Under the pieces are notes generated by a model. It saw nothing but the letters and a program-made list of their open reading frames with translations. It did not search any database and was not told the origin of the DNA. Both the position numbers and the translations under genes were made by a program. Positions 1 through 64,000 of a stretch of 64,000 bases of DNA are shown piece by piece. This stretch comes from a virus (taxonomy: Duplodnaviria > Caudoviricetes). Within the stretch, counting starts at the first letter, position 1; every line of letters starts with the position of its first letter. The stretch spans positions 50,916 to 114,915 of the IMG/VR virus record IMGVR_UViG_3300031998_000028. One strand, given 5' to 3'.

Positions 1-125
1 ATATTCATGGGAAGCTGAATCATAAATATCAAAATTCATTTATCCCTTAATTTTTTATAACAATTTTACATAATTTCTACTTTATAATGTAGGGAAGATT
101 GAGAATAAATTAAGGAGTCTTTTCT

Positions 126-581
126 ATGGCCTATAATCCTAATACTCTATAGCAATAGCTTCAAGATTTATCTCGACAATATCAATCACTAGTAGGCCAA
201 CAAATAGTGCCTACATCCCCAGTTCAAATACCAGTCCTTCCACATCAAATTCAATATGTAGAAGGTCTTAATGGAGCAACGCTTTATCAAACAAATATGC
301 CATCAAATAGCTCAGAAATAATTCTTGACAAAGATGAAGACATATTTTATAAAGTGTCAAAAGATGCAAACGGAATACCAGCAAAGAAAATCATTAGATG
401 TCGTTTCACAATTGAAGAAATACAATCGGACGAACCCGATTTCTTAACTCGCAAAGATTTTGAAGAATTTAAAGAAGAATTACGGCAAATGCTTAACGCG
501 CAATCCTCCGCTCCACTAAAAGTGGAAACAAAATCCCTCAAAAAATCTTCGGGAGATGTGATGCATGAATAGTCTGTTTAA
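126..581 (+). CDS. Gln/Pro-rich hypothetical protein, first gene of a 4-gene cassette (TAG=Gln)
   Basis: ATG at 126 after a GGAG RBS, in frame with ORF 207..572; in-frame TAGs, ends TAA at 579-581. Confidence 0.7.
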
Positions 582-864
582 TGGTTCCAACGCTTTGGCA
601 AAATTATCGAATCTTGCTCAATCTGCTCCTACAATAAATACCGCCCCATAGTCACCTAATCTGTTGTGGATGGCTATTGGGGCGGCTTTGCGTCATGAAT
701 CTCCTCAATCTTTTATGGAAAATTTAGCACAGACACACCCATTACTAAAACAATATGATTTATCTAATTTACCCCAGGCCGCCGCGCAAATATGCCAGCA
801 AAGAGGGGTAGATATGCAATCTGTTATTCAACAAATTGATAGTGTAACGTCATCTTTTATGTAA
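565..864 (+). CDS. hypothetical protein (TAG=Gln)
   Basis: ATG at 565 in frame with ORF 664..864 through one TAG. Confidence 0.65.
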
Positions 865-917
865 TCACCACGGTCGCGACGTGTTGAAATTTAATATTTT
901 TTAAAAGGAGATTGATT

Positions 918-1445
918 ATGAACGGTTCTTCTACTAGCTCGTTTTTCGGCTCTGATTGGCTCGGCGCGTTTTTAATCATTGCTGTCTTATTTGGAGGATT
1001 TGGCGGCTTTGGTTTTGGTAATCGCGGCGATGGTTTTGCTACTCCTGAATATGTTCAGAGTGCAGTGAACAATCAGTCAACTCAGACAGGACTGCGTGAC
1101 ATCCTTTTATCGTCCGCAAATAACAACTATGAAACCGCGCAGCTCATTAACAGTCAGACTCGTGACTTAATGACTATGAATTACACTAATCAAATCAATG
1201 TAGTTCAAGGTTTCAATGCAATTCAACAGTCTCTTGCTCAGCTTGGGTATCAGATGGATCAGTGCTGCTGCAGTATCAAGACTCAAATGCTCCAGGATAA
1301 GTATGAGAATCTTGAGAATATGTATCGTACTGCCCAGAATGATTTGTCCAATGCTGCGCAGAGCCAGTACATTCTTAATGCGCTCGGCCGCTTTGTGGCA
1401 TATCCTGCCTCAGCTGCCGCTGCCGCTGTAACTACTGGTGGTTAA
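918..1445 (+). CDS. membrane-anchored Gly/Phe-rich, Gln/Asn-rich protein with CCC motif (spore-coat-like phage family)
   Basis: WLGAFLIIAVLFGGFGGFGFG N-terminus and QMDQCCCSIK motif; AAGGAG RBS. Confidence 0.65.
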   Translation: MNGSSTSSFFGSDWLGAFLIIAVLFGGFGGFGFGNRGDGFATPEYVQSAVNNQSTQTGLRDILLSSANNNYETAQLINSQTRDLMTMNYTNQINVVQGFNAIQQSLAQLGYQMDQCCCSIKTQMLQDKYENLENMYRTAQNDLSNAAQSQYILNALGRFVAYPASAAAAAVTTGG

Positions 1446-1499
1446 TACATAATATAAGGGTGGGTATTTATACCCACTCTTTTTTTGAGGGGAGATAAA

Positions 1500-1811
1500 A
1501 TGCGAATAATTAAGTGCTTAACGGAGTATATCAATGAAGAGCTCCATGACGCGCAAAAATATGCAGAGAAGGCCCTAAAAGTAAAAGCTGACTATCCAGA
1601 AGTTGCAGAAGTTTTTGAAAGTTTATCCAATGAAGAATTAAAACATATGTACTCTTTACATGGATAGGTTACAAGACTTATTGAAAATTATAGAAAACTT
1701 TAGGGCGAACCGCCTGCTAATATGCTTGCTGTGTATGATTATTTACATGAGGAAGCAATTAAAAAAGAAAAAGAAATTCGATTACTTCAACAAATGTATA
1801 TAGAAAAATAA
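1500..1811 (+). CDS. ferritin-like four-helix protein (TAG=Gln)
   Basis: EELHDA...EELKH metal-ligand pattern; reads through two TAG to TAA at 1809-1811. Confidence 0.6.
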
Positions 1812-1917
1812 AAAGAAGCCCTCCGGGGCTTCTATTTTTAAAATTTGATTTTTTGATAAAATTATAGTATAATATATATATAGTAGAGGAAAATATATAT
1901 ATTATAGGTGAGAGAAT

Positions 1918-2889
1918 ATGTTAGAAATAGGTATACCTGTATATAAAGCAAAAGATACTTTACCAGAATTGTTAGATTCTATCGTTGCCTAGACGCGAAA
2001 AAAATTTTTTGTATGTTTATCTATTGATGGTGACGGAGAAGATTATTCTGAAATTATTGATACGTATAAGGCGCGTGGCCTTAAAATTCGTGTAATTAAT
2101 TCTGATATTAACGGTGGTCCAGGTATTGCAAGACAACGCGTATTAGATTCTACTTAGTGCGATTTTCTTATGTACGCAGATGCAGATGATCTATTAATGC
2201 CTCGCGCTGTTGAAGTATTATATAAAAAAATTACAACGAACAATTTAAATATTGTAAGAAGTGCTTTCATTCGCACTCATCGTGATACAGAAGATCAAAT
2301 TTTTAGATGTAATGATGCTATTGTTACTTGGTTTCATGGGAAAATTTATAGAGTATCTTATTTAAAAGAGAAAAATATAAATTTCCTACCGGAACTTCGT
2401 ATGGATGAAGATGCATATTTTAATATGCTTGCATGGAATGCAACAACTGCACATGATGTAGTAGAGGAAATAACTTATATTTGGAGAGAGAATCCTAATT
2501 CTATTACAGTTGCTAAAGGTCAAACCGATTATTTTATTAGAAGTCATATGGATTATATACATGGCCAAGTAGAAGCTTTAAAAAAATTATTTATGATTAC
2601 ACCAGAAGTCCCAACATTATTGATTACTTTAGAGTTAATTAACATTTTTTATCACTATATGAAAGCTAGATTTTATAAATGTGATGAAAAAGAAATGGAT
2701 GACTGCATTTCTACATTAAAAGATAAGGCTTGGTTATAGGTATGGATGCAGGGCGCGCAAAATTGGATAGATGTTTTGAATAATATTAAACCTGGTGAAA
2801 TTTATGATGGTCAATATGTGGTTTTCTTTGAAGAACCGTTCAATCTATGGGCTGTAAGATTATTTGGTAATAATGAAAAGGAGACTTAA
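1918..2889 (+). CDS. family 2 glycosyltransferase (TAG=Gln)
   Basis: IGIPVYK..LDSIVA[TAG]T, GPGIARQ, DADD (DxD) and MDED motifs. Confidence 0.85.
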
Positions 2890-4002
2890 ATGAAAGGATA
2901 CGCTGGGGGAATAGATTGGATTAACGCAGAAAGTATGCGTTATTGGAGTTTTCCATCTTCTTATAAAGGAGACAAAAAAGCCGAAACTCGTAATATGATT
3001 TTTTCTGGCGATTACTGGGGCGCGCTTAAAGTGGATGGTTATTATGAGCGTCTTATTAAAGATGAAGATGGTAATTGTTTTATGGTCGCGCGCAGCAAGA
3101 ACGTAAAAGGAGAAGCAGTTAATAAATATGAGTGGGTGCCGCAGATTCATGATTTTATGAAAAGTTTACCAAATGGTACCGTTCTACTTTCTGAATGTTA
3201 TTTGCCTGACAATGAAGGCTCACAAAAAATAACTGGACTTCTTGGATGTTTGAAAGACCGTTGCATCGCACGGCAGGCCGCAGGACAAAAACTTCATTTC
3301 TACATTTTTGATGTAATGTCATATGCAAACATAGATTGTTCAAAAGACAGTTTTGAACGACGTATTAAAGATTTAATCCATATTAAAAAATTATTTCCAT
3401 CTGAATATATATCCTTTGCTACTTATTATGAAGGTGAAGAACTTTGGAATGAACTCCAAAAAGCACTTGCAGATGGTCGCGAAGGTATGGTCATCATGCG
3501 CAAAGATGCCCCAGTTTATTTCAAACGGACGCCAGCGCGCGTGAGTCTCAAAATAAAGAAAGAACTTCGCGAAACAATTGATTGCTTCTTTACAGGGCGT
3601 GCAACTGCACCTACCAAAGACTATACAGGTAAAGAAATTGAAATCTGGCCTTATTGGATACATCAGGAAACTAATGAGCGACTTCCAATTGGTAATCATT
3701 ACTATGAAGCTTTTATGGAAGGCAAGCCATATATTCCAGTAACAAAACCATACTATAATCATTGGGCTGGGTCATTAGAAATCGGTCTCATTGATGACGT
3801 TGGCGCAATAATAGGTATCGGTTATTTAAGTGGTTTAACAGATGAAATCAAATCCAACTATAAAGACTATCAATACCGAGTAATTGAAGTCGGCGCAATG
3901 CAACTCACACCAGACGGCGCGCTTCGTCACGGAAAAATGTTGGGATGGCGCGATGACAAAATGTGGAGAGAATGTAATCTTTCACAACTTAAAACACTTT
4001 AA
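2890..4002 (+). CDS. ATP-dependent DNA ligase
   Basis: KVDG adenylation motif, FYIFD, EGMV, LKIK, C-terminal OB fold with LRH. Confidence 0.85.
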   Translation: MKGYAGGIDWINAESMRYWSFPSSYKGDKKAETRNMIFSGDYWGALKVDGYYERLIKDEDGNCFMVARSKNVKGEAVNKYEWVPQIHDFMKSLPNGTVLLSECYLPDNEGSQKITGLLGCLKDRCIARQAAGQKLHFYIFDVMSYANIDCSKDSFERRIKDLIHIKKLFPSEYISFATYYEGEELWNELQKALADGREGMVIMRKDAPVYFKRTPARVSLKIKKELRETIDCFFTGRATAPTKDYTGKEIEIWPYWIHQETNERLPIGNHYYEAFMEGKPYIPVTKPYYNHWAGSLEIGLIDDVGAIIGIGYLSGLTDEIKSNYKDYQYRVIEVGAMQLTPDGALRHGKMLGWRDDKMWRECNLSQLKTL

Positions 4003-4060
4003 GAGCAGATTATAGTCTGCTCTTTTTTTAAGTTCCTTTACAGAATCTCCACTTTAAATT

Positions 4061-4471
4061 ATGAGTAAAGGTGAAGATTTGATTGAGCATCTACTACGAA
4101 AGAAGAAAGTAACTTATACCAAAGAAAAGAGTTTTCCTGGATTCCGTGGCGGAAAAATGCGTTTTGATTTTTATTTACCAAATACTTCTACTTTAATTGA
4201 AGTGGATGGTGAGTAGCATTTTAGGTATAACTCTTATTTTTATGCCTCAAAAAAGGAATTTAATCATGCAAAGCAAAATGATTATTATAAAAATTCTTTT
4301 GCTCTCGCGCATGGATATAAATTATATCGTATTCCTTTTTGGGATTTACCAACTATTTAGCATTTTTCAGATATTTTTCAAGACAAATATTTAGTTAAAA
4401 GTAAATGGCATAATGACCAAATTTATCGCTAGTATTTATTGGAGGCACGCTCAAGTGGGAGATTTAAGTAA
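4061..4471 (+). CDS. Vsr/DUF559-like PD-(D/E)XK endonuclease (TAG=Gln)
   Basis: MSKGE..RFDFYLP..LIEVDGE[TAG]HF..RIPFW; missing from the code-11 track. Confidence 0.8.
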
Positions 4472-4949
4472 TGCTGCTAATCTGATTATTTTAGTAGGAG
4501 CAGTTATTGTAGCTATTAAGACTATATATGGATTCTTCAAAAAGCCGGTAGAGATTGTGTAGGAAAATGCACGATAGAATGAAGAAGAACATATAAAAGA
4601 AGTTCTAAAAGAAGAAATGCCAGACCTTCTTTCTAAGAACTGTGAACCTATATTGGCCTCGTTAGATGAAATCAAAGAGATGACATTAAATCAAGAAGAA
4701 AGGCTTGAACAGATGTAGAAATCTTTAGATTTATTAAATGTATCATAGCTTGATATGCTTCGTTATAATATGAATCGTTTATACTATAAGTATCGTCCCT
4801 ATAAAAAGATTCTAGACGCAGACAAACAAGCGTTTTTAAAGCTATATCATGACTATAAAGATATGCATGGTAACACCTGGATTGATTCTTTATATAATGA
4901 AGTTATAGAATGGCCTATTGTGGCTTCATAGGATGAATTGAAAAATTGA
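4455..4949 (+). CDS. membrane-anchored holin-like/hypothetical protein (TAG=Gln)
   Basis: GTG start after GGAGG, N-terminal TM helix, open only with TAG=Gln. Confidence 0.55.
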
Positions 4950-4999
4950 CATATGAATAAAAATATGATATAATATATACATAAGGGAGGAATTTTCTT

Positions 5000-5965
5000 A
5001 TGTATATATTTTTTTCTATTTTGATATTTATTATAGGTATAATATTTTTTATTATTGGTATCAAAAAGTAGAGTCAAGACCTAATAAAACTTGAAAAAAC
5101 TAAAAGTGAATATTTAGAAAATCGTATTAAAGATACCATAAAACGTTGTAATGATTTAGAGCAATTACATAAATAGTTAGAACTATAGCGCGATGCCACA
5201 TTACGAGAATAGCTAATTGAGAAGTAGCATTTAGAAGATCTCCGTAAGCATAGTCATGAGTTACTCTTATCTGAACGAGAACGTATTGATACAGAGATAA
5301 AAATGACACGCCACCAAAAAATGGAAGAACTCCGAAAGGAATATGATAATTAGCGAGTCCTTTTAGAGCATAATTTTCTTTAGCGTCGTGATGATATTAA
5401 TAAATAGCTTGAGACTTGTTAGAATGAATTAAAGGCATTTTAGGATATTTAGGCTTCTATTAATGAAGCCGCGCGCCGTAAGCGTGAGATAGAAGAACAA
5501 GAATCATTCTATTCTATTGATGTTTCTGAAAATGATAGAGAGGATATCTCTGTACTTTAGTCTATGGATACTCGACTACATAATAGAGATGTAATACCTA
5601 AGCTCATATGGGAATTATTTATACGGCGCCCGACCCAAGAGATGATTAAACGCGTGGTTGGTAATGAAAAGGCGAGCGGTATTTATAAAATTACCTATAA
5701 GAATACAGGAGAAGCGTACATTGGTAAGACGACAGATTTTGCAACTCGATGGCAGAATCATATCAAGACCGCTATTGGACTTGAAGGAGCTGCGAGAGCT
5801 ACACTTCATAATCGTATGGCAAAAGATGGTATCTGGAATTACACTTTTGAAATATTAGAACGAGTAGATAAAGAGTCTCTCGCATCACGAGAGTCTTATT
5901 ATATTAATCTATATGGAACAAAATCACAACTCAATATGAAAGAAGGGAATAAAAATGGAACTTAG
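5000..5965 (+). CDS. TM + coiled-coil protein with C-terminal GIY-YIG nuclease domain (TAG=Gln)
   Basis: GIYKIT..YIGK motif; upstream frame is open to ATG 5000 through many TAG. Confidence 0.7.
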
Positions 5966-7001
5966 TAAACTTCAACAACAAATAGTAAATGCAACAGAAG
6001 ATAAAATCGTTGTATTAGCGGCGGCCGCAGCAGGCAAAACTGCAGTCCTGACTGAGCGGGCGCGCAAGCTTCTACGTGATGGCGTAAATCCATCTGATAT
6101 AGCTGTAATTACTTTTACAAATCTAGCAGCACAAGAACTTCGTGACCGTTTGGCGGATGATTATAAAGATGGAATATACATAGGAACAATTCATGGCTTA
6201 GCTAATAAATTTCTTGTAACGCATGGTATTAGTACAGGTAAACTCATTGAAGATGAAAAATTTGATGAATTTTTTAGCCTTTTGCAACAGAATCCAACTT
6301 GTGTGAGACATATACCAATTATTTTATTAGACGAGGCACAGGATTCATCTTGGGAAGAATTTAATTTTATCTTTAATATGATACAACCAGACCAATTCTT
6401 TGTATGTGGTGATATACGACAAAGTATTTATGGTTTTCGTGGCGCGCAACCTCAGCTTTTAATGGAATTGGCGGAGGATTCTGGCGCAACGCTTTACGAT
6501 TTAAATGAAAATTATCGTAATGGCGCTAATATTTTATCATATGCAAAACGTATACTCGCGCGCGATGGCATGAAAGATTCTTCAATAGCAATGCGCCAAG
6601 GCGGTACTGTATACGAAGGCCCATGCGATGTAGAAAATATTGTTAAATGGATAGAGAAACATGGCACTTTTAAAGATTGGGCAATTCTTTGTTCAACTAA
6701 TGATGAAATTAAATGGCTTATGGGAAAATTAGAAGAATATAGTATTCCAACCGTTACTTTTAAGCAAGGTAAAATGACAAAAAAACAGCTGGAAACCGCG
6801 ATGAAAGACAATGTTGTAAAGGTCTTAACACGGCATTCAGCCAAAGGGTTAGAATTTCCGTATGTAATTGTTTATAATCCTAGTTGGTGGGGTAACGAAG
6901 CAAGACGTGTTAATTATGTCGCTGCGACGCGCGCACGCGATGTATTGATGTGGCTTGAAACACCAAAAAAAGGGAAGAAAAAGTTTTTTGGCACAGACTA
7001 A
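5955..7001 (+). CDS. UvrD/Rep-like SF1 helicase
   Basis: AAAAAGKT Walker A variant, TFTN, DEAQD, GDIRQSIYGFRGA, NYR, HSAKGLEF, YVAATRAR. Confidence 0.9.
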   Translation: MELSKLQQQIVNATEDKIVVLAAAAAGKTAVLTERARKLLRDGVNPSDIAVITFTNLAAQELRDRLADDYKDGIYIGTIHGLANKFLVTHGISTGKLIEDEKFDEFFSLLQQNPTCVRHIPIILLDEAQDSSWEEFNFIFNMIQPDQFFVCGDIRQSIYGFRGAQPQLLMELAEDSGATLYDLNENYRNGANILSYAKRILARDGMKDSSIAMRQGGTVYEGPCDVENIVKWIEKHGTFKDWAILCSTNDEIKWLMGKLEEYSIPTVTFKQGKMTKKQLETAMKDNVVKVLTRHSAKGLEFPYVIVYNPSWWGNEARRVNYVAATRARDVLMWLETPKKGKKKFFGTD

Positions 7002-7018
7002 GCTGTGCCAAAATTTTT

Positions 7019-8527
7019 TTATTTATTAGGCAGTTTAAGTACATCACCAGGATGGATAGTAGATGTAACTTTTAAACCGTTAAGTTTTGCAATTTCCGCA
7101 AATCTTAAACCATTTCCAAGTTCTTTTGCTGCAATTTTCCAAAAACTATCGTCAGGCTGAACTATATAGGTTCTTTCTGTGGTAGGAGTGGTTGTCGTTG
7201 GCGTTTCCGGTTCGGCCGGCGCGCTAGCTGTGCCTTCGATATAGAGGTCTGACGCCTTAAATGGACTCATAATTGTCATTGTGCCATTTGCATTTTTATT
7301 TAATACTACTCTATCACCACTTACACTTAATACAATCCAAATATCATTAATAACAAAATCTGGGACTTTCGTGGAAGTATTATAATATGTGGCGCCTTCT
7401 TTAACTCGAACTTTATCTCCTTTTTGGAGTGAAGTTGGGGTTATTTGGACTGGAGGTTGCGTGGGAGTAGTTGTAGTTGGTTGAGTAGAAGTTCCAACTA
7501 CTACACTCCACTTTGGACGACCAAATCCAGCAATTATTTTATTACCTTTTTTATAGGTAATACGCATTACCTAATCGCTAGCATTACCTTCGATAGTTGT
7601 AAGAGAAGTCCAGTTTTTGCCTGAACCAGTGACACTTTCAACAATACCTGTGTGGTTTATATCGCCACCATAGTAAAAGAAAATCTAATCTCCTACTTCG
7701 GGGTAATTATAGAAAGCACCATTGTTTCTGTAATATGCTGCGCTTGTTTTACATAATGCTGAGGCGCGGCCGACTGTTTGGTATGTCATGGAGGCACCCT
7801 ATTGCATTGTAAAAGCATGAGTAAAGCAATAATCTACAAAAACATCACACCAAGGTTGATGTTGAAGTTCCCAACCATAAAATTGGTTATCCCAACTATC
7901 TTCAGCGTATTTGATATAATTATTATAACCCTCTTTATATCCAAGTTCTGCGCGTGCTACTTTTAATAATCTTTCTTTTGCTTGGTCAACAGAAGAAATA
8001 GTTGTGCTTTCTGTATTAGTGGGCGCGTCTTTGAAATTCTTATAATGCTTTAAAGCATAATTATAACGAGTAGAAAGATTTTTAACTGCTGGATTTTCCC
8101 ATTGGTTCAATAAAAGTGAGGTCAAGTCATATAGATTATTACTTGTCTTCAACTTTTTCCAAATAGATGGGAAATCTTCTTTTAGTTCTTTAATTAAAAA
8201 AGAAGTTTGTAACTTAACATCACCTATAGATTGGTTCTTAGATTTTGAGAAATTTAGTAACTTTTGTTTTCTTGTATAGTAAGTCCATTGTGCAAGTCCA
8301 TAACCTGCGTTGTCTCTTACAAAATTAGTATATGTGCCATTATCTACAGCTTTTGTATATTCTGCATCAGACATTTTTAAAGAAGTATTATAAGAGTCTT
8401 GAAGGTTGTTTGCAACAAATCCGCTTTCAGCTTCTATATTGCCAAGCAAAGCGCAGGCACCTTCAATAGTAGTCCCGTTTTTAATAAAACGGTTATATAA
8501 ATATTTAATTGTCTCCTAAGGTGTCAT
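7019..8527 (-). CDS. endolysin: phage lysozyme-like + CHAP + LysM (TAG=Gln)
   Basis: ORFs 7799..8449 and 7019..7567 share a frame and are joined by TAG; GNIEAES/GYGLAQWT, PWCDVFV, GD[TAG]IFF, HTGIV, EGNASD[TAG]V, C-terminal LysM. Confidence 0.9.
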
Positions 8528-8819
8528 CTATTGAATATTCCTCCTCCGCTGCGCGTTGTAATTCCATTAATTCTTTTTGTGATTGTTCATATTTTTGCTG
8601 CAGCTCTTGTTCACGAGCGCGTGTCTTTGCAGTTTTTATCCATCCCATAAAACCGCATTCTCCAGTTACAGCTACAAAGAAGCAGGTACATAATGTATCT
8701 GGTATTCCACCAGTTATCATATATGTCCAATACATTAATCCAGTAAAAATAATTACTGTAATATATAAAAGAATCAGAATAAAATCCATCGTTTTCTTTG
8801 CCATTGTATATTCCTCCAT
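8505..8819 (-). CDS. putative holin
   Basis: two TM helices, directly upstream of the endolysin. Confidence 0.6.
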   Translation of the reverse strand: MEEYTMAKKTMDFILILLYITVIIFTGLMYWTYMITGGIPDTLCTCFFVAVTGECGFMGWIKTAKTRAREQELQQKYEQSQKELMELQRAAEEEYSIDDTLGDN

Positions 8820-8864
8820 ATATATAAGTAGAGAAAATTAGACAAAAATATAAAAAGCAGGAGA

Positions 8865-9389
8865 TTACTCCTGCGATAGTATATTATAAAATTCTTGGGA
8901 TTTCATATCTAAGTCATCTAAATTTGAATCGTTATTTATAATATAATCATATGTATAATTTTCTACATCATCATCTGCATGATTGCCATAATTTTCTTGA
9001 CCCGACCGCCGTATAAGTAATGAATATGTTTTAAATGGTAGTTTTTCATATAAGCGTTTTATTTCTTTTGGTTCTCGACAATGGATAAAAACATATCCAA
9101 AATCTTCTACGCCGTAGCGTTCTAATTCTAAGTAAAAACTTGTTGTACGTTTTGTCACATCTTGAAAAGGTATATCACCCCAATATGTTGCCATATCTTT
9201 AAGGTCAGAGAGATATTTACGACTTAGATTACCTTTTTCACCGTTCCACCCTAAAGTTTTTGCTATTTCTTTTATTTTATCAACTGTTGAAATATTTAAT
9301 ACATATTTTTCACCCGCGTGAGAAGTAAAATACTATACAAAAGTATCCTTGCCGCAGCCACCTTTACCATTAATTATTATTACTTTCAT
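8865..9389 (-). CDS. P-loop nucleotide kinase (dNMP-kinase-like) (TAG=Gln)
   Basis: MKVIIINGKGGCGKDTFV[TAG]..GWNGEK..R; extends ORF 8865..9194. Confidence 0.75.
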
Positions 9390-9784
9390 TTACTATAATA
9401 CTCCTTATATAGTTGAGGAATTTCTTCAAGTTTTATTTCATTTTTTTCTGCAATTTCTTTTATAAGCTGGGCGCGCTCTTCCTTTGAACAGATATGTACC
9501 TTATCAGTTCCAAATAGTGCTATAACTTCATATGGTATTGTACGCAAGGCGCGCTCTTTATAACGAAATTTCCAATATTTCCAAAGACTGGGTACATACC
9601 CATATACTTTACATTTCTTTACAAAATTTGCAGCCAATGTGCAGATTCTGAAAAAGAAAAGGTCTTCAATATTATTTGGGTCAAGGTCGCCAAGTACAAA
9701 ATAGTCATATTTACGTTGTGCAGTTGTAACACATATTAATAGACTATGAACAAATTTATCCCAACGTGCGGTATGTTTATTCAT
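9386..9784 (-). CDS. hypothetical protein
   Basis: ORF track, overlaps neighbours in an operon. Confidence 0.55.
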   Translation of the reverse strand: MNKHTARWDKFVHSLLICVTTAQRKYDYFVLGDLDPNNIEDLFFFRICTLAANFVKKCKVYGYVPSLWKYWKFRYKERALRTIPYEVIALFGTDKVHICSKEERAQLIKEIAEKNEIKLEEIPQLYKEYYSK

Positions 9785-10143
9785 TATGGGATTCCTCCTT
9801 TTCTTCTTTTTCTAATTGTTCTTCGTCTTTAAAAATAGCCAAAAGTACAATTAACATCCCAATAACTGTACCGGCCGCGCCAATCATAAGAATGGCTAAT
9901 ATGGTTAAAAAAATATACAATGCAATCATTTTACCTCTCCCTTTCTATCCAATTCTATATTTATATTATATCACAAAATTTTAAAAAAGTCAAATCTCTT
10001 ACCTTATTAAAAACGCGCGCAGGCGCACGCGTGATTATAATATAAATTTTAAAAATTTTCAAGTTTTAATTAAAAGAAAAAAATTTGAAATTTTTTCAAA
10101 AAAGTGGTATAATAAATATAGAATAAGAAAGGAGTATTATAAA

Positions 10144-10356
10144 ATGGACAATTACACAGAAAGTATTACATTTTCCTATGAAGTAAAAGGTGATGCTAAA
10201 ACTGAGCATGAAATGTATTTATCATACAGTTTTCCAGGCGGAATGAGCGTAGCTGCTTTCCATCGAGCCTGTAAGCGTTTTGGATATGCTTTGGGTTTTG
10301 CGCAACAAAATATTGAGGAATATTTTGGTGAAGATTCATATGATGATTGGGAGTGA
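10144..10356 (+). CDS. hypothetical protein
   Basis: follows a SigA-like promoter and AAGGAG RBS. Confidence 0.6.
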   Translation: MDNYTESITFSYEVKGDAKTEHEMYLSYSFPGGMSVAAFHRACKRFGYALGFAQQNIEEYFGEDSYDDWE

Positions 10357-10361
10357 GAAAA

Positions 10362-11171
10362 ATGAATTTTCTTGTGCGTGGAGATACGCACGGGCGCTTT
10401 ACATGGATAGACCAGCTCGGTAATTATATTCCTCGAGAAACATCTATTATAATTCTTGGCGACGCAGGTTTTAATTTTTATCTCAATAAAAGTGATAATA
10501 AATTAAAGCACTGGGTAAATCAGCGTGGATATATTATTTATTGCCTACGTGGTAATCACGAGGCGCGGCCGCGTGATGTATCCGGAATGATTATGTGGTA
10601 TGATAATACTATTAAAGGTAACGTATATATTCAACTTGAGTATCCAAATATTCGTTATCTTTTGGATTGTGGCATATATCAATTTGGTAAGTATAGATGT
10701 CTTTGTATTGGTGGTGCATATAGCGTTGATAAATATTATCGACTCGCGCGCTTTGGATATACAGATGAAACAAATGTCCCTACCAAAAGTGGTTGGTTTA
10801 ATGATGAACAGCTTGCCAGATATGAGATGACTCAATATGAGGCGCTTATTAGAGGTCAAAAAGTAGATTTTGTATTTACTCATACTTGTCCTTTAAGCTT
10901 CCAGCCAACTGACCTCTTTCTTGGCTTTGTAGACCAAACAAAAGTAGATAATACAATGGAAGTTTGGATGGAAAGCTTTAAAGATAGGTTTGATTGGAAT
11001 GTTTGGTGTTTTGGTCATTATCATGCTGACCGCATTGAGCGCCCGCACGTAGAACAGTATTTTAATGACATTGAAGAACTAGATGCTATTTATGAACGTT
11101 GGGAAAGATATAATAAAACTGGCGAGTTAGATTGGTGGTTAAATAAAAGTCCCAATTTTTATATGAGGTAA
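10362..11171 (+). CDS. calcineurin-like metallophosphoesterase
   Basis: GDTHG, GD, GNHE, THTCP, GHYH motifs. Confidence 0.9.
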   Translation: MNFLVRGDTHGRFTWIDQLGNYIPRETSIIILGDAGFNFYLNKSDNKLKHWVNQRGYIIYCLRGNHEARPRDVSGMIMWYDNTIKGNVYIQLEYPNIRYLLDCGIYQFGKYRCLCIGGAYSVDKYYRLARFGYTDETNVPTKSGWFNDEQLARYEMTQYEALIRGQKVDFVFTHTCPLSFQPTDLFLGFVDQTKVDNTMEVWMESFKDRFDWNVWCFGHYHADRIERPHVEQYFNDIEELDAIYERWERYNKTGELDWWLNKSPNFYMR

Positions 11172-11175
11172 GTCT

Positions 11176-11535
11176 ATGGAAGGAATCACTATTTTAGCAC
11201 AAAAAACAATAGACATAACTATAGGTTATACGTGGGGTTTTACTGGTTTTAGTGTTCTAGGTATTGCTTTGTTAGTTATAGGAATATTATGTATTACTAT
11301 TATGATATGTGAGAAAGACATTGATGGATTCATGTTAATAATGAGTATTATAGTAATCTGCCTAGGAACATTAACTTTTAGACTATCACCTATTAAGGAA
11401 GATGTCACTGAATATAAAGTTTTAATTAGCGACAATATAAGTTTTAATGAATTTTATGAAAAATATGTTGTTGAGAATAAAGAAGGAGAAATTTATACTA
11501 TTCGCGAAAAGACCACAGTGGAAAAAGGTGAGTGA
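11176..11535 (+). CDS. membrane protein
   Basis: two TM segments. Confidence 0.6.
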   Translation: MEGITILAQKTIDITIGYTWGFTGFSVLGIALLVIGILCITIMICEKDIDGFMLIMSIIVICLGTLTFRLSPIKEDVTEYKVLISDNISFNEFYEKYVVENKEGEIYTIREKTTVEKGE

Positions 11536-11541
11536 AATGTA

Positions 11542-12849
11542 ATGAATAAATATTTAGTAACAACTTTATTTTTAGATAATACAAAAAGCGTACCAAAATC
11601 GGTAACGAAAACATATGATTATATAATAGAGGATTCACTCTTTAGTCAAATCGAAGTTGGCCCATCCGCTGGAAGTGACAGAACGACAATATATTTAACC
11701 AGTTATAATATACAAAATACTGATGGCTATGATTATCGTGGCTCTAAAGTTGTTTTCTTAGCGGTTAAGCCATACAAGCCAGAAAAAGGTGACAATTTAA
11801 TAGCTCTTAAACGTATTTCAAAAATTACAAATAAAGAAGAGATTGTTTGTTTAACATCACATTATAATAAAGAATTATTGCCAATTATAAATGAGAAAAA
11901 TAAAAATGGTTGGTATACATCAAAAACTAGTTTGTTAATGGGGGTTTTATTGAATGCGGTAGGTGATAATGTGACAACAAATGATATAACAGCAGATAAA
12001 CTTAGTAGTTCCAATTGCTGTTATACTTCTAGTACAAGTGGTACTATTTCCGGTTCTTGGATTAATACAGGTACTAGTACAGGAGACGTATTAAAATATA
12101 ATAATAATTGGATAACTACAACTCCATATACTACAAACGATTGGACAGTTACTCTTGGTAATTATCCAGCTCAATCAGAGATAGATGAAATTAAAAAGCG
12201 TCTTGATAAATTAGAAAATAAAAATAAAAAGGAGAATAAAAAAATGTTTGATAGTCTTACAAAGAACTTGAAATGCGGCCGCGCGCAGGACGTACGTATG
12301 TCAATTTATGGTCCTGCTTTTAAAGGAGAGGATGGTAGCTGGTACTCTGTTGATATTGATGGTGAAATGACTGATGTATCCGACTTACTATTTGATATAG
12401 ATAGCTATTGCTATATGATGCCCGCACCTAAGAGTGCAATTGTTGAAGGAGATTTTATTCTCCATAATGGACATTGGGTAAAAGTTATTGAATATGGTAA
12501 TGGTTGTGTTATGAACGCGGTGGACACTTTCAATAAGCAGTTTATTGTACCTACTGTTACAAAGTCTCCATTTGGTTTTGAGTTCTACACCAAACTCGTT
12601 CAGCTTCTTGATTTCTCTAAAATGCCAATTAGTGCAGAAAACCCATTTGGTATGCTTCCTATGATGTTCATGTTGAATAACAAGAATGAAAAGGATATGC
12701 TTCCTATGCTGATGATGATGGGTACGCAGAATGGCGGTCTTAATTTTGATATGTCAAATCCTTTGATGATGTATCTTATGATGAAAGATGGGGATAATTC
12801 TAATCTGTTGCCCTTTTTGATGATGGGACAGATGCAAAAAAGTGAGTAA
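11542..12849 (+). CDS. hypothetical protein with Met-rich C-terminus (possible internal start at 12244)
   Basis: long ORF; AAGGAG before ATG 12244; MLPMMFM-type repeats. Confidence 0.6.
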   Translation: MNKYLVTTLFLDNTKSVPKSVTKTYDYIIEDSLFSQIEVGPSAGSDRTTIYLTSYNIQNTDGYDYRGSKVVFLAVKPYKPEKGDNLIALKRISKITNKEEIVCLTSHYNKELLPIINEKNKNGWYTSKTSLLMGVLLNAVGDNVTTNDITADKLSSSNCCYTSSTSGTISGSWINTGTSTGDVLKYNNNWITTTPYTTNDWTVTLGNYPAQSEIDEIKKRLDKLENKNKKENKKMFDSLTKNLKCGRAQDVRMSIYGPAFKGEDGSWYSVDIDGEMTDVSDLLFDIDSYCYMMPAPKSAIVEGDFILHNGHWVKVIEYGNGCVMNAVDTFNKQFIVPTVTKSPFGFEFYTKLVQLLDFSKMPISAENPFGMLPMMFMLNNKNEKDMLPMLMMMGTQNGGLNFDMSNPLMMYLMMKDGDNSNLLPFLMMGQMQKSE

Positions 12850-12921
12850 TATACCCGATAAGGTATAAAAAAATATTTAAAAAATTTTTTATACCCAATC
12901 GGGTATAAAATTGGAGGTTTT

Positions 12922-13431
12922 ATGAAAGCATATCTTGCAGGTTCTATCTTCTATTATGGGGACGAGCTAAGAAATACTGTATGGGCCGCAAAATTGCGTG
13001 AAGCTTTTCCAGAAATGGATTTGTATAGCCCTATTGAGAATACAGATATAAACGGGCGCGAGGGCAAGAAGAAGTTTGGTAGCCCCGCAGACATCGCGCG
13101 CGCCGATAATGAAAGGCTTGATAAGTCTGATATTTTGATTGCGTGCATTGATGGTGATGTGCTTCCCAGCGGCACATGCGCGGAAATCGGCAAATTCCAT
13201 GAAAAAATTGCCAATGGTGATAATAAGTTGTTGGTTGGTATTTGTACCGATAATCGCCAATGCTGCTTGACCTATAGCGAAGCAAAAGATTTGGGCGGCC
13301 GCGATATTGGTGCACAGCAATACAGTTATCAAAATATTTATGTAACTGGTCTTATCAAAGAAGTAGGGTATTTGGTTACAAATATAGATGAAGCAATTGA
13401 AAAAATCTTTAGATGGTTAAATGGTGAGTAA
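12922..13431 (+). CDS. nucleoside 2-deoxyribosyltransferase / dNMP N-glycosidase family
   Basis: YLAG, YSP, D..RL..SD, DG....SGTCAEIG motif. Confidence 0.8.
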   Translation: MKAYLAGSIFYYGDELRNTVWAAKLREAFPEMDLYSPIENTDINGREGKKKFGSPADIARADNERLDKSDILIACIDGDVLPSGTCAEIGKFHEKIANGDNKLLVGICTDNRQCCLTYSEAKDLGGRDIGAQQYSYQNIYVTGLIKEVGYLVTNIDEAIEKIFRWLNGE

Positions 13432-14661
13432 ATGATTTATAAAGTAGATGATAAAGTTCCTTTTGGTAAACTTTTGTTATTTGGACTACAAATAATGCTT
13501 AGTTGTTTTACAGCAACGGCATTAATCGCATAGATATGCGGCGTGCCGCTATCTGGCGCATTTTTAGGGGCAGGTTTTGCGACTGTTTTATATGCAACGC
13601 TAACTCATTTTCGTTCTCCTATGTTTATATCTAATAGTGGTGCTTTTGTTGCGCCAGTTCTTGCGGCCTTGGCGGCCGGAGGGTATACTGCAGTTGCAGT
13701 AGGTGGTGTAACAGCCTGCTTGGTATATTGTATCTTTGGTATCATTTTCAGTCGTATTGGCGTTGATAAACTATATAAGTTTATGCCAAGGGTTTTGATA
13801 GGTAGTATTACTGTTGTAATTGGTATAAATCTTATGGGATTTATTACTGGTTATATTGGTGACACAGGGAATCTTGGAGTAGTAATTGCTTTTATTACTG
13901 TTGCGGCAATTGCGCTTTCCAGCCATTATCTTAAAGGTACGCTTTCATTGTTCCCATTCTTAATAGGAACTCTTGTCGGTTATGTTGTGTCCATTCCATT
14001 TGGTCTTGTAGATTTTTCAAAATTTCAAGGCATTGGACTTTTTAATATTCCTGATTTAGCCTGTGCGCACTGGACTGTGGTTAGCTTTAAGAGTTTAATC
14101 CCTGTTATTGTACTTTATATTGCTTTTACAATTAGCGCAATTTGTGAATGTTTAAGTGACCATGCAGTACTTGGAAATATTATTGGTGAAGATTTATATA
14201 AAAATCCCGGCCTTTCAAGTATTTTCGTTGGCGAAGGAATCGCAAATTTGTCTACTGCATTTTTTGGCGGCCTGGGCGCATGTAGCTACGGAGAAGGCGT
14301 GGGCGCAGTTGGATTCAGTAAGTGTGCATCTGTTACAGCTACCTTGATGGCAGCTTTGATGATGATGGCACTTGCATTTCTTGAGCCAGTGCAAGCCTTT
14401 ATAAGTTCGATTCCATCTTGTGTTATTGGCGGCGGTACAGCTTGTTTACTGTATGGTTTTATAAGTGCAAGTGGTATTAAAACCTTAAAGAATGTTGATT
14501 TGGATAATCAAAAGAATCTTATTATTTGTTCTGTAGTATTGGCACTCGGTATTAGCGGTATTGTAATTGGTAATGAAGTATTTAGTCTAAGCGGTACTGC
14601 TTTAGCTCTTGTGGCTGGTATTATTTTGAATCTTGTATTAAAGGAGAAGACAAATGCTTAA
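13432..14661 (+). CDS. NCS2 uracil/xanthine permease (UraA/PyrP-like) (TAG=Gln)
   Basis: multiple TM helices, SNSGAF, CSYGEGVG; N-terminus extends through one TAG to ATG 13432. Confidence 0.85.
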
Positions 14662-14860
14662 ATTAAAAGTAACAGAAGAATGGCGTTGTGAGGACAAGAA
14701 TGAGGCCGAAGCTTTTATTAAGGCAGCGCGCGAAGATAAAGGATATACTGTTATAAAGGCCGGTTATACCCATAAGGAGAAAAAGGCGAAGGGTGAGATT
14801 GTAGACGAATGTGAGGTTGTTTCTATTACGAAGCAGTATGCAACAGTATGGAATCTGTAA
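14654..14860 (+). CDS. hypothetical protein
   Basis: RBS and overlap with neighbouring genes. Confidence 0.6.
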   Translation: MLKLKVTEEWRCEDKNEAEAFIKAAREDKGYTVIKAGYTHKEKKAKGEIVDECEVVSITKQYATVWNL

Positions 14861-15297
14861 ATTTGCATACACGTATTAAGCCACCTACATATTTTCTTTA
14901 GAACCCCGAAGATTGTAAGTATTATAAAAATGCGGATTGTCTCGGCGCTCGAGTTATTTCTAAGTGTGCGCCGGACGATTGCAAGGATTTTTTAAATGCG
15001 AATTTGCCGCAAGTAATTACGCTTTGCGGCTCCACGCGTTTCAAGGAATAGTTTTTTGAAGCTGCACGTGATTTAACTCTCCAAGGATGGATAGTACTAA
15101 TGCCTTTAGTATTTGGTCATTCTGGCGATACTATAACAGATGAAGAAAAATCAAAACTCGACGAATTACATCTTGAAAAAATTAGATTATCAAATGCAGT
15201 TTTTGTACTTAATATAGGAGGATATATCGGCGATTCTACGCGGAAGGAAATGGAATTTGCATAGGCGCGCGATATCCCAATTTATTTGTATGAATGA
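14848..15297 (+). CDS. NDT/DUF4406-like Rossmann-fold protein (TAG=Gln)
   Basis: ITLCGSTRFKE[TAG]F...H..KI..S.AVFVLNIGGYIGDST..E. Confidence 0.7.
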
Positions 15298-15616
15298 AGA
15301 TTATTTGGAGTTTAGTTTATTAGATGTGGATGATGAAAGTTTCTTAAAAGAAGAGGAAGAAATCATTTGTCGACATTGTAAATTAATTTCATATGTTGAA
15401 TTTAATGCGCCAGAAGAAAAAGAAGTTGTAGATTTTTCAAATTATAGCTTTGAGACAAATGAAGGCTTTGTGCTATGGAGCTGTTTTTATAGTGAAGATG
15501 GCATTGATGAAATGACTATAAATAGTGATTGCATGGTTAGTCGTACTCCTCTTGAAGATGGCACATTTGAATTTTATTGGTGGCCCGCAGGTACTATTAC
15601 TTTTTTTGGAGATTGA
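15290..15616 (+). CDS. acidic hypothetical protein
   Basis: ORF track. Confidence 0.5.
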   Translation: MNEDYLEFSLLDVDDESFLKEEEEIICRHCKLISYVEFNAPEEKEVVDFSNYSFETNEGFVLWSCFYSEDGIDEMTINSDCMVSRTPLEDGTFEFYWWPAGTITFFGD

Positions 15617-15618
15617 TT

Positions 15619-15948
15619 ATGAATTATATGTAGTTAGCCGCATTAATTTGTGCAGTTTTAGCGATTGCTATTCCTTTTGGAGTAAAATTTTATAAAACAA
15701 GTCAAGCTCTCGTAAGAGAGAAAAATTGGCCTCGTCTAGTTGAGGCAGTAAGTCATTATATGATGCAAGCTGAAACCTTGTTTGAAGTTGGCGCAGATAA
15801 AAAAGCATGGGTTTTAACTATGATTTAGACTACTGCTGATGAAATAGATTATGACTTGACAGAGCAAGATATGAAAAACCTTAGTGATTTAATTGATAGT
15901 TTGTGTGAAATGTCTAAGGTTGTAAATGTTGAAGAGGCCGCTGAGTAA
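15619..15948 (+). CDS. phage holin (LL-H-like) (TAG=Gln)
   Basis: N-terminal TM, AE...GADKK motif; TAG at codon 5. Confidence 0.6.
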
Positions 15949-16023
15949 TTAGCGGTCTCATTTTTGACTTTTTTTAAAATTTATGATATAATTATATTAG
16001 AAAATGAGATAGGAGGTAATCAT

Positions 16024-16254
16024 ATGAATCGTTTGATTGTCGTTGCTATTGGAAACAAAGCTGAAAATAAGATTAGCTTTAAGGTTGCAAATGATTCGAA
16101 GGCGGCGCTTCGTATGGTTACACGGGCTCATGAGGACGGACTTGTGACGGCGGTAGGGGCAATTAATTATACTCACTCTCGTGAGAAAGCATATGCTCAA
16201 CTGCGTGCAAATCTTCGTAAAAAGATTTTGGAGAAAGTCGGAGTTAAAATTTGA
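16024..16254 (+). CDS. small basic hypothetical protein
   Basis: own SigA-like promoter and AGGAGG RBS. Confidence 0.6.
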   Translation: MNRLIVVAIGNKAENKISFKVANDSKAALRMVTRAHEDGLVTAVGAINYTHSREKAYAQLRANLRKKILEKVGVKI

Positions 16255-16293
16255 TTTTTTCTAAAATTCGTGGTATAATTATTATAGAAAGTT

Positions 16294-16371
16294 GAGAGAG
16301 ACCTTAACTGGTAAGGCGACTGTTCGAGTCAGATAAGAGGATAACCGTAGAGTTCAACTCTCTTCTCTCTT
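16294..16371 (+). ncRNA. degenerate tRNA-like element (possible CGA loop), no CCA
   Basis: GAGAGAG/CTCTCTT acceptor-like stem, CCTT-AACTGGT-AAGG D-like arm, AGAG-TTCAACT-CTCT T-like arm. Confidence 0.4.
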
Positions 16372-16379
16372 AATTTTAT

Positions 16380-17287
16380 AAGGCGGTGGGTAAATTGGCC
16401 CTCGCAGTTAGTGGGACAAAGTAAACAAAACCCACTCGAATGCGCGCGAAATGCTAAGTATCGCGGCAGGGGTTATATATAATGGGTGTAGCGAAAATAG
16501 TCGAAAAGTACCTACACCAAAGGTAATTGTTCTGCCCTTTAAATCTTTTGTATGGGGTACGATTATAGCAGGCTTAGCACTGGAGAATGGATAATACATA
16601 CAAAAGTAAGTGTATCTGCGCGAGGGTGGAATACGGTTAAATTTGAGGTTGCGGTCCCAAGTAGCGAAAGCGGAGCTTGGTAAGTTAGCGAGATACATTT
16701 TAAAAAGAAGTTGGGAGGTCTACCTTTCTACCTCCCCTAACTTCTACGAGGTAACCCTCCCAATGGCCGTAGTGCAAGGCGGCAGAATCGGTAAGACAGG
16801 CCTATGGCAGTAACGTCGAGACCGTGAAGTGGTGAGCACATCGTATAGTGAGACGAGAGGTAACGTGAACCATCGTACAATCGCGCGCCGTAAGTTGGCG
16901 GTCGGGTAGACTAAGCCCGATAATAACAAAGCCCATAGGGAGTCATGACCTTTTGGAATATTGGATAAGGAAAGGGGTCCATGTAAAGATGCGATTCTAT
17001 ACAATAGTGGAGCAGAAACTATAAACGTCATCTGCCGGGTAAGGCCACAGTACCATAAGTTAAGGTTGAGTGGCGGCCATCTATCGGGTCTAAAAGATAG
17101 AAAACTTATCGAAATAACTGAAACAGTAGAGAAGAGAAGAGGATAACAGGTCGCAAGCTCTTACTTGGAGTTGCTAACCAAGAAACTGCGGGACTCTGCG
17201 CCGCCGCACGCTGTAGTAAGAAGTAGATATGGGGAGAAATCCCGTCACGTGGCGGACGCGTGACATAAATAAATAAAAGTTCCGCAA
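16380..17287 (+). ncRNA. large ORF-free structured RNA (GOLLD/ROOL-size candidate)
   Basis: about 900 nt without a credible ORF, many hairpins with GNRA-like loops, between a promoter and the first tRNA. Confidence 0.45.
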
Positions 17288-17292
17288 CTTAT

Positions 17293-17368
17293 GGGGGATT
17301 GGTGTTAGTGGCAAGCATGGCTGCCTTCCAAGCAGCAGGGGCCGGTTCGAGTCCGGTATCTCCTTCCA
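17293..17368 (+). tRNA. tRNA-Gly(TCC)
   Basis: cloverleaf, GCTGC-CTTCCAA-GCAGC, CCA end. Confidence 0.9.
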
Positions 17369-17443
17369 TAGACCCATACAGCAAAACTGTAGAAATGCAA
17401 TAAAAATATATTGGATATTTATGATTACATTTATAAGGGTCTA
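17369..17443 (+). ncRNA. CAGCAA-stem small RNA copy E1 (Y-RNA-like candidate)
   Basis: TAGACCC-ATA-CAGCAA...GGGTCTA terminal stem. Confidence 0.6.
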
Positions 17444-17487
17444 GTTTATATGGCGCGGTATCCCAATCGGAAGCAGGAAGTGGACTT

Positions 17488-18206
17488 TCGTTTTAAACGA
17501 TGAGAGCGCGCGGATGTGAAAACGCCGCGTGGATGCTGGCTAATTCGGCGAAAGACTCTATGAGTTAACGCCGAGCTAAAATTTGGAAAACACTTCAAAA
17601 AAATATAGTTGTGTCTTCCATTTTCTACTTTATAGTAGAACGGAGGATAAGAAATGAGAACTGATATTTTAGAGAAGCGTGAGCAAATTCTTACATGGAT
17701 TGCCGAAGGTAGAACAAAAACTTATATGTGTTAGGAATTGCACTGTAAGCCAGAAACTTTAAATAAATATTTAGAGAAAATGGAAATTGTTTATAATGGC
17801 AATCAAAGCGGCAAGGGCATACCTAAAGCTAAATATAAATCTACACTTGTTGAATATCTTGCAACAAGTTAGGATATTTAGACAAATAAAGTAAGGCTTA
17901 AGCTGTTACGAGAAGGTTATAAAGAACATAAGTGTGAGTGTTGTGGTTTAACAACCTGGTTAGATAAGCCAATTCCTTTGGAATTACATCACATTGATGG
18001 CAACCGACACAATAATACTATTGAAAATTTCATGCTTTTGTGTCCAAATTGTCATGCTTTTACTGACTCATATTGTGGTAAGAATAGCGCCAAATAAATG
18101 TGTAGAGACTATATACCAGCCTCCTAAGGACGGCGCGCCGTCTATGGAGAAGACATAGTCCAGACTACAACGCAGTAATGCGGCTATGGTGACATAGAGT
18201 AGTAAG
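17488..18206 (+). mobile_element. group I intron in the tRNA-Leu(UAA) anticodon
   Basis: U at the 5' splice site, terminal G, GTAGAGACT (R/P7) near 18102 and GAAGACATAGTCC (S) near 18149. Confidence 0.85.
17654..18097 (+). CDS. intron-encoded HNH homing endonuclease (TAG=Gln)
   Basis: CECCG..LELHHIDGNRHNN..N..LLCPNCH; three in-frame TAG; GGAGG RBS. Confidence 0.85.
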
Positions 18207-18379
18207 AAAATCCATTCAGTATGGGTTCGAATCCCATTCGCGCTACCAAGGATTCTTTTAATCCTCCTTTTTTCAAGTTTCTTTTTGGATGGGACGCGTA
18301 CGGCGTGGTGATGAACTGCTGAGGGCGCGCGTCATGTAAGTTGGGCGGGGCGGCTTACAAAAATTTTGAGGTATCCAAT

Positions 18380-18763
18380 ATGAGTGTTTCTTTATTTATT
18401 GCTCTTTTTGTGGGCGGCGGTTTTGTAAATATTTTATTAACCCAAGCAATCAAATAGTTTTATTATAATAGAAATGAAGCAGCAAGCCCAAACGTAATTG
18501 CCCTTGTAAATGCAATTATAATAGGTGGAGGAGGGACTGCTTTTGCCTATTCTTTATTAGGAATTGAATGGTCGCTAAATAATATTTTATGTCTTATTGC
18601 AATGATGCTATTTGTTTGGATGGGGAGTATGATTGGATATTCCAAAATTTTAGAGACTTATCGCCAATTCCGTACTTGGTAGATGCAAGTAAATTAGGGA
18701 AAAGATATAGTTGATGCAACGCAGGAACTCGTAGATAAAGTAAATAATGAAGAAAACGAATGA
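18380..18763 (+). CDS. holin-like membrane protein (TAG=Gln)
   Basis: three TM segments, open only with TAG=Gln. Confidence 0.6.
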
Positions 18764-18764
18764 T

Positions 18765-18840
18765 GTGGATGTAGCTTAATTGGTAAAGCGCCACCCTGCC
18801 ACGGTGGAGAGTGCGAGTCCAATTCTCGTCATTCACTCCA
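18765..18840 (+). tRNA. tRNA-Gly(GCC)
   Basis: cloverleaf, CCA end. Confidence 0.9.
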
Positions 18841-18843
18841 TAT

Positions 18844-18919
18844 GGGCAGTTAGCAAACTTGGTGGATGCGCGCGGTTGAAGCCCGTGAGAAAGAGGGTCG
18901 GTACCTCTACTGCCCACCA
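18844..18919 (+). tRNA. tRNA-Phe(GAA)
   Basis: cloverleaf, atypical T loop, CCA end. Confidence 0.8.
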
Positions 18920-18994
18920 AACCCTATAAATTTTGACTTTTTCTAAAATTTATGATATAATAATTATAGAAAGTTGAGAAAGGGGAATAAAGAA

Positions 18995-19180
18995 ATGAGT
19001 CCGTTTGATGATTTTGATACGCAGCGTCAGTCCGATGAGGACGCTTGGGAGCGTGAGTTCCTTGAGTGGTTCAGCAAGCAGATTTCTCCGTATAAGGTCT
19101 ATGAGATTGATTGTGATGACGGTACTCATGGAGACCTTATTTATGAGTGGACTGGCCATCCCGATTTTTCTCTTTCGTAA
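18995..19180 (+). CDS. small acidic hypothetical protein
   Basis: own promoter and RBS. Confidence 0.55.
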   Translation: MSPFDDFDTQRQSDEDAWEREFLEWFSKQISPYKVYEIDCDDGTHGDLIYEWTGHPDFSLS

Positions 19181-19182
19181 TT

Positions 19183-19258
19183 GGTGCCATCGTCTAGCGG
19201 TCAAGGATAGCAGACCCTCAATCTGCTGACACCAGTTCAAATCTGGTTGGCATCACCA
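19183..19258 (+). tRNA. tRNA-Glu(CTC)
   Basis: cloverleaf, CCA end. Confidence 0.9.
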
Positions 19259-19710
19259 GCCGTACCTTTAGTCTTTTGAGTTCGATAACGAGGAGAAAAG
19301 ACAGTGAGATTTGAGAGTATTCACTAATCAATAACTCTCCGGCGTTCTGGTGCGTCGTTAAGCTTAAAAAGCCAAACAGCCCTCGGCGGGTCAAGACACA
19401 ACGTAAAATAGTTGCCGCCATGTCCAAATGAATGGGTTATGACATTAAACTGTACTCGTTTCCGCGGCTTGGTGCTGCCGCGTCAAAAAAGTAATCCGGT
19501 GGAATAGAAAGTTCGGCCACCTACAAAATAATGGGAACAGTCGCGGGCGCGCGATGGTAAGAAATTACGTATCAAATGTTTTGCCAACTTCTCTTGGCTG
19601 CAAACAAGAGTGCGGTTGTTGCAGCAACCAAAACGTAGACCGGATGCGTTAAGACCGGCGGACATCTCGCCCGTTGAGGAGAGAAGAGTGGGTAAAAGAG
19701 CTAAATCCCA

Positions 19711-19818
19711 CCGCCAGAACATAAGGGCATATGGAATGGTTGGATGCTCGGGGCACCGTGGCCTTTTGCCAACACGGATGATACCTTGGAGACGTGGGTT
19801 CGAACCCCGCCCTGGCGG
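19711..19818 (+). ncRNA. enlarged tRNA-like element
   Basis: CCGCCAG/CTGGCGG closing stem, GTGGG-TTCGAAC-CCCGC T arm, extended D- and anticodon-like arms, no CCA. Confidence 0.45.
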
Positions 19819-20142
19819 CTTTGTGGCTGCTGGGTAGTTTAGAAGGTCAAAACACCAGGGACATTAATGGTCGCGTAGGGAACCTCCTCGTGGTGCGACT
19901 GGACGGACAGTAGTATGCGATTACTGAGCCGAGAACTAATTCCCAGATAGTTTCAATCTAATATCGCATAGGATTGAAGTGTACTCCCCTTAAGCCCAAG
20001 GGCGCAGGTTGTGACCAGCGATACAACAGTAACTCGGGATGCGCATGAAATTTCGGCTATAAGGTACACAGCGAGCCGTAGAAGCAGTACAGCTATCGAA
20101 TTAAAACTGGGGTAGCGGGCAGTATAATCATACCGCTAATAT

Positions 20143-20219
20143 CGCGCAGTAGTCGAATTGGCGAAGACGCCGGCCCTTCAAGCCGGAGATTACGGGTTCA
20201 ATCCCCGTCTGCGTGACCA
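20143..20219 (+). tRNA. tRNA-Glu(TTC)
   Basis: cloverleaf, CCA end. Confidence 0.9.
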
Positions 20220-20295
20220 GTAAGTTTGTCGGTATAATAAGACTTGAAAACCGTCGTTAAAAAGTTTAGCTAATCTTTGAGCTTCGGCTCTAAAT

Positions 20296-20372
20296 GGGCG
20301 AGTACCCCAATTGGGAGAGGGAATAGGCTCAAACCCTATGAAGTGTGGGTTCGAATCCCACCTGGCCTACCA
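20296..20372 (+). tRNA. tRNA-Leu(CAA), short variable arm
   Basis: ATAGG-CTCAAAC-CCTAT, CCA end. Confidence 0.85.
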
Positions 20373-20623
20373 ACGTTTTTATGAATTGGACGTTAATCAA
20401 TTCATCGTGTGAGAGGATGGATTTTCAGATTAAACTACCACTGGCGACGCCTCCAATGTCGATATGTGGCACAGTCATTTGAAAACACGTTAAACGAAAA
20501 CGAAAGTAAATCTGAACTAGATCGTGGAGTGATGCGTATGAAAATTACAAAAATCTCCGAAGGCGAGGAAACGCCGATTGGCTAGTAGAAGACCTGGGCA
20601 TGTCTTTAAACTGCCTACTATAT

Positions 20624-20699
20624 GGGCTGGTAGCTCTAATGGGAGAGCGTCTGCTTTGCACGCAGAGGGTTGTGGGTTCAAGTCCCATCTGGTCCACCA
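20624..20699 (+). tRNA. tRNA-Ala(TGC)
   Basis: cloverleaf with G3.U70, CCA end. Confidence 0.9.
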
Positions 20700-20912
20700 A
20701 TATGCGCGCCATATCGCATGGGGACGAGGACTGGAGCAACGTCCCAACAGGCATAAATAAATAAAGTCCCCAGGATGTTTTGCGGTATCAGTACATAACC
20801 GCCTCAAGAGCCGAAGTGTTTGTGGGTCTGTGCCTCTTATATGGCAATAGAGAGGAAACGAGAAGGACAAGGCGTGAAATCGGTTTGAAACGCGAAAAAC
20901 CCACATCTATAT

Positions 20913-20986
20913 CGCACCGTAGAGGAGCGGTCCCTTGCTAGGTTCATACCCTGGAGACGCAAGTTCGAATCTTGCCGGTGCTACCA
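20913..20986 (+). tRNA. tRNA-Met(CAT), initiator-like
   Basis: C1 mismatch at 1:72, CAT anticodon. Confidence 0.8.
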
Positions 20987-20989
20987 AAT

Positions 20990-21064
20990 GCCAGGCTAGC
21001 ACAATGGAAGTGCAATTCCTTCATACGGAAAAGGTTCTCGGTTCAAGTCCGGGGCCTGGTACCA
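20990..21064 (+). tRNA. tRNA-Met/Ile2(CAT)
   Basis: cloverleaf, CCA end. Confidence 0.8.
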
Positions 21065-21112
21065 GCGGCAAAGAATAGAACGCCGTAAACGTAAAAGGGA
21101 GGAATTTTACAA

Positions 21113-21418
21113 ATGAAGTATTTTAGTGAAAAAACGAACAAAACTTACGACACCGAAAAAGATTGCCTTTTTGCAGAAGCCGAATATGACAAAGCAATCG
21201 CTGAGGAAAAAATTAAAAAGGAAAGACTTAGTACAGAACGTAAGGCGCGCGCGAGCGAGGTCGAAGAAGCATACAAAGCAGTTCTCGAAGCATCAAAACA
21301 CTACAGAGAAAAGCTCAATGCTTTTGTAAAAGACTATGGCTCTTTTCATATGACTTTGCGGACTGGGGACGGAAATCCTTTTGATTTATTTGATAGGTTT
21401 TTTGACCGCTTTTGGTAA
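21113..21418 (+). CDS. coiled-coil hypothetical protein
   Basis: GGAGG RBS. Confidence 0.65.
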   Translation: MKYFSEKTNKTYDTEKDCLFAEAEYDKAIAEEKIKKERLSTERKARASEVEEAYKAVLEASKHYREKLNAFVKDYGSFHMTLRTGDGNPFDLFDRFFDRFW

Positions 21419-21462
21419 CTAAAAAAGTAGAAGAATTAATTAAAGCTTTTACTTGAAAGTGA

Positions 21463-21617
21463 AAGGCTCAGGCAGCAAAAAATTTTTTTGTAGGTCTTAC
21501 CTGCTTCTTGATATTGAAGATATATCACAACTGGATAATATATCGAGTTGTTCCACGTGGGCGCAATCACACGTTAAAAATGGTCGAGAACGCATTACTC
21601 GTAAAAACGTGAGCCTT
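21463..21617 (+). ncRNA. CAGCAA-stem small RNA copy E2 (multi-hairpin cargo)
   Basis: AAGGCTC-AGG-CAGCAA...GAGCCTT, about five internal hairpins. Confidence 0.55.
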
Positions 21618-21883
21618 GGATACTTAAAATTTGTAATTTCTCAAATTTTATGTTATAATTATTATAGAAAGTGAGAGAGGTACGAAGTACGAAGGCCTCT
21701 TGGCAACAATAACGAAGTATTTACCTCACTTCTGAACTCCGGTCTATCAAACGTAGTGGACACACAGTGCATATCTACGGGGTACGCGTTAAAGCGGAGT
21801 TTTGGGTAGAATATCATAGGGAATACACCTCATAAAGTCAGTAGCGTCGGGGCTGACTATAATTACAAGCCGGCGCGCCTTAT

Positions 21884-21958
21884 GGGTCATTAGTCCAATG
21901 GCAGAACGGCGGACTGTTAATCCGTATGTTACAGGTTCAAGTCCTGTATGACCCGCCA
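21884..21958 (+). tRNA. tRNA-Asn(GTT)
   Basis: cloverleaf, CCA end. Confidence 0.9.
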
Positions 21959-21965
21959 CATATGG

Positions 21966-22040
21966 TCCCCTATGGTGTAATGGTAGCATAGCTGGCTCTA
22001 ACCCAGCAGATACCCGTTCAAATCGAGGTTGGGGGTGCCA
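21966..22040 (+). tRNA. amber-decoding tRNA (CTA anticodon), probably Gln
   Basis: GCTGG-CTCTAAC-CCAGC; unpaired 1:72, G73, D arm resembles tRNA-Gln(CTG) at 25572. Confidence 0.9.
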
Positions 22041-22133
22041 ATAAAGGGGTAGCAAAGGAGTAATTAACCTTTGAGATAATGGCGCCTCTCACGTCAAGCC
22101 CGATAATATATATACTTAGGAGAGGTAAGTATT

Positions 22134-22865
22134 ATGAGTTGCGGCGTTTATAAAATTACCAATTTAATTAATAATCATTGCTATATTGGATAGTCTATTT
22201 ACATTGAACAGCGTTGGCGTAGACATAAATCTAATATTAATAATGCCAATGGAGAAGAATATAACTATCCTTTATATCGAGCAATAAGAAAATATGGAAT
22301 AAGTAATTTTTCTTTTGAAATATTAGAAGAATGTTTATCTTCATAGTTAAATGAAAGAGAACAATTTTATATCTCTTATTATAAACCTGAATATAATCAA
22401 ACAATTGAAGGTCAGATAACTGGTGGTTATATTAAATTAACTCCAATTACGCTTCAATCTCTTAGATAGGATTTATTAGATAATAAGTTACCTTATCGTG
22501 AGTTATCTTCAAAATATAATATTGGATTAGATTGTATTTCTAGAATTAATCAAGGCCATGCTTATCATGATGATAATATAAATTACCCGATAAGAAAAGT
22601 AAAAAGACTTGAATAGAAATATTGTCCTATTTGTGGAAAACCAATTCAACAAGATTCTACTATGTGCATTTCTTGTTATAATAATAGTAGAAGTTAGGCT
22701 CCTACAAAAGAAGAATTGTATAATACTTTGGTAAAATTGAACGGTAATTTTACTAAAGCAGGACAGTATTATAATATTAGTGATAATGGTGTTCGTAAAT
22801 GGTGTAAAAAATATGGATTGCCATATCATTCTAAAGACTATAAAAAAATTTTTGAAAGGAAGTAA
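22134..22865 (+). CDS. GIY-YIG homing endonuclease (TAG=Gln)
   Basis: GVYKITN..CYIG[TAG]S..EQRW; C-terminal Zn-finger/HTH. Confidence 0.8.
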
Positions 22866-22869
22866 TATC

Positions 22870-23061
22870 ATGCTCAATAAGTTTGCTAAAATCTATAACA
22901 TTAGTCCGAAGCCCGATTCCAAACGTCAACAGTGGCTTCGAGATAATGCGCGTACATATGACAGAGTAGTCTGCGCAGAATGCGGTGAAGGGCATACAAC
23001 TCTATATAAAGTTGGCGAGCAGTATTACTGCCTCGAGCATCGAAATAGAGTAGTGTCATAA
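22870..23061 (+). CDS. small Zn-finger protein
   Basis: CAEC..YCLEH. Confidence 0.5.
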   Translation: MLNKFAKIYNISPKPDSKRQQWLRDNARTYDRVVCAECGEGHTTLYKVGEQYYCLEHRNRVVS

Positions 23062-23072
23062 AGACACAATAT

Positions 23073-23163
23073 GCTGGGATAGTTTAATGGTAAAACAGCG
23101 GGTTTATACCCCGTAGCGCCAGATTAGCGGCTTTTCAGGGTTCGAGTCCCTGTCCCAGTCCCA
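23073..23163 (+). tRNA. tRNA-Ile(TAT) with long variable arm
   Basis: GCGGG-TTTATAC-CCCGT, about 20-nt variable arm. Confidence 0.75.
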
Positions 23164-23314
23164 CTTGGGAGGAAGAAGAAATTCGTTATACCTCCGAAGA
23201 GTATGCCGTTTAGTATTAAGGAGACTACATTCCGGCCATAATAGAATCAAACTCCGAAAATAGTGGACCTGCGGACGGAGTTTAAAAAATTAAATCCCGT
23301 CCGGCTTTTTATAT

Positions 23315-23390
23315 ACCGGGGTCATATAGTTGGTAAATATGCAAAACTGATAATTTTGTCACGTAGGTTCAAATCCTATCCCTGGTACCA
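23315..23390 (+). tRNA. tRNA-Ile(GAT)
   Basis: cloverleaf, CCA end. Confidence 0.9.
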
Positions 23391-23443
23391 GTGTCCGATT
23401 TACCATGGTCAGCCCGTTAGACCTTAAATAGCGGGATAGTTAT

Positions 23444-23518
23444 GGGCGTGTGGCGCAATGGTAGCGCAAGAAACTTTTAATTTCGAGGTTGTCGGTTCAA
23501 GTCCGGTCACGCCCACCA
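23444..23518 (+). tRNA. tRNA-Lys(TTT)
   Basis: cloverleaf, CCA end. Confidence 0.9.
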
Positions 23519-23521
23519 AAT

Positions 23522-23598
23522 GCGTCCGTCGCCTAATGGAAATGGCAAGTGGCTTCTACCCACTCAAAGTGCGGGTTCGACTCCTGCCGGGCGTACCA
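23522..23598 (+). tRNA. tRNA-Arg(TCT)
   Basis: cloverleaf, CCA end. Confidence 0.9.
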
Positions 23599-23714
23599 GT
23601 TCGTGTCCATATATGACGGTCATATCTTTAAGTGAGCAAGAGGTTCGATTCCCTTGGTGTCCGGGTTCGACTCCCGGGCGCGCCTGGTGGCAATAAATCT
23701 TAAAGCACGAATAT

Positions 23715-23789
23715 GCGTCTGTCGTTCAATGGAAAGGACAATGCTCTCCTAAGGCATAAATCAGAGTTCAAATCTCTGCGGGCGTACCA
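23715..23789 (+). tRNA. tRNA-Arg(CCT)
   Basis: cloverleaf, CCA end. Confidence 0.9.
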
Positions 23790-23845
23790 AATACTTTTAA
23801 GGGGTGATATTATGCTATAAATTCTATGTATAGGAGGATAGTATA

Positions 23846-24145
23846 ATGTCCAGAAGTTACAAACATCATCCTTTTTGCACTGACCGTAAGCATGGCGCAA
23901 AATGGTGGAAAAGTCAAGCAAATCGTAAAGTTCGTCATACTTTTAATATACCTAATGGTAAGGCATATCGTAAAGTTTATAATCCTTGGAATATTCGTGA
24001 TTATGTATGGTACGAAAGTCGTCATGGCGCGGCCGCCTGGTACAACCGTTATGTAACAAATGGTTATGATTGGTGGCGTGAGAAGTACCCTACTTTTGAG
24101 GATTATATGAACAACTGTTGGGCGCATGACTTCTATAGAAAATAA
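23846..24145 (+). CDS. basic hypothetical protein (MSRSYK type)
   Basis: AGGAGG RBS. Confidence 0.65.
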   Translation: MSRSYKHHPFCTDRKHGAKWWKSQANRKVRHTFNIPNGKAYRKVYNPWNIRDYVWYESRHGAAAWYNRYVTNGYDWWREKYPTFEDYMNNCWAHDFYRK

Positions 24146-24204
24146 AAATTTGATAAATCTTAAAAATTATGATATAATAATATTAGAAAGTGAGGGAAGA
24201 ACCA

Positions 24205-24372
24205 ATGGGCAGAGATAGACAAGAATTTAAAAAAAGTCCAGAGGAATTAACCGAGTACCTCATGTTTCGGCGCCGCGGCTCAATAGCCCCTTCCAAAAAG
24301 GGCCGCGGTAGCCCATATAAAAGAAACTCAAAACATAAGAAAAGAGAGGAAGAACGTAATGCCTTTTGTTGA
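24205..24372 (+). CDS. ArfA/BrfA-like ribosome rescue factor candidate
   Basis: MFRRR..SKKGRGSPYKRNSKHK resembles the ArfA FR.R...KKGKGSY.R..KH motif. Confidence 0.55.
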   Translation: MGRDRQEFKKSPEELTEYLMFRRRGSIAPSKKGRGSPYKRNSKHKKREEERNAFC

Positions 24373-24562
24373 TTGCTTTGCCTACTGCGGCATTGGCATG
24401 AACAAGTGCAAGAACAAGTATTGTTCGGCTAATCCGAACTATACAGCGCCGAAGCCTCGTGTGAAGCCGAAAGGTGGACCCGGCGCGCCATGTCATACGA
24501 CTCGTTCTAAAATCCGTAAGGACGATGGACGCGGTTATACGTACTGGCAATTCGAGGATTAA
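24359..24562 (+). CDS. small Cys-rich basic protein
   Basis: ORF overlapping the previous gene. Confidence 0.5.
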   Translation: MPFVDCFAYCGIGMNKCKNKYCSANPNYTAPKPRVKPKGGPGAPCHTTRSKIRKDDGRGYTYWQFED

Positions 24563-24580
24563 GCACCGAAAGGTGCATAT

Positions 24581-24655
24581 GGGTTACAGGTGTTATGGCG
24601 GCATAGCAGACTCTTAATCTGACAGGTCAGGGTTCAAATCCCTGGTAGCCCACCA
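24581..24655 (+). tRNA. tRNA-Lys(CTT)
   Basis: cloverleaf, CCA end. Confidence 0.85.
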
Positions 24656-24658
24656 AAT

Positions 24659-24734
24659 GCCCTTGTGGACAATCGGTAAAGTCGACAGCCTGTCACGCTG
24701 TAGGTAGCGGGGTCAGCACCCGTCAGGGGCGCCA
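24659..24734 (+). tRNA. tRNA-Asp(GTC)
   Basis: cloverleaf, atypical T loop, G73. Confidence 0.85.
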
Positions 24735-24831
24735 CTTAAAATTGGTCTAAAATAAAAATTGGGCTAATTCCCCAAAGTCAGATTTCTTCCAAAAATTATA
24801 TTCTCTTTTATATTTTTCTACTTATAAATGA

Positions 24832-24910
24832 CGGGAAGTAGAGGAAGAGGGACCTCGCCTGTTTTGGGAACAGGACATTAGTGCGGCTTCGAGTGCTGCC
24901 TTCCCGACCA
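24832..24910 (+). tRNA. tRNA-Pro(TGG)
   Basis: C1-G72, CCTGT-TTTGGGA-ACAGG. Confidence 0.8.
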
Positions 24911-24928
24911 ATTAAAGGAGAATATAAT

Positions 24929-25501
24929 ATGGGAAAAAGTTTGACATTAGAAGAAATTAACGCTCGTTTTGAGAATAGTTTTGATCAAAAGGTTATTGCA
25001 ACTAAATATTTAAATAAGCGTTCTCCAGTTGAATTAAAATGCTTAGAGTGTGGACATGAATGGTCACAACCGGCCGCATCTGTACTATTTAATGAGCATC
25101 ATAAATGTCCAAATTGCGGCATTGTTAAAAAGATAAAGCTTAAATGTGCTTATTGTGGAAAAGAAATTGAGCGATTTCCAAGCGACATTAAGGCAAATAA
25201 AACAGGTTATTTTTATTGTAGTCACACTTGTGGTAATCGTCATAAAAATCAATTACGCATGGAAAGTGGCGAATGGGACAATTCAGTAAATTATCGCTAT
25301 AAAGCTATGTATAATTTACCACATAAGTGTGCTGTATGTGGATGGGCAGAAGATGAGCGTATTTTAGAAGTTCATCATAAGGACGAAGATAGAAACAATA
25401 ATGCATTAGATAATTTAACCATTTTATGCCCAACTTGTCACAGAAAAATTACACTTGGGTACTATAAATTAACTGAGGATTATAAATTAATTGAGATATA
25501 A
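24929..25501 (+). CDS. Zn-ribbon HNH endonuclease
   Basis: CxxC repeats, EVHHKD.DRNNN.LDNL.ILCPTCH. Confidence 0.85.
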   Translation: MGKSLTLEEINARFENSFDQKVIATKYLNKRSPVELKCLECGHEWSQPAASVLFNEHHKCPNCGIVKKIKLKCAYCGKEIERFPSDIKANKTGYFYCSHTCGNRHKNQLRMESGEWDNSVNYRYKAMYNLPHKCAVCGWAEDERILEVHHKDEDRNNNALDNLTILCPTCHRKITLGYYKLTEDYKLIEI

Positions 25502-25571
25502 ATACTGCGGCGGCTCAGTTTGAATGGAGCGGTCTATATGGCTACTCTATGTTTATAACCGCCATTTATAT

Positions 25572-25645
25572 GGGCGATTGGTGTAACGGTAACACATTTG
25601 GCTCTGACCCAAAAGTTTGAGGTTCAAATCCTTAATCGTCTGCCA
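25572..25645 (+). tRNA. tRNA-Gln(CTG)
   Basis: cloverleaf, G73. Confidence 0.9.
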
Positions 25646-26075
25646 AAAGTCAGTAGGCAAGCATTAAAAGCCGAGAAGAAAATATAGTTCCTCAAGATAC
25701 TGTGGCTAGTTTGAGCCAAGGTATAATAAGAATTGGGACACCAGCGGAGAGAACCGCGCAGCTACTGGAGAGAAACCAGACAAAAAACATCTGTGCAACC
25801 CAATTGGAACTCGTGTGATTGAAACTGCACACCTGGCTTTAAAAATTTGATTTTCTATAAATTTTATGATATAATATTTATAGAAAGTAAGGGAAGAAAT
25901 ATCGCTCGCAGTTATAGTTCCGTGCGACTTGAACAAGGGTAAGAGCACCCCAGGACACTTACCTGGCTCCTATTGACACATGACGGAAGTCGGTGTAAAT
26001 CCGACAGCTTCTCTTCTTTATAAGTAAACCGGGGAGGTACTGAGACGTCCGGATTATCAAAAACCTCCGTTATAT

Positions 26076-26149
26076 ACCGCCATAGTGTAAAGGTAACACA
26101 GAAGCCTTTGAAGCTTTTGTTATTGGTTCGAATCCAGTTGGCGGTGCCA
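26076..26149 (+). tRNA. tRNA-Gln(TTG)
   Basis: cloverleaf, G73. Confidence 0.9.
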
Positions 26150-26152
26150 TAT

Positions 26153-26228
26153 GCCCGATTACCCCAACGGAAGAGGGAGCTGGCTTAGAACCAGTAAAGT
26201 GTGGGTTCAAATCCCATGTCGGGTACCA
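26153..26228 (+). tRNA. tRNA-Leu(TAG), short variable arm
   Basis: GCTGG-CTTAGAA-CCAGT. Confidence 0.85.
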
Positions 26229-26233
26229 AATAT

Positions 26234-26316
26234 GGGCGAGTTGAGCAATGGTGGCTCAGGAGTCTGTAAAACTCTGGTCTAACGACATGTAGGTTCAAGT
26301 CCTACCTCGCTCACCA
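26234..26316 (+). tRNA. tRNA-Tyr(GTA)
   Basis: cloverleaf with long variable arm. Confidence 0.9.
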
Positions 26317-26404
26317 TTTAAGCGACCGCTCTAAACGGTATGGGTGAAATCTAACCCATTGACAATGAGTGAAGGAACGTCACTCTGACGCTGTAATATT
26401 ATAT

Positions 26405-26482
26405 GCGCCAGTAGCTCAATGGAGAGAGCGCGGGGCCACGAACCCCGGACTTGTGGGAGTTCAAATCTTCTCTGGCGTACCA
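26405..26482 (+). tRNA. tRNA-Arg(ACG)
   Basis: CGGGG-CCACGAA-CCCCG. Confidence 0.85.
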
Positions 26483-26615
26483 ATAGTTGGGTTCCAGTAG
26501 AGACTGAAAAGGACCTTTGGTTCCAGATGACTGTTACCAAGCAGTACTTAGTATGTGTATCCTGTAGCTAAGGCGAGCCGGAAGTCGCGGGTTTCCGCCC
26601 AACTAAATTTTATAT

Positions 26616-26691
26616 ACGGATTTAGCTCAACTGGAAGAGCATTGCGTTTACACCGCAGAGGTTATGGGTTCAAGTCCCTTAGTCCGTACCA
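26616..26691 (+). tRNA. tRNA-Val(TAC)
   Basis: cloverleaf, CCA end. Confidence 0.9.
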
Positions 26692-26693
26692 TT

Positions 26694-26759
26694 AAGACCC
26701 GTACAGCAAATATAACTTACAAAACTGCAAATTTTTGGAAGAAGTTTTTATTGGGTCTT
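26694..26759 (+). ncRNA. CAGCAA-stem small RNA copy E3
   Basis: AAGACCC-GTA-CAGCAA...GGGTCTT; inner hairpin AAAA-CTGCAAA-TTTT. Confidence 0.6.
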
Positions 26760-26765
26760 GTATAT

Positions 26766-26852
26766 GCACGAGTGCTGCAATAGGAAGCCAGGCATGGTTG
26801 AGGTCCATGTGTCCGATAGGACATAGGGGTTCAAGTCCCCTCTCGTGTACCA
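26766..26852 (+). tRNA. tRNA-Leu(GAG)
   Basis: long variable arm, CCA end. Confidence 0.85.
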
Positions 26853-26880
26853 AATAACTAAAAAGAGAAGTGAGAAAAAA

Positions 26881-27357
26881 ATGATAAGTCCAACTCATGG
26901 AGAAATAACTCTGCGGCAGACCGCACTCTTAATCAAAAATTTCATAGAGTTAGACCCGGATTCACAATATGCAATCTATATTGGTTCTGATAGTCAAAAT
27001 ACTTACTACACCAAGATGGTAACTGTCATCGCAGTCCATAAGGTCGGCCGCGGTGGTCAGTACTTTTATGAGGTTTCCAAATACGACAAGATTCGTGATA
27101 TTCGCACGAAGCTTTATACGGAAACTCAACTTAGCTTGGATATGACAGGTAGGCTTTTTGATGAATTTGAAGCTCTTGGGTTTGAATATGATGCAGATAA
27201 TATCATGTTCTGTATTCATATTGACGCAGGTAACGGTGGTCCAAGTGGTCAAGTAATACCTGAAGTAGTTGGATATGTTCATTCTATGGGTTATAACTGC
27301 GAAGTTAAACCAGATAGTCCGATTGCTTCTTGTATTGCAGATAGAATAAGTAAGTAA
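26881..27357 (+). CDS. RNase H-like YkuK/DUF458 family protein
   Basis: IGSDSQ...VIAVHKVGRGG..E...S, IHIDAG..G.S, KPDS..AS..ADR. Confidence 0.75.
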   Translation: MISPTHGEITLRQTALLIKNFIELDPDSQYAIYIGSDSQNTYYTKMVTVIAVHKVGRGGQYFYEVSKYDKIRDIRTKLYTETQLSLDMTGRLFDEFEALGFEYDADNIMFCIHIDAGNGGPSGQVIPEVVGYVHSMGYNCEVKPDSPIASCIADRISK

Positions 27358-27364
27358 GTAAATA

Positions 27365-27453
27365 AAGGCGCGCACAGCTAAATCTATTATAGCATAATGG
27401 TAATGCACCCGACTTGTAATCAGGATATACGGTTCGAATCCGTTTAGCGCCTT
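27365..27453 (+). ncRNA. CAGCWA-stem small RNA copy E4 carrying a tRNA-Thr(TGT)-like body without acceptor stem
   Basis: AAGGCGC-GCA-CAGCTA...GCGCCTT encloses D arm, CTTGTAA loop and ACGG-TTCGAAT-CCGT. Confidence 0.65.
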
Positions 27454-27464
27454 GAATAAATAAA

Positions 27465-27537
27465 AAGACACTTGCAGCAAATCTTTTCTTTAATCGCCAT
27501 TGAATTATAATATTTTGATTAGATATTAGGGTGTCTT
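27465..27537 (+). ncRNA. CAGCAA-stem small RNA copy E5
   Basis: AAGACAC-TTG-CAGCAA...GTGTCTT. Confidence 0.6.
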
Positions 27538-27549
27538 GATACAAACTAA

Positions 27550-27665
27550 TAGACCCATACAGCAATCATTCTTATAGAGAATATGTTATTGGTTCGATTC
27601 CAATTATGCAAGCCATAAATTTTGCGTATTGAGCAATAGGTAGCTCAGTTCTACTAAAGGGTCTA
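27550..27665 (+). ncRNA. CAGCAA-stem small RNA copy E6 with circularly permuted tRNA-like domain (YrlA-like topology)
   Basis: TAGACCC-ATA-CAGCAA...T arm, loop-closed acceptor stem, D arm...GGGTCTA. Confidence 0.7.
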
Positions 27666-27718
27666 GTCTTTATCTCGACCGAGATAAATCATTTTGGAGA
27701 AAAAGGAGAAAATAAAAC

Positions 27719-29245
27719 ATGAATTTTACTAACGCTCTTGATAAGGAGTTCAACTATAAGTTGACCGAAAATGGCGGCCTTGCGCATAAGTCTACCTGTG
27801 ACGCGCTCTATGATATGTTTGCCCTGGGTGGCGCATATCGTAGTCGTAGCGATGAGGATTGTGTCTTCCTTTTCATGAAGGCATTTGAGGAAAGTCCTAC
27901 TTATGCTATGAAGTGCCTCTTCTATCTGCGTGACATTTTGCAGGGACAGGGCGAACGTCGCTTCTTCCGTGTCTGCATTAAGTGGGCCGCGGACAACCAT
28001 CCTTTGGAGATGGAGCGCAATCTCAAGTACGTACCGGAATACGGTCGTTGGGATGACCTATATGCCTTCGTAGGCACCAAGCTGGAAGCGAGTATGTGGG
28101 CCTTCATGTATGAGCAGTTCCGTCTGGATATGGCTTCCAAGACTCCTTCTCTGCTCGGAAAGTGGCTCAAGTCTGAGAATACTTCCAGCAAGGAGTCTCG
28201 CGTCCTTGGCGCAAAGACTCGTAAGGCTCTCGGTATGACTGCGCCTGCCTACCGCAAGGCTCTGTCTTCTCTTCGTAAGCGCATCAATGTCCTTGAGCGT
28301 CTTATGAGTGAGCGCCGTTGGGATGAAATCGAGTTCGATAAAATCCCTTCTAAGGCTGGCCTCATCTACAAGAACGCCTTCGCGCGTCACGATGTGGAGC
28401 GCGCCCGCAATAAGGCTGTGCAGACTTACGAGCAGTTCGCTAAGGATAAGAACACTAAAGTTAACGCCAAGGCTCTATATCCTTACGAGGTAGTCGAAAA
28501 GGCTATTGACGTGTTCGGTGGTATCTACTGGCGTTGGAACCGCCATGAAGTGCCTTTGGATGATACCAATCGTCTGATGGTCAACAAGTACTGGGAGAAT
28601 CTGGCAGAGTATATCTCTAAGCTGGATATGAACGCTCTTTGTGTTGTGGATACCAGCGGCTCTATGCATGGTACTCCTATTGACATCGCAATCTCTCTCG
28701 GTATGATTGCGGCTGATAAGGCTCATGGTCCTTTCCATGGACGCTACATCAGCTTCAGTTCTCGTCCTCAGCTCATTAAGGTTGAGGGTGTGGATTTCGT
28801 AGATAAGGTTCGCCGCATCTATGAAACCAATCTTTGCGAGAACACCAATCTCGAAGCAACTTTCGATATGCTTCTCAATGTGGCTCAGAAGAACCACATG
28901 AAGCAGAAGGATTTGCCAGATACCATTATCGTCATCAGCGATATGGAGATTGACTGTGCATATGGTGGCTATGGTTGGAGTTCTGACCATAGCGCGGCTC
29001 GTGCAAAGAACCGCACCATGATGGAGAATATGCGTCGTAAGTGGGCACGTGCAGGCTATAAGCTTCCTAAGATGGTGTACTGGAACGTGGATGCGCGCCA
29101 GGATACATTCTTGGATGATGGCCCAGACGTAACTTACGTTAGCGGTGCAAGTGCTATCTTGTTTGAGCAAGTCGCAAAGGGCATCACCGCGCAGGACCTC
29201 ATGTTCGAGAAGCTCGACAGTGAGCGTTACGCAAAAATAAAATAA
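27719..29245 (+). CDS. DUF2828-family protein with C-terminal vWA domain (Ro60/TROVE-like architecture)
   Basis: TENG, FYLRDI..GQGERRFF, EYGRWDDL, GKWLKSE; MIDAS DTSGS and ISDME; VYWNV. Confidence 0.8.
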   Translation: MNFTNALDKEFNYKLTENGGLAHKSTCDALYDMFALGGAYRSRSDEDCVFLFMKAFEESPTYAMKCLFYLRDILQGQGERRFFRVCIKWAADNHPLEMERNLKYVPEYGRWDDLYAFVGTKLEASMWAFMYEQFRLDMASKTPSLLGKWLKSENTSSKESRVLGAKTRKALGMTAPAYRKALSSLRKRINVLERLMSERRWDEIEFDKIPSKAGLIYKNAFARHDVERARNKAVQTYEQFAKDKNTKVNAKALYPYEVVEKAIDVFGGIYWRWNRHEVPLDDTNRLMVNKYWENLAEYISKLDMNALCVVDTSGSMHGTPIDIAISLGMIAADKAHGPFHGRYISFSSRPQLIKVEGVDFVDKVRRIYETNLCENTNLEATFDMLLNVAQKNHMKQKDLPDTIIVISDMEIDCAYGGYGWSSDHSAARAKNRTMMENMRRKWARAGYKLPKMVYWNVDARQDTFLDDGPDVTYVSGASAILFEQVAKGITAQDLMFEKLDSERYAKIK

Positions 29246-29270
29246 GGGAAGAGAAATCTTCCCTTTCCGT

Positions 29271-29352
29271 GCGTCCTTATCGTGGCCGGCTCCGCCTTGA
29301 AAGCGGCTGGTATCAGGGATGATATGGGGATCGACACCTCAGGGGCGCGCCA
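29271..29352 (+). tRNA. tRNA-Ser(TGA), non-canonical (8/4-compatible)
   Basis: CCGC-CTTGAAA-GCGG, long variable arm, G73. Confidence 0.7.
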
Positions 29353-29355
29353 TAT

Positions 29356-29440
29356 GCGGAGTTCGCCTAATGGTAGGGCAACAGTCTAGAAAACTGTCGG
29401 ATGAAAGTCTATGTGGGTTCAAGTCCCTCACTCCGCGCCA
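29356..29440 (+). tRNA. tRNA-Ser(AGA)
   Basis: ACAGT-CTAGAAA-ACTGT, long variable arm, G73. Confidence 0.8.
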
Positions 29441-29451
29441 ATTTATAATAT

Positions 29452-29540
29452 GCGCTGTGAACCAGTCGGGGTACTGGGCTAGCCTGCTAAGCTAAGTGTT
29501 CTCTTTTGGGAATTTGGGTCGGGACCAACGCGGCGCGCCA
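29452..29540 (+). tRNA. tRNA-Ser(GCT), 8/4 fold
   Basis: GCGCTGTG/CGCGGCGC 8-bp acceptor stem, TTGG/CCAA 4-bp T stem. Confidence 0.75.
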
Positions 29541-29542
29541 AT

Positions 29543-29618
29543 GGTTTGATAGTATAGTTGGTAATTATAAGGCACTTGTAATGCTTAGACCTCGGTTCAA
29601 ATCCGAGTCAAACCTCCA
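29543..29618 (+). tRNA. tRNA-Thr(TGT)
   Basis: cloverleaf, CCA end. Confidence 0.85.
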
Positions 29619-29639
29619 TATAAAACCTTCCAATAATAT

Positions 29640-29713
29640 GTACCCCTGGTGTAACGGTAGCATATCCGGCTCCAACCCGGCTGGTCAGAGTTCAAATCTT
29701 TGGGGGTATGCCA
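29640..29713 (+). tRNA. tRNA-Trp(CCA)
   Basis: cloverleaf, G73. Confidence 0.9.
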
Positions 29714-29750
29714 GCGCGCAAGCGTAAATTTTATTAAAGGCAGGTCAAAT

Positions 29751-31145
29751 ATGGAAAGCTTCTTTAATCTCAAGCATCGCAATACCACCATTAGAACCGA
29801 GATTCTTGCAGGCATTACAACCTTTATGGCTATGGCATATATCTTGTTTGTAAATGCAGGTATGTTTGCCACACTCCCCGATGTAAGTTATGAAGGTATG
29901 TATATTGCAACCGCAATTTCAGCCTGTGTCGGTTCTCTTTTAATTGGTCTTATTGCCAATCTTCCCCTCGCACAAGCATCTGGTATGGGACTTAATGCGT
30001 ATTTTGTCTATTCAGTATGTCTTGGTTTGGGCTTTACTTATGCTAATGCCCTTGTAATGGTTTTGTTTGATGGTATTATGTTTATAATACTCACAGCAAC
30101 AGGACTAAGAAAGCTATTGTTTAATGCAATTCCGACGCCAATTAAAACAGCTATTTCTGCAGGAATTGGTTTATTTATTGCTTATATTGGTCTACAATCT
30201 GCTGGTATTATAATTCCTGATGCCTCAACAGCATCCACTATGTCATCTTTTAATGTGTTTAGTGGAGCAGCAAATTGGGCAACAATTATGCCTATGCTTG
30301 TATCTATGATTACTATATTGATTATCGCGGCCTTGACATCTTTCAAGAAGCGTGGCGCGGTATTAATCGGTATAATTGCAGGTACAGTTCTATACTATCT
30401 TGGTGGCTTTACAATTCCAGGATTTTATGATGGTTTTGCTTTCTCTACTATTAGCACAGGAAAAGCTTTTGCAGCATTTGGTAAAGAATCACTATTCGCT
30501 GTATTTCGTAATGGTTTTGACTTTAGTGCGTACATTGCCGCACATGGCCAAGCAAACTTTGTTATGAGTCTTGTCACAACAATGATTGCGTTTTGTATCG
30601 TAGATATGTTTGATACAATGGGTACTTTGTATGGTGCGTGCTCACGCGGCGGCCTTATGAATAAAGATGGTGAAGTTCTTGCTCTTGACCGCGCAATGCT
30701 CAGTGATGCTATTGCCACCACAACTGGCGCAATGTTTGGTACTTCAACTGTAACAACTTTTGTTGAAAGTTCTGCTGGTATCGCAGAGGGCGGCCGCACA
30801 GGACTGGCCGCGGTTGTAACTGCTGGTCTATTCTTTATCTCAATGTTCTTTGCACCTATTGCTTCTCTTATCCCAGGCGCAGCAACTGCGGCCGCACTTA
30901 TCTATGTTGGCGCATTGATGCTTATGTCTCTTAAAGATATTAATTGGGAAGACGCAGAGGTTGCTATTCCGGCATTTTTAACTATTACTTTTATGGCATT
31001 TAGTTATAGTATTAGTAATGGTATTGGTATTGGTGTCTTGTCTTATACAGTAGTTAAAATGTTTACTGGTAAGATTAGAGAAATTCATGGAGCAACTTGG
31101 GTTATTGACGTGTTGTTCCTCGCAATGTTTTTACTTAGTCACTAA
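29751..31145 (+). CDS. NCS2 AzgA/PbuG-like purine permease
   Basis: TEILAGITTFMAMAYI, ASGMGLNAYF, DMFDTMGT, TTFVESSAGIAEGGRTG. Confidence 0.92.
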   Translation: MESFFNLKHRNTTIRTEILAGITTFMAMAYILFVNAGMFATLPDVSYEGMYIATAISACVGSLLIGLIANLPLAQASGMGLNAYFVYSVCLGLGFTYANALVMVLFDGIMFIILTATGLRKLLFNAIPTPIKTAISAGIGLFIAYIGLQSAGIIIPDASTASTMSSFNVFSGAANWATIMPMLVSMITILIIAALTSFKKRGAVLIGIIAGTVLYYLGGFTIPGFYDGFAFSTISTGKAFAAFGKESLFAVFRNGFDFSAYIAAHGQANFVMSLVTTMIAFCIVDMFDTMGTLYGACSRGGLMNKDGEVLALDRAMLSDAIATTTGAMFGTSTVTTFVESSAGIAEGGRTGLAAVVTAGLFFISMFFAPIASLIPGAATAAALIYVGALMLMSLKDINWEDAEVAIPAFLTITFMAFSYSISNGIGIGVLSYTVVKMFTGKIREIHGATWVIDVLFLAMFLLSH

Positions 31146-31191
31146 TAAAATTATAGTCCTCCTACTAGACTTTAAATAGTAGGATTTATAT

Positions 31192-31267
31192 GCTAGTATA
31201 GCTCAGAGGGAAGAGCACCTGTTTGGTATACAGGAGGTCGGGATTTCGAAACTCCCTACTAGCCCCA
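31192..31267 (+). tRNA. tRNA-Thr(GGT)
   Basis: cloverleaf. Confidence 0.85.
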
Positions 31268-31270
31268 ATT

Positions 31271-31345
31271 GCACCCATCGTCTAACGGCAAGGATACCGC
31301 TTTCGTAATGCGGAGATAAAGGCTCGAATCCTTTTGGGTGCGCCA
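31271..31345 (+). tRNA. tRNA-Thr(CGT) (Glu-like body)
   Basis: loop TTCGTAA in canonical register. Confidence 0.7.
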
Positions 31346-31348
31346 TAT

Positions 31349-31423
31349 GCAGGATGTGGTGTAACGGAAACATACGTGATTGTGGCTCACGAGTTGAGGG
31401 TTCAATCCCCTCCGACCTGCCCA
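31349..31423 (+). tRNA. tRNA-His(GTG)
   Basis: G-1:C73, cloverleaf. Confidence 0.85.
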
Positions 31424-31425
31424 AT

Positions 31426-31499
31426 GGGGAGTTAGTCTAATGGTAGAATAGGCGGTTGCAGCCCGCTTGGTGCTGGTTCAAATCCGGTATTCCCCTCCA
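31426..31499 (+). tRNA. tRNA-Cys(GCA)
   Basis: cloverleaf, U73. Confidence 0.9.
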
Positions 31500-31684
31500 A
31501 CGCCTCGGCGCACCGGGGCAATTTTATTATTAGGTGATGCTTATGTTATCTCTTTCGCGCACCGCACTTTTGAGTTTAGTATAGGCTACAAATCATGATG
31601 AAATTCCTCAAAGCGTGGTTGAATATTGGTTTACTGTTTATGGTAAATGGATTGATAAAAAAGAAGCAAAGGAGTTAGAGCAAG

Positions 31685-32095
31685 ATGAACGTAAACTATG
31701 ATGATATTAAAGGTTTGGAATTAGTTGGACTTAAAAAGGTTCATACTTTTCATATCTCTGTTGCAATATCCCTTGTTTTTTTGTTGATAATGATAGTAGT
31801 TACTTTTATATGGATTATACTGCCACTACATAATATTATTCTGAATATAGGATTTATATGTGGTATGATAGGCGGTATCTATAATATGATTCTAACTATT
31901 CCAGAAAGTCATCTTCATTGGAGTTTTAAGATTCCCGAAGATTATCGCGGCTGGCAATATTTATTCCTTTCTGCTAATTGTATAGATTTTGAGCCGGAAA
32001 CAAATATAATTACACTACAATTTAATGACGATATAGATAAAGAGTTGTATTACTTTATTACAATGCTTGAGAATGAAAAAAAGACCCAAAAATAA
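31685..32095 (+). CDS. membrane protein
   Basis: two TM segments. Confidence 0.55.
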   Translation: MNVNYDDIKGLELVGLKKVHTFHISVAISLVFLLIMIVVTFIWIILPLHNIILNIGFICGMIGGIYNMILTIPESHLHWSFKIPEDYRGWQYLFLSANCIDFEPETNIITLQFNDDIDKELYYFITMLENEKKTQK

Positions 32096-32178
32096 TTGGG
32101 TCTTTTCTTTTTGAAACTTGAAAAATTTTAAAATTTATGGTATAATTATTATAGAAAATAGGAAAGGAAGTATTTTCT

Positions 32179-32874
32179 ATGTCCACAACTGTTGAAAAGA
32201 TTATTGGTCAGCAGAGTATTCTTAACTGCATGAAGTATGTCCAGACAATAGTTGATATATGGATGAAAGATAACGACATTGGGCGTTGGGAAGACATTGT
32301 AGCCCCCAACGAATTTAATGTCGTTGATGCTGATTACAATTTTGAAGTGCGCACTGGTGCTACTAAAATTGTATTGGTTCTGCACGACATGCCTTATGTC
32401 ATTAAAATTCCTTTTATTGGTGAAGAGTCTTGGAACGATGAAGGTTTCCACTACTTTGATGGTGGTGACTATGACAATGAAGAATATGATTATTGTGCAC
32501 ACGAAGCTTATCTTTATGACCAAGCTAAGATTTTTGGGTGCGATCAGTTCTTTGTGCCCACGATGCATTTGATTATGGTCGAGAATATTCCTGTGTATAT
32601 TCAGACGAAGATTGATTATATCTACCGTCGAGCTACTCCTTCCAATGAGGATACTTATCGTTATGCTTCGATTAAGAACTCTGATGTTCTTATCCCCGAA
32701 GTGGGCGCGCGGCTTTTGGAGTACTATTCCATGAGTGAAGTCGCCTTGTTTCTGGCTTTTATTAAAGCCTTTGATGTAAATGACCTTGAAGCTTCGCGCA
32801 ATGGCGAGTATGTTGAAGCCTTTGGCCGTTATGTCTTTTGGGATTATAGCGGCTACAAAGAATATGAATGGTGA
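32179..32874 (+). CDS. protein-kinase-like phage protein
   Basis: GATKIV..VIKIP, E..LY, NDL...N, FWDYSG. Confidence 0.55.
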   Translation: MSTTVEKIIGQQSILNCMKYVQTIVDIWMKDNDIGRWEDIVAPNEFNVVDADYNFEVRTGATKIVLVLHDMPYVIKIPFIGEESWNDEGFHYFDGGDYDNEEYDYCAHEAYLYDQAKIFGCDQFFVPTMHLIMVENIPVYIQTKIDYIYRRATPSNEDTYRYASIKNSDVLIPEVGARLLEYYSMSEVALFLAFIKAFDVNDLEASRNGEYVEAFGRYVFWDYSGYKEYEW

Positions 32875-32889
32875 AAGGAACTGAAAAAA

Positions 32890-33267
32890 ATGAGACAAAC
32901 TTCTAAGTATTCCAAAGAGTTTACGAATGAGATGACTGGCCGCATTGCCGTCATTCTCGCCGATGAGCAGGCCGCCCTCAACATTCAGCAGATTCAGATG
33001 CGTGACCCGAACCTTGTGGGTATTACCTCTCAGAAAATGGCACGCATGATTAACCATCTGGTTGAGATGGGCTTTGTTGCAAAAGCAAAAGGTAAGGACG
33101 GCCGCATGGTTTACAAGTGCTTGGCTGTAATGGAGGCTGAAGGCGTAGATGTAGAGAAATATCGCTATGGCGCAAATATGCAGGATAAGCCGAGCGATTT
33201 TCAGAAGAGGTATATGGCAGAACATCCGGATTATCATAAGTTAATCTATGGGGAGGAAGAAAAATGA
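32890..33267 (+). CDS. winged-helix DNA-binding protein
   Basis: TSQKMARMINHLVEMGFV..K..RMVY. Confidence 0.6.
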   Translation: MRQTSKYSKEFTNEMTGRIAVILADEQAALNIQQIQMRDPNLVGITSQKMARMINHLVEMGFVAKAKGKDGRMVYKCLAVMEAEGVDVEKYRYGANMQDKPSDFQKRYMAEHPDYHKLIYGEEEK

Positions 33268-33824
33268 TAAGCAAGATACTCCTGATAGTAGGCTTGTTAA
33301 TGTTCGGTTTTGCTGTTTGGGGGATGGTAGCTGATATTGGATATGATACAACGCCATGGGCGCAAGTAAGACGTGGATGCTCACATTATACAGATGCATA
33401 TCGACAAGGTTTAGCTTGTATTACTTTTGATTTTTTTATATCTCTTTATCAAGTAAATCCCGATAGATGGGAACTTGAACATCCATCATGGGGTTATATT
33501 CGATATAAAGGCGAAAGGTCTATTTGGTATAATAGAGTCTATTGGAAAACAAAAGAAGATATAAAACAATATAAAAAATGGTATAAAGAAGAACTCATGC
33601 GTCAATCTGAACAAAAATCTGCTGAAAAAATTAAGGAAATATCTGAGATCGGTCTGAAAGATATAGAAGCTTTAAAAAATAAAATAAATCAAAATGCTCA
33701 ATCTGAATTCGAGCGCATAGATAAAGAAAGAGAGAGCAACAAAAGTTTTTATTATCAAGTAATGACTTCTAATGGATATACATTAACCGAAGAAGGGTTG
33801 TGGGTTAAAAATGAAAGTCTGTAA
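33264..33824 (+). CDS. membrane-anchored hypothetical protein
   Basis: N-terminal TM. Confidence 0.55.
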   Translation: MISKILLIVGLLMFGFAVWGMVADIGYDTTPWAQVRRGCSHYTDAYRQGLACITFDFFISLYQVNPDRWELEHPSWGYIRYKGERSIWYNRVYWKTKEDIKQYKKWYKEELMRQSEQKSAEKIKEISEIGLKDIEALKNKINQNAQSEFERIDKERESNKSFYYQVMTSNGYTLTEEGLWVKNESL

Positions 33825-34032
33825 GTGTGATAGATGTGGCAAAATCTTTGAGCCATCTTTTAATAGTGACGCAGGTGACTTTTATAGCCGTGTCATTCAA
33901 ATTGGTGATGAAAATTTTAATCTGTGTGACACCGTAACTGAAATAATCGCTTCGTATGATATATGCGAGGATTGTTACAAGGACTTTGTTCGCTGGCTTG
34001 GCCGCGATAAGATAAGGACGGGAGAAAAATGA
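33811..34032 (+). CDS. small Zn-finger protein
   Basis: CDRC...DICEDC. Confidence 0.6.
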   Translation: MKVCKCDRCGKIFEPSFNSDAGDFYSRVIQIGDENFNLCDTVTEIIASYDICEDCYKDFVRWLGRDKIRTGEK

Positions 34033-34319
34033 AAAGACTTTTTGTATATGAAATTCGAAAAAAAATAGATGAATTTAATTCGAAGTTTTATGCATACGTT
34101 ATATTTGATTCTATAAAGCGAGAGCTGGTTGGAATTTCATATAACTCTAATGTATATATAGCTCGCGCGCGGTGTAAACAAATATTAAACACATTAATTG
34201 TATCCGAAGACACCTCACCAATCGTAGTCTGGCGTAGTTGGCCACTTAGTCTTTGGGAAAAAGAAATTACAGATGAAAGTATCTGTAAAAGAATTATGAC
34301 GAGGGAGATAGTAATATGA
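34029..34319 (+). CDS. hypothetical protein
   Basis: operon overlap. Confidence 0.5.
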   Translation: MKRLFVYEIRKKIDEFNSKFYAYVIFDSIKRELVGISYNSNVYIARARCKQILNTLIVSEDTSPIVVWRSWPLSLWEKEITDESICKRIMTREIVI

Positions 34320-34592
34320 TATATATAATTATAGCTATTTTAATAGTTGGAGATTTATGGCTATATCTACACGGCGGCCGCCCTGAACATTCAATTTGGT
34401 GTGATGAAACTATCAGGTGGATGAAATGAGTAAAGAAGAATTTGAAAAATGGTTGGAATGGGCTTGGTCACAGAAAGAACCAAATGAGCCTTCGCCTTTC
34501 TGTCCGTTTGAATTTTTCGGATATTGCGACCAAGCGTATACTGAGAAATGTTGGGAGTGTGAAGATGGCCCCAATGCACGAAAGGAGTAATA

Positions 34593-35009
34593 ATGAAGGA
34601 AATAAATTTTAGGTGGAAGACTTCGCAAAAACCAAAAGTCCACCAGCGCGCGGTGAATCGTGTGATGCGCGCAATCAATGAGAACATCTATAATGACGAC
34701 CTTTGGATGGGTAGGTTCTTTGTAAGGCAGTATGCGCGCGAGGTTGTTATGTGTGATGGAGAACTCCATATGGCGGTTGAGCTTCGATTTTACGACCATA
34801 AAACAAAATACTATTCTTCTGAGTGGTTGACGTCCAATGAAATAATCGTTTTTGGCGGCTCTAAGATTTGGAGCTTAATGAATGATTTTATCGTTAAGGA
34901 TTTGGATGTTTGGCGCACGGAAAATGTAATGGAAGAAAAGCAGGACTGGCGCGCGGCTTCAACGGAGAAGACAATAAGAGAAGCTACCTCGCTTTGGAAG
35001 AGAGTATAA
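34593..35009 (+). CDS. hypothetical protein
   Basis: AAGGAG RBS. Confidence 0.6.
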   Translation: MKEINFRWKTSQKPKVHQRAVNRVMRAINENIYNDDLWMGRFFVRQYAREVVMCDGELHMAVELRFYDHKTKYYSSEWLTSNEIIVFGGSKIWSLMNDFIVKDLDVWRTENVMEEKQDWRAASTEKTIREATSLWKRV

Positions 35010-35120
35010 TAAAGCCCCGCACGGCGTATTACAAAGCCTTGTGGGGCGTTTTATTAGATTGTTCTTAACTATGTCGCCAACTTTTAAGAATGTATTTGTG
35101 CAAAGGAAAATGAATGGTGA

Positions 35121-35525
35121 TTATCCTAAGGAATCGGGATACGCCAAATTTATAAATTCAAAAGTCCCGTCTGCCAAATATTTAACTTGCTACTCTACGA
35201 TGCTGTTACTACTTGTGAGCGGAATCCCCGTAAACGTTATGCTTGTTTCGCTATTATACTTTTTTGCAAAATAGTATGTCCCCATCCCCTCTTGCATAGC
35301 TACTTTTATTTGAACAATTTTATTCTGCTCAAGTGCTTCTATTGCTTCGGTAAAAGTTTTGTCTGCTACGGGGTTTCCTGTATCCGGGTCAGGAGAAATC
35401 ACTATAAGGCAAATCCCGTCAGAACCGCCACCGGTATTAAATTCATCTAACATATCACTTAGCACCATCCTATTTGTATTTTCTGGTGTATCCATCACAT
35501 AGTTGAGGATTTCTTCTTTAGTCAT
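35121..35525 (-). CDS. MTKEEILNYV-family paralog 2 (TAG=Gln)
   Basis: reads through TAG at 35190 to TAA. Confidence 0.65.
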
Positions 35526-35585
35526 CTTTTTTACTCCTTTTTAATTTATTTATTACTTTAGCTTCTTATGCTTTTTGAACGATTA

Positions 35586-35975
35586 TTAAAGAAGCGGGTC
35601 AGGTCCCAGGGTTCCTTCTGTATAGCTTGGATAATCGTCAAGAGTTGCAGCTGTGAACATATTGCCACTTACGTAGAACATATATCCACTGTCATCCAGC
35701 GCCGTCCCATATTCATCGAGTTCCGTATAAAATGACACAGCATATTTATCAACTATTCCAGTTTCAAGAACATAAACAAGTGGCATGGCGTCAATGATTT
35801 CCCTAGCGGTTTTATCCGTTGTATAAGTGTCCCCATCTTTTTCGATGTTGATGATAAGTGCATTGGCTCCATTACTGCTACTAGTATTAAATTCGTCTAG
35901 CATATCGCTTAACACCGCCCTATTAGTATTTTCGGGTGTATCCATTACGTAATTAAGGATTTCCTCTTTCGTCAT
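35586..35975 (-). CDS. MTKEEILNYV-family paralog 1
   Basis: N-terminal 31 aa nearly identical to its neighbour. Confidence 0.7.
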   Translation of the reverse strand: MTKEEILNYVMDTPENTNRAVLSDMLDEFNTSSSNGANALIINIEKDGDTYTTDKTAREIIDAMPLVYVLETGIVDKYAVSFYTELDEYGTALDDSGYMFYVSGNMFTAATLDDYPSYTEGTLGPDPLL

Positions 35976-36080
35976 TTTTTATCACCTTCAAATCTAAGTA
36001 GGATTTCCTATAAGAAAATTGACTTTTTTGAAAAATTATGGTATAATATATATAGAAAATAGGAAAGGAATGAAATAACC

Positions 36081-36389
36081 ATGTTTCTGTGGGTTGATGA
36101 CCTTCGCAAGCCGCCCTCTGATAAGTACATTTGGGTTCAGTCTACCTTCCAGGCGATTGGCAGTATCACTGACTGCCGTAAGCATCGGCCGACAGAGCAG
36201 ATTGTGATTGACCTTGACCACGACAGTGGTGACTTTTACCAGTATGGTGGTGACTATATCAAAATCCTGGATTGGATGGAAGAGCAGGGTATTGATGATA
36301 TTGCTATTCATCTGCATACGATGAACCCTGTCGGACGTGAGAATATGCGGCGTATCATTCAGCACAACGGTTGGAAGCAGATTTACTAA
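36081..36389 (+). CDS. cyclic-phosphate-processing receiver-like domain protein
   Basis: LWVDDLR, IDLDHD.G, HTMNPVGRENM. Confidence 0.7.
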   Translation: MFLWVDDLRKPPSDKYIWVQSTFQAIGSITDCRKHRPTEQIVIDLDHDSGDFYQYGGDYIKILDWMEEQGIDDIAIHLHTMNPVGRENMRRIIQHNGWKQIY

Positions 36390-36400
36390 GGAGGTTATCT

Positions 36401-38090
36401 CAAATGAGCAACTATGAATTTTTAAAAACTTTAACTAATGTAGTTTATTTGCATAGCCCCGTGTGGTATGATAATGATACCTTTTCTGTTGACGTTGATG
36501 ATGCTGAAGGATGGAATACTACTACGGTATTCTTTGATAAAGATGGCAATGTTAAGGAGGTCTAAAATGCAGAACGAGTTCTATATGGTCGAGTTCGACT
36601 GGGGCGAGCAGCATTACTTCAAGGATAAAGATAAGGCTTTTGCTTTTCTGTGGCAGTCGTATCTTAACGATAGTGCTTATAATAACGATGAAGAGATGGA
36701 GGCAGATCGCAACTCTCTTAATGAAAACTACTACATTGATGGTTATGGTTCTGTTAATGTAAGGGGGTTTGAGGACTAATGAAAATTCGTTTTTATGGCG
36801 GCCGCGTCGGATTCGGAATAGAGTGGGAGGAAGAGTTTGTCTTTGATTCTGACTCCACCGAGGATGACATTGAAAACGTTGGCGAAGGATGCTCTGCTGA
36901 CTTTATGGACTATATCCTGACCGATGCTGAAGATAAGTTTGACTTTTGGTATGAGTGGGAACTCATGGAAGGAGAATGGAATGTACCCGACACTTTGTAA
37001 AGTAGAATATTGGGACGAGAATCAGACGAAAATTGATAATTGTCTGATTTATGCCGATTCTTTTGTTGATACCGCGCAGAAAATCGAAGATTATTATGGA
37101 AAAGAAATTGAAAGTCTTTCCATTCAAATATTTGATATTGGTGTGTGGCGTGTAGATGATGCCACGGCCGCGCGTATAGTGGAGGGTCTCTAATGTGGTT
37201 TGTATCTCCTAGCTTCAAAGATAAGCCTTGGCTTTGTGAGCCGTATGAAAAAGACGGTAAAATGTACGTTAAAATCCAGGGCGCAAAAGCTCCTCGTGAG
37301 ATTCGTGTGTATGACGAATGGCAATCCAACTGGCCGGCCGAATTGCGTCCACGCGTAGAACGAAAGTTTGATAGATTCTTAGCTTTTAACTATCCTGATG
37401 GGCGTTATGCCTATATTGTGGGAATAGAGGAAGTTGAAGGTTACGAGGGCTTTTGGAAGTATAAAAAAATTCCAGCAAAAAGCTATAGCTGGAACGACAA
37501 TATCGTTTTGAGTCCTCTCTTTGGATATGTTGGACGTTTAGGGCGGCCGCCCATTATGGAGTTGGAGCCGGAATTTGTGGACGCGCGCACTGTGCGGGTA
37601 GAAAATGGCTTTAAGCGTCTGGTTACAGATGAATGGTATCAAAATGAACTCAAGAGGTTAGAGAAATGCGTATCGGAGTAATTTTTGTAGAGATTATTTT
37701 TCTTCTTTGGTGGATGGGAGGCGCGCCATGAAAGTAGTAGATGCAGAAAAACTTATAAAAGCGATTAGGAGCGGAGATTTCTGTAAAAAAGGAGAACTCC
37801 ATCGGCTTATCCTTCAGCTGGCAGTAGATATTCCAGAAATTTCTGTAGAAAAGCTCGAAGGCTTTCTGCCAGATGATAAATAGTTAGATATGACAAATGT
37901 GTGGTATTCTGACCCAACTCTTGTGTGGTTTTTTGATTCTAAAAATACGAAAAAGCGCGGCTTGGTCTTCCATGAATATCTCATAGATTTAACGACCGGC
38001 CGCGCCTATACGTGTCAAGAAATTTTGAGACGCGCGCAGAATATGGGAATAGATTTGGACGATGCAATTATTGAGCGAAAATGGGAGTGA
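36401..38090 (+). other. operon of small, mostly acidic hypothetical genes (about 36404-36565, 36567-36779, 36779-37000, 36981-37193, 37193-37681, 37728-38090)
   Basis: tightly overlapping ORFs with RBSs; the last one spans a TAG. Confidence 0.55.
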
Positions 38091-38926
38091 AGTTTTCCAT
38101 AATTTTATGACACGGCCGCGACTCAATGGATTTTCTGAAAATTTTAGGACGTCATAATTTTCCTCAAAAATTTATAATTGCCTCACATAAAGTTTACATT
38201 TAAGTGTAAACGTAAGAAATAATCTATTTTTATATATAGGCTCTTCCTTTAAAAAACCGTTGGTTGCAGCGGAAGAGACCCGCGATAGCGGGGCTCGGAG
38301 CGGTCCTAGCGGACGCGGAGCGTCCAGCGCAGGAGCATCGAGTACGGAAAGACGTATACGTATATATATACTATATACGTATACGTTTTATTTATACGTA
38401 TTACGGATACGAGGAGAGAGCAAGAAAGGGAGTGGGGAGAGGGTTAGGTAGGGGAGTTTAGGTGGTGTGGTTTGGTTATACGTTGAGGTTGTACGTATAA
38501 TATATCTGTCTGGTATTGGTGTACGTAGAAATTGTCCGGAAAAGCTTTTACGTACAATAGGGGTTCGATTTGGTCGGTTGCATCGGGATACCCTATCCGA
38601 CGTGATTTTGGGAGTTATTAGTAGGTAAGGGGTGAGTTTAGGTCCCTGGCCACAAATTTTCCAGCTTTTCAAATTTTGCAAAATTTTAAATTTTATGATA
38701 TAATTAATATAGAAAATGAGGGAAGAAACCAGTTTCGCTAAAAAATCAAAAATTTTTCCCGAAAATCTGACCTTTAAAATTTGAAAAATCCTAAAATCTA
38801 TGTTATAATATATATAGAAAGTAAGGGAAGAGAAAATTTAAAACGCGAGGCTCGCCGTCGCTAAGAGCCTTAAGAATCTGGCGACATGATTAATGGGTAG
38901 CGACCGACACTAGAAAGGCAAAACCT

Positions 38927-39301
38927 ATGACCATTCGTGAGATGTATGTTGAGATCCTGAACGTCCTGAACGAGAACGAGACCAGCGTGAGCCGCGAGGA
39001 CCTGATCCAGATGGTGGAGGCCCGGCTCGAGAAGCATGACGCGCAGAACGAGAAGCGTAAGAACGCCGAGCGTAAGCCCTCTGCGAAGCAGCTGGCCGCT
39101 AAGGAGTACGACGCTAAGCTGATGGAGGCTCTGGCTGAACAGCTGACCGACGAGTTCCAGCCTCGTACCGTGTTCGCTGAGGCCTTGGATATCACTCCCT
39201 CTAAGGCGTCCACCCTGCTGAATAAGATGGACGGCGTCGAGAAGGGCGAGGTTAAGGGCGAGAAGGGTAAGCAGGTGGGTTACCGCCGCGCCCAGGCCTG
39301 A
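38927..39301 (+). CDS. MTxRE-family protein with C-terminal winged helix, paralog A
   Basis: MTIREMY..NEKRK..wHTH. Confidence 0.7.
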   Translation: MTIREMYVEILNVLNENETSVSREDLIQMVEARLEKHDAQNEKRKNAERKPSAKQLAAKEYDAKLMEALAEQLTDEFQPRTVFAEALDITPSKASTLLNKMDGVEKGEVKGEKGKQVGYRRAQA

Positions 39302-39573
39302 GATTTTCGGAAAAACCCAAACGAGGAGCTTTGCAGCTCCTCGTATTTTTATAAAATTTTTTGAAAATTTGACAAATTTTTGTCAAATTTCGGAACGATT
39401 TTGCAGAAAAACTTGCGCAGCTGCGGTTAAAATTTGACTTTTTCGGAAATTTATGGTATAATATAATGGGAAAGTATAAATATATATATAATTTTGTAGA
39501 AAACCGCTGGTAATATTTTCCAAAAATTTACCGTAATAATATTATGTAAACCAATTGTATAAAAAAAGAGCGA

Positions 39574-39888
39574 TTACTCGCTCTTTTTCGCCTTAGCTTT
39601 CTCAGCCTTTGCAGCTGCCTTTGCCTTGCGCTCGGCGGCCGCATCCAGCTTCAGCTGGTACTCCTGCGCGAGGGCGTAGCCATCGGTGCCGTTCTCCTCG
39701 CTGGCTTCCTTGGGGATGATAACGCTGAACTTGATCCAGCGATCCTCACCCTCAGCGTCCACGGCGGGAATCATGAGGGAGCCGGTGGCAACCTTGCAGA
39801 CGTCGCAGTCGTACTTCTGGGCAAGGAATTCGGCGAGGTCGGCGGTGAACTGGGCGCGCAGAGCGTCGGTAACGGATTTCTGAGTCAT
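39574..39888 (-). CDS. hypothetical protein with Lys/Ala tail, paralog of 42341..42637
   Basis: shared P.V...GE....V.(I/V)PK motif. Confidence 0.7.
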   Translation of the reverse strand: MTQKSVTDALRAQFTADLAEFLAQKYDCDVCKVATGSLMIPAVDAEGEDRWIKFSVIIPKEASEENGTDGYALAQEYQLKLDAAAERKAKAAAKAEKAKAKKSE

Positions 39889-40143
39889 GTCAAATTTCCC
39901 CTTTCTTAATTTCTATATATATTATATCATAAATTTTAAATTTTGTCAAGAGTTTTTCGTATGGCAAAATTCACAAAATTTTTAGATTTTTCACAGCTTT
40001 TTTTGTGTAATTTTTAGTTTACATAATATTATATTATGTAAACCTATACGGTTGCAGCTTCAGTTTACCATAATAATATTATGTAAACCTGGGCGGTTAC
40101 AAAAACGTCCCGCTCCAGATGGAGCGGGACGGAGAAACGGAAC

Positions 40144-40518
40144 TCAGGCTCCGATCACATAAGTGACCTTGGAGTGCTTGGAGTCCACCTTGCGGGTGCC
40201 CTTGGTCACGATGCCGGCGGACACGTGAACCCGCATAGCGGAGGCGACCTGAGGAGCGGTCAGGCCGGTGAACTCGGCGATCTCGTCGGCGGTGAACTCC
40301 CCGTCGGTGCCGGTGATGAACTCCGCAATCACGTTCTTGCGGGCTTCCACCGCGGGGTCAGCCTTGCGGGGCTTGGAGCGGGCCTTCTCATTGCGGGCGT
40401 CCAACTTGGCGATGAGGCTCTCGAAGCCCTCGCGCAGTTCGCCCTCGGTCAACCCGTAGGGCAGAGCCTCGCCGTCGATGTGAGCAATAACAGCCTTGTA
40501 CAGTTCACGAGTAGTCAT
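40144..40518 (-). CDS. MTxRE wHTH paralog B
   Basis: MTTRELY..KLDARNEK..FTADEIAE. Confidence 0.75.
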   Translation of the reverse strand: MTTRELYKAVIAHIDGEALPYGLTEGELREGFESLIAKLDARNEKARSKPRKADPAVEARKNVIAEFITGTDGEFTADEIAEFTGLTAPQVASAMRVHVSAGIVTKGTRKVDSKHSKVTYVIGA

Positions 40519-40978
40519 TTTGTATTCCTTTCTGCGCTGTGCGCTACGACGTCGGTCGTCACCCTATTATGTGAAGTTCGGGATTTTTTCTTTATCTCTC
40601 CCTCACTTTCTATATATATTATAGCATAAATTTTAAAGAATTTCAAAATTTGACAGCTTATAAATTTTTATTCCCAGCTCCCAGCTTTCCAGCTGCTGCG
40701 TCGCAGCTGCCAATTCGCAGCTCCCAGCTGCGCAGCTTCCTGGTAAAATTTTCCAGGTGCGCGGCGTTGACATAACGCAATATTATGTAAACCACGAGCT
40801 TGAGTTAGCCATCGCTAACCGAAGTTGACATAACACGGGATTATGTAAACCGCCGGCCGGGACAGAACTTCATCACTTTACATTACTAAAGTCTTGCCCG
40901 GGCATGGACTTTCACGATTTAAATCGCTAAAGTGAGATTGCAAAAAAAGAGGTCGACGTTATGTCGACCTCGGTACGC

Positions 40979-41332
40979 TTACCTCTCAATGGGGTAAGTG
41001 TACACGACCTTGCGGGTCTTGCCCACCTTGGTCTCGGCACGAGTGATAGTGCCGTCAACCACAATCGGCTTGCACGCGGCAGTCACCTGCCCAACGGACA
41101 GACCAGTCGCGGACGCGATATCGTCACGCGTGAACGGCTGACCGATGTGGTCGCACAGGAAGTCGAGCACGCTCTGCACGCGCTCGCGCACCTCGCGCTT
41201 CTCCTTGGAGTCGGCGCTCTTGCGCTTGGCATTGGACTCGTCCAACTTGGCGAGCAGTTCGGTCGCCTTGGCGGTGATGTCCTCGGACACCTCGGCGCTG
41301 ATGATGGACTGGTAGAACTCGCGGTTAGTCAT
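40979..41332 (-). CDS. MTxRE wHTH paralog C
   Basis: MTNREFY..KLDESNAKRK..FTRDDIA. Confidence 0.75.
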   Translation of the reverse strand: MTNREFYQSIISAEVSEDITAKATELLAKLDESNAKRKSADSKEKREVRERVQSVLDFLCDHIGQPFTRDDIASATGLSVGQVTAACKPIVVDGTITRAETKVGKTRKVVYTYPIER

Positions 41333-41600
41333 AACTAACTCCTTTCATTTGTCGGCGGATTATGGTCGCCACCCTATTTAGTGGGGACTTTCGTCTCTCT
41401 CACTTTCTGTATTTATTATAACATGAATTTCAGAGAAAGTCAAGTTACAATTTGGTTACAAGTGGGGATTTTCGGCTCCTTTTTCCTTCCCCTTTCTGAT
41501 TATAGAATACCACAAAGAGAGTCCAATAAAAAGACCTTTCACGCTTTAAATCGCTAAAGCGCGGCCCGGGTGGGAACTTCATCACACTAAAGTGATGAAG

Positions 41601-41792
41601 TCATTTTCTTTTTCGTTTAGTGGGATAGATTTCTTTGGCTTCATAAATGTCAAATTCAACCAAACCAAAATCAAATTCGACATATCTATCACCTTTTTTG
41701 GCGTAACGCTTGGCGGCTTCAAGAGTGGGAAAAATTCCGATTACCTGTGTATCCGCACCAAAGCCATCAATCCATGTCAAAAGAGCAATCAT
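41601..41792 (-). CDS. small hypothetical protein
   Basis: GGAG RBS. Confidence 0.55.
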   Translation of the reverse strand: MIALLTWIDGFGADTQVIGIFPTLEAAKRYAKKGDRYVEFDFGLVEFDIYEAKEIYPTKRKRK

Positions 41793-41910
41793 TTTTATTC
41801 TCCTCTCTTAAACTGCGCGCGACTATAGGAACCTTTGCCCTTTTTCGCGGGGACTTTGCCGCCACGCTTGCGGAAATGCAGATACATCTGCAGTTCTTCG
41901 CTCGTCTTTT

Positions 41911-42177
41911 TCATTCCTCGCTTGTCCATTTGTCTATCTCCTTCCCTACTTTTTCCTCATAGTCCCAGATATCCATGTATGGGTGTTCATGGACAAACCG
42001 CGCGGCTTCCTCGTAGAAGTCGAAGTTGCTGATGCAGTCTTCGCGGTCATGAATTGCATACGCAAGCAGATGATATGCGGTCTTGTATGTGCCTGCGCGC
42101 TCGTAGTCACAACGATTTGACCAGTAACGCTCGCGCGCGAGGAACATCGCGGCAACCAGTTTCAGAAGCATTTCCAT
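41911..42177 (-). CDS. hypothetical protein
   Basis: promoter and AAGGAG RBS. Confidence 0.6.
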   Translation of the reverse strand: MEMLLKLVAAMFLARERYWSNRCDYERAGTYKTAYHLLAYAIHDREDCISNFDFYEEAARFVHEHPYMDIWDYEEKVGKEIDKWTSEE

Positions 42178-42340
42178 TTTTAATTCTCCTTTCTCTTTCT
42201 GATAATAATATATCATACTCTACCTCAAATTGCAAGTTACAAATAGTTACAAATGGTTAGCATATACTAACCGCCCGGTCGCCCGCGGACTTTAATGATT
42301 TAAAGCGCTAAAGTGAACAACAATAAAAAAAGACGGAATA

Positions 42341-42637
42341 TTATTCCGTCTTTTCCTTGGCCTTGGCGGCCTCCTTCTTCTTGGCGGCCGCCTTCTCGGC
42401 GCGCTCCTTGCGGTCACGCACCTTGTCGGCGTACGTGTCACGCTTGAGATAGTTGTCATCGCCCCTATCCTTGGGCACCTTGACCACAACCTCGACGAAA
42501 CCTTCCTCACCGTCAAGGACAACAGGGAAGTTGAAAGAGTTGGACTCAATCATTCCCACATCTTCACCCAGACCCTCAAGAAACTTGAAAATCTGCTCCA
42601 CGTACATGGCACGAACCTTGTCTGCGAACTTCATCAT
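42341..42637 (-). CDS. hypothetical protein with Lys/Ala tail
   Basis: own promoter/RBS, paralog of 39574..39888. Confidence 0.7.
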   Translation of the reverse strand: MMKFADKVRAMYVEQIFKFLEGLGEDVGMIESNSFNFPVVLDGEEGFVEVVVKVPKDRGDDNYLKRDTYADKVRDRKERAEKAAAKKKEAAKAKEKTE

Positions 42638-42951
42638 TGAAATCGCTCCTTTCCTTTACTTTCTATATGTATTATACCACGGATTAACCAAAAAGTCAAG
42701 TTACAATTTGGTTACAAAAGAGGGAGTTTTGGTCTTCTTTTTCGGCTTGCGCGCTCTCGCCTACACTTGGGAACATACATACCATTAGCCTCGCCCACAG
42801 GGTCTCGCTCCCTCTTTCTAAGTATAATATAACAGAATCAAAGTCCAATAAAAATGCCTTCCATACTTTAAATCGTTAAAGTGCCCGGCCCGCCCCGCAC
42901 TTCACCACGTTAAAGTAATAAAGTGAATAAATATAAAAAAATAATGGATAC

Positions 42952-43590
42952 TTACCAAAGGTATCCATCATTTTCCGAAATAGTTACAAGGCAGTAACTA
43001 AAAATGTCCTTTTCAATCATGCAATCCGCAAGACCAGTGTGTTCTTCAACAAAATCGTTACAATTCGTCAGAAATCTGTAAATAATTTCCGCAGTATAAC
43101 GATTTTCGTTACGCTTCGTAACATAATTGTTACTAATGCAGAACTCACGATAATCGGCATTATTACCGAAAGTAATCTTGGACATTTTCAGAGTATCAAT
43201 AATCTTGATACCATAAGGGAAAAAGTACCGATACTTGGAAGAAGTGATATAACACTTAGTATTATTCAACGCATTGTAATCAAACCTCGCATTGTGGGCA
43301 ACAATGCCCTGAACGTTCCAGTCCTTGCAAACACGGCGGAAAATCCGCTCAATGGAACGGAAGGACTTAAGGACGCGATAACCGTCCGTAATATCGTTCC
43401 AATACTGCGGAATTTTGTCGGCAAAGAAAGCGGTAGACATAAGTTCGTCATCGCAGAACACATCGGCGTTAACATAACTATAAGACGCAAAGGTCTTGCC
43501 GTTTTCATCAATGACGGAAAAGCCGACGTCATAGACAAGAGGACACTCAATGTCATTAGTGGTTTCAGTGTCAAGAATAATGTACTTCAT
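42952..43590 (-). CDS. DEDDh 3'-5' exonuclease
   Basis: LDTETT, AHNARFD, IDTL, EEHTGLAD. Confidence 0.85.
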   Translation of the reverse strand: MKYIILDTETTNDIECPLVYDVGFSVIDENGKTFASYSYVNADVFCDDELMSTAFFADKIPQYWNDITDGYRVLKSFRSIERIFRRVCKDWNVQGIVAHNARFDYNALNNTKCYITSSKYRYFFPYGIKIIDTLKMSKITFGNNADYREFCISNNYVTKRNENRYTAEIIYRFLTNCNDFVEEHTGLADCMIEKDIFSYCLVTISENDGYLW

Positions 43591-44072
43591 GGGGTTCAAT
43601 TCCTTTCTTTTACTTTCTGATAATAATATAGCATATCTTAAAGCAAATGTCAAGCCAAAGAATTGGGTTTTTAAAGGGCATTTTTTGTGCATTTTGACGG
43701 CGGACGCCCGGGTGGGAGACTTTACCACGTTAAAGTGATGAAGTCATTTTCTTAATACGTATCGAGTCCAATCCATTCGGCTTCCGCAACCGTATAGAGA
43801 CCCTCATACTCAATCATGGCGACGTCGCCGAAATTCTCGTCGAGAATCTGCCACGCTTCCTCAAGCGAGGAACACTCAACAAAGAACTCCTCACCGCTTT
43901 CGTTGTCGATAAACATGAAATCTGCCATTGTTTTTATCTCCTTTCATTTTCTATATATAATATATCATAGAAAACTCAAAACGTCAAGTTACAATTTGGT
44001 TACAATGAGTTAGCAATGCCTAACTGTACGCCCGGGCGACAACTTTAATACATTAAAGTGCGAAAGAGATTC

Positions 44073-44504
44073 TCAAAAAGTCTTGAGAACCTCCAAGATA
44101 TTGTGGGCATCATACGCACCTTCACCCCACATCTTGCGGTTGGGTTCCTCATCGTCAAAGAGGATACCACAACCGATAGTGTTCTTAGGAGTGCCATACC
44201 CCACGATGTTGATGTTGTCCCAGTGGACCGACGGCAAATGCTTACGCAACCACTTGACCTTGGCGGTGGTCACCGCCTTGTCAAAATCGGCGTTGGAGTT
44301 CTTGGCAAGCCATGAAATCACATTCACCTTGTACCCCTTGCGCTGAAGGGAGTTCAGACGGCGCGCGAGCACCGACATATTCACCAACGGCTTGGCAACC
44401 TCATACGGATACGGATTACCGTCAATCAGATACTGCAACCAGTTCTCAACGCCATAGAAATCAGCAAGAGTGCCGTCCATATCAAAGTTAATCTCAAAAG
44501 TCAT
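44073..44504 (-). CDS. HAD-family 5'(3')-nucleotidase-like protein, paralog 1
   Basis: FDMDGTLAD, K..WL, ILFDD. Confidence 0.8.
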   Translation of the reverse strand: MTFEINFDMDGTLADFYGVENWLQYLIDGNPYPYEVAKPLVNMSVLARRLNSLQRKGYKVNVISWLAKNSNADFDKAVTTAKVKWLRKHLPSVHWDNINIVGYGTPKNTIGCGILFDDEEPNRKMWGEGAYDAHNILEVLKTF

Positions 44505-44715
44505 TCGTTACACTTCCTTTCTGTATACAATATATCACATTTTAGGACAGATTGCAAGTTACAAATAGTTACAGATTTTACTTTCACACTTTAATGTGTA
44601 AAAGTGCGCCACCTGGTAAGGACTTTAGCGCATTAAAGCGCGAAAGCCTACCGAGAAAAAACGATGCAGAAGAAAATACCCCACATCAGCATGGCGCCGA
44701 TAACTTCGCCCATAA

Positions 44716-44949
44716 TTACACCTCCTCCTCGTCAGGGTCAGGGGGAAGCATCTTGTCCCAACACTTGGGGCAGATGCCACTAATAAGCATCTCACGCTCG
44801 TTGGCGGAGAGGTAGGGGAACGCCACGGCGACTTTGACGCCGTCATCCCAATCCCAGTAATCCTCCTCGTTGACCTCAACGAAGTTGGCGCAACCGCAGA
44901 AGGGGCACTGAGTGACGATGGAGACTTCCTTGTAGTTAATCTTTTTCAT
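44716..44949 (-). CDS. Zn-finger protein
   Basis: CPFC..AFPYLS..ERE.LISGICPKCW. Confidence 0.65.
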   Translation of the reverse strand: MKKINYKEVSIVTQCPFCGCANFVEVNEEDYWDWDDGVKVAVAFPYLSANEREMLISGICPKCWDKMLPPDPDEEEV

Positions 44950-45094
44950 GGATTTCAGTTCCTTTCTTTTTCTTACTGTAATCAGTATATCACATTTTCC
45001 TAAAAAGTCAATACTAAATATTGCACAAATTTTTATTTTATTTTTGTGCATATTGACGGCGCGGCCGGGCAGAAGACTTTAACGCATTAAAGCG

Positions 45095-45379
45095 TTAACA
45101 GTCATCTGTATAACAACCGAGATAGGGGTCAAATCCCATGTCGTCATCAATCCAATCGGGTTCATCCCAACTGTGTTCATCTTGCCAATCGAAAATGAGT
45201 TCACCAGTTTCCATGTCGATAATACGGATATTATCGGCGGGACAAGTGAGGGAGTTACCGCAGTCAAACTGACTATCGGCGAACGTAATCATGGCAGAGA
45301 TAGACGCCTTATCAGAGAAAAGGGCGATACTTTCCTCTTCGCCATCACGATAGATAGAAACAGAGTAACGAGTAGACAT
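45095..45379 (-). CDS. acidic hypothetical protein
   Basis: promoter/RBS; ends GFDPYLGCYTDDC. Confidence 0.6.
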   Translation of the reverse strand: MSTRYSVSIYRDGEEESIALFSDKASISAMITFADSQFDCGNSLTCPADNIRIIDMETGELIFDWQDEHSWDEPDWIDDDMGFDPYLGCYTDDC

Positions 45380-45577
45380 TTGATTTCTCCTTTTCTTATT
45401 TTCTATATATATAATATCATAAATTTCTTAAAAAGTCAACTGTCAATTTAACCAAAATACGACTCTTTCATTTGTCTAATCTGCCAGTGCGCCCGGGAGC
45501 GGGACTTTAACACACTAAATCGCTAAAGTAAATGAATAAAATAAAAAGGGATTGGATTTTATCCAATCCCGTTCCGA

Positions 45578-45919
45578 TTACGCAAGGGCATACGCAACCT
45601 TGCGAGACTTCTCGACCTTGACCTCGGACTTGGTCACAAGGCCATTGGTCACGAGAGTGGTGCAAGCACCAGTCACCTGATTGGGAGAGATACCGATGGC
45701 CTCGGCAATCTGCTCACGAGTGAAGGCACCCTCGTTCTCCTTGAGGAAGGAGAGAACGGCCTCACGGCGGTTGATGGCCTCGGCCTTATCCTTGGTCATC
45801 ACAGTCTTGCGCTTCTCGTTCCGATTGTCCAACTTGGACAGGAACTCAACGGAAGCCTCGTTCATCTCGTCAGAGATGTTGGCGTTCAGAACGGCATTGA
45901 AGTATTCACGAGTGGTCAT
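45578..45919 (-). CDS. MTxRE wHTH paralog D
   Basis: MTTREYF..KLDNRNEKRK..FTREQIAE. Confidence 0.75.
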   Translation of the reverse strand: MTTREYFNAVLNANISDEMNEASVEFLSKLDNRNEKRKTVMTKDKAEAINRREAVLSFLKENEGAFTREQIAEAIGISPNQVTGACTTLVTNGLVTKSEVKVEKSRKVAYALA

Positions 45920-46204
45920 AATTTTTTCCTTTCTGGTTTTTTGGACTTTCCTTGTCCTTTTGTAATTTTATTATAGCATAGATTTCAGAGTTTGTCAAGT
46001 ACTTTTTTCGGCTTTTCCAAAAATTTTTTCTTGGCGCACACTTGGGAACTTGGCTTTCTCTTCCCTCTTGCTGATTATATATTATCACACTTTTTAGAAA
46101 AAAGCAAGTTACAATTTGGTTACAAATTCACTTTAATACTTTAAATTGCTAAAGTGCGCGCCCGGCCGCAACTTCAACGATTTAGTGTATGAAAGTGCTT
46201 TGCA

Positions 46205-46455
46205 ATAAAAAGGCCTCGCGCCGCATTGGATTGCCTCGCGAGGTTTTGTCACGTCCTGCCGTCCCCTTTCCAGTGACTGAACTGCCCGCAGACAGTTCGG
46301 GTTGCGGAGTTAACCGCTTGGCTCACACTTATATACCGCACAACAGGACTCCATGCGGTCGAGGACTTTGTCGTCGGGGTCTTACTGACTCTCGTGGGTC
46401 ACACCGCCGCCTCAGACTGGCTCTGACGGCTTTGCCCCGCTTCCCTCACTTTCTG
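46205..46455 (-). ncRNA. promoter- and terminator-bounded GC-rich ncRNA candidate
   Basis: TTGACA-N17-TATACT upstream, hairpin plus U-tract downstream, no credible ORF. Confidence 0.5.
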
Positions 46456-46588
46456 TACTGAGTATACCATGGAAAAACGGATTTGTCAACTGGTAAAATG
46501 CACAAACTTCGCGGCCAGATCTTGTGCAAAATGACGGCCGGCCGCCCGGTGCGAACTTCAACGATTTAAAGTGTGATGGGCATTGGGA

Positions 46589-46831
46589 TTATTCCCAACG
46601 CCTAAAACCTACCTGACGGATAGGAGATTCCACTTTCCGACAAATCCGTTTGGCAACCTCGTAAGCGCCGACATCGGTGTTGCGCTCGTAAATGGTAACG
46701 GATTTGGCCTGTCCGTTAGACGTGAAAGCGTCAACCCACTTTTGTACCTCTTTTTTGCTGTCGGTACTGTCAAAAATCGTCATACCATTTTCGACTTCGA
46801 TAACGACTTGGAAATTTTTTACTTTTGCCAT
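46589..46831 (-). CDS. hypothetical protein
   Basis: promoter/RBS. Confidence 0.6.
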   Translation of the reverse strand: MAKVKNFQVVIEVENGMTIFDSTDSKKEVQKWVDAFTSNGQAKSVTIYERNTDVGAYEVAKRICRKVESPIRQVGFRRWE

Positions 46832-46908
46832 TTTTTTATCTTCCTTTCTTTTTTCTAATTTTATTATATCATACTTTCTGTTTTAACCTGTCGTTTTAAT
46901 GGTACAAG

Positions 46909-47337
46909 TTACAGATTCCGCAAAACCTGAAGGATATTTTTTTCGTCATAAGCCTGACCGTTCCAGTTGTCACGATTCGGCTTTTCATCGTCAAACAGAA
47001 TCCCATAACCGCAAGACGCTTTCGGCGTACCGTAAGGAATCACGAATACATTTTCAAACTGGACGCTTGCCAGATGCTTCTTCAACCACTTGCGCTTGGT
47101 ATCGGCAACTGCTTCGTTATAGTCGGGACGTCCGTTCTTGGCGGTCCAACTGATGACGTTTACGGTGTAACCGTTGCGCACAAGACGATTGAGAACACGT
47201 GCGAGACTGTTCATGTTGACAAGAGGCTTCGCCTCGGCGTAAGGGCGCACACGCTCGTTGATGATGTCATCCAACCAACCGTCATAACCGTAAAGGTCGG
47301 CAATCGTTCCATCCATATCAAAGTAGATGTTCTTCAT
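46909..47337 (-). CDS. HAD-family 5'(3')-nucleotidase-like protein, paralog 2
   Basis: FDMDGTIAD, ILFDD. Confidence 0.8.
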   Translation of the reverse strand: MKNIYFDMDGTIADLYGYDGWLDDIINERVRPYAEAKPLVNMNSLARVLNRLVRNGYTVNVISWTAKNGRPDYNEAVADTKRKWLKKHLASVQFENVFVIPYGTPKASCGYGILFDDEKPNRDNWNGQAYDEKNILQVLRNL

Positions 47338-47529
47338 GGCTTTTACCTCTCTTTCTGATACTAATATACCATACCGGCATACATATGTCAATACTTTTTC
47401 TTTCGTCAAAATGCACAAACTTTTTACTTTCGCGATTTACTTCGTTAAAGTGCGCGCCTTCCCCACGACTTTACTACGCTAAAGCACGAAAGCGAGGATT
47501 TTCGTCCTCGCTCTGATTACTCTTTGTTA

Positions 47530-47973
47530 TTACGCCATGCAAGTGGCGAACCATGCGCGCATTTTGCTGGACTCTTTGCGGCAACGGATTTTCATTTTGC
47601 CGCCGTTCTTTGCGCTTTCGCGTTCGGTCTTGCAGAAGGCCTTGACAAACTGTTCAAACTCAACCAGATTCATCATGTATACGGTATAATCCTCGGTCAC
47701 ATAAGCGAACTCGTTGCTGTGAGTGTTGCGCTTGTACACGTTCCAGATACCCTCGAAGGTCTCCTCGCCCTCGCACATATTACCACTCATAAGGGTGAAG
47801 CCCGAAGCCTTGACGCTGATGTGGTGGTTGTCAACGCAGATGTCAGAAGAGGTGCGGTAGTCGGTGCTGTCGTGGGCGGTGCGCTCGATGCCCATGTAGT
47901 AGCAGAGGTCGTGCTCACGCGCGATGCCCGCGTTCTTCACGTCAGAGATGTGGTCGATGGTGAAGGTCGTCAT
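47530..47973 (-). CDS. hypothetical protein (possible PD-(D/E)XK fold)
   Basis: SDI......SVK motif. Confidence 0.55.
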   Translation of the reverse strand: MTTFTIDHISDVKNAGIAREHDLCYYMGIERTAHDSTDYRTSSDICVDNHHISVKASGFTLMSGNMCEGEETFEGIWNVYKRNTHSNEFAYVTEDYTVYMMNLVEFEQFVKAFCKTERESAKNGGKMKIRCRKESSKMRAWFATCMA

Positions 47974-48486
47974 TGGAGTGTTCCCCTTTCCTTTATCTTG
48001 ATTAGAGTATAGCACAGTATGCCCGGTTTGTCAACCATAAATTTGAATCTGTAACCATTCGTAACCATTGAATATATATTCATTTCTTTTAGACTTTAAA
48101 TCGCTAAAGTGAGATCCCCCAAGTGCGCCAATTCTATTATAACATATATAACTACCTTTGTCAAGTACTTTTTAAAACTGTAACTAAATTTATTTTTTGT
48201 TTCTAAATTGTAACTTTTAACTCGGACGACGGTATATCAATGTATTATATTCATTTTCGGGACTGTTCATTATTTTTTTAGTTGCGGGAGGAGATCCCAT
48301 TTAATTGGAAACCGCTGAAAAAAAATTCGGTATGGGACGGGGGTTATTTTTGGGACTTTAGCACTTTAATTCGTGAAAGTGGGGGAGGCCCTGGTCACAA
48401 ATTCTACCGAAGTAAAAAATCAACTTAAAGTAAAAAAATGAAATTATATAATATTTTTTCTACTTGTTATCGAGGTAGGTGATAAA

Positions 48487-50091
48487 ATGAGTGAAGCTAC
48501 AGAAAGAATTTAGGGTATTTTGACTAAAACTACCACCTTTACTGCTGAAAATAAAAAAACTTTAGAATCACTTGAGGATTTACGAGATTTTCTCAGCTCT
48601 CATGAGGAGGCTTTTTATCAAGCTTTAGGAGTCTCAGATATTAAGGAATTAAATGATAGATTACATAATCTTCCAGCAGTAGGAAGAAATCTAAATTATT
48701 TAGATTCTGGCGGAGTAATATATAATCAAATTAAAAGAGACTATATTTTAACTGATGCTACTACCATTTCAAAAGGAGAAAGTTAGTATCGAAATAATAT
48801 ATTTGAATTATTTGCAGAATTAGTTAACACTTCAGATTTTGGATAGTAGGTTATTGATGATTTATTAGACCAGGGAGATTTTATAAAATCAACTGATATA
48901 TTAACCGGATTTTTTAAGGCTATTACTATGGTTTTTAATAATTATGTTATTCCTGGTGATCCGATTCGATTTGAGTTTACTGCTAATGCTACTAATAGTT
49001 TAACGGGCTATTACAAAAAACAAAAAGATCTACGCGCGACAATTAAACTAAATTTTGGTAAGAGTATTACTCCTTTAAATATTAAACTTGATAAACACAA
49101 TTTTGTAGTAGAAAGTACATCTTTATAGTTTACAAAAGCTGTTGAAAGTCATTTAGAAGGAACAGTTATTCCTGCCTTAAATAAATATTTGGGAAAAGAA
49201 CAAACACTAAAACCTACTGCTCGCTCTATTTATATTTAGGATAGTACAAAATGGCGTGAAATTGTAAATAGCTATATTTCTAAAGTAGTTCCAGACGCTG
49301 ATTTGTCTTTTACCACCTCTATTGATTTAAATGATTCAGCCAGCTCTGTATCTGGTTATTTAGGAGAAGTTAAATCTAGCTTAATTTTTAGAATGGCTTT
49401 TCCATAGGCAAAAGTTGGTGATGTTGGTACAGAAAAATTTACTGGATTAGCAAGAAGTGGTGAAGACGCTCCTATTGATACTGTATTAGAAATTTTAAAT
49501 GATAAATTTAATATTCAGGTTAAAAATGTTATGGGTAATTCATATACTTGGGGTGAATTAAAAGAAAAAAAAGCAATGGGCGCAATAAGTTTTGTATATG
49601 GTCGTTTATAGATTCCAAATGGAGAAGCATTGACTGAATTTTTTGGTGCGGCAACATACAATAATTTAAATCAAAAATATTCTGATCGTCCTGGGTGGCA
49701 AGAATATTAGAATATTTATAGCGGTTTTCAAGAGGTTTTTTCTAGTCATTTAATTCCGCTATTTGATACATTTATTCCAAATATTATTCGTTTAAGTACC
49801 TATTTTAAAGAAGCTACAAAACATTTTAGAGAAGGATGGAATTATAATAATTTTTATTTATTTAGAGGCAATATTGTTCCTGCTTCTTTAATGGTTTAGG
49901 GCGTTATTGATGGAATAAACCAATCTGCAAGTTCTTTGTTTACTACGCAATATACTATGTATCCAGGGCCTAGTGAGTATTCTCCAGATATGCCAATACC
50001 TTCTAATTATTCCCAATTTGCAAATAAAACTAAAATCGGTTATGATGTGACTTTTAGATTTTAGATAGCTTTTAATAGATTAGGTTTATAA
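48487..50091 (+). CDS. 534-aa hypothetical protein (TAG=Gln)
   Basis: single frame open only with TAG=Gln. Confidence 0.7.
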
Positions 50092-50152
50092 TCCGAAAAT
50101 TTGACAAATCTCCTCCTTTGTGGTATAATTATACTATAAGGGAGGAAAAATT

Positions 50153-51463
50153 ATGCCCAGAAATCGTTTACACCTAAATTTCGAACTCGAATCAGACGTA
50201 GACCGCGCCCAGTTCATTCAAGAGTATATAGCCGGCTTAACGTTTACGCCTACCGAAGCAGAGCTCGAAACAATTTCAAATTATATACTTTGGGGTAAGA
50301 CTTCCAATGGGAAAAACGCTCAGCAGCAAGGCGAAATCGAAATCAAAAAATGGGCAGAAAAACCCGTCGAGTCACTTGAAGCATTAGCAGAAGCCCCTGG
50401 ATTTTCTGAGACTTCTCTGCGGCCGCTCAATGAACCACCGACACGAATTCAACGTATTGTTTTTGATAGATAGCTAGCATTACAATAGGCGCCACCGTAT
50501 TTATAGTAGGTTTATACGGATTTATTTCGATAGATAGATGAAATCGAATTAGAACTTAACTACTATGAATTATGGGTTGGGAAACGCAAACTGCCGCCGC
50601 GCGAAAAACTCGAGCAATCTTTTACAGAAGAAGAACGCTAGTCCCTCAATGAAAAAGCGCAGGCTCTTTCGTAGTTTAAGTACTTAAAGCTGCGGCATTT
50701 ACTTGTTGAACTGCGCGCATAGTAGTATACATATTATGATACATATACCACAAAAATAATTCCCCATCCAGGTGCGCGCCAGCCCGTTCTTATGAGCGAG
50801 GTTTTATTTATTGGAGAGGATATAAGTATATATCCAATTGGCCTAAAGGATAATACCTCACTTTCAGCAAAACTTTTTAGGGATGATAGGGAACCCGCAC
50901 CACCCGACTTTACAGAAGAGGATTTGAAGTAGATTTCAGACCTTTTGTGGAAGCCACAGACAACTCAATATATAGACTTTACAAAGCCTGAGCATGTATT
51001 AAGTATTTATTTATCTAGGGCTGATTTGCGCGACACCGTATTAGAAGACCCCGATGGTCTATACGGAGCGGCCGCCCGCATTTTAGATACATTGGAATAC
51101 TATGAAAAACGTGCTAATCTTACACCGCTTTAGAAAGACCTTTTGGAATTAAAGCTAAAGAATATACCAAACTTAGAAATTGCGAAATACTTAAATAAAA
51201 CATATAACAAAACTTATAACGAGAACTATATTTCTACTATCTTTCACTAGAAGATTATTCCTTCTATCGCGGCCGCGGCATAGGCGCATCGGGAGATATT
51301 AGAAAATATTTTTTATTCAGAGAACTTTAAAAAGTGTAAAGATTGCGGCCGAGTGCTACTTATGACCAGCGATAATTTTATGAAATAGAAAAAATCGTCT
51401 GACGGCTTTGCGCCACGTTGTAAGTAGTGTGAAAAAATTAAAAGGAGTGCAAGAAAAGCATGA
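50153..51463 (+). CDS. putative transcription regulator (sigma region-4-like HTH + C-terminal CxxC) (TAG=Gln)
   Basis: LTPL[TAG]KDLLELKL..PNLEIAKYLN; CKDC..CK[TAG]C; about 15 TAG. Confidence 0.6.
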
Positions 51464-51720
51464 AACAGACAGATAAACTATTATAGTATATATCAAAATT
51501 ACAAGTAGAAGAATATATCGGATTAGCAAAGTTACTTAAGGTTTCTTTAGTTGAAGAAACCAATCCAAACGCAGAGAAAGCTGAAGAATGCTATACTGCG
51601 CGCGACTTTAACGATGTGTTCAAAGATACGCTTGATGCTTTTAATGCAGCCCCTCGTGCGCGCCGACGCGAAATTTTGCGCTTGCTCAAAGCCGCGACGT
51701 CTAAGGGAGATGAAAATTAA
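51460..51720 (+). CDS. hypothetical protein (TAG=Gln)
   Basis: overlapping start/stop with neighbours. Confidence 0.55.
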
Positions 51721-52709
51721 TGCCCATAATTCCAAAAATTCCGAACTAGGCGCGCGGGCAATCAAAACAGTGCGGTTGCTGCGGACGCTCATTGCCTCTT
51801 TCTTAGTTCTCTAAGACTCGTAATCAATTTTATTTAGATGGCTACTTACCGATTTGTAACGATTGTATTGCCGAACAAATAGCCGCCGCAGACTTTAATT
51901 GGGAATATGTAGACCAAGTATGTATGTGGGCTGGGATTCCATTCATTGTAAAAGAGTGGGAACGTATTAAGGATATGACTCTACCTAATGAGACTTGGGC
52001 GTCCTATGCCAAGGTCTTTATGTCGTAGGACTATGAATCATTAGGATGGGGAGACTATTATAGGCAGTATAAAAGATTAAAAGAAGTAGGACTTATAGAG
52101 GAAGAATTACCCGAAATTCGTGAATAGCGCTATGCTGATTTGAGGCGAAAGTGGGGAGAAAATTATGATGAAGAAGACCTCAACCACTTAGAAGACCTTT
52201 ATAAAGGTCTTATGAGTACTCAAAACATCAACGGCGCGCTTTAGATTGACCAAGCGCAAAAGCTTTGTAAAATTTCTTTGGAAATAGATAATCGTATTCG
52301 CGCTGGCGACAAAGAAGTGGATAAATTTATGTCCTCTTATGATAAGCTTATCAAGAGTGCAGAATTTACACCTAAAAACGCTAAAAACGCCGCAGATTTT
52401 GACAGCTTTGCAGAAGTTGCTTATTGGCTGGAAAAGCGCGGCCATGTCAATAAATTTTATGATGACGTGACTCGTGATGTACTAGACGAAACTCTTAAAA
52501 ATATAGAGCATTATAATCAAAGACTTTATATTAATGAGGGTGGAATTGGCGAAGAAATTACATAGAGACTGCGCGCCCTTGCTTCTGCGAATGACCTAGA
52601 GCGTGAAGAATTTTATTAGATTCAACCAGAATTTGATGAAGATGAATATGCTAATGCCGCATTTGTACTTGATGAAGGTGAAGATTTTGACCCCGAAGGT
52701 GAATTCTAA
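51720..52709 (+). CDS. Zn-binding protein upstream of terminase (terminase small subunit candidate) (TAG=Gln)
   Basis: CGCC..PICNDC; position; joins ORF 52278..52565. Confidence 0.55.
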
Positions 52710-54487
52710 TGGCCGCGATTCAATTAATCAATCCTGATGTAGTTCAATTTAATACGCATGATAGACTTTATCATGATGGTATTGAATTAGAAAAAGGTGT
52801 GGTTATTACTCCTTCTTTTTTAGAAAAGAATGAAGACTTAATAGCTGAATCAATTCAAATCTTTACTGCTTATCCCGATATATTTTTAGATTTAATTACT
52901 CCGCTTGGCTCTAATTTTAAACTGTTTCCTTATTAGCGTTTATTCTTGCGCGCGTGCATGAGGTATACAAAAATATATATTACCGCGGCTCGTGCAACAT
53001 CTAAAACCTTTCTTTCTATACTTGCAAAATACTTATAGTGTATTTTTTTACCGAATCACGTGGGTTCGATTGTAGCGCCGAATAAATAGCAGGCCGCGAA
53101 AATCAGTAAGCAAAAAATAGAAGAAATTTGGCGTATTTGGCCTTTATTAGAAAAAGAAATAGAAAAGGCAAATTTTGGTAAAGATTATGTGGACATATTT
53201 TTTAAGAATGGCAGTAGATTATCTATTGTGGGTGCTTTAGATAGTGATCGTGGTATTCGTACTCACGCGACCTTAATAGATGAGGCACGTGACCAAGACG
53301 GCGATGCAATAAACGAAATCGTTCTGCCGCAGATGAACGTTTCTCGACGTATGGACAATGGATTAGTAAATCCATATGAAAAAACAAACACTCAAGTTAT
53401 ATACGCCACATCTGCCGGTACTAAATCGTCTTATGCATATGAAGCACTTATAGATACTTTTGAATAGGCAATAATTGACCCAAAAACTGCTTTCTGTATT
53501 GGTCTTGATTATCGAATTCCTGCATAGCATGGTCTTATTGACCCAGTATATGTTCGTAATTTAAAAATGTCACCATCATATAATGAAACTACATTCGCGG
53601 CCGAGTATCTGGGACAATGGCTCGGCGGCGGTGAAGATTCTTGGTTTGATTTTAATAAACTTACGAAATATCGTAAAATAAAAAATCCTGAATGGCGTCC
53701 AAAATTTAGAGATGACCCAAATGTTTTTTACTTAATTTCAGTGGACGTAGGTAGATTACATGACCAAACAGTTGCTTTTATTTGGCGTGTAAATATTCGT
53801 GAGAATAAATACTATAGTACAGTTGTTAATTTATTTGTTCTTGGCAGATAGGCAGAAACAAAAACTTTTGTGTAGCAAACAATTGACTTAAAACATTTAA
53901 TTGAAATCTATACTCCTCGCGAAGTTGTAATTGATACGAATGGTTTGGGCGTCGGCCTAGCCGATGAAATGATTCGTACTCAATTAGATGAAATGGGGCA
54001 CGAACTTCCTGCTTATGGCTTTTTTAATAATGATGATTATAAAAAAGTATAGCCGAAAGATGCGCCGCAAATTCTGTACTCATTAAAAGCCAATGGGCCC
54101 TTAAATTCAAAGATACATAGTAATGCCTATTCACGTATAAATGGTGGTATGGTTCGCTTTTTAATAAGCGAACAAGATGCGCGAGCAGCGCTCTTGGCGA
54201 CAAAAATCGGCCAAAAAATGTCGACAGAAGACCGCATAAAACGTCTAATGCCGCATGAACTTACCACAAAGTTATTTGAAGAAATGGCTAATTTGCGGCT
54301 TCGCAAGTCGGGCCTTGATATAGTTCTTGAACAAATTAATGCGCGCTTTCCAAAAGATAAATATTCAGCTTTTGCTTATGGATTGTGGCGTATTAAAGAA
54401 TTGGAAGAAGAACACTATAAAAAAATAACCCGATTCCAAAATCGCGGAGAACGTAAGTTAATTTTCTTTACTGGAGGACGTAACTAA
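52709..54487 (+). CDS. terL: terminase large subunit (TAG=Gln)
   Basis: LFPY[TAG]R, ARATSKT Walker A, LIDEAR Walker B, ATSAG, SVDVGR nuclease, KDKYSA. Confidence 0.9.
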
Positions 54488-55983
54488 TGACAGAACAAAC
54501 CACCGAAATTAATAGTGCCCCAGTTGGTATTCAAGATTTGGAAACTTTTAAGCGCGCTATTAATGGAATGATTGTTAAAAGTGATAGGTCTTGGACTGAC
54601 ATTAGCGATAGATTTTTACGTAGATAGCGATTAAAAAATTACGACGAAAAAGAAGTCGAAGACATCATTAATTCTGGTTCATTATTAGCGCAATAGCGCC
54701 TATCAATGAATTACTTTTTAAAAGATAGTTTATATAAGCGAATAATTATTTATTATGCTACTCTTTTGAAATATGTAGGTATTTTAATCCCTAATCCAAG
54801 TGCGGGCATTGAACTCTCCACCCCCTACGTTACAAAAAGGTATAATAATGCACTCGATTATATAGATAAAATGTTTATACCAGATATGTTGACTAGATTT
54901 TCTTTGCGCGCGTTAATTTATGGTTGCTATTATGGAGTTTTACGAGATGTAAGTAAAACTAATTTTGCACTTTTAGATTTACCAGTTGAATATTGTCGCT
55001 CAGATTTTAAAGATTTTTATGGTAATGATATTATTGAATTTAATGTTCAATATTTTGACTCAATTTATGATGAATCTTCTCGTAAATAGGCTTTAAAGGT
55101 TTATCCTAAAATTGTGTCTGACCATTATAATCGTTATAAAAAAGGCTAGGTTAAGACTTATTGGGTAAAGATTCCGACTGACATTGGTTTTTGTTTTTCT
55201 TTCTTTGATGACAATCGACCTTTGTTCTTAGATTTAATTCCCGCGGCTATAGCTTACGATGATGCGGTTGATATTAACCGTGAACGTGATTTGGAAGAAA
55301 TCCGTAAGATTATAGTTTAGAAAATTCCCCATTTGTCAGATGGTATGCTTTTATTTGAGCCTCAAGAAGCTGAGGTTATGCACAGTGGCGCCGTCGAAAT
55401 GATGAAGGGAAATAAAAATATAAGTGTTTTAACCACTTATGCAGATGTAGATGCAATAGTTTCCAAGGCTTCTTCAGAAGCAACTACAAACTCTTTAGAG
55501 AAAAGCTTACAAAACTTTTATTCCAAAGCCAATGCAAGTATGCAAATCTTTTCACCTACAGGAAGCCAAGCACTTAGCACTTCAATTCTTAACGATATGT
55601 CAATGATGATGATTTTGGCACATAAATATGGTAAATTTTTAAGTTACATCATTAACAATCTATTTGCCAACTCTAATATAACTTTCAAGTATGAGATATT
55701 ACCAATTACTTGGTATAACGAGAAAGAATATATTACAGATACTTTGAAAATGGCTACGAATGGTTACAGTTATATCTTACCTGCCATCGCGGCCGGCTTA
55801 TCACAAAAAGATTTAGTCAACGTAAAGAAATTAGAAAATACTTTATTGAAATTACAAGAATTATTAATTCCATTGAATAGTTCATTCACATAGGGTAGTG
55901 GGGACGTTGGCCGTCCAAAGCTTTCGGTGGATGAAAAATCACCTAAGACTCTTTAGAATGAAGAATCATTGGATAAGTAGTAA
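54487..55983 (+). CDS. portal protein (TAG=Gln)
   Basis: 498 aa directly after terL, C-terminal GRP motif. Confidence 0.75.
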
Positions 55984-57344
55984 TGGAGGCTCAAATGGAC
56001 AATTCACTATATGAGTTTCCTGTTACCGTTTATGGAAGCTTAGAAAAATATAATGAAGTTCTGAGCAAGGCGCGCTGTCGTATTTTTTATAAGTATGAAA
56101 ACCGTAATGGTACTTATATAACCGACGAATTTGCAGATATGCTTCTGCAAAGTTTACCTTATGCACCAATTAAAGGTATTTATCAACCGGAAGAAGGTGA
56201 CTATACTGACCACGGCAATGAAAGAAATGAAGGCCGTATTTATGGTATAGTTCCCGAAAATCCTAATATCGCTTGGGAAGATAATTTAGATGATGACGGT
56301 GTAACACGTTCTTATGCGTGCGCGGATGTATTGATTTTTACTGCCCTTTATGAGGAAGCAAACGAAATAGTTGGTAAAGGTCAATCAATGGAATTATATC
56401 GTCCATCTTTATAGTATCACGAAGCCATTGTTAAAGGCCGTCGTATGATTGTTTTTGACAAAGGATGCTTTTTAGGATTATAGGTACTTGGTGACAATAC
56501 TGAGCCTTGTTTTGAAGGAGCTTCATTCTATACATTACAAAATACAATTGAAACTGCAATTAATGCAATAAAAAATTACGGAGGTACTAAAATGCCAGTA
56601 ATTAATTTTAAACTCTCTGATGATGAAAAGTTCCAAGCTATTTGGGCTTTGCTTAATCCTGAGTTTAATGAAGAAGGCAACTGGACTATTACTTATGGTA
56701 TTTCTGCCGTATATGAAGACTATGCACTTGTAGTAAACTATGAGACCGGTGAGTTTAATCGTGCTTATTATAAGAAGAACGATGAAACTGATATGGTTGA
56801 GTTAGGTGATATTGTTAAGTGCTATGTTCTTGATGTAACTGAGAATGAAAAGCAGACTTTAGATACTCTGCGCGCCCTCAATGGTGGAACCTACGAGTTA
56901 GTCAGTGACGTTTTAGTTAACGCTCAAGATACTCTTGATAAAAATTCAGAATTTTCCGCCAAAATTGATGAGTTAACTAGTACTATTGCTACTTTAACCA
57001 CAGAGAAGGATGAATTTTCTGCTCAATTAGAAACTGCTAATGCTAATATTGAAGCACTTACTGCTGAGAATACAAGTCTTCAACAGTATAAATTAGATAT
57101 TGACACCGCTCAAAAGAATGCTGTTATTGATGAATATGCAGAACAGCTTAGCGATGAAATTCTTGACGCTTATCGCGCAAAGCTTGACCAATATAGTGTG
57201 GAAGAGCTTGATATGCATTTAGCTTATGAGTTAAAGAAGAGCAATCCTACTGTCTTTAGTAAGGCTCCTGATAGTGGCTATGTTCCTAAGGACACCCACG
57301 TAGATGGACTTACATCAATTTTATCTAAGTATAAGAACAACTAA
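55983..57344 (+). CDS. prohead protease-scaffold fusion; internal scaffold start at 56592 (TAG=Gln)
   Basis: NRNG, GQSME, LG...EPCFEGA; two TAG join it to the coiled-coil ORF; GGAGG before 56592. Confidence 0.75.
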
Positions 57345-57363
57345 TTTTAGGAGGCTATATTAA

Positions 57364-57915
57364 ATGGCTAGAATGGTTATTGATGGTTTCGGCCAAATCG
57401 AACTTAATAACGTTGCTTTCCGCCGTGACGGCCGCATTGAAGCTCAGTGCGCTCTTAGTACTGTTGATTTTGCTTCTGTTCCTGCCGAAAATGGTATGAT
57501 TCTTGTTGTTAAGAAGGCTGACCATGAGATTTGCTTCGCCGATGCTTCCGCTGAAAATCAGCTTTATGCTCTTAACTATACTTCTGAGCATATGTATGAT
57601 GAGCGCAAGCCCGGCTTAAAGAATTTTGCTACCTATGCCCATGTTAATGGCAAGGATGATTTCTATCCTCGTGTTGGCTACCTCGCAGCTGGTGACCTTT
57701 GGACTACCAACTGTGTTGATCTTGGTGCATATGCTAGCGCTGATGCAGTTGCATCCGCTCTTGCTAGTGGCGCTGTATACGCTGCTGTTGGCACCCAGGG
57801 CGCACCTGTTATCCAGGCTGCTGCTCCTAGTGTTGGACCTGTAATGCAGGTAATTAAGAAAACTACAATGCCCGATGGACAGGATGCTTTCCAGCTCCAG
57901 GTTCTTAAGGTTTGA
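57364..57915 (+). CDS. head decoration/stabilising protein
   Basis: between scaffold and capsid genes, ENGM motif, highly biased codons. Confidence 0.65.
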   Translation: MARMVIDGFGQIELNNVAFRRDGRIEAQCALSTVDFASVPAENGMILVVKKADHEICFADASAENQLYALNYTSEHMYDERKPGLKNFATYAHVNGKDDFYPRVGYLAAGDLWTTNCVDLGAYASADAVASALASGAVYAAVGTQGAPVIQAAAPSVGPVMQVIKKTTMPDGQDAFQLQVLKV

Positions 57916-57933
57916 TAAGGAGGGTATAATATA

Positions 57934-58983
57934 ATGACACTTAGTGAGTTTAGAGATATTGCCCTTCATGCTGCTAAGGGCACCGCTCCTGCCGAATTTA
58001 CTGTTGATAATGTAAATGCTGCATTTATTGATGGTTTAAAGGAGCTTGCTGGTACCTATAATAAGTTTATGAAGAATCGTTATGATATTTATGATATCAT
58101 TATTGAGTCTATTGACCAGATTCTTCCTAAGAATGTTGAAGATGCTCTCGGCGCTTTCGCTGAGGTAAAGCGTGTTGGCCAGGGCGAGAAGGCTATGTTC
58201 GTTCAGAAGACCGGCCGCGCTCGTGCAAAGAAGTTCCTCACCCAGGTTGGTCTTAGTGGTGTTTACGAGACCTTCCGTCTTGATAGCAAGACTTTTGAGG
58301 TCGGTGCTCATGCTGTTGGTGGCGGTGCCACTATCGACTTCGAGCGTATGCTTGATGGTGCTGAGTCTCTTGCCGAGGTAGTTGGTATTGTAACTGAAGG
58401 CCTTGAGAACGCTGTTTATGTTGAAGTACAGAAGGCACTTAACGCTGCTCTTAGCGTAATGCCTGCAACCAATAAGTACTCTGGCTCTTGGAGTGCTGAT
58501 GAAATGGTTAAGTTACTTAACGTTGTACGCGCTTACGGTTCTCCTGTTATTTATGCTTGCCCCGAGTTCGTTTCTGCTATGGGTCCTGATGCTATTGTTC
58601 CTGTTCTTATGAACAGCACCACCAATGTTGCTCAGGGTATCTATAGTCCTAAGGATATTGAGGCCATTCATGATTACGGCTTCATTAATGTCTTCCGCGG
58701 CGCCCCTGTTGTTCAACTTCCTCAGTCTTTCGTTGATGAAAACAACAGAGAAACCTATGTAAATCCTCGCCTTGCTTATGTCTTCCCTGCTGGCCAGGAG
58801 AAGGTTGTAAAGGTTGTTCTTGAAGGTTCTACTCAGATTCGCGACCACGAGAACAAGGATAATTCTATGGAAGTTTTTGCTTGGAAGAAAATGGGCTGCG
58901 CTATTCTTACCCACCACAACTGGGCTATGTATGAGAATAGTAGCTTAACTGATACTTCCGCAAAAGATATCTACGGATTCTAA
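57934..58983 (+). CDS. major capsid protein
   Basis: 349 aa, position, high-expression codon bias, strong terminator hairpin after it. Confidence 0.8.
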   Translation: MTLSEFRDIALHAAKGTAPAEFTVDNVNAAFIDGLKELAGTYNKFMKNRYDIYDIIIESIDQILPKNVEDALGAFAEVKRVGQGEKAMFVQKTGRARAKKFLTQVGLSGVYETFRLDSKTFEVGAHAVGGGATIDFERMLDGAESLAEVVGIVTEGLENAVYVEVQKALNAALSVMPATNKYSGSWSADEMVKLLNVVRAYGSPVIYACPEFVSAMGPDAIVPVLMNSTTNVAQGIYSPKDIEAIHDYGFINVFRGAPVVQLPQSFVDENNRETYVNPRLAYVFPAGQEKVVKVVLEGSTQIRDHENKDNSMEVFAWKKMGCAILTHHNWAMYENSSLTDTSAKDIYGF

Positions 58984-58993
58984 TTAAACCAAT

Positions 58994-59027
58994 GATGGGG
59001 AAGGGGATATTCCCCTCCCCAATTTTT
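58994..59027 (+). terminator. intrinsic terminator after the capsid gene
   Basis: TGGGGAAGGGGAT-ATTCCCCTCCCCA followed by a T-tract. Confidence 0.7.
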
Positions 59028-59065
59028 ATTAAGCGCATTTGCGTAGGAGTTAAAGGAGAAAAATT

Positions 59066-59545
59066 ATGTCTGAAGAAAAAATTAAAGTTATAAGTGCCTA
59101 TAATGGCCGTTGCGGCATTGACAATGCCGATTTGCGTATTTCTCGTCGTTGGCCCGGTAGAGGGGCTGTTGTCACCTTTACGAAACAACAAATCGAAGAA
59201 TTAATGTTTGACCCTGCATTTAGTAATATGGTACGAGAGGGTTATCTTTATATCGAAGATATGGATGTAAAGAAGGAAATCGGAATAGAACCCGAAGATG
59301 CTACTACTCCAACTATTATACTATTAACTGATAAAGAGCTTACTCGTTTTTGGAAAATTATGCCGTTTTCTCAATTTAAAGTTGAAACTGGTAAATTGAC
59401 TCGTCAACAGATTGTACTTCTTGCTGAATATGCCATGAAACATGGTAGCGAAGGTACTATTGATAAAGCTAATTATTTAACTCAAATTAGTGGTTATCAA
59501 ATTTTAAAGGGGATTGAATTAGAAAATCAAAGTTAGGAGGGCTAA
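59066..59545 (+). CDS. virion morphogenesis hypothetical protein
   Basis: reads through TAG to TAA at 59543. Confidence 0.6.
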
Positions 59546-59547
59546 TA

Positions 59548-59979
59548 ATGACTGAATTTTCAGTAATATATGATGCTTTCTTGGCAAAAATGCTTGATGA
59601 TGAATGGAGCGATTGGTACGAGGCAGATGTCCAAGAGGACTTAAAAGCATTATTAATGGGTGCGTTGCCTTGGTTTAAATTTCCGCGTGTTTCTCTTGAA
59701 TATACTAGTAATGACACTTTTGTTGAAGATTTAAATAACGAAGAAGTTTAGTTATTATCTACTTATATGAAATGCGAATGGCTTAATCGTACTATTCTTA
59801 CTTGGGAGAATGTAAAGCCTTTATATGAGGAGCGTGATTTCTCTTAGGCAAATCTTTTAAGTAAGTTTAACGATACTCTCGCGGCCGAGAAGAAAAATGC
59901 GGCCAGACTTGAAGCGATATATTATCGCTCTATTAATAGAAAGCCATTCGACTATACAAAGTTAGCGCGGTAGAGTTAA
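59548..59979 (+). CDS. head-tail adaptor candidate (TAG=Gln)
   Basis: YDAFL..., DFS[TAG]ANLL. Confidence 0.6.
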
Positions 59980-60230
59980 TGGAATACTTAGAAGGTTATA
60001 ATAATAATTTAAAGAATCGTTTATTTGGATTATTATGTGAATATGAGAAAGGTCGAGAATGGGAAAAGTTTTTAGATTCCATTTTGATTGAATTAATATC
60101 ATATCCAGATGAACATAAGACAATAAATTATTATAGACTTTATACTAAAATTTCTTCACTTCGTTATTTAAGTTATGATTATTTTCGTACAACCGTTTTT
60201 GATTGTATGAGTTTATTATCGAGAATATAA
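59979..60230 (+). CDS. hypothetical protein
   Basis: overlapping start/stop. Confidence 0.6.
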   Translation: MEYLEGYNNNLKNRLFGLLCEYEKGREWEKFLDSILIELISYPDEHKTINYYRLYTKISSLRYLSYDYFRTTVFDCMSLLSRI

Positions 60231-60967
60231 TGGGTAGTTATTTTAATATTTACCAATAGCGTTTAAATCGTTTTGGTAATGATTACTAGTCACGTATTCA
60301 AGGAGAAAGAGAGCATTTATTTGAATTATATTTATTAAAAACCATTTATCGAGTAGATTTTGAATATAATAACTATCATTATGCTGGTAGTTTGGAAAAA
60401 TATAAACAAGATGATACTAAAACATTATAGTATTTATTAACTGACGTACATTTAGATATTCCTAGTGGAACGGTTTTATAGATAGTAGATAAAAATAATT
60501 AGTATCAACCTTGGATGATATATTATTTAGAGAATATAAAAGCAAGTGGTTATAATCGCTATATTGTTTTAAAAATGACTCATTTTCTTACGTGGGCTGC
60601 GCGCGACGGTAGTACATAGACTTCTTGGGCTTATATGTATGGTCAAGAAGATAATATGCTTAAAGATGAAATTCGTTCTCGTTCCCGTATGGATACTCTT
60701 TATGCAGAGAATTTAAAATCTAGTTTCTTTGTGATGCCTAAAAATCAATACGTAAAAAAGGATAGTTATTTTGTTATTGGTGAGCAACCATTTTAGGAGT
60801 ATTATCGTGTAACAGGATATGATATTCAATCTACTGATGGTGTTGAATATGTAACTGTTGACCCCGTTTATGAATTTGATTTAAGTGCCGCGCCCGCGCA
60901 GAGTTCTAGTGATAATGGTACAGATTTCTTTTGGATTAATGGGGGGATAACAAGTGCCAACCCGTAA
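60230..60967 (+). CDS. head closure/neck protein candidate (TAG=Gln)
   Basis: open only with TAG=Gln; position. Confidence 0.55.
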
Positions 60968-61445
60968 TTTAGGCGATTTAGGTATTCATTTATAGAAAAT
61001 TGTTAGTCGTTTATAGACAAATTAGCAATTACTTAAACTTTTGTTTTATACTGACAAAGACCCTTGCGCCAATACTGATTTGACAGATGAACAAATATAG
61101 ACTCTAATATTTGAAAAATTAATCAAAGTTGTACCTCGTGTTGGCCCTAAAGAAACTGCGCAGAGTTTGATTGCTTTACGTATAGTGCGAGGCCGCATGA
61201 ATAGTGAAAATAATGAATTTCGAGACTTTGAGATAGATATTGAAGTTTTTGTTCCTATGACATAGTGGATTATAAAAGATTCTAATTTGCGACCTTTTGC
61301 TATTATGGGCGAAATTCATAAAAGCTTAAATGGTAAGGTTATTGATGGATTAGGTAAAATAATTGGTGGAGATTTTTAGATCAATTTTTTAACGGACGAA
61401 ATCGGCTGTTACGAAATGGTATATTATATTACTAGTTATGATTAA
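60954..61445 (+). CDS. tail terminator/neck protein candidate (TAG=Gln)
   Basis: GTG start, LLKLLFY, LRPFAI motif. Confidence 0.55.
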
Positions 61446-62184
61446 TCCCAATTTTTTCCTCGGTTATCCAGTCGCATTTAAAGAAATTTGCTGGGTATAT
61501 CCGCCAAAATTAAAAGACATAATAGCAGATTAGAATTATCCAATGTATCGCAAATTATTATTAATTACTTAGGAAGAAATAGAAGATTTATTTGCTGAAG
61601 CTAAGATTTCTTTTGAAGAATTACCAACTCCTTTCTAGTATTTATTTTTAATGTCTGCGACAAATGAAGAATTAAGAGAGTTAATAATAAAGGGTTTTTA
61701 GTTTTTTTTACATGAACCAGTTTTATTATTACCAGATATAGGTCGTATTATTGTAGGAGATTTAAAAGAGACTTTAGAATCGGTTCAATCAATTGATGCT
61801 TTACGTATTCTTACTGAAGAAAATTATTTTGAATTACAAAATTTAATGCGTAGTTCTATTGGTGAAAAAGAAGCAGAGCCTTATAATCCTAATGAAAATC
61901 CAAAAATAAAGTATTTTAAGGCTAAGGCGCGCCTTCGTGATAAAGTTAAAGCAAAGTCTGATACTGTCTTAAATTTAGGTTCTACAATGGCCGCATTTTG
62001 TTGTATGAATTTTGGTATTAATCCACTTAATATCGGAGAGTTAAGTTAGTCAGCATTAACAGTTTTAATGCGTTATTATCAAGAAAAAGCAAAGTATGAT
62101 AATGATGTTGCATTTTTACTGGCTGGCGCAGATAGTAAAAAAATACAACCGCAAAATTGGATTAGAAATATAGAAGATTTGTAA
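61438..62184 (+). CDS. tail-module hypothetical protein (TAG=Gln)
   Basis: open only with TAG=Gln; LLAGAD C-terminus. Confidence 0.55.
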
Positions 62185-62203
62185 AATAGGAGGTCATTTC
62201 TAA

Positions 62204-63064
62204 ATGGCTAGTATTTTAGACCGTTATGGTATTAAAGAAGTTGCTGACGTAACTTTTTATAAGATTAATGACGATGGCACTCCTGGTGCTCCTGTACTTT
62301 TTCTTGATACTTTAAAGGTTTCTACCATTGAGCAAACCGCAGAGCAAGTTGACGCTCGTGGTGGCAAGGGCAATCCTAAGCTTATTACTTGGGACTATGG
62401 TAAGGAAATTACTGTAACTATTGAAGATGCTCTTTTCAGTCCTAAATCAATGTCTATTATGCTTGGTGATGGCACTGTTGCTAAAGCTACTTCTCAAGAT
62501 GTTCCCCATACTGCCGTAATTCGTGTTGGTGAAGATGGTAAGATTCCTGAGTACTTTACTGCTGATATTTATGATGCAGAAGTTGGTTCCGCGCGTAAGA
62601 AAATTTATATTGGTGGTAGTTCAACTCCTGCTAATATGGTTCCTTTCTCAAGCGCCGGCATTACTTTAAAGACTGCCGTATCTGAAACTGGTGATGTAAT
62701 TAGTAGTGCATTAACTTCCGCTATTATGTCTAGTGCTGTTAGTGGCTCTGCTACTTTCGGTAGCCATGCAGGTGAAAAAGTATTTATTACTTATACTGTA
62801 AAGGCTACTACAAAAACCATCACCCTTTCTGGTGATAGCTTCCCTGGCACTTATTATGTAACTGGTGATACCTATTCTCGTTCTGACGTTGATGGACGTG
62901 ACCAGTTCTTCCAGTTCATTATTCCTAAGGCTAAGTTATAGGCACAGAATACCATTACTCTTCAGGCTGAAGGCGATCCTTCAACATTTAATATGAACCT
63001 CACCGTTCTTCGTCCAGAATCTGGCGAAATGATGAAGCTTGTTCAGTATGATTTGGAGAGCTAA
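62204..63064 (+). CDS. major tail (tube) protein (TAG=Gln)
   Basis: LDTLKVSTIE, ARGGKGN; single TAG at 62939 then AEGDPSTF. Confidence 0.75.
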
Positions 63065-63130
63065 TAACAATTAATATAACGTTTGGAGGAGGGAGGAAAA
63101 CTCCCTCCTTTTATTTTGGAGTGAAAGGAA

Positions 63131-63916
63131 ATGGATGAAAATTTCGGTTCTTTTAAAAGTTTAGAGAATGTGCATTTAAAAGCTACTTATAATATGAAAG
63201 TTAATGGAAAAACGTTTGAACCTGGTGAAACAATCGCACTTTTTGATAAGATTTAGATTAGTGGTTTGCACGAATTTAAAGATTATATCACTGCAAATGG
63301 CGGCTTTGATAATCGGGCGCACGTTTTTTGGTAGAATACACGTTAGTTACAATTAACTTTTAGTTAGGGTGTTTTTTCTTCTTTTCAATTTGGCTTATTG
63401 AATAATGCGAGAGTTATACAAGTCGCAGAAGAAGAGCCAGTATTATTAACACAAGTGGATAAACTTGAAAGTGATAAAAATGGAGTAATTGATGTAAGTA
63501 AAGAGCCAATTGAATCTATTTTTGTATATGATAAAGATACTGGAGAAAAACTTAATTTTTCTAAAGTTGGAGATAAATTGGTAATTGCGACACCGTATAA
63601 AGATGTAATTGTATTTTATAAATATAATTATATGGGCGGCGCGCAAATAGCTAAAATTGGTCAACAGTTTTTAACTGGTTTTTTAGAATTAGAAGGAAAA
63701 ACGAGAGTAAAGGACGATACGTCTGGACTAGTTACTACGGGAATTATACGTATCCCGAAACTAAAATTAATGTCTGGCTTATCTATAAAATTAGGCACGT
63801 AGGCAAATCCTGTAGTTGGTAATTTTTCTGCAGTAGGCGTGCCAGTAGAATCACGACATAGCAGTTATGTTATGGAATTTGATTTCTTAAATAATGATGT
63901 AGATAGTGATATGTAA
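63131..63916 (+). CDS. tail-tube-like paralog (TAG=Gln)
   Basis: ANGGFDN..., IPKLK...G...NP motifs parallel the preceding gene. Confidence 0.55.
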
Positions 63917-64000
63917 ATTCCATTTACTTTTGGTCAGCATTAGTTTTAGCTAATGCTGATTTTTTATTTGTGAGGTGGAACAATGGCAGGTTAGACTTAT

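Follow-up and report, generated by a model that had tools for sequence, protein, structure and literature searches.

A Siphovirus-Type Phage of Genetic Code 15: In-Frame TAG with a Glutamine-Type Pattern and a Phage-Borne CUA tRNA

Introduction

Phages of the gut and rumen in which TAG is reassigned to glutamine (genetic code 15) were surveyed by Borges et al. in a 2021 preprint, and TAG suppressors were detected in only about 40% of the TAG-recoded genomes (10.1101/2021.08.26.457843). The reading of TAG as Gln in crAss-like phages was validated by metaproteomics (Peters et al. 2022, PMC9523058). Among siphophages, CUA tRNAs have been described in the group of phAss-1 (OQ749652), the proposed genus Phassvirus, whose members share 80-86% nucleotide identity (Babkin et al. 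2023, PMC10607447), and suppressor tRNAs associated with Theta (HDV-like) ribozymes were reported by Kienbeck et al. 2024 (PMC10879173). The determinants used by GlnRS and the glutaminylation of amber suppressors have also been described ('Glutamine identity' section, PMC9976931), and a weaker 1-72 pair makes other amber suppressors insert Gln (PMC9976931).

The stretch of DNA analysed here (the window) comprises bases 50916-114915, the right-hand 64 kb of a 114,915-bp IMG/VR record with a completeness of 96% by CheckV. Its source is an uncultured tailed phage of siphovirus type with genetic code 15, and the host probably belongs to the class Clostridia. The first-pass annotation had remarked that code-15 gut phages are known, which holds also for a related siphophage group, that of phAss-1. 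The phage is thus a clear, well-documented case of an already published phenomenon and not a new one, and it leaves existing beliefs on code-15 phages unchanged. Standard annotation pipelines mis-annotate such phages. What this one offers is a clean natural experiment, with dozens of close relatives in which TAG is either Gln or does not occur at all, with explicit early promoters and with the suppressor beside ordinary tRNA-Gln and tRNA-Trp genes in one array. It is therefore a good test system for host code switching, for the tRNA features that recruit host GlnRS and for recoding as a timer of late expression.

Results and Discussion

Relationship to Described Phages

The closest relatives are IMG/VR contigs, with TerL identities of up to 92%. 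They split cleanly into genomes with 5-18 TAG per 1000 codons and genomes with none, in-frame TAA and TGA being essentially absent. As in the surveyed code-15 phages, recoded and standard-code lineages are interleaved on the TerL tree (three recoded clades are seen), and TAG is the least used stop of the standard-code relatives, with 8.5%. Other shared traits are the presence of TAG in structural and lysis genes, early genes compatible with the standard code, a phage CUA tRNA and a presumed dependence on the host synthetase. The window phage differs from them in having no RF2/synthetase "code-change module", in a late capsid gene that is free of TAG and a late major tail gene that is nearly so, and in early genes arranged as an array of single-gene consensus-promoter cassettes, rich in GC3 and preferring CAG. 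Regarding the module, a search for PCRF, RF-1 and class-Ic synthetase domains (release factor, GlnRS/GluRS) across the whole 115-kb record found none, so that the earlier statement that the window lacks such genes can be extended to the rest of the genome.

With the phAss-1 group it has in common a large siphovirus-type genome (115-136 kb), about 30 tRNAs including tRNA-Sup(CTA), TAG read as Gln in the genes of TerL, portal and tail, the absence of a synthetase and a suspected Clostridia-type host. The window phage has one CUA tRNA and the phAss-1 group has two or three. TerL and capsid are homologous to those of phAss-1 with identities of only 36.6% and 36.0%, respectively, which rules out membership in the proposed Phassvirus and leaves a distant relation.

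TAG as a Sense Codon

Greedy ORF coverage of the window rose from 63.4% under table 11 to 82.5% with TAG as sense, and in the 48.2-64 kb region, which holds the late module, the two values were 55% and 97.5%, as expected from the reassignment proposed by the first-pass annotation. Considering that raw greedy ORFs with TAA as sense also cover 79.5% of the window, density alone is weak evidence and it is the homology test that decides. The greedy code-15 set of the window has 69 ORFs with 100 aa or more, and 42 of these are broken under the standard code; beyond it there are a 2431-aa ORF with 74 TAG and a 1338-aa ORF with 37. TAA and TGA are still stops: the genes of the window end in TAA (70) or TGA (22), in agreement with what had been traced at first, and the homology-supported alignments of 36 recoded relatives contain 1,068 TAG and, in each case, at most one TAA or TGA.

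The residues found at 68 in-frame TAG sites were compared with those of 44 standard-code relatives. Gln made up 39.9% of the aligned residues; its share was 38.7% where the window has a canonical Gln codon and 3.8% in the background. Glu (15.5%) and Lys (9.1%) came next, and Trp was close to 0. Gln was the majority residue at 30 of the 68 sites, and several of these are invariant Gln. The codons that 80 IMG/VR relatives have at the window TAG sites were CAA (29.8%), CAG (8.3%) and TAG (8.3%), and then those of Glu and Lys. The substitution profile that fitted best, by far, was that of Gln. These alignments show that many genes use TAG as sense, with a substitution pattern of the glutamine type.

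The five motifs quoted by the first-pass annotation are all present, with TAG in the place given, and its reading of TAG as Gln agrees with the relatives' codons, with GT2 homologues in the PDB and with the restoration of ORFs. In the GT2 glycosyltransferase gene (1918-2889, + strand, 3 TAG) the first TAG, in LDSIVA-q-T at 1972-1995, aligns with a Gln of PDB 5tze (TarS-type) and 5hea (GalT1). An HNH/Vsr-like homing endonuclease (4061-4471, +, 3 TAG) reads VDGEqH, with DGE-q-H at 4205-4219, and a GIY-YIG homing endonuclease (22134-22865, +, 5 TAG), located just downstream of the CUA tRNA, reads YIG-q-S at 22182-22196; a second GIY-YIG gene at 5000-5968 reads YIGKT and is not the source of this motif. 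The endolysin (phage lysozyme, CHAP and LysM; 7019-8527, - strand, 4 TAG) has GD-q-IFF at 7676-7693. Finally, the large terminase TerL (52709-54487, +, 592 aa, 8 TAG), which aligns over 88-94% of its length to standard-code terminases, has PYqR at 52928-52939, and this TAG, residue 76, corresponds to Gln in 40 of 40 standard-code relatives.

The opposite reading would take the in-frame TAGs as real stops, in pseudogenes, through assembly error or with low-level readthrough, the long ORFs being an artefact. The genome is AT-rich and ignoring any single stop lengthens ORFs, as the coverage with TAA as sense makes visible. We give this reading practically no credit, since the homology-supported genes are interrupted by TAG only, the same TAG pattern without in-frame TAA or TGA is repeated in 36 related contigs from many samples, TAG occupies invariant Gln positions, and real stops would leave a 96% complete genome with its TerL, portal and tail genes all destroyed.

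Distribution of TAG and Codon Usage

TAG clusters in genes for packaging, tail, lysis and homing endonucleases and in one regulator-like gene. The packaging and virion module (48487-63916, +), called late by the function of its genes, has ORFs that are whole only with TAG as sense, with 80 in-frame TAG in the 17 listed ORFs that have 80 aa or more. Besides TerL, it includes the portal gene (54487-55983, +, PHROG 2739) with 8 TAG and a gene for a 436-aa HTH and zinc-ribbon protein (50153-51463, +) with 15 and with a consensus promoter in front of it (50101-50129). The latter protein matches PHROG 5767 "sigma factor" (E 3e-17) and had no Pfam or NCBIfam match; its putative assignment as a sigma factor is weak.

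The first-pass annotation spoke of code-neutral early genes. This stands for the cassettes, about 15 one-gene units at 38676-48164, placed on both strands (three promoters on + and about 13 on -). Each has a TTGACA-17-TGnTATAAT promoter of the sigma-A type, a shared leader/RBS and a hairpin terminator. No TAG occurs in them, CAG makes up 33 of the 37 Gln codons, and GC3 is 0.44-0.85; compared with the remainder of the genome, a Fisher test gave p=6e-6. "Early" is a good reading of these units, resting on promoter consensus and gene function, and few of their products have an assignable likeness (MarR-like, an exonuclease, two phosphatase/nucleotidase-like). Host-takeover modules of the Bacillus phage SPO1 type also consist of short genes, each with a strong host-type promoter, RBS and terminator; the likeness noted here is one of arrangement.

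Large replication genes have no TAG or very few. As had been claimed, no in-frame TAG is found in the ATP-dependent DNA ligase-like gene (2890-4002, +), in the UvrD-type helicase gene (5955-7001, +, 15 Gln-type codons), in the gene of the DUF2828 and DUF7788 protein (27719-29245, +, CAG in 10 of 11 Gln codons) or in that of the major capsid protein (57934-58983, +, CAG in 9 of 10). The capsid assignment comes from an AlphaFold model (pLDDT 75.5) for which Foldseek matched capsids of HK97 and encapsulins with probability 1.00. Just upstream, a gene for a 183-aa head-module protein (57364-57915, +, CAG in 8 of 9 Gln codons) is equally without TAG, also in 26 of 27 recoded relatives. The major tail (tube) gene (62204-63064, +), named after homologues annotated as tail tube or major tail protein, has one TAG. 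Over the 27 recoded relatives the TAG share is 2% in the capsid gene, and genes of the capsid region are TAG-free in 25-26 of the 27; in the major tail gene the share is 4% in recoded relatives. Taking into account that capsid and major tail genes sit in the late module, an equation of TAG-free with early does not stand for them, and TAG-freedom is not simply a matter of early timing: it also tracks very high expression or a GC3-rich, CAG-preferring codon usage. Endonucleases, GT2 and a permease (13432-14661) bear TAG and are not obviously late.

The CUA tRNA

An array of 33 tRNAs, all with encoded CCA, was located by tRNA searches at 17293-31499 (+), with homing endonuclease genes interspersed. 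It includes tRNA-Gln(CUG) at 25572-25645, tRNA-Gln(UUG) at 26076-26149 and tRNA-Trp(CCA) at 29640-29713. The tRNA with CUA anticodon (amber suppressor) reported at 21966-22040 (+) was recovered by ARAGORN (21965-22040) and by the Rfam tRNA model (21966-22036, 37.9 bits). A putative promoter of the sigma-A type, TTGTAA-17-TGTTATAAT, was detected by pattern scan at 21631-21659 (+), upstream of the tRNA-Asn/tRNA-CUA pair by about 225 nt. The proposed cloverleaf has a U1·U72 mismatch, C2-G71, C3-G70, G10, C34 U35 A36 A37, one A bulged out of the T stem, G73 and CCA; an alternative fold has -19.5 kcal/mol, the MFE being -19.7. The first pair is unpaired in 5-6 of 9 CUA tRNAs and in 15 of 446 other tRNAs.

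The first-pass annotation called this tRNA Gln-like, a label that is defensible from its sequence features in part. U35, G73, G10 and a weak 1-72 pair, which are determinants for GlnRS in E. coli, are all present; the overall identity is no closer to Gln, the best full-length values being 76% for tRNA-Trp, 75% for tRNA-Gln(CUG) and 75% for a crAss CUA tRNA, and the tRNA may descend from tRNA-Gln or from tRNA-Trp. It shares the CUA anticodon, U35, G73 and G10 with E. coli supE (tRNA-Gln CUA) and su7 (tRNA-Trp CUA), which are charged by GlnRS, as this tRNA would be. It lacks the E. coli Gln identity elements G2-C71, G3-C70 and U38, having C2-G71, C3-G70 and C38, and its first pair is U·U instead of U-A. 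With the CUA tRNA of the crAss-like cr53_1 (NC_055889, annotated as tRNA-Gln), a phage of an unrelated lineage and probably of a different host phylum, it shares the D arm, the CUCUAAC anticodon loop, U1·U72 and the encoded CCA, and differs in the anticodon stem, the T arm and residue 73 (G here, A in cr53_1).

Like the Theta-ribozyme phages, this one is a recoded phage whose tRNA array includes a suppressor. In that system the cleavage site lies at the 3' terminus of the tRNA, which usually has no CCA; here CCA is encoded and no Rfam match to an HDV-like ribozyme was found around the array at E<=1, which speaks against processing of this kind. Relative G003 does have such a match.

It might be that TAG is Gln and that the window CUA tRNA is not its main decoder but a decaying or accessory copy, with a host factor or a non-canonical phage RNA in charge. 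In favour of this, its tRNA score is the lowest of the 33 in the array and its T stem is irregular; the complete recoded relative G003, of the same clade, has only 10 tRNAs with no CUA tRNA detected, so that the recoded lifestyle does not require a suppressor carried by the phage; the share of recoded genomes with a suppressor was low in the survey of Borges et al.; and relative G001 has, in the same place after tRNA-Asn, a CUA tRNA with a very different body, which points to fast turnover. We regard this reading as improbable, considering that the anticodon arm, U1·U72, G73 and CCA are retained between the two tRNAs, that the 5' half is 89.5% identical over 37 nt to that of cr53_1, that the putative promoter lies upstream, and that the 115-kb genome yielded no second candidate for the decoder. 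Less probable still is that the tRNA is a C35U derivative of tRNA-Trp and that TAG is at least partly Trp or a mixture of residues. The nearest tRNA in the genome is indeed tRNA-Trp(CCA), with 76% against 64.5% for both tRNA-Gln, and the CUA tRNA of G001 likewise has an anticodon arm that resembles the tRNA-Trp of its own genome. However, Trp occurs once among 3486 aligned residues at the window TAG sites (80 IMG/VR relatives), where Gln is as common as it is at true Gln codons; when bacterial genomes were scanned with the D-arm/anticodon-stem pattern, the anticodon being left free, the first 120 matches included 98 tRNA-Gln and 1 tRNA-Trp; and E. coli charges even a true tRNA-Trp amber suppressor with Gln (PMC9976931).

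Proposed Mechanism

Our preferred reading, to which we assign a probability of roughly 85%, is that of a code-15 siphophage in which TAG is Gln, the phage CUA tRNA is glutaminylated by host GlnRS and the TAG-free genes can be translated first. The CUA tRNA would be transcribed by the host RNA polymerase from the promoter class common to the early genes, and host GlnRS would charge it with glutamine via U35, G73, G10 and the weak first pair, here the U1·U72 mismatch. The charged tRNA would then compete with host RF1 at UAG. Genes without TAG would be translated at once in the host standard code, and the TAG-bearing late and lysis genes only after the suppressor builds up, as in the model of Borges et al. 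For the most abundant virion proteins suppression is presumably limiting, which would be why their genes shun TAG in favour of GC3-rich, CAG-type codons. In a host without GlnRS, charging would need GluRS and the amidotransferase, the first pair normally read there being U1-A72.

A further joint reading, which we offer as tentative and as rather doubtful, takes U1·U72 as a shared design for recruiting GlnRS and the TAG-rich sigma-like regulator as a translational timer. The mismatch would be a compensating identity element by which host GlnRS charges a tRNA that lost G36; the regulator may be transcribed early from its host-type promoter, and late transcription would wait on the build-up of the suppressor tRNA. 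A limited literature search found no description of a transferable "code-switch" tRNA design with an unpaired U1·U72. This feature would be common to phage CUA tRNAs of unrelated lineages, namely, the siphophage clade of the window, a second recoded clade, crAss-like phages and contigs in Lachnospiraceae and "Tenericutes" MAGs.

The Amino Acid Read at TAG

The meaning of TAG was assessed with 80 related IMG/VR loci obtained in a terminase-seeded scan, with flanks of up to 10 kb, and the codons of the window were mapped onto those of the relatives by tblastn. At the TAG sites of the window the relatives showed CAA (29.8%), CAG (8.3%), and TAG (8.3%), and then GAA, AAA, AAG, and GAG; TAT represented 1.3%, and Trp was found in 1 of 3486 aligned residues. 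Considering that TAG and CAA differ by two substitutions, this distribution reflects a shared amino-acid meaning and not mutational neighbourhood. The relatives were cleanly split into 36 recoded loci, having 5–18 TAG per 1000 aligned codons and essentially no TAA or TGA, and 44 standard-code loci without in-frame TAG. When only these 44 were considered, Gln formed 39.9% of the residues aligned to 68 TAG sites, compared with a background of 3.8% and with 38.7% at the canonical CAA/CAG sites of the window. It was the majority residue at 30 of the 68 sites, several of them invariant; the counts were 40/40 at position 76 of the terminase TerL (PYqR), 42/43 at TerL 448, and 42/43 at position 278 of the portal. 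Independently of the IMG/VR relatives, PDB 5tze and 5hea have a conserved Gln at the position of the first TAG in the GT2 gene. The assignment of TAG to Gln, proposed in the first-pass annotation from the sequence of the window, is therefore borne out by the enrichment in standard-code homologues, and we consider it established at the level that sequence analysis allows.

The reading frames were also compared between codes. Greedy non-overlapping ORFs covered 63.4% of the window with table 11 and 82.5% with TAG as sense, and in the late region (48.2–64 kb) the coverage was 55% versus 97.5%. Coding density was thus higher with TAG as sense, but reading TAA as sense inflates the coverage in a similar way (79.5%), so that density alone is not decisive; it was set aside as deciding evidence and the homologue columns were used instead. 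In the same genome beyond the window, a 2431-aa ORF contained 74 TAG versus 70 CAA+CAG, and a 1338-aa ORF contained 37 TAG. The five motifs that had been quoted with TAG at a named residue were all present (5/5); YIG-q-S is real, but the gene that carries it is the one at 22134–22865 and not the GIY-YIG gene at 5000–5968. The latter (+ strand) has a long coiled-coil N-terminal part and 13 TAG in 20 Gln-type codons; it stops at a tandem TAG-TAA, and a consensus promoter is located upstream, at 4946–4974.

The CUA tRNA

The phage-encoded CUA tRNA placed at 21966–22040 was recovered both by ARAGORN (21965–22040) and by Rfam (21966–22036, 37.9 bits, the lowest score of the array). ARAGORN proposed an 8-bp acceptor stem with mismatches starting at 21965. 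A 7-bp cloverleaf with its start at 21966 was preferred, since this fold is about as stable (−19.5 versus −19.7 kcal/mol), begins where the Rfam match begins, and corresponds to that of the CUA tRNA of G001, the closest large relative (TerL 87%). In this conformation the molecule shows a U1·U72 mismatch, C2-G71, C3-G70, G10, the loop CU-CUA-AC, a T stem with one bulged A, G73, and an encoded CCA.

When five large relatives were searched for the suppressor by BLAST, no useful match was obtained, and the CUA tRNAs of the relatives were found by running ARAGORN on their whole genomes. The tRNA array of G001 has a matching gene order, and its CUA tRNA occupies the same slot, after tRNA-Asn; the body is very different, while U1·U72, C2-G71, C3-G70, G73, CCA, and the anticodon arm are retained. 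U1·U72 and G73 were also seen in G005, a member of a second recoded clade, whose suppressor of 88 nt (L101 19240–19327, that is, genome 119240–119327, minus strand) carries a hairpin insert of about 20 nt in the variable region. G005 and G004 have nearly identical TerL proteins, yet their suppressors are quite different, the one of G004 being of the textbook tRNA-Gln type (U1-A72, G2-C71, G3-C70, and G73). No CUA tRNA was detected in the complete, recoded genome G003. This genome gave a match to an HDV-like ribozyme (CPEB3 family, 40 bits; L083:991-1078), which falls inside its tRNA region, and one to a group I intron (90 bits; L086:2650-2963); no CUA tRNA was recognisable immediately upstream of the ribozyme. 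A theta or HDV ribozyme adjoining the CUA tRNA of the window was looked for and none was found.

In GenBank phages, the 5′ half of the suppressor was matched best by “tRNA-Gln” genes of crAss-like phages (89.5% over 37 nt). The one match that was fetched, from cr53_1, is a CUA tRNA with the U1·U72 mismatch, both features being common to cr53_1 and the window tRNA. CUA tRNAs of the same family were also present on three gut or rectum MAG contigs assigned to Erysipelotrichaceae, Lachnospiraceae, and “Tenericutes” (L178, L184, and L202), two of the three with U1·U72; these contigs may be phage or prophage and could hint at hosts. Taking all the tRNAs collected here, the first pair was unpaired in 5/9 CUA tRNAs, or 6/9 with the window tRNA re-registered at 21966, against 15/446 of the others (p about 1e-5 to 4e-7), bearing in mind that the CUA tRNAs are partly homologous and the events are not independent.

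It has been described that the GlnRS of E. coli reads U35, G36, the 10-25 pair, G73, and the acceptor stem, that other amber suppressors come to insert Gln when their 1-72 pair is weakened, and that the E. coli tRNA-Trp amber suppressor is also charged with Gln (PMC9976931). Considering these rules together with the features of the window tRNA, the latter looks built to be a substrate of GlnRS. The “Gln-like features” attributed to it are accordingly a fair description of the GlnRS determinants; the body may derive from either isotype, its full-length identities to tRNA-Trp and tRNA-Gln tying at 75–76%. Within the genome the nearest tRNA was tRNA-Trp (76%), and the two tRNA-Gln genes reached 64.5%. 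An IMG/VR scan in which 22/22 matches were tRNA-Trp was discarded as support for an origin from tRNA-Trp, because the pattern used (GGCTCYAACC) itself allows no anticodon other than CCA or CUA. With an anticodon-blind pattern in bacterial genomes, the first 120 matches listed, mostly from Planctomycetota, included 98 tRNA-Gln, 1 tRNA-Trp, and 3 CUA tRNAs.

Genes That Avoid TAG

The region at 38.7–48.2 kb is formed by about 15 cassettes of one gene each, most of them on the minus strand, and every cassette has a near-consensus TTGACA-17-TGnTATAAT promoter, a common AGAAAG(T/A)GAGGGA-type leader with RBS, and a terminator from one hairpin family. The ORFs, assigned by hand from the promoter and RBS positions, included a MarR-like protein, a DnaQ-like exonuclease, and two phosphatase/nucleotidase-like proteins. 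As had been claimed for the early cassettes, they contained no TAG (Fisher p=6e-6 versus the rest of the genome); CAG represented 33/37 of their Gln codons, and their GC3 was 0.44–0.85 versus 0.15–0.3 in most of the genome. The absence of TAG as their stop (0/15) is uninformative, because only 1.3 would be expected at the 8.5% usage of standard-code relatives. Two minus-strand leaders (~40540–40600 and 41350–41400) have in common the motif A(A/T)ATAGGGTG(A/G)CGACC, placed between promoter and RBS, which could serve as an operator or as an RNA element. Upstream of the window, the large replication genes were likewise TAG-free or nearly so (0/20, 0/27, 0/22, 0/28, and 0/19 Gln-type codons).

TAG was also scarce in part of the late module, with 0 in the HK97-fold major capsid gene, 0 in its upstream neighbour, and 1 in the major tail protein. 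Over the recoded relatives the TAG share of this trio was 0%, 2% (capsid gene), and 4% (major tail protein), compared with 30–54% in most other large late-module ORFs, and the three genes prefer CAG and have a higher GC3, as in early genes. The equivalence between TAG-free and early, code-neutral genes thus holds for the cassettes but not for the capsid gene, which lies in the late module. The simplest interpretation is that suppression-independent codons are used by genes whose translation must be immediate or very strong.

Promoter Placement and a Putative Regulator

The cassette promoter consensus recurs within the tRNA array, including a copy at 21631–21659, 225 nt upstream of tRNA-Asn/tRNA-CUA, and again at 50101–50129, directly before a regulator-like gene (50153–51463); no strong match was found in the rest of the late module. 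The 436-aa product has an HTH and a zinc ribbon, contains 15 TAG, and matches PHROG 5767 “sigma factor”, which weakly suggests such a function; sequence searches of Pfam, NCBIfam, and PDB gave nothing convincing. The promoter placement is compatible with a two-step timing scheme, in which the host polymerase would make the CUA tRNA and the regulator mRNA early, and the regulator, late, and lysis proteins would appear only once UAG is suppressed. This is the same scheme of suppression-gated late and lysis proteins as in the model of Borges et al.

Translation Factors and Evolution of the Code

The first-pass annotation reported no release factor or synthetase in the window, and this could be extended to the rest of the genome: no RF1/RF2 or GlnRS/GluRS candidate was found elsewhere, and PCRF, RF-1, and class-Ic synthetase domains gave no match in the whole 115-kb record, while control genomes did.

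A tree of 46 TerL sequences placed the window in a 19-member clade, all recoded (SH-aLRT 99), and two more recoded clades were nested among standard-code lineages, which implies at least 2-3 state changes. TAG was only 8.5% of the stops in standard-code relatives, and the suppressors differ both between and within clades. The tree, the rarity of TAG stops, and the variable suppressors match published patterns. Borges et al. (10.1101/2021.08.26.457843) predicted and surveyed phages with TAG as Gln, metaproteomics demonstrated the reassignment in crAss-like phages (PMC9523058), and the phAss-1 group comprises large siphophages with TAG as Gln and a tRNA-Sup(CTA) (PMC10607447). The reassignment in phages is thus already known, and the window genome is a new, rather distant member, being 36.6% (TerL) and 36.0% (capsid) identical to phAss-1. 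Features that may be new are the U1·U72 mismatch recurring in CUA tRNAs, a conserved avoidance of TAG by the virion proteins of highest abundance, and the TAG-rich putative regulator with an early promoter.

Genome Layout

The source record (114,915 bp), of which the window forms bases 50916–114915, was rated 96% complete by CheckV, and the overall GC content is 39%. Nucleotide-metabolism, lysis, and endonuclease genes occupy 0–17 kb, 33 tRNA genes lie at 17.3–31.5 kb, and the packaging and virion module runs from 48.5 to 63.9 kb. TerL shares 43.6% identity with the large terminase of Geobacillus virus E3 and is of the SPbeta/YonF type found in large Firmicutes siphophages. A weak match to YrlA (Y RNA-like; 19771–19880, +) scored 23 bits, below threshold. 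A partial tRNA-like Rfam match (27387–27446, +; 42 bits, model positions 5–66), without an ARAGORN call, precedes a DUF2828+DUF7788 gene (27719–29245, +) by about 270 nt. The phage carries two nucleobase permease genes, a uracil-permease-like one at 13432–14661 (+; NCBIfam NF007995, E 2e-62), with one TAG, and a Xan_ur_permease one at 29700–31145 (+; E 7e-36), without TAG and within the tRNA array.

What the first reader, a model, noticed from the sequence alone, without database searches (positions are those of the whole stretch)
17244..31184. Family of compact H-type pseudoknots in tRNA spacers
At least eight sequence-unrelated elements share the stem1-loop, A-rich linker, stem2 geometry: 17244-17285 (GTCACGT/GCGTGAC; GCGGA/TCCGC), 20372-20405 (AACGT/ACGTT; ATGAATTG/CAATTCAT), 20589-20617 (AAGAC/GTCTT; TGGGCA/TGCCTA), 20721-20769, 21836-21876 (AGTCAGT/GCTGACT; GCGTCGG/CCGGCGC), 23407-23435 (GGTC/GACC; CCCGTTA/TAGCGGG), 26029-26068 and 31155-31184 (AGTC/GACT; TCCTACTA/TAGTAGGA). 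Six end 6-8 nt before a tRNA 5' end. Inference: they are exonuclease roadblocks that protect RNAs released by RNase P cleavage, or a class of small decoy RNAs.
Basis: partly seen in the sequence, partly recalled or inferred. Interest (0 to 1): 0.75.

Follow-up and report, generated by a model that had tools for sequence, protein, structure and literature searches.

The report
Pseudoknot caps just upstream of phage tRNAs
In the tRNA gene array of a stop-codon-recoded gut/rumen phage, small RNA pseudoknots that stay paired through compensating mutations sit a fixed 4-8 bases before tRNA starts; they most likely cap the RNA piece that is freed when RNase P cuts out the tRNA, an arrangement I did not find described for phages.

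Summary
All eight elements are in the sequence as described. Six end 6-8 nt before a tRNA 5' end, and I found a seventh of this kind at 20106-20138. A pseudoknot scanner finds 5 strong ones in the 3-10 nt slot before the 33 tRNAs, where about 0.09 are expected by chance. Across 668 distinct tRNA leaders from related phage contigs, 43 (36 sequence clusters) carry such a pseudoknot, against about 3 in shuffles.

Orthologues covary. After a permease gene, stem 2 is rewritten in three phages yet stays paired. Stem 1 is enriched even when the stem-2 hairpin is taken as given. Loops fit classical H-type geometry: L1 is 0-2 nt and L3 is 52% A.

Elements #2 and #4 are not individually supported. "Sequence-unrelated" is only partly true, because some copies are paralogues.

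They match no Rfam family, and they are not theta (HDV-like) ribozymes or intrinsic terminators.

Best reading (about 0.45, untested): they are modular 3'-end caps of the non-tRNA RNA released by RNase P. The main rival is tuning or insulation of RNase P cleavage. No RNA data could be obtained.

The parts
17244..17285 (+). Pseudoknot #1. S1 17244-17251 pairs with 17257-17264 (8 bp). S2 17252-17256 pairs with 17281-17285 (5 bp). L3 is 16 nt and A-rich. A 7-nt tail leads to tRNA-Gly(tcc) at 17293.
   Evidence: stack sum -26.2. There is no close orthologue. Distant relatives carry a different pseudoknot at the same place before tRNA-Gly(tcc).
20106..20138 (+). S1 20106-20109 pairs with 20120-20123. 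S2 20113-20118 pairs with 20133-20138. A 4-nt tail leads to tRNA-Glu(ttc) at 20143. It closes the roughly 880-nt non-coding stretch 19259-20142.
   Evidence: -18.0. Relatives L004 and L003 have unrelated pseudoknots at the orthologous position.
20372..20405 (+). Element #2. It starts at the last base of tRNA-Leu(caa). S2 is 8 bp and S1 is 5-6 bp. This member is weak.
   Evidence: In L003 an S2-type hairpin is kept with different letters, but S1 is only 3-4 bp. Pseudoknots starting 0-8 nt after tRNAs number 12, against about 2 in shuffles, but several of the 12 are terminators.
20588..20617 (+). Pseudoknot #3. S1 20588-20593 pairs with 20602-20607. S2 20595-20600 pairs with 20612-20617. L3 is 4 nt. 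A 6-nt tail leads to tRNA-Ala at 20624.
   Evidence: In L003 a G-U pair of S2 becomes G-C and the ends of the stems shorten. Related leaders precede tRNA-Tyr, tRNA-Ser and tRNA-Arg in relatives.
20721..20769 (+). Element #4. The geometry is loose (L2 7, L3 19) and it is not adjacent to a tRNA. It is not supported as a family member.
   Evidence: found only with relaxed limits. (no alignable orthologue). It shares a 14-nt A-rich motif with #1.
21836..21876 (+). Pseudoknot #5. S1 21836-21842 pairs with 21852-21858 (7 bp). S2 21844-21850 pairs with 21870-21876 (7 bp). L3 is 11 nt. A 7-nt tail leads to tRNA-Asn at 21884, followed by the suppressor tRNA(CTA) at 21965.
   Evidence: -27.9, the strongest. 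S1 covaries in L003, with one pair changed on both sides and one G-U changed to C-G. L002 has an 8-bp S1. It lies about 175 nt downstream of a promoter-like site at 21631-21659.
23407..23435 (+). Pseudoknot #6. S1 23407-23410 pairs with 23420-23423. S2 23413-23419 pairs with 23429-23435. L3 is 5 nt. An 8-nt tail leads to tRNA-Lys(ttt) at 23444. It lies inside the 53-nt spacer after tRNA-Ile(gat).
   Evidence: -20.7. L004 and L003 keep it, with an A-U pair changed to G-U. It is absent in L002/L123, where the two tRNAs abut, and in L122, where an ORF precedes the tRNA.
26029..26068 (+). Pseudoknot #7. S1 26029-26032 pairs with 26049-26052. S2 26033-26038 pairs with 26063-26068. L2 is 10 nt and L3 is 10 nt. 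A 7-nt tail leads to tRNA-Gln(ttg) at 26076.
   Evidence: Both stems differ yet pair in L003 and L122. The module is absent in L002, where the same upstream RNA runs straight to the tRNA.
31155..31184 (+). Pseudoknot #8. S1 31155-31158 pairs with 31168-31171. S2 31160-31167 pairs with 31177-31184 (8 bp). L3 is 5 nt. A 7-nt tail leads to tRNA-Thr(ggt) at 31192. It starts 9 nt after the stop codon of the permease gene 29700-31145.
   Evidence: In alignment A5, 97.9% of cells pair and 5 of 8 S2 pairs change on both sides; slid controls pair at 25-40%. S1 is invariant.
17293..31499 (+). Array of 33 tRNA genes, all on the + strand with CCA encoded, interspersed with homing-endonuclease and other small genes. 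It provides the RNase P sites that the pseudoknots precede.
   Evidence: The leader consensus just before tRNA +1 is A(-4) 62%, U(-3) 76%, A(-2) 72%, U(-1) 79% in 668 leaders.

Best explanation
The elements are RNA pseudoknots on the + strand. They act as modular 3'-terminal caps of the non-tRNA segments of the tRNA-array transcripts: spacer RNAs, promoter-proximal leader RNAs, a roughly 880-nt non-coding RNA, and the permease mRNA.

Each cap folds as a classical H-type pseudoknot. Stem 1 is 4-8 bp. Its loop is almost entirely the 5' arm of stem 2 (5-9 bp). L1 is 0-2 nt. L3 is A-rich and its length grows with stem 1. The fold ends 4-8 nt before tRNA +1, and the intervening tail ends in AUAU.

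Inferred steps:
1. Host RNase P binds that short single-stranded leader and cuts at tRNA +1.
2. The upstream RNA is released with a tail of 8 nt or less, directly behind a compact stacked pseudoknot.
3. This gives 3'-to-5' exonucleases (PNPase, RNase R, RNase II type) too little single strand to load. They also meet a fold that is hard to unwind from the 3' side.
4. The upstream RNA therefore outlives the cut. The cap does the job a terminator hairpin does at ordinary 3' ends, without stopping transcription into the tRNAs.

Shown here: the structures, their placement, their covariation and their modular gain and loss. Inferred: RNase P cleavage at these sites and exonuclease resistance.
For: 1. 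Placement. Five strong pseudoknots lie in the 3-10 nt slot before tRNAs, where about 0.09 are expected. In relatives 43 of 668 unique leaders carry one, against 1-5 in six shuffles, with a peak at 4-7 nt. These fall into 36 sequence clusters.

2. RNA on the + strand. Reverse complements give 5 hits against 33, and G-U pairs are used.

3. Covariation. The post-permease S2 is rewritten in three phages with 97.9% pairing. Asn S1, both Gln stems, and S2 in the Gly(tcc), Tyr/Ser and Thr(cgt) families all vary while staying paired.

4. True pseudoknot, not just a hairpin. Given the S2 hairpin, S1 occurs in 56 of 258 leaders, against 18-27 in three controls. L1 is 0-2 nt, L3 is 52% A against 32% background, and S1 and L3 lengths correlate (rho 0.35, p 0.02).

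5. The cap belongs to the upstream RNA. After the permease gene the same pseudoknot precedes tRNA-Thr in W and L122 but tRNA-His in L002 and L003. L082 has a plain hairpin there. Relatives with no tRNA downstream have an intrinsic terminator plus a promoter at that spot. The same tRNAs (Asn, Lys, Gln) lack the pseudoknot in close relatives where a homing-endonuclease ORF or another tRNA lies upstream.

6. Precedent. The phage T5 record annotates stable RNAs (RNAX of 719 nt, RNAIII and others) that end exactly where a tRNA begins. RNAX ends in a 17-bp hairpin 5 nt before tRNA-Arg.

7. General design. Leaders in this clade have an unpaired tail of 4-8 nt behind a structure in 221 of 668 cases, against 89 in shuffles. 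The AUAU tail fits an RNase P leader. Published work shows that stable structure within 2 nt of the site slows RNase P about 10-fold (PMC10731613), which explains the lower limit on spacing.
Against: Pseudoknots are as frequent in short inter-tRNA spacers (60-119 nt) as in long ones. There, a 3' block would also hinder exonucleolytic trimming of the upstream CCA-bearing tRNA, for example #6 in a 53-nt spacer.

Only 8 of 40 directly follow a sizeable ORF, so the value of the protected RNA is mostly unknown.

Some genes run straight into a tRNA with no cap (19180 to 19183).

Many leaders use plain hairpins, so pseudoknot topology is not obligatory.

My free-energy comparison of pseudoknot against nested fold is crude. 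It uses stack sums plus a flat 9.6 kcal/mol penalty, and the advantage is only 0.6-7.6 kcal/mol.
Confidence: 0.45

Rival explanations
1. The pseudoknots serve the downstream tRNA rather than the upstream RNA. They lock the distal leader into a self-contained fold so that it cannot pair with the acceptor end or RCCA. They present a defined 4-8 nt leader to RNase P. They may also set the rate or order of cleavage within the array. This is not exclusive of the cap model.
For: The spacing is tightly fixed relative to the cleavage site. The AUAU tail is conserved. The literature reports that leader stem-loops near the site slow RNase P about 10-fold and enforce directional processing, and that leader pairing with RCCA changes rates by orders of magnitude (PMC10731613). 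Pseudoknots occur regardless of spacer length.
Against: The same tRNAs do without any pseudoknot in close relatives. Neighbouring tRNAs only 3-4 nt apart have no leader structure at all. The post-permease pseudoknot stays with the gene while the downstream tRNA changes. A plain hairpin would insulate equally well, so the enrichment of stem 1 is unexplained.
Confidence: 0.27
2. The pseudoknots act at the level of transcription. They would be structured 3' elements that pause or partly terminate RNA polymerase before the tRNAs, working as attenuators. Alternatively they are a way of placing a stable fold next to a U/A-rich tract without causing termination.
For: Stem 2 alone is a hairpin followed by a tail that is 57% T. 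At the permease 3' end the element replaces a true terminator. One conserved leader, before tRNA-Ile(gat) at about 23270-23314, is a terminator-like hairpin with a T run.
Against: The terminator scan flags none of the pseudoknots. The tails are only 4-8 nt and often begin with G, C or A rather than a U run. The S2 'loops' are 9-25 nt and are occupied by stem 1.
Confidence: 0.1
3. The pseudoknot-bearing spacers are themselves functional small RNAs or protein-binding modules. Examples would be decoys, or ligands of a phage or host RNA-binding protein such as the DUF2828/DUF7788 protein encoded in the array.
For: Short spacers consisting of little more than a hairpin plus a pseudoknot are common. 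The array encodes a DUF2828/DUF7788 protein and several tRNA-like fragments. T5 has stable RNAs of unknown function in its tRNA region.
Against: Loops and stems show no conserved letters across families, only conserved geometry. That argues against a sequence-specific ligand or target. No complementarity to any candidate target was seen. No binding evidence exists.
Confidence: 0.1
4. The elements are small self-cleaving ribozymes that process tRNA ends, either relatives of the theta (minimal HDV-like) ribozymes found next to tRNAs of recoded gut phages, or pistol-like.
For: The context is the same: TAG-recoded gut/rumen phages with tRNA arrays (PMC10879173). HDV-like and pistol folds contain an H-type crossing of two helices.
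Against: L2 is 0-1 nt, so there is no room for P3/L3/P1.1, and there is no conserved J4/2 cytosine. The elements lie upstream of tRNA 5' ends, whereas theta ribozymes cut at tRNA 3' ends of mostly CCA-less tRNAs; here CCA is encoded. L3 is usually 4-6 nt, too short to hold a pistol P2 strand. Rfam gives no ribozyme match even at E up to 5.
Confidence: 0.02
5. The elements are chance complementarity with no function.
For: Loose pseudoknots are common in any sequence: 33 per 100 kb at the -18 threshold outside the array. Elements #2 and #4 cannot be told from that background.
Against: The positional enrichment (P about 4e-8 in the window), the roughly 13-fold excess in 668 leaders, the covariation and the loop composition all argue against chance.
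Confidence: 0.02

Closest known systems
MALAT1 / MEN-beta 3' end (triple-helical ENE plus A-rich tract directly upstream of the tRNA-like mascRNA/menRNA, 3' end made by RNase P). From my own knowledge; the mascRNA family is in Rfam as RF01684.
   Same: A compact higher-order fold with an A-rich strand sits immediately upstream of a tRNA-shaped RNase P substrate. Under the cap model, RNase P cleavage creates a non-terminator 3' end that the fold protects.
   Different: MALAT1 is a vertebrate nuclear lncRNA. Its U-rich double motif clamps an A tract in a U-A-U triple helix. Here there are no U-rich motifs, real tRNAs lie downstream, the fold is an H-type pseudoknot of 29-42 nt, and protection is untested.
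Stable RNAs of the phage T5 tRNA region (RNAX, RNAIII, RNAI and others), and by recollection the T4 species 1/2 RNAs
   Same: These are non-tRNA RNAs co-transcribed with phage tRNAs whose annotated 3' ends coincide with a tRNA 5' end. RNAX ends in a long hairpin 5 nt before tRNA-Arg.
   Different: T5 uses plain hairpins or nothing. Pseudoknots are essentially absent from 35 T5 and BUCTxx99 leaders.
Theta ribozymes (minimal HDV-like) next to tRNAs of recoded gut phages (Kienbeck et al. 2024, PMC10879173)
   Same: Same ecological and genomic setting: small pseudoknotted RNAs flanking tRNAs in TAG-recoded phages.
   Different: Theta ribozymes sit at tRNA 3' ends and self-cleave. They need P1, P1.1, P2, P3 and a catalytic C, and they accompany mostly CCA-less tRNAs. 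The elements here precede tRNA 5' ends, lack P3 and conserved nucleotides, and the tRNAs encode CCA.
Classical H-type pseudoknots with an A-rich L3 (frameshift-stimulating pseudoknots, T2/T4 gene 32 leader pseudoknot, preQ1-I aptamer). From my own knowledge.
   Same: The topology and loop rules match: very short L1 across the deep groove of S2, L3 across the shallow groove of S1, A-richness of L3, and near-zero L2 allowing coaxial stacking.
   Different: These elements are not in coding frames, not at ribosome-binding sites, have no conserved ligand-pocket nucleotides, and give no Rfam match. Position is defined by a tRNA 5' end.
Upstream pseudoknots next to tRNA-like structures of plant RNA viruses (TYMV UPSK, TMV upstream pseudoknot domain). 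From my own knowledge.
   Same: A pseudoknot lies a few nucleotides 5' of a tRNA-shaped domain.
   Different: Those lie in the 3' UTR of eukaryotic RNA virus genomes and act in translation and replication. No RNase P-generated end is involved in vivo.
Intrinsic terminator and REP-type 3' stem-loops as mRNA stabilisers in bacteria
   Same: Under the cap model the role is the same. In relatives the same gene end carries a terminator hairpin instead.
   Different: There is no U tract and no termination signature. The end would be made by endonucleolytic cleavage, not by termination.

Membership tests
H-type (classical) RNA pseudoknot | Two helices, with the 5' arm of S2 inside the loop of S1 and the 3' arm of S2 downstream of S1 | tested here: met
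   S1 is enriched given S2 (56 of 258 against 18-27).
H-type (classical) RNA pseudoknot | Base pairs maintained by compensatory change in relatives | tested here: met
   Alignment A5 has 5 of 8 S2 pairs changed on both sides and 97.9% paired. S1 covaries in the Asn and Gln leaders by inspection. MAFFT alignments of those groups were unusable for formal counts because of loop indels.
H-type (classical) RNA pseudoknot | Loop lengths compatible with coaxial stacking (short L1, L2 about 0-1, L3 scaling with S1) and an actual tertiary fold | tested here: inconclusive
   The loop statistics fit, but L1 and L2 were bounded by the scanner. The 3D fold cannot be tested with these tools.
Theta / minimal HDV-like ribozyme | Nested double pseudoknot with P3/L3 and P1.1 between the P2 5' strand and the P1 3' strand, plus a catalytic C in J4/2 | tested here: not met
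   Only 0-1 nt (10 nt in #7) lies between the S2 5' arm and the S1 3' arm. No conserved C is present. No Rfam ribozyme hit at E up to 5.
Theta / minimal HDV-like ribozyme | Cleavage site within 5 nt of a tRNA 3' end (PMC10879173) | tested here: not met
   Seven of nine elements end 4-8 nt before a tRNA 5' end. Only #2 starts at a tRNA 3' end, and it lacks the fold.
Intrinsic (Rho-independent) terminator | G+C-rich hairpin with a short loop followed at once by a U tract | tested here: not met
   None of the elements is reported by the terminator scan. The tails are 4-8 nt ending in AUAU.
preQ1-I or other pseudoknot riboswitch aptamers | Match to the family covariance model and conserved pocket nucleotides | tested here: not met
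   No match at E up to 5 in 16800-31700. Loops are not conserved among family members.
MALAT1-type ENE triple helix | Two U-rich strands clamping a 3' A-rich tract | tested here: not met
   By reading, stems are of mixed or G+C-rich composition and no paired U-rich internal loops are present.
MALAT1-type ENE triple helix | 3' end generated by RNase P at a downstream tRNA-like structure, and protected from 3' decay | not testable with these tools
   RNase P cleavage is inferred from tRNA biology and the AUAU leader. RNA data were unavailable.

The most novel reading that the evidence does not exclude
Recoded gut/rumen phages use a bacterial-world counterpart of the MALAT1 strategy. Transcription reads through into tRNAs, host RNase P makes the 3' end, and a 30-40 nt pseudoknot (probably with an A-minor triplex) blocks 3' exonucleases. 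This would yield a set of stable phage mRNAs and small RNAs without terminators. The pseudoknot would be a new class of compact 3'-to-5' exonuclease-resistant RNA that can be moved as a module between loci.
Probability: 0.35. Interest if true: 0.78.

Novelty: new variant of a known kind. Interest (0 to 1): 0.62.

Why it matters
If the cap model is right, these would be natural, very small (about 30 nt), sequence-flexible RNA modules that block 3'-to-5' decay in bacteria. They would be coupled to RNase P processing, a mechanism known so far from vertebrate lncRNAs. That would help explain how phage tRNA arrays double as factories for stable non-coding RNAs, and how genes embedded in arrays are expressed without terminators. 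It would also offer compact stabiliser parts for synthetic biology.

Even under the rival reading, the family gives dozens of natural, covarying leader structures with which to study how 5' leader architecture sets RNase P specificity. It also adds an unannotated structured-RNA class, absent from Rfam, to recoded gut and rumen phages.

Tried and rejected
- Rfam at gathering thresholds and at E up to 5 gave nothing on any element.
- Theta/HDV-like and pistol-like ribozyme readings were rejected on architecture and position.
- The riboswitch reading was rejected because there are no conserved loop nucleotides and no model match.
- The terminator reading was rejected because the scan was negative.
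- A DNA-level palindrome reading was rejected by the strand asymmetry and the use of G-U pairs.
- A pattern search for more orthologues of the post-permease pseudoknot in viral contigs returned only the two contigs already known plus unrelated hits.
- MAFFT alignments of the Asn, Gln and Gly(tcc) leader groups put loop indels in the wrong places, so formal pair counts were made only on the post-permease group.
- I asked whether pseudoknots associate with long upstream RNAs or with ORF ends. They do not: presence is independent of spacer length and only 8 of 40 follow an ORF.
- A second class of pseudoknots starting right after tRNA 3' ends is only weakly enriched and is contaminated by terminators.
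- A PDB sequence search with the DUF2828/DUF7788 protein found nothing.
- Literature searches found no description of leader pseudoknots in phage tRNA arrays. This covers only the held library.
- Not done: a large outgroup survey of tRNA leaders in unrelated phages and in candidate host genomes. Only T5 and one Stenotrophomonas phage were checked.

Full report
**Setting**

The window is the 3' 64 kb of a 114,915-bp IMG/VR viral contig rated 96% complete. It carries 33 tRNA genes, all on the + strand, between 17293 and 31499. One is a CTA-anticodon suppressor at 21965.

Several genes in and around the array have in-frame TAG codons and become long ORFs when TAG is read as a sense codon. So this is a TAG-recoded phage.

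The array is interrupted by HNH and GIY-YIG type ORFs, small ORFs, an RNase H-like gene, a DUF2828/DUF7788 gene and a xanthine/uracil-permease-family gene. There are four near-identical sigma-70-like promoters with extended -10 boxes, and a terminator after the last tRNA.

Six elements end 6-8 nt before an ARAGORN tRNA start.

I wrote a scanner for H-type geometry and scored hits by Turner stacking sums. In 17001-31600 the + strand holds 19/10/5 non-overlapping pseudoknots at -17/-19/-21. Dinucleotide shuffles give 5.1/2.2/0.9 and the minus strand gives 9/5/0.

It missed #4 and gave only a weaker alternative for #7, because both exceed the loop limits.

Position is the decisive statistic. Outside the array the + strand has 33 pseudoknots at -18 or better per 100 kb. 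That predicts about 0.09 ending 3-10 nt before the 33 tRNAs. Five do, a sixth scores -17.98, and #7 is weaker.

**Related phages**

The DUF2828/DUF7788 protein and the permease retrieved about 170 related loci from viral and metagenome contigs, mostly from rumen and gut samples.

Among 668 distinct tRNA leaders (at least 30 nt from the previous tRNA), 43 carry a strict pseudoknot ending 3-10 nt before the tRNA. Six shuffles gave 1-5. An earlier subset gave 33 against 0-6, and 5 for reverse complements.

The ends peak at 4-7 nt. The 43 fall into 36 sequence clusters, so redundancy does not explain the excess.

- L1 is 0-2 nt in 39 of 43.
- L3 is 52% A, against 32% in leaders overall.
- The tail is 57% T.
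- L3 length rises with S1 length (rho 0.35, p 0.02).

The pseudoknot is more than a hairpin. Taking the S2 hairpin as given, an S1 in the right register occurs in 56 of 258 leaders, against 18-27 in three kinds of control (maximum 43 in 200 trials).

**Covariation**

The cleanest case is the element after the permease stop codon. In W/L122, L002 and L003, stem 2 has three different sequences that all pair, while stem 1 and the spacing are unchanged. On alignment A5, 97.9% of cells pair and 5 of 8 S2 pairs change on both sides. Sliding the partner by 1-3 columns drops pairing to 25-40%.

By inspection:
- S1 of the Asn leader changes at two pairs between W and L003, and L002 has an 8-bp version.
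- Both stems of the Gln(ttg) leader differ among W, L003 and L122.
- The pseudoknot before tRNA-Gly(tcc) in distant relatives keeps S1 while S2 takes at least five different paired sequences.
- The Tyr/Ser/Ala leaders form a paralogous group with compensatory S2 changes.

Formal counts for these groups were not possible, because MAFFT misplaces the loop indels.

A crude energy comparison favours the pseudoknot over the best nested fold for each window element that the relaxed scan could score; #7 got no estimate. I give this little weight.

**Weaker members**

#4 is loose, has an alternative pairing and has no orthologue. #2 follows a tRNA, and only its S2 hairpin is conserved. A class of pseudoknots starting right after tRNAs is only weakly enriched and includes terminators.

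"Sequence-unrelated" is partly wrong. #6 and #8 are evident paralogues, and #1 and #4 share a 14-nt motif.

**What they are not**

- No Rfam family matches, even at E up to 5.
- They are not theta ribozymes. Those minimal HDV-like ribozymes lie next to tRNAs in recoded gut phages, but at tRNA 3' ends. They require P3, P1.1 and a catalytic C, and mostly accompany CCA-less tRNAs (PMC10879173). Here there is no room for P3, no conserved nucleotide, the position is upstream of the 5' end, and CCA is encoded.
- L3 is usually too short for a pistol-type P2.
- The terminator scan flags none of them.

**How they most likely work**

Across all 668 leaders the four bases before tRNA +1 are A, U, A, U at 62-79% each. 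A structure ending 4-8 nt upstream is 2.5 times more common than in shuffles (221 against 89).

A review of RNase P specificity reports that stable structure within about 2 nt of the site slows cleavage about 10-fold, and that leader pairing with RCCA has large effects (PMC10731613). So the folds begin just outside the part of the leader that RNase P needs single-stranded.

Three observations tie the pseudoknot to the upstream RNA rather than to the tRNA:

1. The post-permease pseudoknot precedes tRNA-Thr in two phages and tRNA-His in two others. One relative has a plain hairpin there. Relatives without a downstream tRNA have an intrinsic terminator followed by a promoter at the same place.
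2. tRNA-Asn, tRNA-Lys(ttt) and tRNA-Gln(ttg) lack the pseudoknot in close relatives where an endonuclease ORF or another tRNA lies directly upstream. In L002 the same upstream RNA runs to tRNA-Gln without the module.
3. The phage T5 record annotates stable RNAs that end exactly at tRNA 5' ends. The 719-nt RNAX ends in a long hairpin 5 nt before tRNA-Arg.

I therefore favour a 3'-cap role. RNase P releases the upstream RNA with a tail of 8 nt or less behind a compact pseudoknot, which should give 3' exonucleases little purchase. That last step rests on general knowledge of PNPase and RNase R requirements, not on a test here.

**Points against, and rivals**

- Pseudoknots are just as frequent in short spacers.
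- Most follow non-coding RNA (32 of 40).
- In a 53-nt spacer such as that of #6, a 3' block would also impede trimming of the upstream tRNA.

A role in shaping RNase P kinetics, or in insulating tRNA folding, is therefore a serious and non-exclusive rival. Transcriptional pausing or attenuation, and stand-alone RNA or protein-binding functions, are less likely. No RNA-seq could be reached.

**Novelty**

H-type pseudoknots, terminator-type 3' stabilisers and RNase P-generated ends are all known. Searches of the held literature found no description of pseudoknots at a fixed distance upstream of phage tRNAs.

In two outgroup phages the motif is essentially absent. A wider survey was not done.

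I rate it a new variant of a known kind, with moderate-to-high interest because the structure is solid and the proposed function is directly testable.

Noticed in passing
window 21965-22040; examples of in-frame TAG at 17654-18097 and 22134-22865: There is a suppressor tRNA with anticodon CTA. Many ORFs become long only if TAG is read as sense (24 ORFs of 250 aa or more, many with 1-15 TAGs). The phage is TAG-recoded.
   Followed up: partly
window 18132, 21872, 23677, 24482, 29344, 29532, 37720, 61926: The 8-base palindrome GGCGCGCC occurs 8 times, against 0.34 expected. Six copies are in the tRNA array, and three end 3-4 nt before a tRNA 5' end (21884, 29356, 29543). Its meaning is unknown.
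   Followed up: partly
window 18933-18961, 21631-21659, 24150-24178, 25847-25875: Four near-identical promoter-like modules (-35 box, 17 nt, TG-extended -10 box) are followed by a conserved purine-rich start region. Two drive small ORFs. Two drive non-coding RNAs of about 150-200 nt that end in pseudoknots #5 and #7.
   Followed up: partly
window 19259-20142: A non-coding stretch of about 880 nt lies between the two tRNA-Glu genes. It contains a tRNA-like T-arm/acceptor segment and a weak YrlA (Y RNA-like) Rfam hit at 19771-19880 (23 bits, E 0.44, below threshold). Its 3' end is the new pseudoknot at 20106-20138. It resembles the position of T5 RNAX.
   Followed up: partly
window 27387-27446 and 27465-27665, just upstream of the DUF2828/DUF7788 gene 27719-29245: Rfam scores a partial tRNA (model positions 5-66, 42 bits) without an acceptor stem. 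Further tRNA-like pieces lie next to a gene whose Pfam families are DUF2828 and DUF7788. A PDB sequence search with the protein found nothing.
   Followed up: partly
window about 23270-23314, and the orthologous sites in L002, L003, L004 and L122: The leader of tRNA-Ile(gat) is a long G+C-rich hairpin followed by a T run and then ATAT, which makes it terminator-like. It is conserved in five phages, with variation confined to the loop.
   Followed up: no
L002, L003 and L004, leaders of tRNA-Arg(acg); window 26694-26765 before tRNA-Leu(gag): These leaders have nested 'closing-stem' structures. A 7-9 bp helix joins the start and end of the spacer, encloses an inner hairpin and an A-rich linker, and ends about 6 nt before the tRNA. 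The helix shows compensatory changes between phages. The placement is the same as for the pseudoknots but the topology differs.
   Followed up: partly
window 23073-23163: tRNA-Ile(tat) is 91 nt long because of an insertion of about 15 nt in the variable region. The orthologues in L004 and L003 are 77 nt.
   Followed up: no
window 20406-20587 (aligned with L004 and L003 in A1): The 251-nt spacer between tRNA-Leu(caa) and tRNA-Ala is 89% identical across three phages, more conserved than its surroundings. It contains two mini-ORFs preceded by Shine-Dalgarno-like sequences; one ends in a double TAG just before pseudoknot #3. Substitutions in that ORF are mostly non-synonymous, so it may be a structured RNA rather than coding.
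   Followed up: partly
L202 (phage T5, AY543070), record 28038-41566: The T5 record annotates eight 'stable RNAs of unknown function' inside its tRNA region, several abutting tRNA 5' ends. It is a useful experimental system for the cap idea.
   Followed up: partly

What the first reader, a model, noticed from the sequence alone, without database searches (positions are those of the whole stretch)
27365..29245. Candidate new RNP system: DUF2828/vWA (Ro60-like) protein plus a six-member family of CAGCAA-stem small RNAs
Seen: six elements (17369-17443, 21463-21617, 26694-26759, 27365-27453, 27465-27537, 27550-27665) share a 7-bp terminal stem with compensatory changes (TAGACCC/GGGTCTA, AAGGCTC/GAGCCTT, AAGACCC/GGGTCTT, AAGGCGC/GCGCCTT, AAGACAC/GTGTCTT). 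Exactly 3 nt after the 5' strand comes CAGC(A/T)A, while the interiors differ completely. Three copies lie in tandem directly before the DUF2828 gene, which has a vWA MIDAS motif. Known: Ro60/Rsr is a TROVE+vWA ring that binds the terminal stem of Y RNAs, bacterial Y RNA genes lie next to rsr, and YrlA mimics tRNA. Inference: DUF2828 is a divergent Ro60-like protein that binds this conserved stem as a handle and displays variable tRNA-mimic cargo, possibly as decoys or repair/decay adaptors against tRNA-targeting host defences.
Basis: partly seen in the sequence, partly recalled or inferred. Interest (0 to 1): 0.95.

Follow-up and report, generated by a model that had tools for sequence, protein, structure and literature searches.

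The report
Phage Ro60-like protein with partner RNAs
A large gut phage carries six small RNA genes that share one conserved "handle", next to a gene for a protein shaped like the RNA-surveillance protein Ro60. The same RNA-protein pairing recurs in unrelated phages and bacteria, so it is most likely an undescribed branch of the Ro60/Y-RNA particle.

Summary
Six same-strand elements at 17369-27665 each have a perfect 7-bp closing stem, a 3-nt spacer, CAGC(A/U)A and a G after the 3' strand. They occur nowhere else in the 115-kb phage genome.

The gene at 27719-29245 (Pfam DUF2828 + DUF7788) has an intact MIDAS motif. Its model matches solved Ro60 structures over both domains (Z 12.6-14.4). It does not match the Pfam TROVE model.

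The handle travels with this gene:
- It lies beside the gene in 7 of 7 unrelated isolated phages, including mycobacteriophage Itos, which has no tRNA array there.
- In two 4-Mb Clostridium genomes the only model hits sit 57-130 nt upstream of the gene.
- In five test phages the RNA was present only where the gene was: FelixO1 and KVP40 yes; T4, T5 and Bxz1 no.

Two cargoes are tRNA-like. E6 has the T-arm-before-D-arm order of the bacterial Y RNA YrlA.

The RNA is not in Rfam, and I found no paper describing the pairing. Its handle matches the motif of Dictyostelium Class I RNAs.

Binding, expression and function remain untested. This scan has flagged the same pairing many times on other DNA.

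The parts
17369..17443 (+). E1: handle RNA, 75 nt. Stem UAGACCC/GGGUCUA, spacer AUA, CAGCAA, 3' G at 17444. It starts directly after the CCA of tRNA-Gly(UCC).
   Evidence: fold z -4.5; 47.1 bits
21463..21617 (+). E2: probable handle RNA, 155 nt. Stem AAGGCUC/GAGCCUU, spacer AGG, CAGCAA, 3' G. Long structured cargo.
   Evidence: fold z -3.1; not recovered by model R1, atypical spacer
26694..26759 (+). E3: handle RNA, 66 nt. Stem AAGACCC/GGGUCUU. Lies between tRNA-Val and tRNA-Leu.
   Evidence: 49.2 bits
27365..27453 (+). E4: handle RNA, 89 nt, CAGCUA variant. Cargo is a tRNA-like body in normal order (D-arm, anticodon-like arm with UGU, T-arm) without its own acceptor stem.
   Evidence: Rfam tRNA 42.3 bits, model positions 5-66; orthologs keep the cargo; the anticodon-like stem covaries
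27465..27537 (+). E5: handle RNA, 73 nt. Stem AAGACAC/GUGUCUU. AU-rich cargo.
   Evidence: 47.1 bits
27550..27665 (+). E6: handle RNA, 116 nt. Cargo has T-arm, then a hairpin, then D-arm. This is the permuted order of the YrlA tRNA-like module.
   Evidence: fold z -3.4; YrlA consensus layout; 34.3 bits, not in training set; T-arm covaries; same layout in the long copies of Itos and FelixO1
27719..29245 (+). Gene for a 508-aa DUF2828 + DUF7788 protein: N-terminal helical domain plus C-terminal vWA domain, predicted Ro60-like fold.
28649..28666 (+). MIDAS motif DTSGSM (residues 311-316). D311, S313, S315, T376 and D408 are invariant in 54 diverse homologs.
17293..31499 (+). Context: array of 33 tRNA genes on the same strand, in which the six elements and the gene are embedded.

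Best explanation
The six elements are genes for small structured RNAs that act as Y-RNA-like partners of the Ro60-like DUF2828/vWA protein encoded beside them.

Proposed mechanism (inferred): each RNA closes its 5' and 3' ends in a 7-bp stem. Next to the stem it exposes an unpaired (A)CAGCAA on the 5' strand, and a G follows the 3' strand. The ring-shaped protein recognises this common handle, as Ro60 recognises the 5'-strand motif of Y RNAs. The variable interior is cargo. In E6 and E4 the cargo is a tRNA-like module that could recruit tRNA-recognising enzymes or exonucleases, or sit in for tRNAs. The short copies would gate or occupy the protein, like YrlB. In a phage with 33 tRNA genes the particle most likely serves quality control, protection or turnover of tRNAs and other structured RNAs during infection.

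Shown here: the RNA family is real, the stem covaries, the protein has the Ro60 fold, and RNA and gene are tightly linked across distant lineages.

Inferred only: direct binding, processing into discrete RNAs, and the physiological role.
For: RNA family is real: in 80 DUF2828 loci, 139 of 416 same-strand CAGCAA sites have a perfect 7-bp partner, and 123 of those are followed by G. On the opposite strand the figures are 12 of 368, with 0 followed by G. There are 55 distinct stems, and all 7 pairs show changes on both sides.

Linkage: 2-5 copies lie beside the gene in FelixO1, Itos, Listeria AG20, Bacillus Izhevsk, Campylobacter F370, Staphylococcus S-CoN_Ph2 and Enterococcus EFGrNG. In Itos and the Staphylococcus phage there is no tRNA array at the site.

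RNA-first scan of viral contigs: 28 of 80 stretches hold the gene themselves. Of 50 further records searched whole, 31 hold it, including 15 of 17 that are at least 90% complete. The base rate in GenBank phages is 705 of 50,697 records.

Whole genomes: the only model hits in two 4-Mb Clostridium genomes are 57-130 nt upstream of the gene. In five phages the RNA tracks the gene 5 out of 5, including KVP40, which I had picked as a negative.

Protein: the top 10 structural matches are all Ro60, with Z 12.6-14.4 and 373-402 aligned residues spanning residues 10-508; the next match is Z 8.9 and vWA only. Foldseek E-values are 9e-8 to 5e-4. The MIDAS motif is intact.

Precedent: phage and bacterial Ro60 bind adjacent Y-like RNAs through a short 5' motif (PMC4201824; PMC12135203).
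Against: Pfam TROVE does not match the protein. Profile comparison with TROVE proteins reaches only the vWA half, at 88% probability. The model is of middling confidence (pLDDT 75), with TM-scores around 0.5 to Ro60. The handle differs from the GNCGAA/CGAA motif of known Y RNAs, and Rfam YrlA does not match any of the six. Two fairly complete viral records have a true handle but no DUF2828 match (L126, L150). Several Clostridium homologs at 25-30% identity show no strict handle. The phage encodes no RtcB or Rnl2-type ligase, so a repair role would need host enzymes. In Dictyostelium the look-alike Class I RNAs are reported to bind an RRM protein (PMC7919456).
Confidence: 0.7

Rival explanations
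1. The RNAs are real but work with another partner, such as host PNPase or another exonuclease, a host or phage RNA-binding protein (like the RRM protein that binds Dictyostelium Class I RNA), or tRNA-processing enzymes. DUF2828 would merely be co-inherited in the same RNA-metabolism module.
For: No binding data exist. DUF2828 often sits among tRNA and RNA-repair genes, for example RtcB, an RNA ligase and phosphoesterases in Listeria AG20. Class I RNA DdR-21 binds Rnp1A directly (PMC7919456). Two viral records have the handle without DUF2828.
Against: DUF2828 is the only gene next to the RNAs in all lineages examined. The RNaseH-like DUF458 neighbour occurs in only 7 fetched loci, and RtcB and Rnl2 are absent from this phage. 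In Clostridium chromosomes the RNA sits within about 130 nt of the DUF2828 start and nowhere else. The protein has the fold of a known stem-plus-motif RNA binder.
Confidence: 0.13
2. The elements are cis-acting parts of the DUF2828 transcript: leader or trailer structures, or autoregulatory binding sites that control its expression. They would not be free-standing RNAs.
For: In many loci the copies lie in the 5' leader (Listeria, Campylobacter, Clostridium) or the 3' trailer (Itos, Staphylococcus) of the gene. Separate promoters are not evident.
Against: In this window E1-E3 lie 1-10 kb from the gene, between tRNA genes, and in KVP40 the hit is about 7 kb away. Copies occur both upstream and downstream of the gene. 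Cargoes are diverse and include conserved tRNA-like modules, which a simple operator would not need.
Confidence: 0.08
3. The elements are punctuation or processing signals, or decayed tRNA genes, of phage tRNA arrays. They would be unrelated to DUF2828.
For: In this window they are spaced like tRNA genes. E1 starts right after a CCA, E3 lies between two tRNAs, and there is a 7-bp terminal stem plus a discriminator-like G.
Against: The tRNA-rich phages T5, T4 and Bxz1 lack both the RNA and DUF2828. Itos, the Staphylococcus phage and the Clostridium chromosomes have the RNAs next to the gene without a tRNA array.
Confidence: 0.05

Closest known systems
Bacterial and phage Ro60 (Rsr, TROVE + vWA) with the Y RNAs YrlA/YrlB, Yrn1 and phiLo Yrl1/Yrl2 (Rfam RF02553; PMC4201824; PMC12135203)
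   Same: A protein of about 500 aa with a helical ring plus a vWA/MIDAS domain. Several small RNA genes lie next to it. Each RNA is closed by a 5'/3' stem with a short conserved single-stranded motif on the 5' strand. One long copy carries a tRNA-like module with the T-arm before the D-arm, and there are shorter copies. It also occurs in phages.
   Different: The protein belongs to another Pfam family (DUF2828 + DUF7788) and does not match TROVE. The RNA motif is (A)CAGCAA three nt after a 7-bp stem, not GNCGAA/CGAA, and the YrlA model does not match. There are more copies per locus (up to 6) with more varied cargo, including a tRNA body in normal order. Binding and any PNPase link are untested.
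Class I RNAs of dictyostelid social amoebae (PMC7919456; search pattern GTTGRCCTTACAGCAA...GTCAACTG in PMC5054030)
   Same: A short closing stem with compensatory changes. An unpaired conserved motif ending in ACAGCAA lies directly after the 5' strand. The interior is variable, there is a conserved G in the short 3' tail, and each genome has many copies.
   Different: They are eukaryotic genes with their own DUSE promoter, 42-65 nt long, with an invariant 5' G. They are reported as unique to Dictyostelia and as binding the RRM protein Rnp1A. No link to DUF2828 is published, and I could not test whether dictyostelids encode the protein.
GenBank annotation 'Ro-like RNA binding protein' / 'RNA-binding protein' for DUF2828 homologs (e.g. 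Itos gp54; LeBron gp53, an annotated 'Ro-like' protein not checked here to be DUF2828-type, is toxic on overexpression, PMC13148394)
   Same: Itos gp54 is in the same protein family at 35% identity over the full length. The Ro-like nature is already suspected by annotators.
   Different: This is a name only. No partner RNA, structure or function is described for this family in the papers I could search.

Membership tests
DUF2828 (PF11443) + DUF7788 (PF25043) | Matches to both Pfam models above their gathering scores | tested here: met
   PF25043 121 bits (cut-off 27.1); PF11443 99 bits (cut-off 29)
Ro60 / TROVE (PF05731) | Match to the Pfam TROVE model | tested here: not met
   no TROVE hit at E<=0.01; no TROVE match anywhere in the phage genome, while the control genomes matched
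Ro60 / TROVE (PF05731) | Helical (HEAT-like) ring plus C-terminal vWA domain, with full-length structural similarity to solved Ro60 | tested here: met
   the top 10-13 matches are all Ro60 (Xenopus, human, Deinococcus, Thermus phage). Z 12.6-14.4, rmsd 4.6-6.2 A, 373-402 residues aligned across residues 10-508. The next match is Z 8.9 and vWA only. Model pLDDT 75.
Ro60 / TROVE (PF05731) | MIDAS motif (DxSxS...T...D) in the vWA domain | tested here: met
   D311, S313, S315, T376 and D408 are invariant in 54 homologs and align with DRSGSM / ITDEQ of Bacillota TROVE proteins
Ro60 / TROVE (PF05731) | Sequence-profile homology over the ring domain | tested here: inconclusive
   hhalign gives 88% probability, E 3e-6, over the vWA half only. 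The TROVE profile had just two sequences. PDB sequence searches found no Ro60.
Ro60 / TROVE (PF05731) | Binds Y RNA through a stem plus a 5'-strand motif | not testable with these tools
   Needs EMSA, RIP or a structure
YrlA / bacterial Y RNA (RF02553) | Covariance-model score at or above gathering (69 bits) | tested here: not met
   no YrlA hit on any of the six elements even at E<=10. The only weak hit (23 bits) is at 19771-19880, outside the family.
YrlA / bacterial Y RNA (RF02553) | GNCGAA(N0-1)G / CGAA motif near the 5' end | tested here: not met
   The handle has (A)CAGCAA instead; C, A, G, C, A are invariant in 47 aligned copies
YrlA / bacterial Y RNA (RF02553) | 5'/3' closing stem, tRNA-like module with T-arm before D-arm, gene next to the Ro-type gene | tested here: met
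   E6, compared with the YrlA consensus layout; adjacency
Dictyostelid Class I RNA | Short closing stem with compensatory changes, plus an unpaired motif ending ACAGCAA next to the 5' strand | tested here: met
   compared with PMC5054030 and PMC7919456 (conserved C6, C9, A10, A11)
Dictyostelid Class I RNA | Invariant 5' G, conserved U at motif position 3, 42-65 nt, DUSE promoter, dictyostelid genome | tested here: not met
   The first stem base is A, U or G. The first spacer base is mostly A. Lengths are 52-173 nt. The context is a phage.

The most novel reading that the evidence does not exclude
DUF2828 plus CAGCAA-handle RNAs form an ancient, widespread sister branch of the Ro60/Y-RNA particle, shared by phages, bacteria and eukaryotes. 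The Class I RNAs of social amoebae, published as unique to Dictyostelia and without a clear mechanism, would be its eukaryotic members, with a DUF2828 protein as their missing partner.
Probability: 0.3. Interest if true: 0.92.

Novelty: new variant of a known kind. Interest (0 to 1): 0.85.

Why it matters
DUF2828 is a large family with no assigned function. A single-sequence search found over 6,000 clusters at 50% identity and 705 GenBank phage records, including model phages such as FelixO1, A511-like Listeria phages and KVP40.

A conserved partner RNA would give the family a testable molecular role and add a second, much larger phage-borne branch to Ro60/Y-RNA biology. It would also explain many unannotated gaps, and some spurious small ORFs, in phage tRNA regions.

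The tRNA-like cargoes point to a role in the contest over tRNAs between phages and host defences. The shared handle offers a concrete hypothesis for the unexplained Class I RNAs of Dictyostelium.

Tried and rejected
Discrete transcripts remain unshown.

2. A seventh copy at 19612-19874 (CAGCAA at 19622, around the weak Rfam YrlA hit): rejected. In related phages this CAGCAA is one arm of a covarying hairpin and is not conserved.

3. The hit at 30084-30211: AT-rich stem inside the permease ORF, not found by model R1. Treated as chance.

4. The RNaseH-like DUF458 neighbour (26881-27357) as a core partner: found in only 7 of the fetched loci.

5. Phage-encoded RNA ligases: no RtcB and no Rnl2-type ligase in the genome.

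6. Sequence-level link to Ro60: PDB sequence searches found nothing. A shallow hhalign gave 12% probability; a more diverse profile gave 88%, on the vWA half only.

7. Promoter and terminator scan around the locus: not above shuffles.

8. Atlas look-up: returned only DUF2828 clusters from viruses and gave no information on eukaryotes. Whether dictyostelids encode DUF2828 was not tested.

9. A very relaxed motif scan produced mostly noise and was dropped in favour of the strict scan and the covariance model.

10. The pair counts rest on copies chosen for perfect stems, so '100% paired' is by construction. The strand, shuffle and whole-genome controls are the unbiased evidence.

Full report
**Setting.** The window is the last 64 kb of a 114,915-bp viral record that is 96% complete. 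It carries 33 same-strand tRNA genes between 17293 and 31499, including a suppressor tRNA with anticodon CUA. An HNH ORF has three in-frame TAG codons, so TAG appears to be read as a sense codon in at least that ORF.

**Observation.**
- Shuffles give about one hit per window.
- The rest of the genome has none of this type.
- E4-E6 stand in tandem 54-354 nt before the ORF at 27719-29245. That ORF matches Pfam DUF2828 and DUF7788 and has DTSGSM at residues 311-316.

**The RNA family is real.** I fetched 80 viral loci around DUF2828 homologs of 55-97% identity.
- On the gene strand, 139 of 416 CAGCAA sites have a perfect 7-bp partner, and 123 of these are followed by G.
- On the other strand the figures are 12 of 368, with none followed by G.
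- There are 55 different stems, and positions 5-7 use all pair types.
- An alignment of 47 short copies from 30 loci of very different phages and bacteria anchors cleanly at both ends. The invariant letters are C, A, G, C, A of the hexamer and the 3' G. The base before the hexamer is A in at least 90%.
- All seven pairs show changes on both sides. These copies were chosen for perfect stems, so the unbiased evidence is the strand and shuffle contrast.
- A covariance model from this alignment finds five of the six window copies, two of which were not in its training set, and nothing else in 64 kb.
- Rfam 15 has no family for these RNAs, neither here nor in nine related loci.

**Linkage to the gene rather than to tRNA arrays.** tblastn finds homologs in 705 of 50,697 GenBank phage records. 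I opened seven unrelated ones, and every one has 2-5 copies on the gene strand next to the gene:

| Phage | Copies | Position |
|---|---|---|
| Listeria AG20 | 3 | In the 395-nt gap directly upstream |
| Mycobacteriophage Itos | 3 | Directly downstream, before a terminator; no tRNA array nearby |
| FelixO1 | 4 | In the tRNA array just downstream |
| Bacillus Izhevsk | 5 | Upstream |
| Campylobacter F370 | 2 | Directly upstream |
| Staphylococcus S-CoN_Ph2 | 3 | Directly downstream |
| Enterococcus EFGrNG | 3 | Upstream |

Further tests gave the same answer.
- **RNA-first scan.** I scanned viral contigs with a handle pattern. Of 80 stretches, 28 contain the gene themselves. Of 50 further records searched whole, 31 contain it, including 15 of 17 that are at least 90% complete. 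Of the two complete records without the gene, one pattern match was not complementary.
- **Bacterial isolates.** A single copy sits 100-200 nt upstream of the gene in Tumebacillus and several Clostridium species.
- **Whole bacterial genomes.** In the 4-Mb genomes of C. gasigenes and Clostridium sp. MB05, the only model hits at E<=0.01 lie 57-130 nt upstream of the gene.
- **Five-phage control.** T5, T4 and Bxz1 have neither gene nor RNA; Bxz1 is tRNA-rich and has a canonical Ro60. FelixO1 and KVP40 have both. I had chosen KVP40 as a negative.

**The protein.**
- AlphaFold2 on 35 homologs gives pLDDT 75 and pTM 0.72, with an N-terminal all-helical domain and a C-terminal alpha/beta domain.
- Foldseek's 13 best PDB matches are all Ro60: Thermus phage phiLo, Xenopus, Deinococcus and human.
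- VIA-align gives Z 12.6-14.4 with 373-402 residues aligned across both domains. The next matches, at Z 8.9 or below, are vWA domains only.
- The MIDAS residues are invariant.
- At sequence level the relation is only partly visible. Pfam TROVE does not match. hhalign against two Bacillota TROVE proteins gives 88% probability over the vWA half only.
- I therefore file it as Ro60-like in fold and architecture, not as a TROVE family member.

**Cargo.**
- E4 encloses a tRNA body without an acceptor stem (Rfam tRNA model positions 5-66). Its orthologs keep the D- and T-arms, and the anticodon-like stem covaries.
- E6 has T-arm, hairpin, then D-arm, which is the order in the YrlA consensus. The long copies of Itos and FelixO1 share this layout.
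- Across loci, 48 of 157 copies carry a T-loop motif, and 32 of 62 loci have at least one such copy.
- This pattern of one long tRNA-like RNA plus short ones mirrors YrlA and YrlB.

**Comparison with what is known.**
- Ro60 binds Y RNAs mainly through a short 5'-strand motif. This is GNCGAA in bacteria (PMC4201824) and CGAA in phage phiLo, where binding and a PNPase complex were shown (PMC12135203).
- Here the motif is different and the protein family is different.
- The handle closely resembles Dictyostelium Class I RNAs. The published search pattern is GTTGRCCTTACAGCAA...GTCAACTG. Those RNAs have a short covarying stem, an unpaired 11-nt motif with conserved C6, C9, A10 and A11, and a variable interior, and they are stated to be unique to dictyostelids.
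- I found no paper linking DUF2828 to any RNA.
- GenBank already names some homologs 'Ro-like RNA binding protein'.

**Earlier notes of this scan.** The same pairing has been flagged many times on other DNA. I took the Class I and phiLo leads from those notes and checked both in the papers.

**What is not shown.** Transcription, RNA ends, binding and function are untested. The phage has no RtcB or Rnl2-type ligase, so any repair role would rely on host enzymes. My confidence is about 0.95 that this is a genuine gene-linked RNA family. It is about 0.7 that the RNAs are direct partners of the protein. It is about 0.3 for a role tied specifically to tRNA-targeting defences.

Noticed in passing
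window 19260-20140: A GC-rich, ORF-poor stretch of about 880 nt between two tRNA-Glu genes, conserved in related phage contigs (L272 at 93% identity; L273 and L274 in blocks). It has a covarying hairpin at 19612-19632 and invariant core blocks. The window and L272 carry an inserted YrlA-like tRNA-like module at 19771-19880 (Rfam YrlA 23 bits, below gathering). No Rfam family matches, so this is a candidate large structured RNA.
   Followed up: partly
window 17444-18260 and 21965-22040: An HNH endonuclease ORF (17654-18097) has three in-frame TAG codons, and the phage encodes a suppressor tRNA with anticodon CUA. This suggests TAG is read as a sense codon. The ORF is flanked by what look like the 5' and 3' parts of a tRNA (T-arm and ACCA near 18215-18250), possibly a tRNA gene split by an intron with a homing endonuclease.
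   Followed up: partly
window 26881-27357: An RNaseH-like protein (PF04308, formerly DUF458; 147 bits) is encoded between tRNA-Leu and E4. It recurs only in the closest relatives (7 fetched loci), so it is not a core part of the system.
   Followed up: yes
window 29700-31145: A xanthine/uracil permease family gene (PF00860, 124 bits) lies inside the phage tRNA region, between tRNA-Trp and tRNA-Thr. This is an unusual auxiliary gene for a phage.
   Followed up: no
window 23073-23163: tRNA-Ile (anticodon UAU) is 91 nt long with a full-length Rfam match, so it has an insertion or a long extra arm that is atypical for tRNA-Ile.
   Followed up: no
L086 6513-6602; L081 9619-9870 and 10414-10644: Small 'hypothetical protein' or 'unknown' CDS annotated in Staphylococcus phage S-CoN_Ph2 and FelixO1 overlap handle RNA copies and are probably mis-annotations.
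   Followed up: no
L234 4784-4903: A contig binned as a Promethearchaeota (Asgard) MAG carries a DUF2828 homolog (39% identity) with one handle copy directly upstream. It may be a viral contig in the bin.
   Followed up: no

What the first reader, a model, noticed from the sequence alone, without database searches (positions are those of the whole stretch)
27550..27665. Circularly permuted tRNA mimic (T arm before D arm) inside the CAGCAA stem
The 5'->3' order is AGAAT, T arm ATTGG-TTCGATT-CCAAT, acceptor 3' strand TATGCAA followed by G-CCA, a short linker, acceptor 5' strand TTGCGTA, D arm GAGC-AATAGGTA-GCTC, then GTTCT pairing back to AGAAT. The anticodon loop is replaced by the terminal handle. 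This is the topology described for YrlA Y RNAs, but with a different handle and an internal CCA retained. It may have arisen from two tandem tRNA genes.
Basis: partly seen in the sequence, partly recalled or inferred. Interest (0 to 1): 0.85.

Follow-up and report, generated by a model that had tools for sequence, protein, structure and literature searches.

The report
Phage Y-RNA-like permuted tRNA mimic
A 116-base RNA gene in a gut or rumen phage folds like a transfer RNA whose parts are in rotated order, and it sits just before the gene for a very distant relative of the Ro60 RNA-binding protein. This makes it a new variant of the known bacterial "Y RNA" tRNA mimics rather than a new kind of RNA.

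Summary
The order is: 7-bp terminal stem, ACAGCAA, hairpin or closing strand AGAAT, 5-nt variable loop, T arm, 7-bp acceptor stem closed by G-CCA-TAAATT, U8, D arm, GTTCT.

- **Structure.** All helices covary in relatives (96.6% of cells paired against 34-42% in slid controls). RNAalifold on an unfitted MAFFT alignment recovers the handle, T, acceptor and D helices.
- **Partner protein.** The gene 54 nt downstream is called DUF2828+DUF7788 by Pfam. Its predicted structure is a full-length Ro60 fold: the top 10 PDB matches are all Ro60 or TROVE, Z 12.5-19.5.
- **Handle.** Stem+ACAGCAA handles are about 10-fold enriched upstream of this gene family on the same strand. The window holds six.

The YrlA reading is therefore supported by topology and context. 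It is not a member of Rfam YrlA: no hit at E<=10, and the GNCGAA motif is absent.

One correction: the anticodon arm is not simply replaced by the handle. A hairpin remnant persists, and 23 of 52 relatives keep a complete anticodon arm split in its 5' strand.

Encoded NCCA follows the acceptor stem in 11 of 45 relatives.

Verdict: a new variant of a known kind. An earlier scan note on the same genome made the same reading.

The parts
27550..27556 (+). Handle, 5' strand TAGACCC. It pairs with 27659-27665.
   Evidence: 7 of 7 pairs, all with compensatory changes across relatives. The same stem type occurs in six window elements.
27559..27565 (+). ACAGCAA motif, 2 nt after the handle 5' strand. 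Presumed recognition site for the Ro-like protein.
   Evidence: Invariant in the alignments. It was used to define the handle census: 97 handles upstream on the same strand of 80 Ro-like genes, against 17 downstream and 22 on the opposite strand. Its role in binding is an inference.
27568..27582 (+). Anticodon-arm remnant ATTCT-TATAG-AGAAT. AGAAT (27578-82, tRNA positions 39-43) pairs either locally with ATTCT or with GTTCT at 27648-52.
   Evidence: MFE fold and RNAalifold choose the hairpin. The closing stem is 95.4% paired. The hairpin is about 77% paired in the correct register (slide +1).
27583..27587 (+). Variable loop ATGTT (tRNA positions 44-48). U48 partners A15.
   Evidence: The 15:48 combinations in the family are A:U 22, G:C 14, U:A 4, A:C 5.
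27588..27604 (+). T arm ATTGG-TTCGATT-CCAAT.
   Evidence: 100% paired in the 52-sequence alignment. The loop is TTCRANT in 43 of 45 members.
27605..27628 (+). Acceptor-like stem TATGCAA/TTGCGTA (7 bp), closed by the loop G-CCA-TAAATT.
   Evidence: All 7 pairs show double changes. NCCA follows the 3' strand in 11 of 45 members. The loop resembles NCCA + 2-6 nt AT spacers between tandem tRNAs in the same array.
27629..27647 (+). U8-U9, D arm GAGC-AATAGGTA-GCTC (A14, A15, G18 G19, A21), and A26.
   Evidence: U8 in 45 of 45 members. The D stem is 97.9% paired.
27648..27652 (+). GTTCT, a second copy of anticodon-stem 5' strand positions 27-31. It closes the tRNA-like domain by pairing with AGAAT.
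   Evidence: 95.4% paired, all 5 pairs with double changes, slid controls 43-68%.
27659..27666 (+). Handle 3' strand GGGTCTA plus the following G.
   Evidence: The stem covaries. A G directly after the stem is found in 67 of 67 canonical handles.
27669..27688 (+). Hairpin TTTATCTC-GACC-GAGATAAA between the RNA and the ribosome-binding site of the Ro-like gene.
   Evidence: Sequence. A hairpin at the same position occurs in distant relatives. Its function was not tested.
27719..29245 (+). Ro60-like protein, 508 aa (Pfam DUF2828 + DUF7788; vWA with a DTSGS MIDAS motif).
   Evidence: Pfam and PHROG 850 'RNA-binding protein'. AF2 model pLDDT 80. Foldseek top 13 hits are all Ro60. VIA Z 19.5, rmsd 4.0 A over 383 residues to 1yvp.
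27365..27537 (+). Two sister handle RNAs directly upstream. 27365-27453 is a tRNA body in normal order (D, anticodon UGU, T) closed by the handle. 27465-27537 is handle-only.
   Evidence: Rfam tRNA 42.3 bits over model positions 5-66. Handle script. Conserved with compensatory changes in L001-L003.

Best explanation
The element is the gene for a small non-coding RNA of the Y-RNA type. It works like YrlA.

**Anatomy.**
- Its two ends pair into a 7-bp handle. This handle, together with the adjacent single-stranded ACAGCAA, is the presumed docking site for the Ro60-like protein encoded 54 nt downstream.
- The rest folds into a tRNA-shaped module in circularly permuted order: anticodon-arm remnant, variable loop, T arm, 7-bp acceptor stem, D arm.

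**Proposed mechanism.**
- The tRNA-like module presents a tRNA elbow and acceptor end to tRNA-binding enzymes. It thereby tethers or gates the Ro-like ring, as Y RNAs do for Ro60.
- The acceptor loop reads like a junction between two tRNA genes (discriminator G, CCA, 6-nt AT spacer, then a 7-bp acceptor 5' strand). It is therefore probably opened by RNase P and trimmed back to CCA, as shown for Mycobacterium smegmatis YrlA.

**Shown here:** the sequence, the fold by covariation, the Ro60 fold of the neighbouring protein, and the association between handle and gene.

**Inferred:** binding to the Ro-like protein, processing of the loop, and the identity of any effector.

**Likely origin:** a tandem duplication of one tRNA gene, truncated on both sides.
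For: 1. **Fold.**
   - Five helices have 96.6% paired cells, and 27 of 28 pairs carry double changes, against 34-42% in slid controls.
   - A de novo consensus on an unfitted alignment recovers four of the helices. The fifth is 95.4% paired on that alignment.
2. **tRNA signature across the family.**
   - U8 in 45 of 45.
   - A14, G18 G19.
   - T loop TTCRANT in 43 of 45.
   - The 15:48 pair is complementary in 40 of 45.
   - After computational rotation, ARAGORN calls the window element a 76-nt tRNA. In native order neither ARAGORN nor the Rfam tRNA model sees a whole tRNA; the Rfam tRNA model finds only an 18-nt T-arm fragment at E 6.3.
3. **Partner protein.**
   - The AF2 model (pLDDT 80) matches Ro60 over its full length.
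   - Foldseek's top 13 hits are all Ro60, E 3e-8 to 4e-5.
   - VIA Z is 12.5-19.5 for ten Ro60/TROVE entries. vWA-only hits follow at Z about 8.
   - The MIDAS residues D311, T312, S313 and S315 are invariant.
4. **Association between handle and gene.**
   - 97 handles lie upstream on the same strand of 80 homologous genes, against 17 downstream and 22 on the opposite strand. 45 of 80 loci have at least one.
   - Of loci found by an RNA pattern alone, 32 of 118 carry the protein in the fetched stretch.
   - 5 of 6 near-complete genomes that lacked the protein in the stretch encode it elsewhere.
   - The sixth such genome encodes a canonical TROVE protein instead. Two of its three elements lack ACAGCAA.
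5. **Link to YrlA.** GC-richer members of the same alignment get significant but sub-threshold Rfam YrlA hits of 30-45 bits, E down to 1e-6.
Against: - No expression, binding or processing data exist for this RNA.
- Rfam YrlA (RF02553) does not hit the element even at E<=10 in a 146-nt search.
- The proposed Ro-binding motif of YrlA, GNCGAAN0-1G, is absent.
- Pfam TROVE finds nothing in the whole phage genome at E<=1. The Ro60 assignment therefore rests on a predicted structure at 8-15% identity.
- In many relatives the permuted element lies 0.7-2.3 kb or further from the gene. Adjacency is not universal.
- The handle also closes RNAs with no tRNA-like part. The tRNA module is therefore not required for whatever the handle does.
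Confidence: 0.8

Rival explanations
1. It is a true circularly permuted tRNA gene. The handle is excised and the ends are ligated inside the anticodon stem. RNase P and 3' trimming then open the acceptor loop, giving a normal decoding tRNA.
For: - After rotation the sequence is a 76-nt cloverleaf with an encoded GCCA, and ARAGORN calls it a tRNA.
- 23 of 52 relatives have a perfect 5-bp anticodon stem with a 7-nt loop carrying U33 and R37, split in its 5' strand. Shuffles give 0.6.
- 21 of those 23 are called normal-length tRNAs after rotation, for example Asn-GUU with G73 and CCA in L120.
Against: - In the window element the most stable hairpin has a 5-nt loop. The 7-nt alternative gives an ambiguous AUA or UAU anticodon.
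- The same handle closes RNAs with no tRNA parts, and one tRNA body that has no acceptor stem.
- The phage encodes no RtcB and no Rnl-type RNA ligase.
- No bulge-helix-bulge motif is visible at the junction.
- The handle-plus-ACAGCAA motif tracks a Ro60-like gene. That fits a ribonucleoprotein, not a splicing signal.
Confidence: 0.07
2. It is a cis-acting leader of the Ro-like mRNA. The protein or a tRNA-related signal binds it and controls the downstream hairpin and ribosome-binding site.
For: - It ends 54 nt before the start codon on the same strand.
- A hairpin followed by a U-rich run (27669-27696) lies between it and the ribosome-binding site. A hairpin at that position recurs in relatives.
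- No promoter-like site is predicted between the RNA and the gene.
Against: - In most relatives the permuted element is separated from the gene by tRNAs, other handle RNAs or kilobases.
- Handle RNAs also sit between tRNA genes far from the Ro-like gene (17369, 21463, 26694).
Confidence: 0.06
3. It is a decaying remnant of two tandem tRNA genes with no function of its own.
For: It lies in an array of 33 tRNA genes. The acceptor loop looks like an inter-tRNA junction.
Against: - Dozens of diverged copies keep every helix through compensatory changes.
- An invariant ACAGCAA and a covarying terminal stem are not tRNA features.
- No parent tRNA is recognisable in the window.
Confidence: 0.02

Closest known systems
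YrlA Y RNAs of bacteria and mycobacteriophages (Rfam RF02553; Chen et al. 2014, PMC4201824; structure 6CU1, Wang et al. 2018)
   Same: - Terminal stem made by the 5' and 3' ends.
- Order: V or anticodon-like hairpin, T arm, closed acceptor-like stem-loop, D arm.
- tRNA tertiary nucleotides, including the covarying 15:48 pair.
- Encoded upstream of a Ro60-type gene on the same strand.
- M. smegmatis YrlA also has a 7-bp acceptor stem, is cut by RNase P and ends in CCA.
   Different: - The handle carries ACAGCAA, not GNCGAAN0-1G.
- There is no Rfam YrlA hit for this copy. Relatives reach only 30-45 bits against a gathering score of 69.
- The partner protein is DUF2828+DUF7788, which the TROVE HMM does not detect.
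- CCA is encoded, not added.
- Many relatives keep a full anticodon arm.
- It is embedded in a phage tRNA array alongside five other RNAs with the same handle.
Thermus phage phiLo Ro60 with Yrl1/Yrl2 (PMC12135203; PDB 9KOP, 9L5Y)
   Same: - A phage-encoded Ro60 homologue with Y-like RNAs encoded just upstream.
- More than one RNA per protein.
- The protein model here aligns to 9KOP and 9L5Y at Z 13.7 and 12.6.
   Different: - The phiLo RNAs were identified through the conserved CGAA motif, and the paper's text search found no tRNA-like description.
- The phiLo protein is a recognised TROVE protein.
Circularly permuted tRNA genes of Cyanidioschyzon merolae and some archaea (cited in bioRxiv 10.1101/312249)
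   Same: - The 3' part of the tRNA precedes the 5' part.
- The acceptor stem is first a closed loop.
- The ends pair next to the anticodon stem.
   Different: - Those genes are processed through a bulge-helix-bulge motif, a circular intermediate and ligation into working tRNAs.
- Here no such motif and no phage ligase is seen.
- The ends form a conserved protein-type handle that is shared with non-tRNA RNAs.
Deinococcus radiodurans Yrn1
   Same: It is a Ro60-bound RNA with tRNA-like T and anticodon-like arms in the opposite orientation. The sister element at 27365-27453 has this arrangement.
   Different: It is not the topology of the element examined here. Yrn1 lacks a clear D arm.

Membership tests
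YrlA-type Y RNA (Chen 2014; Rfam RF02553) | tRNA-like domain in the order T arm, closed acceptor-like stem-loop, D arm, with tRNA-conserved nucleotides | tested here: met
   Sequence. Covariation. U8, the 15:48 pair, and the T and D loops.
YrlA-type Y RNA (Chen 2014; Rfam RF02553) | 5' and 3' ends pair into a stem that leads into the tRNA-like domain | tested here: met
   7-bp handle, 98% paired, all pairs with double changes. Closing stem 95.4% paired.
YrlA-type Y RNA (Chen 2014; Rfam RF02553) | GNCGAAN0-1G motif near the 5' end (the proposed Ro60 contact) | tested here: not met
   Present in 0 of 45 family members within the first 40 nt. ACAGCAA is found instead.
YrlA-type Y RNA (Chen 2014; Rfam RF02553) | Score at or above the Rfam gathering threshold (69 bits) | tested here: not met
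   No YrlA match at E<=10 in 501-nt and 146-nt scans. Relatives score 30-45 bits.
YrlA-type Y RNA (Chen 2014; Rfam RF02553) | Encoded within about 4 kb of a Ro60 orthologue, on the same strand | tested here: met
   54 nt upstream, same strand. The protein is Ro60-like by predicted structure only. Pfam TROVE is negative.
YrlA-type Y RNA (Chen 2014; Rfam RF02553) | Bound by Ro60/Rsr in vivo and modified by TruB and DusA | not testable with these tools
   Needs immunoprecipitation and modification mapping.
Ro60/TROVE protein (the neighbour at 27719-29245) | HEAT-repeat ring followed by a vWA domain with a MIDAS motif | tested here: met
   AF2 model. The full-length matches at the top of both structure searches are all Ro60. 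DTSGS is invariant.
Ro60/TROVE protein (the neighbour at 27719-29245) | Match to Pfam TROVE (PF05731) or sequence similarity to solved Ro60 structures | tested here: not met
   Pfam gives DUF2828 + DUF7788 only. TROVE finds nothing in the genome at E<=1. phmmer and hmmsearch against PDB find no Ro60.
Circularly permuted tRNA gene | A complete cloverleaf with a working anticodon loop after rotation | tested here: inconclusive
   ARAGORN calls a 76-nt tRNA after rotation. The stable hairpin, however, has a 5-nt loop and the anticodon is ambiguous. The feature is clearly present in 21 relatives.
Circularly permuted tRNA gene | A junction motif and ligase for excision and circularisation | tested here: not met
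   No RtcB or Rnl-type ligase in the 96%-complete phage genome. The junction is a 7-bp stem plus ACAGCAA, not a bulge-helix-bulge, by inspection. Host enzymes are not excluded.
Two-piece (permuted) tmRNA | tRNA-like domain plus tag reading frame and pseudoknots | tested here: not met
   ARAGORN reports no tmRNA in the window. There is no Rfam tmRNA hit on the element. At 116 nt it has no room for a tag frame.

The most novel reading that the evidence does not exclude
The element and its relatives are Ro-tethered split tRNAs. RNase P and exonucleases open the NCCA loop, producing a two-piece molecule with an authentic acceptor end and, in many relatives, an authentic anticodon loop and discriminator base. 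This molecule is charged by, or captured by, tRNA-specific factors while held on a Ro60-like ring.

One possible role is as a phage decoy or sensor against host tRNA-cleaving defences. Another is as a quality-control adaptor for the phage's own 33 tRNAs.

This would be the first permuted, potentially chargeable tRNA family in bacteria or phages. It would also assign a function to the DUF2828 protein family.
Probability: 0.15. Interest if true: 0.85.

Novelty: new variant of a known kind. Interest (0 to 1): 0.6.

Why it matters
- It extends the Ro60/Y-RNA partnership to a protein family that sequence methods label only as DUF2828/DUF7788. It also extends it to a different RNA handle (7-bp stem + ACAGCAA + 3' G). 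That gives a concrete, testable function to a widespread domain of unknown function in gut and rumen phages.
- The encoded NCCA + spacer loop, the duplicated 27-31 strand, and relatives with intact split anticodon arms give sequence-level support for the idea that YrlA-type RNAs arose from tandem tRNA genes. They refine it in two ways. The acceptor-like stem is a real acceptor stem, not a spacer. The 'V' hairpin is the old anticodon arm.
- The phage carries six RNAs with the same handle but different bodies inside its tRNA array. This suggests a Ro-like protein that is loaded with interchangeable RNA adaptors.

Tried and rejected
- **Megablast of 27300-29300 against INPHARED phages:** no match.
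- **phmmer and profile search of the protein against PDB sequences:** no Ro60 hit. Only fold comparison found it.
- **Literature search for DUF2828:** no paper links it to Y RNA or Ro60.
- **The 2026 tRNA-mimic preprint** (skipping-rope, DUF2693-FD, salivarius-1): concerns other families.
- **ARAGORN on all possible rotations:** too permissive to be informative. It was replaced by an explicit pairing test with shuffles and one deterministic rotation per element.
- **Search for a parent tRNA among the 33 window tRNAs:** no copy is closer than ordinary tRNA-to-tRNA similarity.
- **Upstream YkuK-type RNase H-like gene (PF04308) as a general partner:** it occurs only in the three closest relatives.
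- **An Rfam cow-rumen-4 hit in L140:** unrelated to the handle.
- **Sigma-70 promoter and terminator scan of 26800-27800:** nothing useful on the + strand near the RNAs.
- **My first register for the local hairpin:** it was off by one column. The slide control showed the right one.
- **The reviews PMC10870794 and PMC6047535:** not held.
- **Protein-RNA complex prediction:** not attempted, because the complex tool takes no RNA.

Full report
**Setting.** The window is the right-hand 64 kb of a 114,915-nt IMG/VR virus record estimated 96% complete. It carries 33 tRNA genes, all on the + strand, between 17.3 and 31.5 kb. The finding lies inside this array, 54 nt upstream of a 508-aa ORF at 27719-29245.

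**Observation.**
- TAGACCC
- AT-ACAGCAA-TC
- ATTCT-TATAG-AGAAT
- ATGTT
- ATTGG-TTCGATT-CCAAT
- TATGCAA-G-CCA-TAAATT-TTGCGTA
- TT
- GAGC-AATAGGTA-GCTC
- A
- GTTCT
- ACTAAA
- GGGTCTA

Mapped onto tRNA numbering, this gives U8, A14, A15:U48, G18 G19, A21, G53-C61, a U54-U55-C56-G57-A58 T loop, a 7-bp acceptor stem, discriminator G73 and CCA. The single-sequence fold is -31.1 kcal/mol, z = -3.07. Neither ARAGORN nor the Rfam tRNA model calls a whole tRNA here in native order; the Rfam tRNA model finds only an 18-nt T-arm fragment at E 6.3.

**Is the structure real?**
- The 508-aa protein has many relatives in viral contigs. The three closest loci already show compensatory changes in the T, acceptor, D and closing stems.
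- A covariance model built from these four sequences (R1) scores 133 bits on the window element. It scores 23 bits or less on tandem-tRNA junctions. It found 13 strong copies in the protein-anchored loci.
- It found about 60 more in loci fetched by an RNA-only pattern, ACAGCAA followed by a T loop.
- On a 52-sequence alignment, 96.6% of cells pair and 27 of 28 pairs have double changes. Slid controls give 34-42%. That alignment is fitted to the model.
- I therefore also ran RNAalifold on a plain MAFFT alignment of 13 copies. It recovers the handle, T arm, 7-bp acceptor stem and D arm, with 23 of 28 pairs showing double changes.
- Family-wide tRNA marks are strong: U8 in 45 of 45, T loop TTCRANT in 43 of 45, and the 15:48 pair complementary in 40 of 45.

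**The fifth helix.**
It can also pair with ATTCT just upstream, forming a hairpin.
- On the unfitted alignment the closing stem is 95.4% paired with 25 double-change cells. The hairpin is about 77% paired in its correct register.
- Nucleotides 27-31 of the tRNA therefore exist twice.
- In 23 of 52 relatives the redundancy is resolved into a perfect anticodon arm: 5 bp and a 7-nt loop with U33 and R37. Its 5' strand is split. Two or three nucleotides come from just after the D arm, and the rest come from the strand arriving from the handle. Shuffles give 0.6 such arms, with a maximum of 4.
- After one deterministic rotation, ARAGORN of those 23 as normal 71-76-nt tRNAs, including the window element at 76 nt.
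- The handle is therefore attached at the 5' strand of the anticodon stem. It does not replace the anticodon arm. In the window copy the loop has degenerated: 5 nt in the stable hairpin, and an ambiguous AUA or UAU anticodon otherwise.

**The CCA.** NCCA directly follows a 7-bp acceptor 3' strand in 11 of 45 distinct family members with very different handles. About 0.7 would be expected by chance. The window loop, GCCA + TAAATT + acceptor 5' strand, matches the NCCA + 2-6-nt AT spacer junctions between neighbouring tRNAs of the same array. RNase P cleavage and 3' trimming are an inference. The precedent is M. smegmatis YrlA, which has a 7-bp stem, is cut by RNase P and acquires CCA (PMC4201824).

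**The neighbouring protein.**
- Pfam gives DUF2828 + DUF7788, and PHROG 850 is annotated 'RNA-binding protein'.
- Sequence searches find no solved relative.
- Pfam TROVE finds nothing in the whole phage genome.
- An AlphaFold model from a 27-sequence alignment (pLDDT 80) matches Ro60 over its full length. Foldseek's top 13 hits are all Ro60 from Xenopus, human, Deinococcus and Thermus phage phiLo.
- VIA-align gives Z 19.5 (rmsd 4.0 A, 383 residues) to 1yvp, and Z 12.5-19.2 to nine further Ro60/TROVE entries. vWA-only domains follow at Z about 8.
- The protein is a very diverged Ro60.

**Handle and gene travel together.**
- The window holds six RNAs that share the 7-bp stem, a 2-nt spacer and RCAGC(A/T)A: 17369-17443, 21463-21617, 26694-26759, 27365-27453, 27465-27537 and 27550-27665.
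- Across the 80 homologous loci, such handles number 97 upstream on the same strand, 17 downstream and 22 on the opposite strand.
- A G follows the 3' strand in 67 of 67 canonical handles.
- From the RNA side, 32 of 118 pattern-derived loci carry the protein in the fetched stretch.
- Of six near-complete genomes that lacked the protein in the stretch, five encode it elsewhere.
- The sixth of those genomes encodes a canonical Pfam-TROVE protein instead. Two of its three elements lack ACAGCAA. This is a single anecdote, but it fits a match between handle type and protein type.

**Comparison with the known.**
- Topology, tRNA mimicry, Ro60 context, multiple RNAs per protein and phage occurrence are all described for YrlA-type Y RNAs (PMC4201824; bioRxiv 10.1101/312249; PMC12135203).
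- Membership in the curated family fails on two tested features. Rfam YrlA gives no hit at E<=10. The GNCGAAN0-1G motif is absent.
- GC-richer members of the same alignment do get significant sub-threshold YrlA hits of 30-45 bits. The tRNA-like cores are therefore related or convergent.
- A true permuted tRNA gene is unlikely for this copy. The anticodon loop is degenerate, the phage has no RtcB or Rnl-type RNA ligase, and the same handle closes non-tRNA RNAs.
- No paper that I could search links DUF2828 to Y RNAs.

**Verdict.** This is a real, conserved, YrlA-like permuted tRNA mimic, and it is a new variant of a known kind. What is new:
- the ACAGCAA handle;
- the cryptic Ro60 partner;
- the encoded CCA;
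- the retained and split anticodon arm in relatives.

Binding, processing and biological role remain inferences.

Noticed in passing
window 19757-19875 (+): A second element in T arm - closed stem - D arm order, 56% GC and without ACAGCAA. It sits inside a GC-rich stretch of about 300 nt between two tRNA-Glu genes. Model R2 scores it 38 bits. Rfam YrlA scores it 23 bits (E 0.027), below threshold.
   Followed up: partly
window 27365-27453 (+): A tRNA body in normal order (D arm, anticodon arm with UGU, T arm; Rfam tRNA 42 bits over model positions 5-66). Its acceptor stem is replaced by the AAGGCGC/GCGCCTT handle with ACAGCTA. It is conserved, with an anticodon change to UAU in L001.
   Followed up: partly
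window 17369-17443, 21463-21617, 26694-26759, 27465-27537 (+): Four handle RNAs with unrelated interiors. Two of them abut tRNA genes with 0-6 nt spacing (after tRNA-Gly at 17368; between tRNA-Val and tRNA-Leu at 26691 and 26766). tRNA-processing enzymes could therefore define their ends.
   Followed up: partly
window 27666 and 67 handles in L001-L080: The base immediately after the handle 3' strand is G in 67 of 67 canonical handles. The stem starts N-A-G and ends C-T-N. This suggests sequence-specific recognition or a processing site.
   Followed up: partly
window 27669-27696; upstream regions of L004-L026: A hairpin sits just before the AAGGAG ribosome-binding site of the Ro-like gene in the window and in distant relatives. 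Examples are CCTCTTG-TCC-AAGAGG and GCCTT-GTAAA-AGGC.
   Followed up: no
window 21965-22040 (+); L010 upstream region: A tRNA with anticodon CTA (an amber suppressor, which ARAGORN labels 'Pyl') lies in the array. A related contig shows in-frame TAG codons in an upstream ORF, hinting at TAG recoding in this phage group.
   Followed up: no
L053:1647-1904: A tmRNA gene (Rfam 94 bits) lies in the tRNA and handle-RNA array upstream of the Ro-like gene of a related phage.
   Followed up: no
L110 (contig G006) and L248/L249: A complete 167-kb phage carries three T - closed stem - D elements, two of which lack the ACAGCAA motif. It encodes a canonical Pfam TROVE protein (73 bits) and no DUF2828-type protein.
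   Followed up: partly
window 23073-23163 (+): The tRNA-Ile(TAT) gene is 91 nt long, unusually long for a class I tRNA.
   Followed up: no
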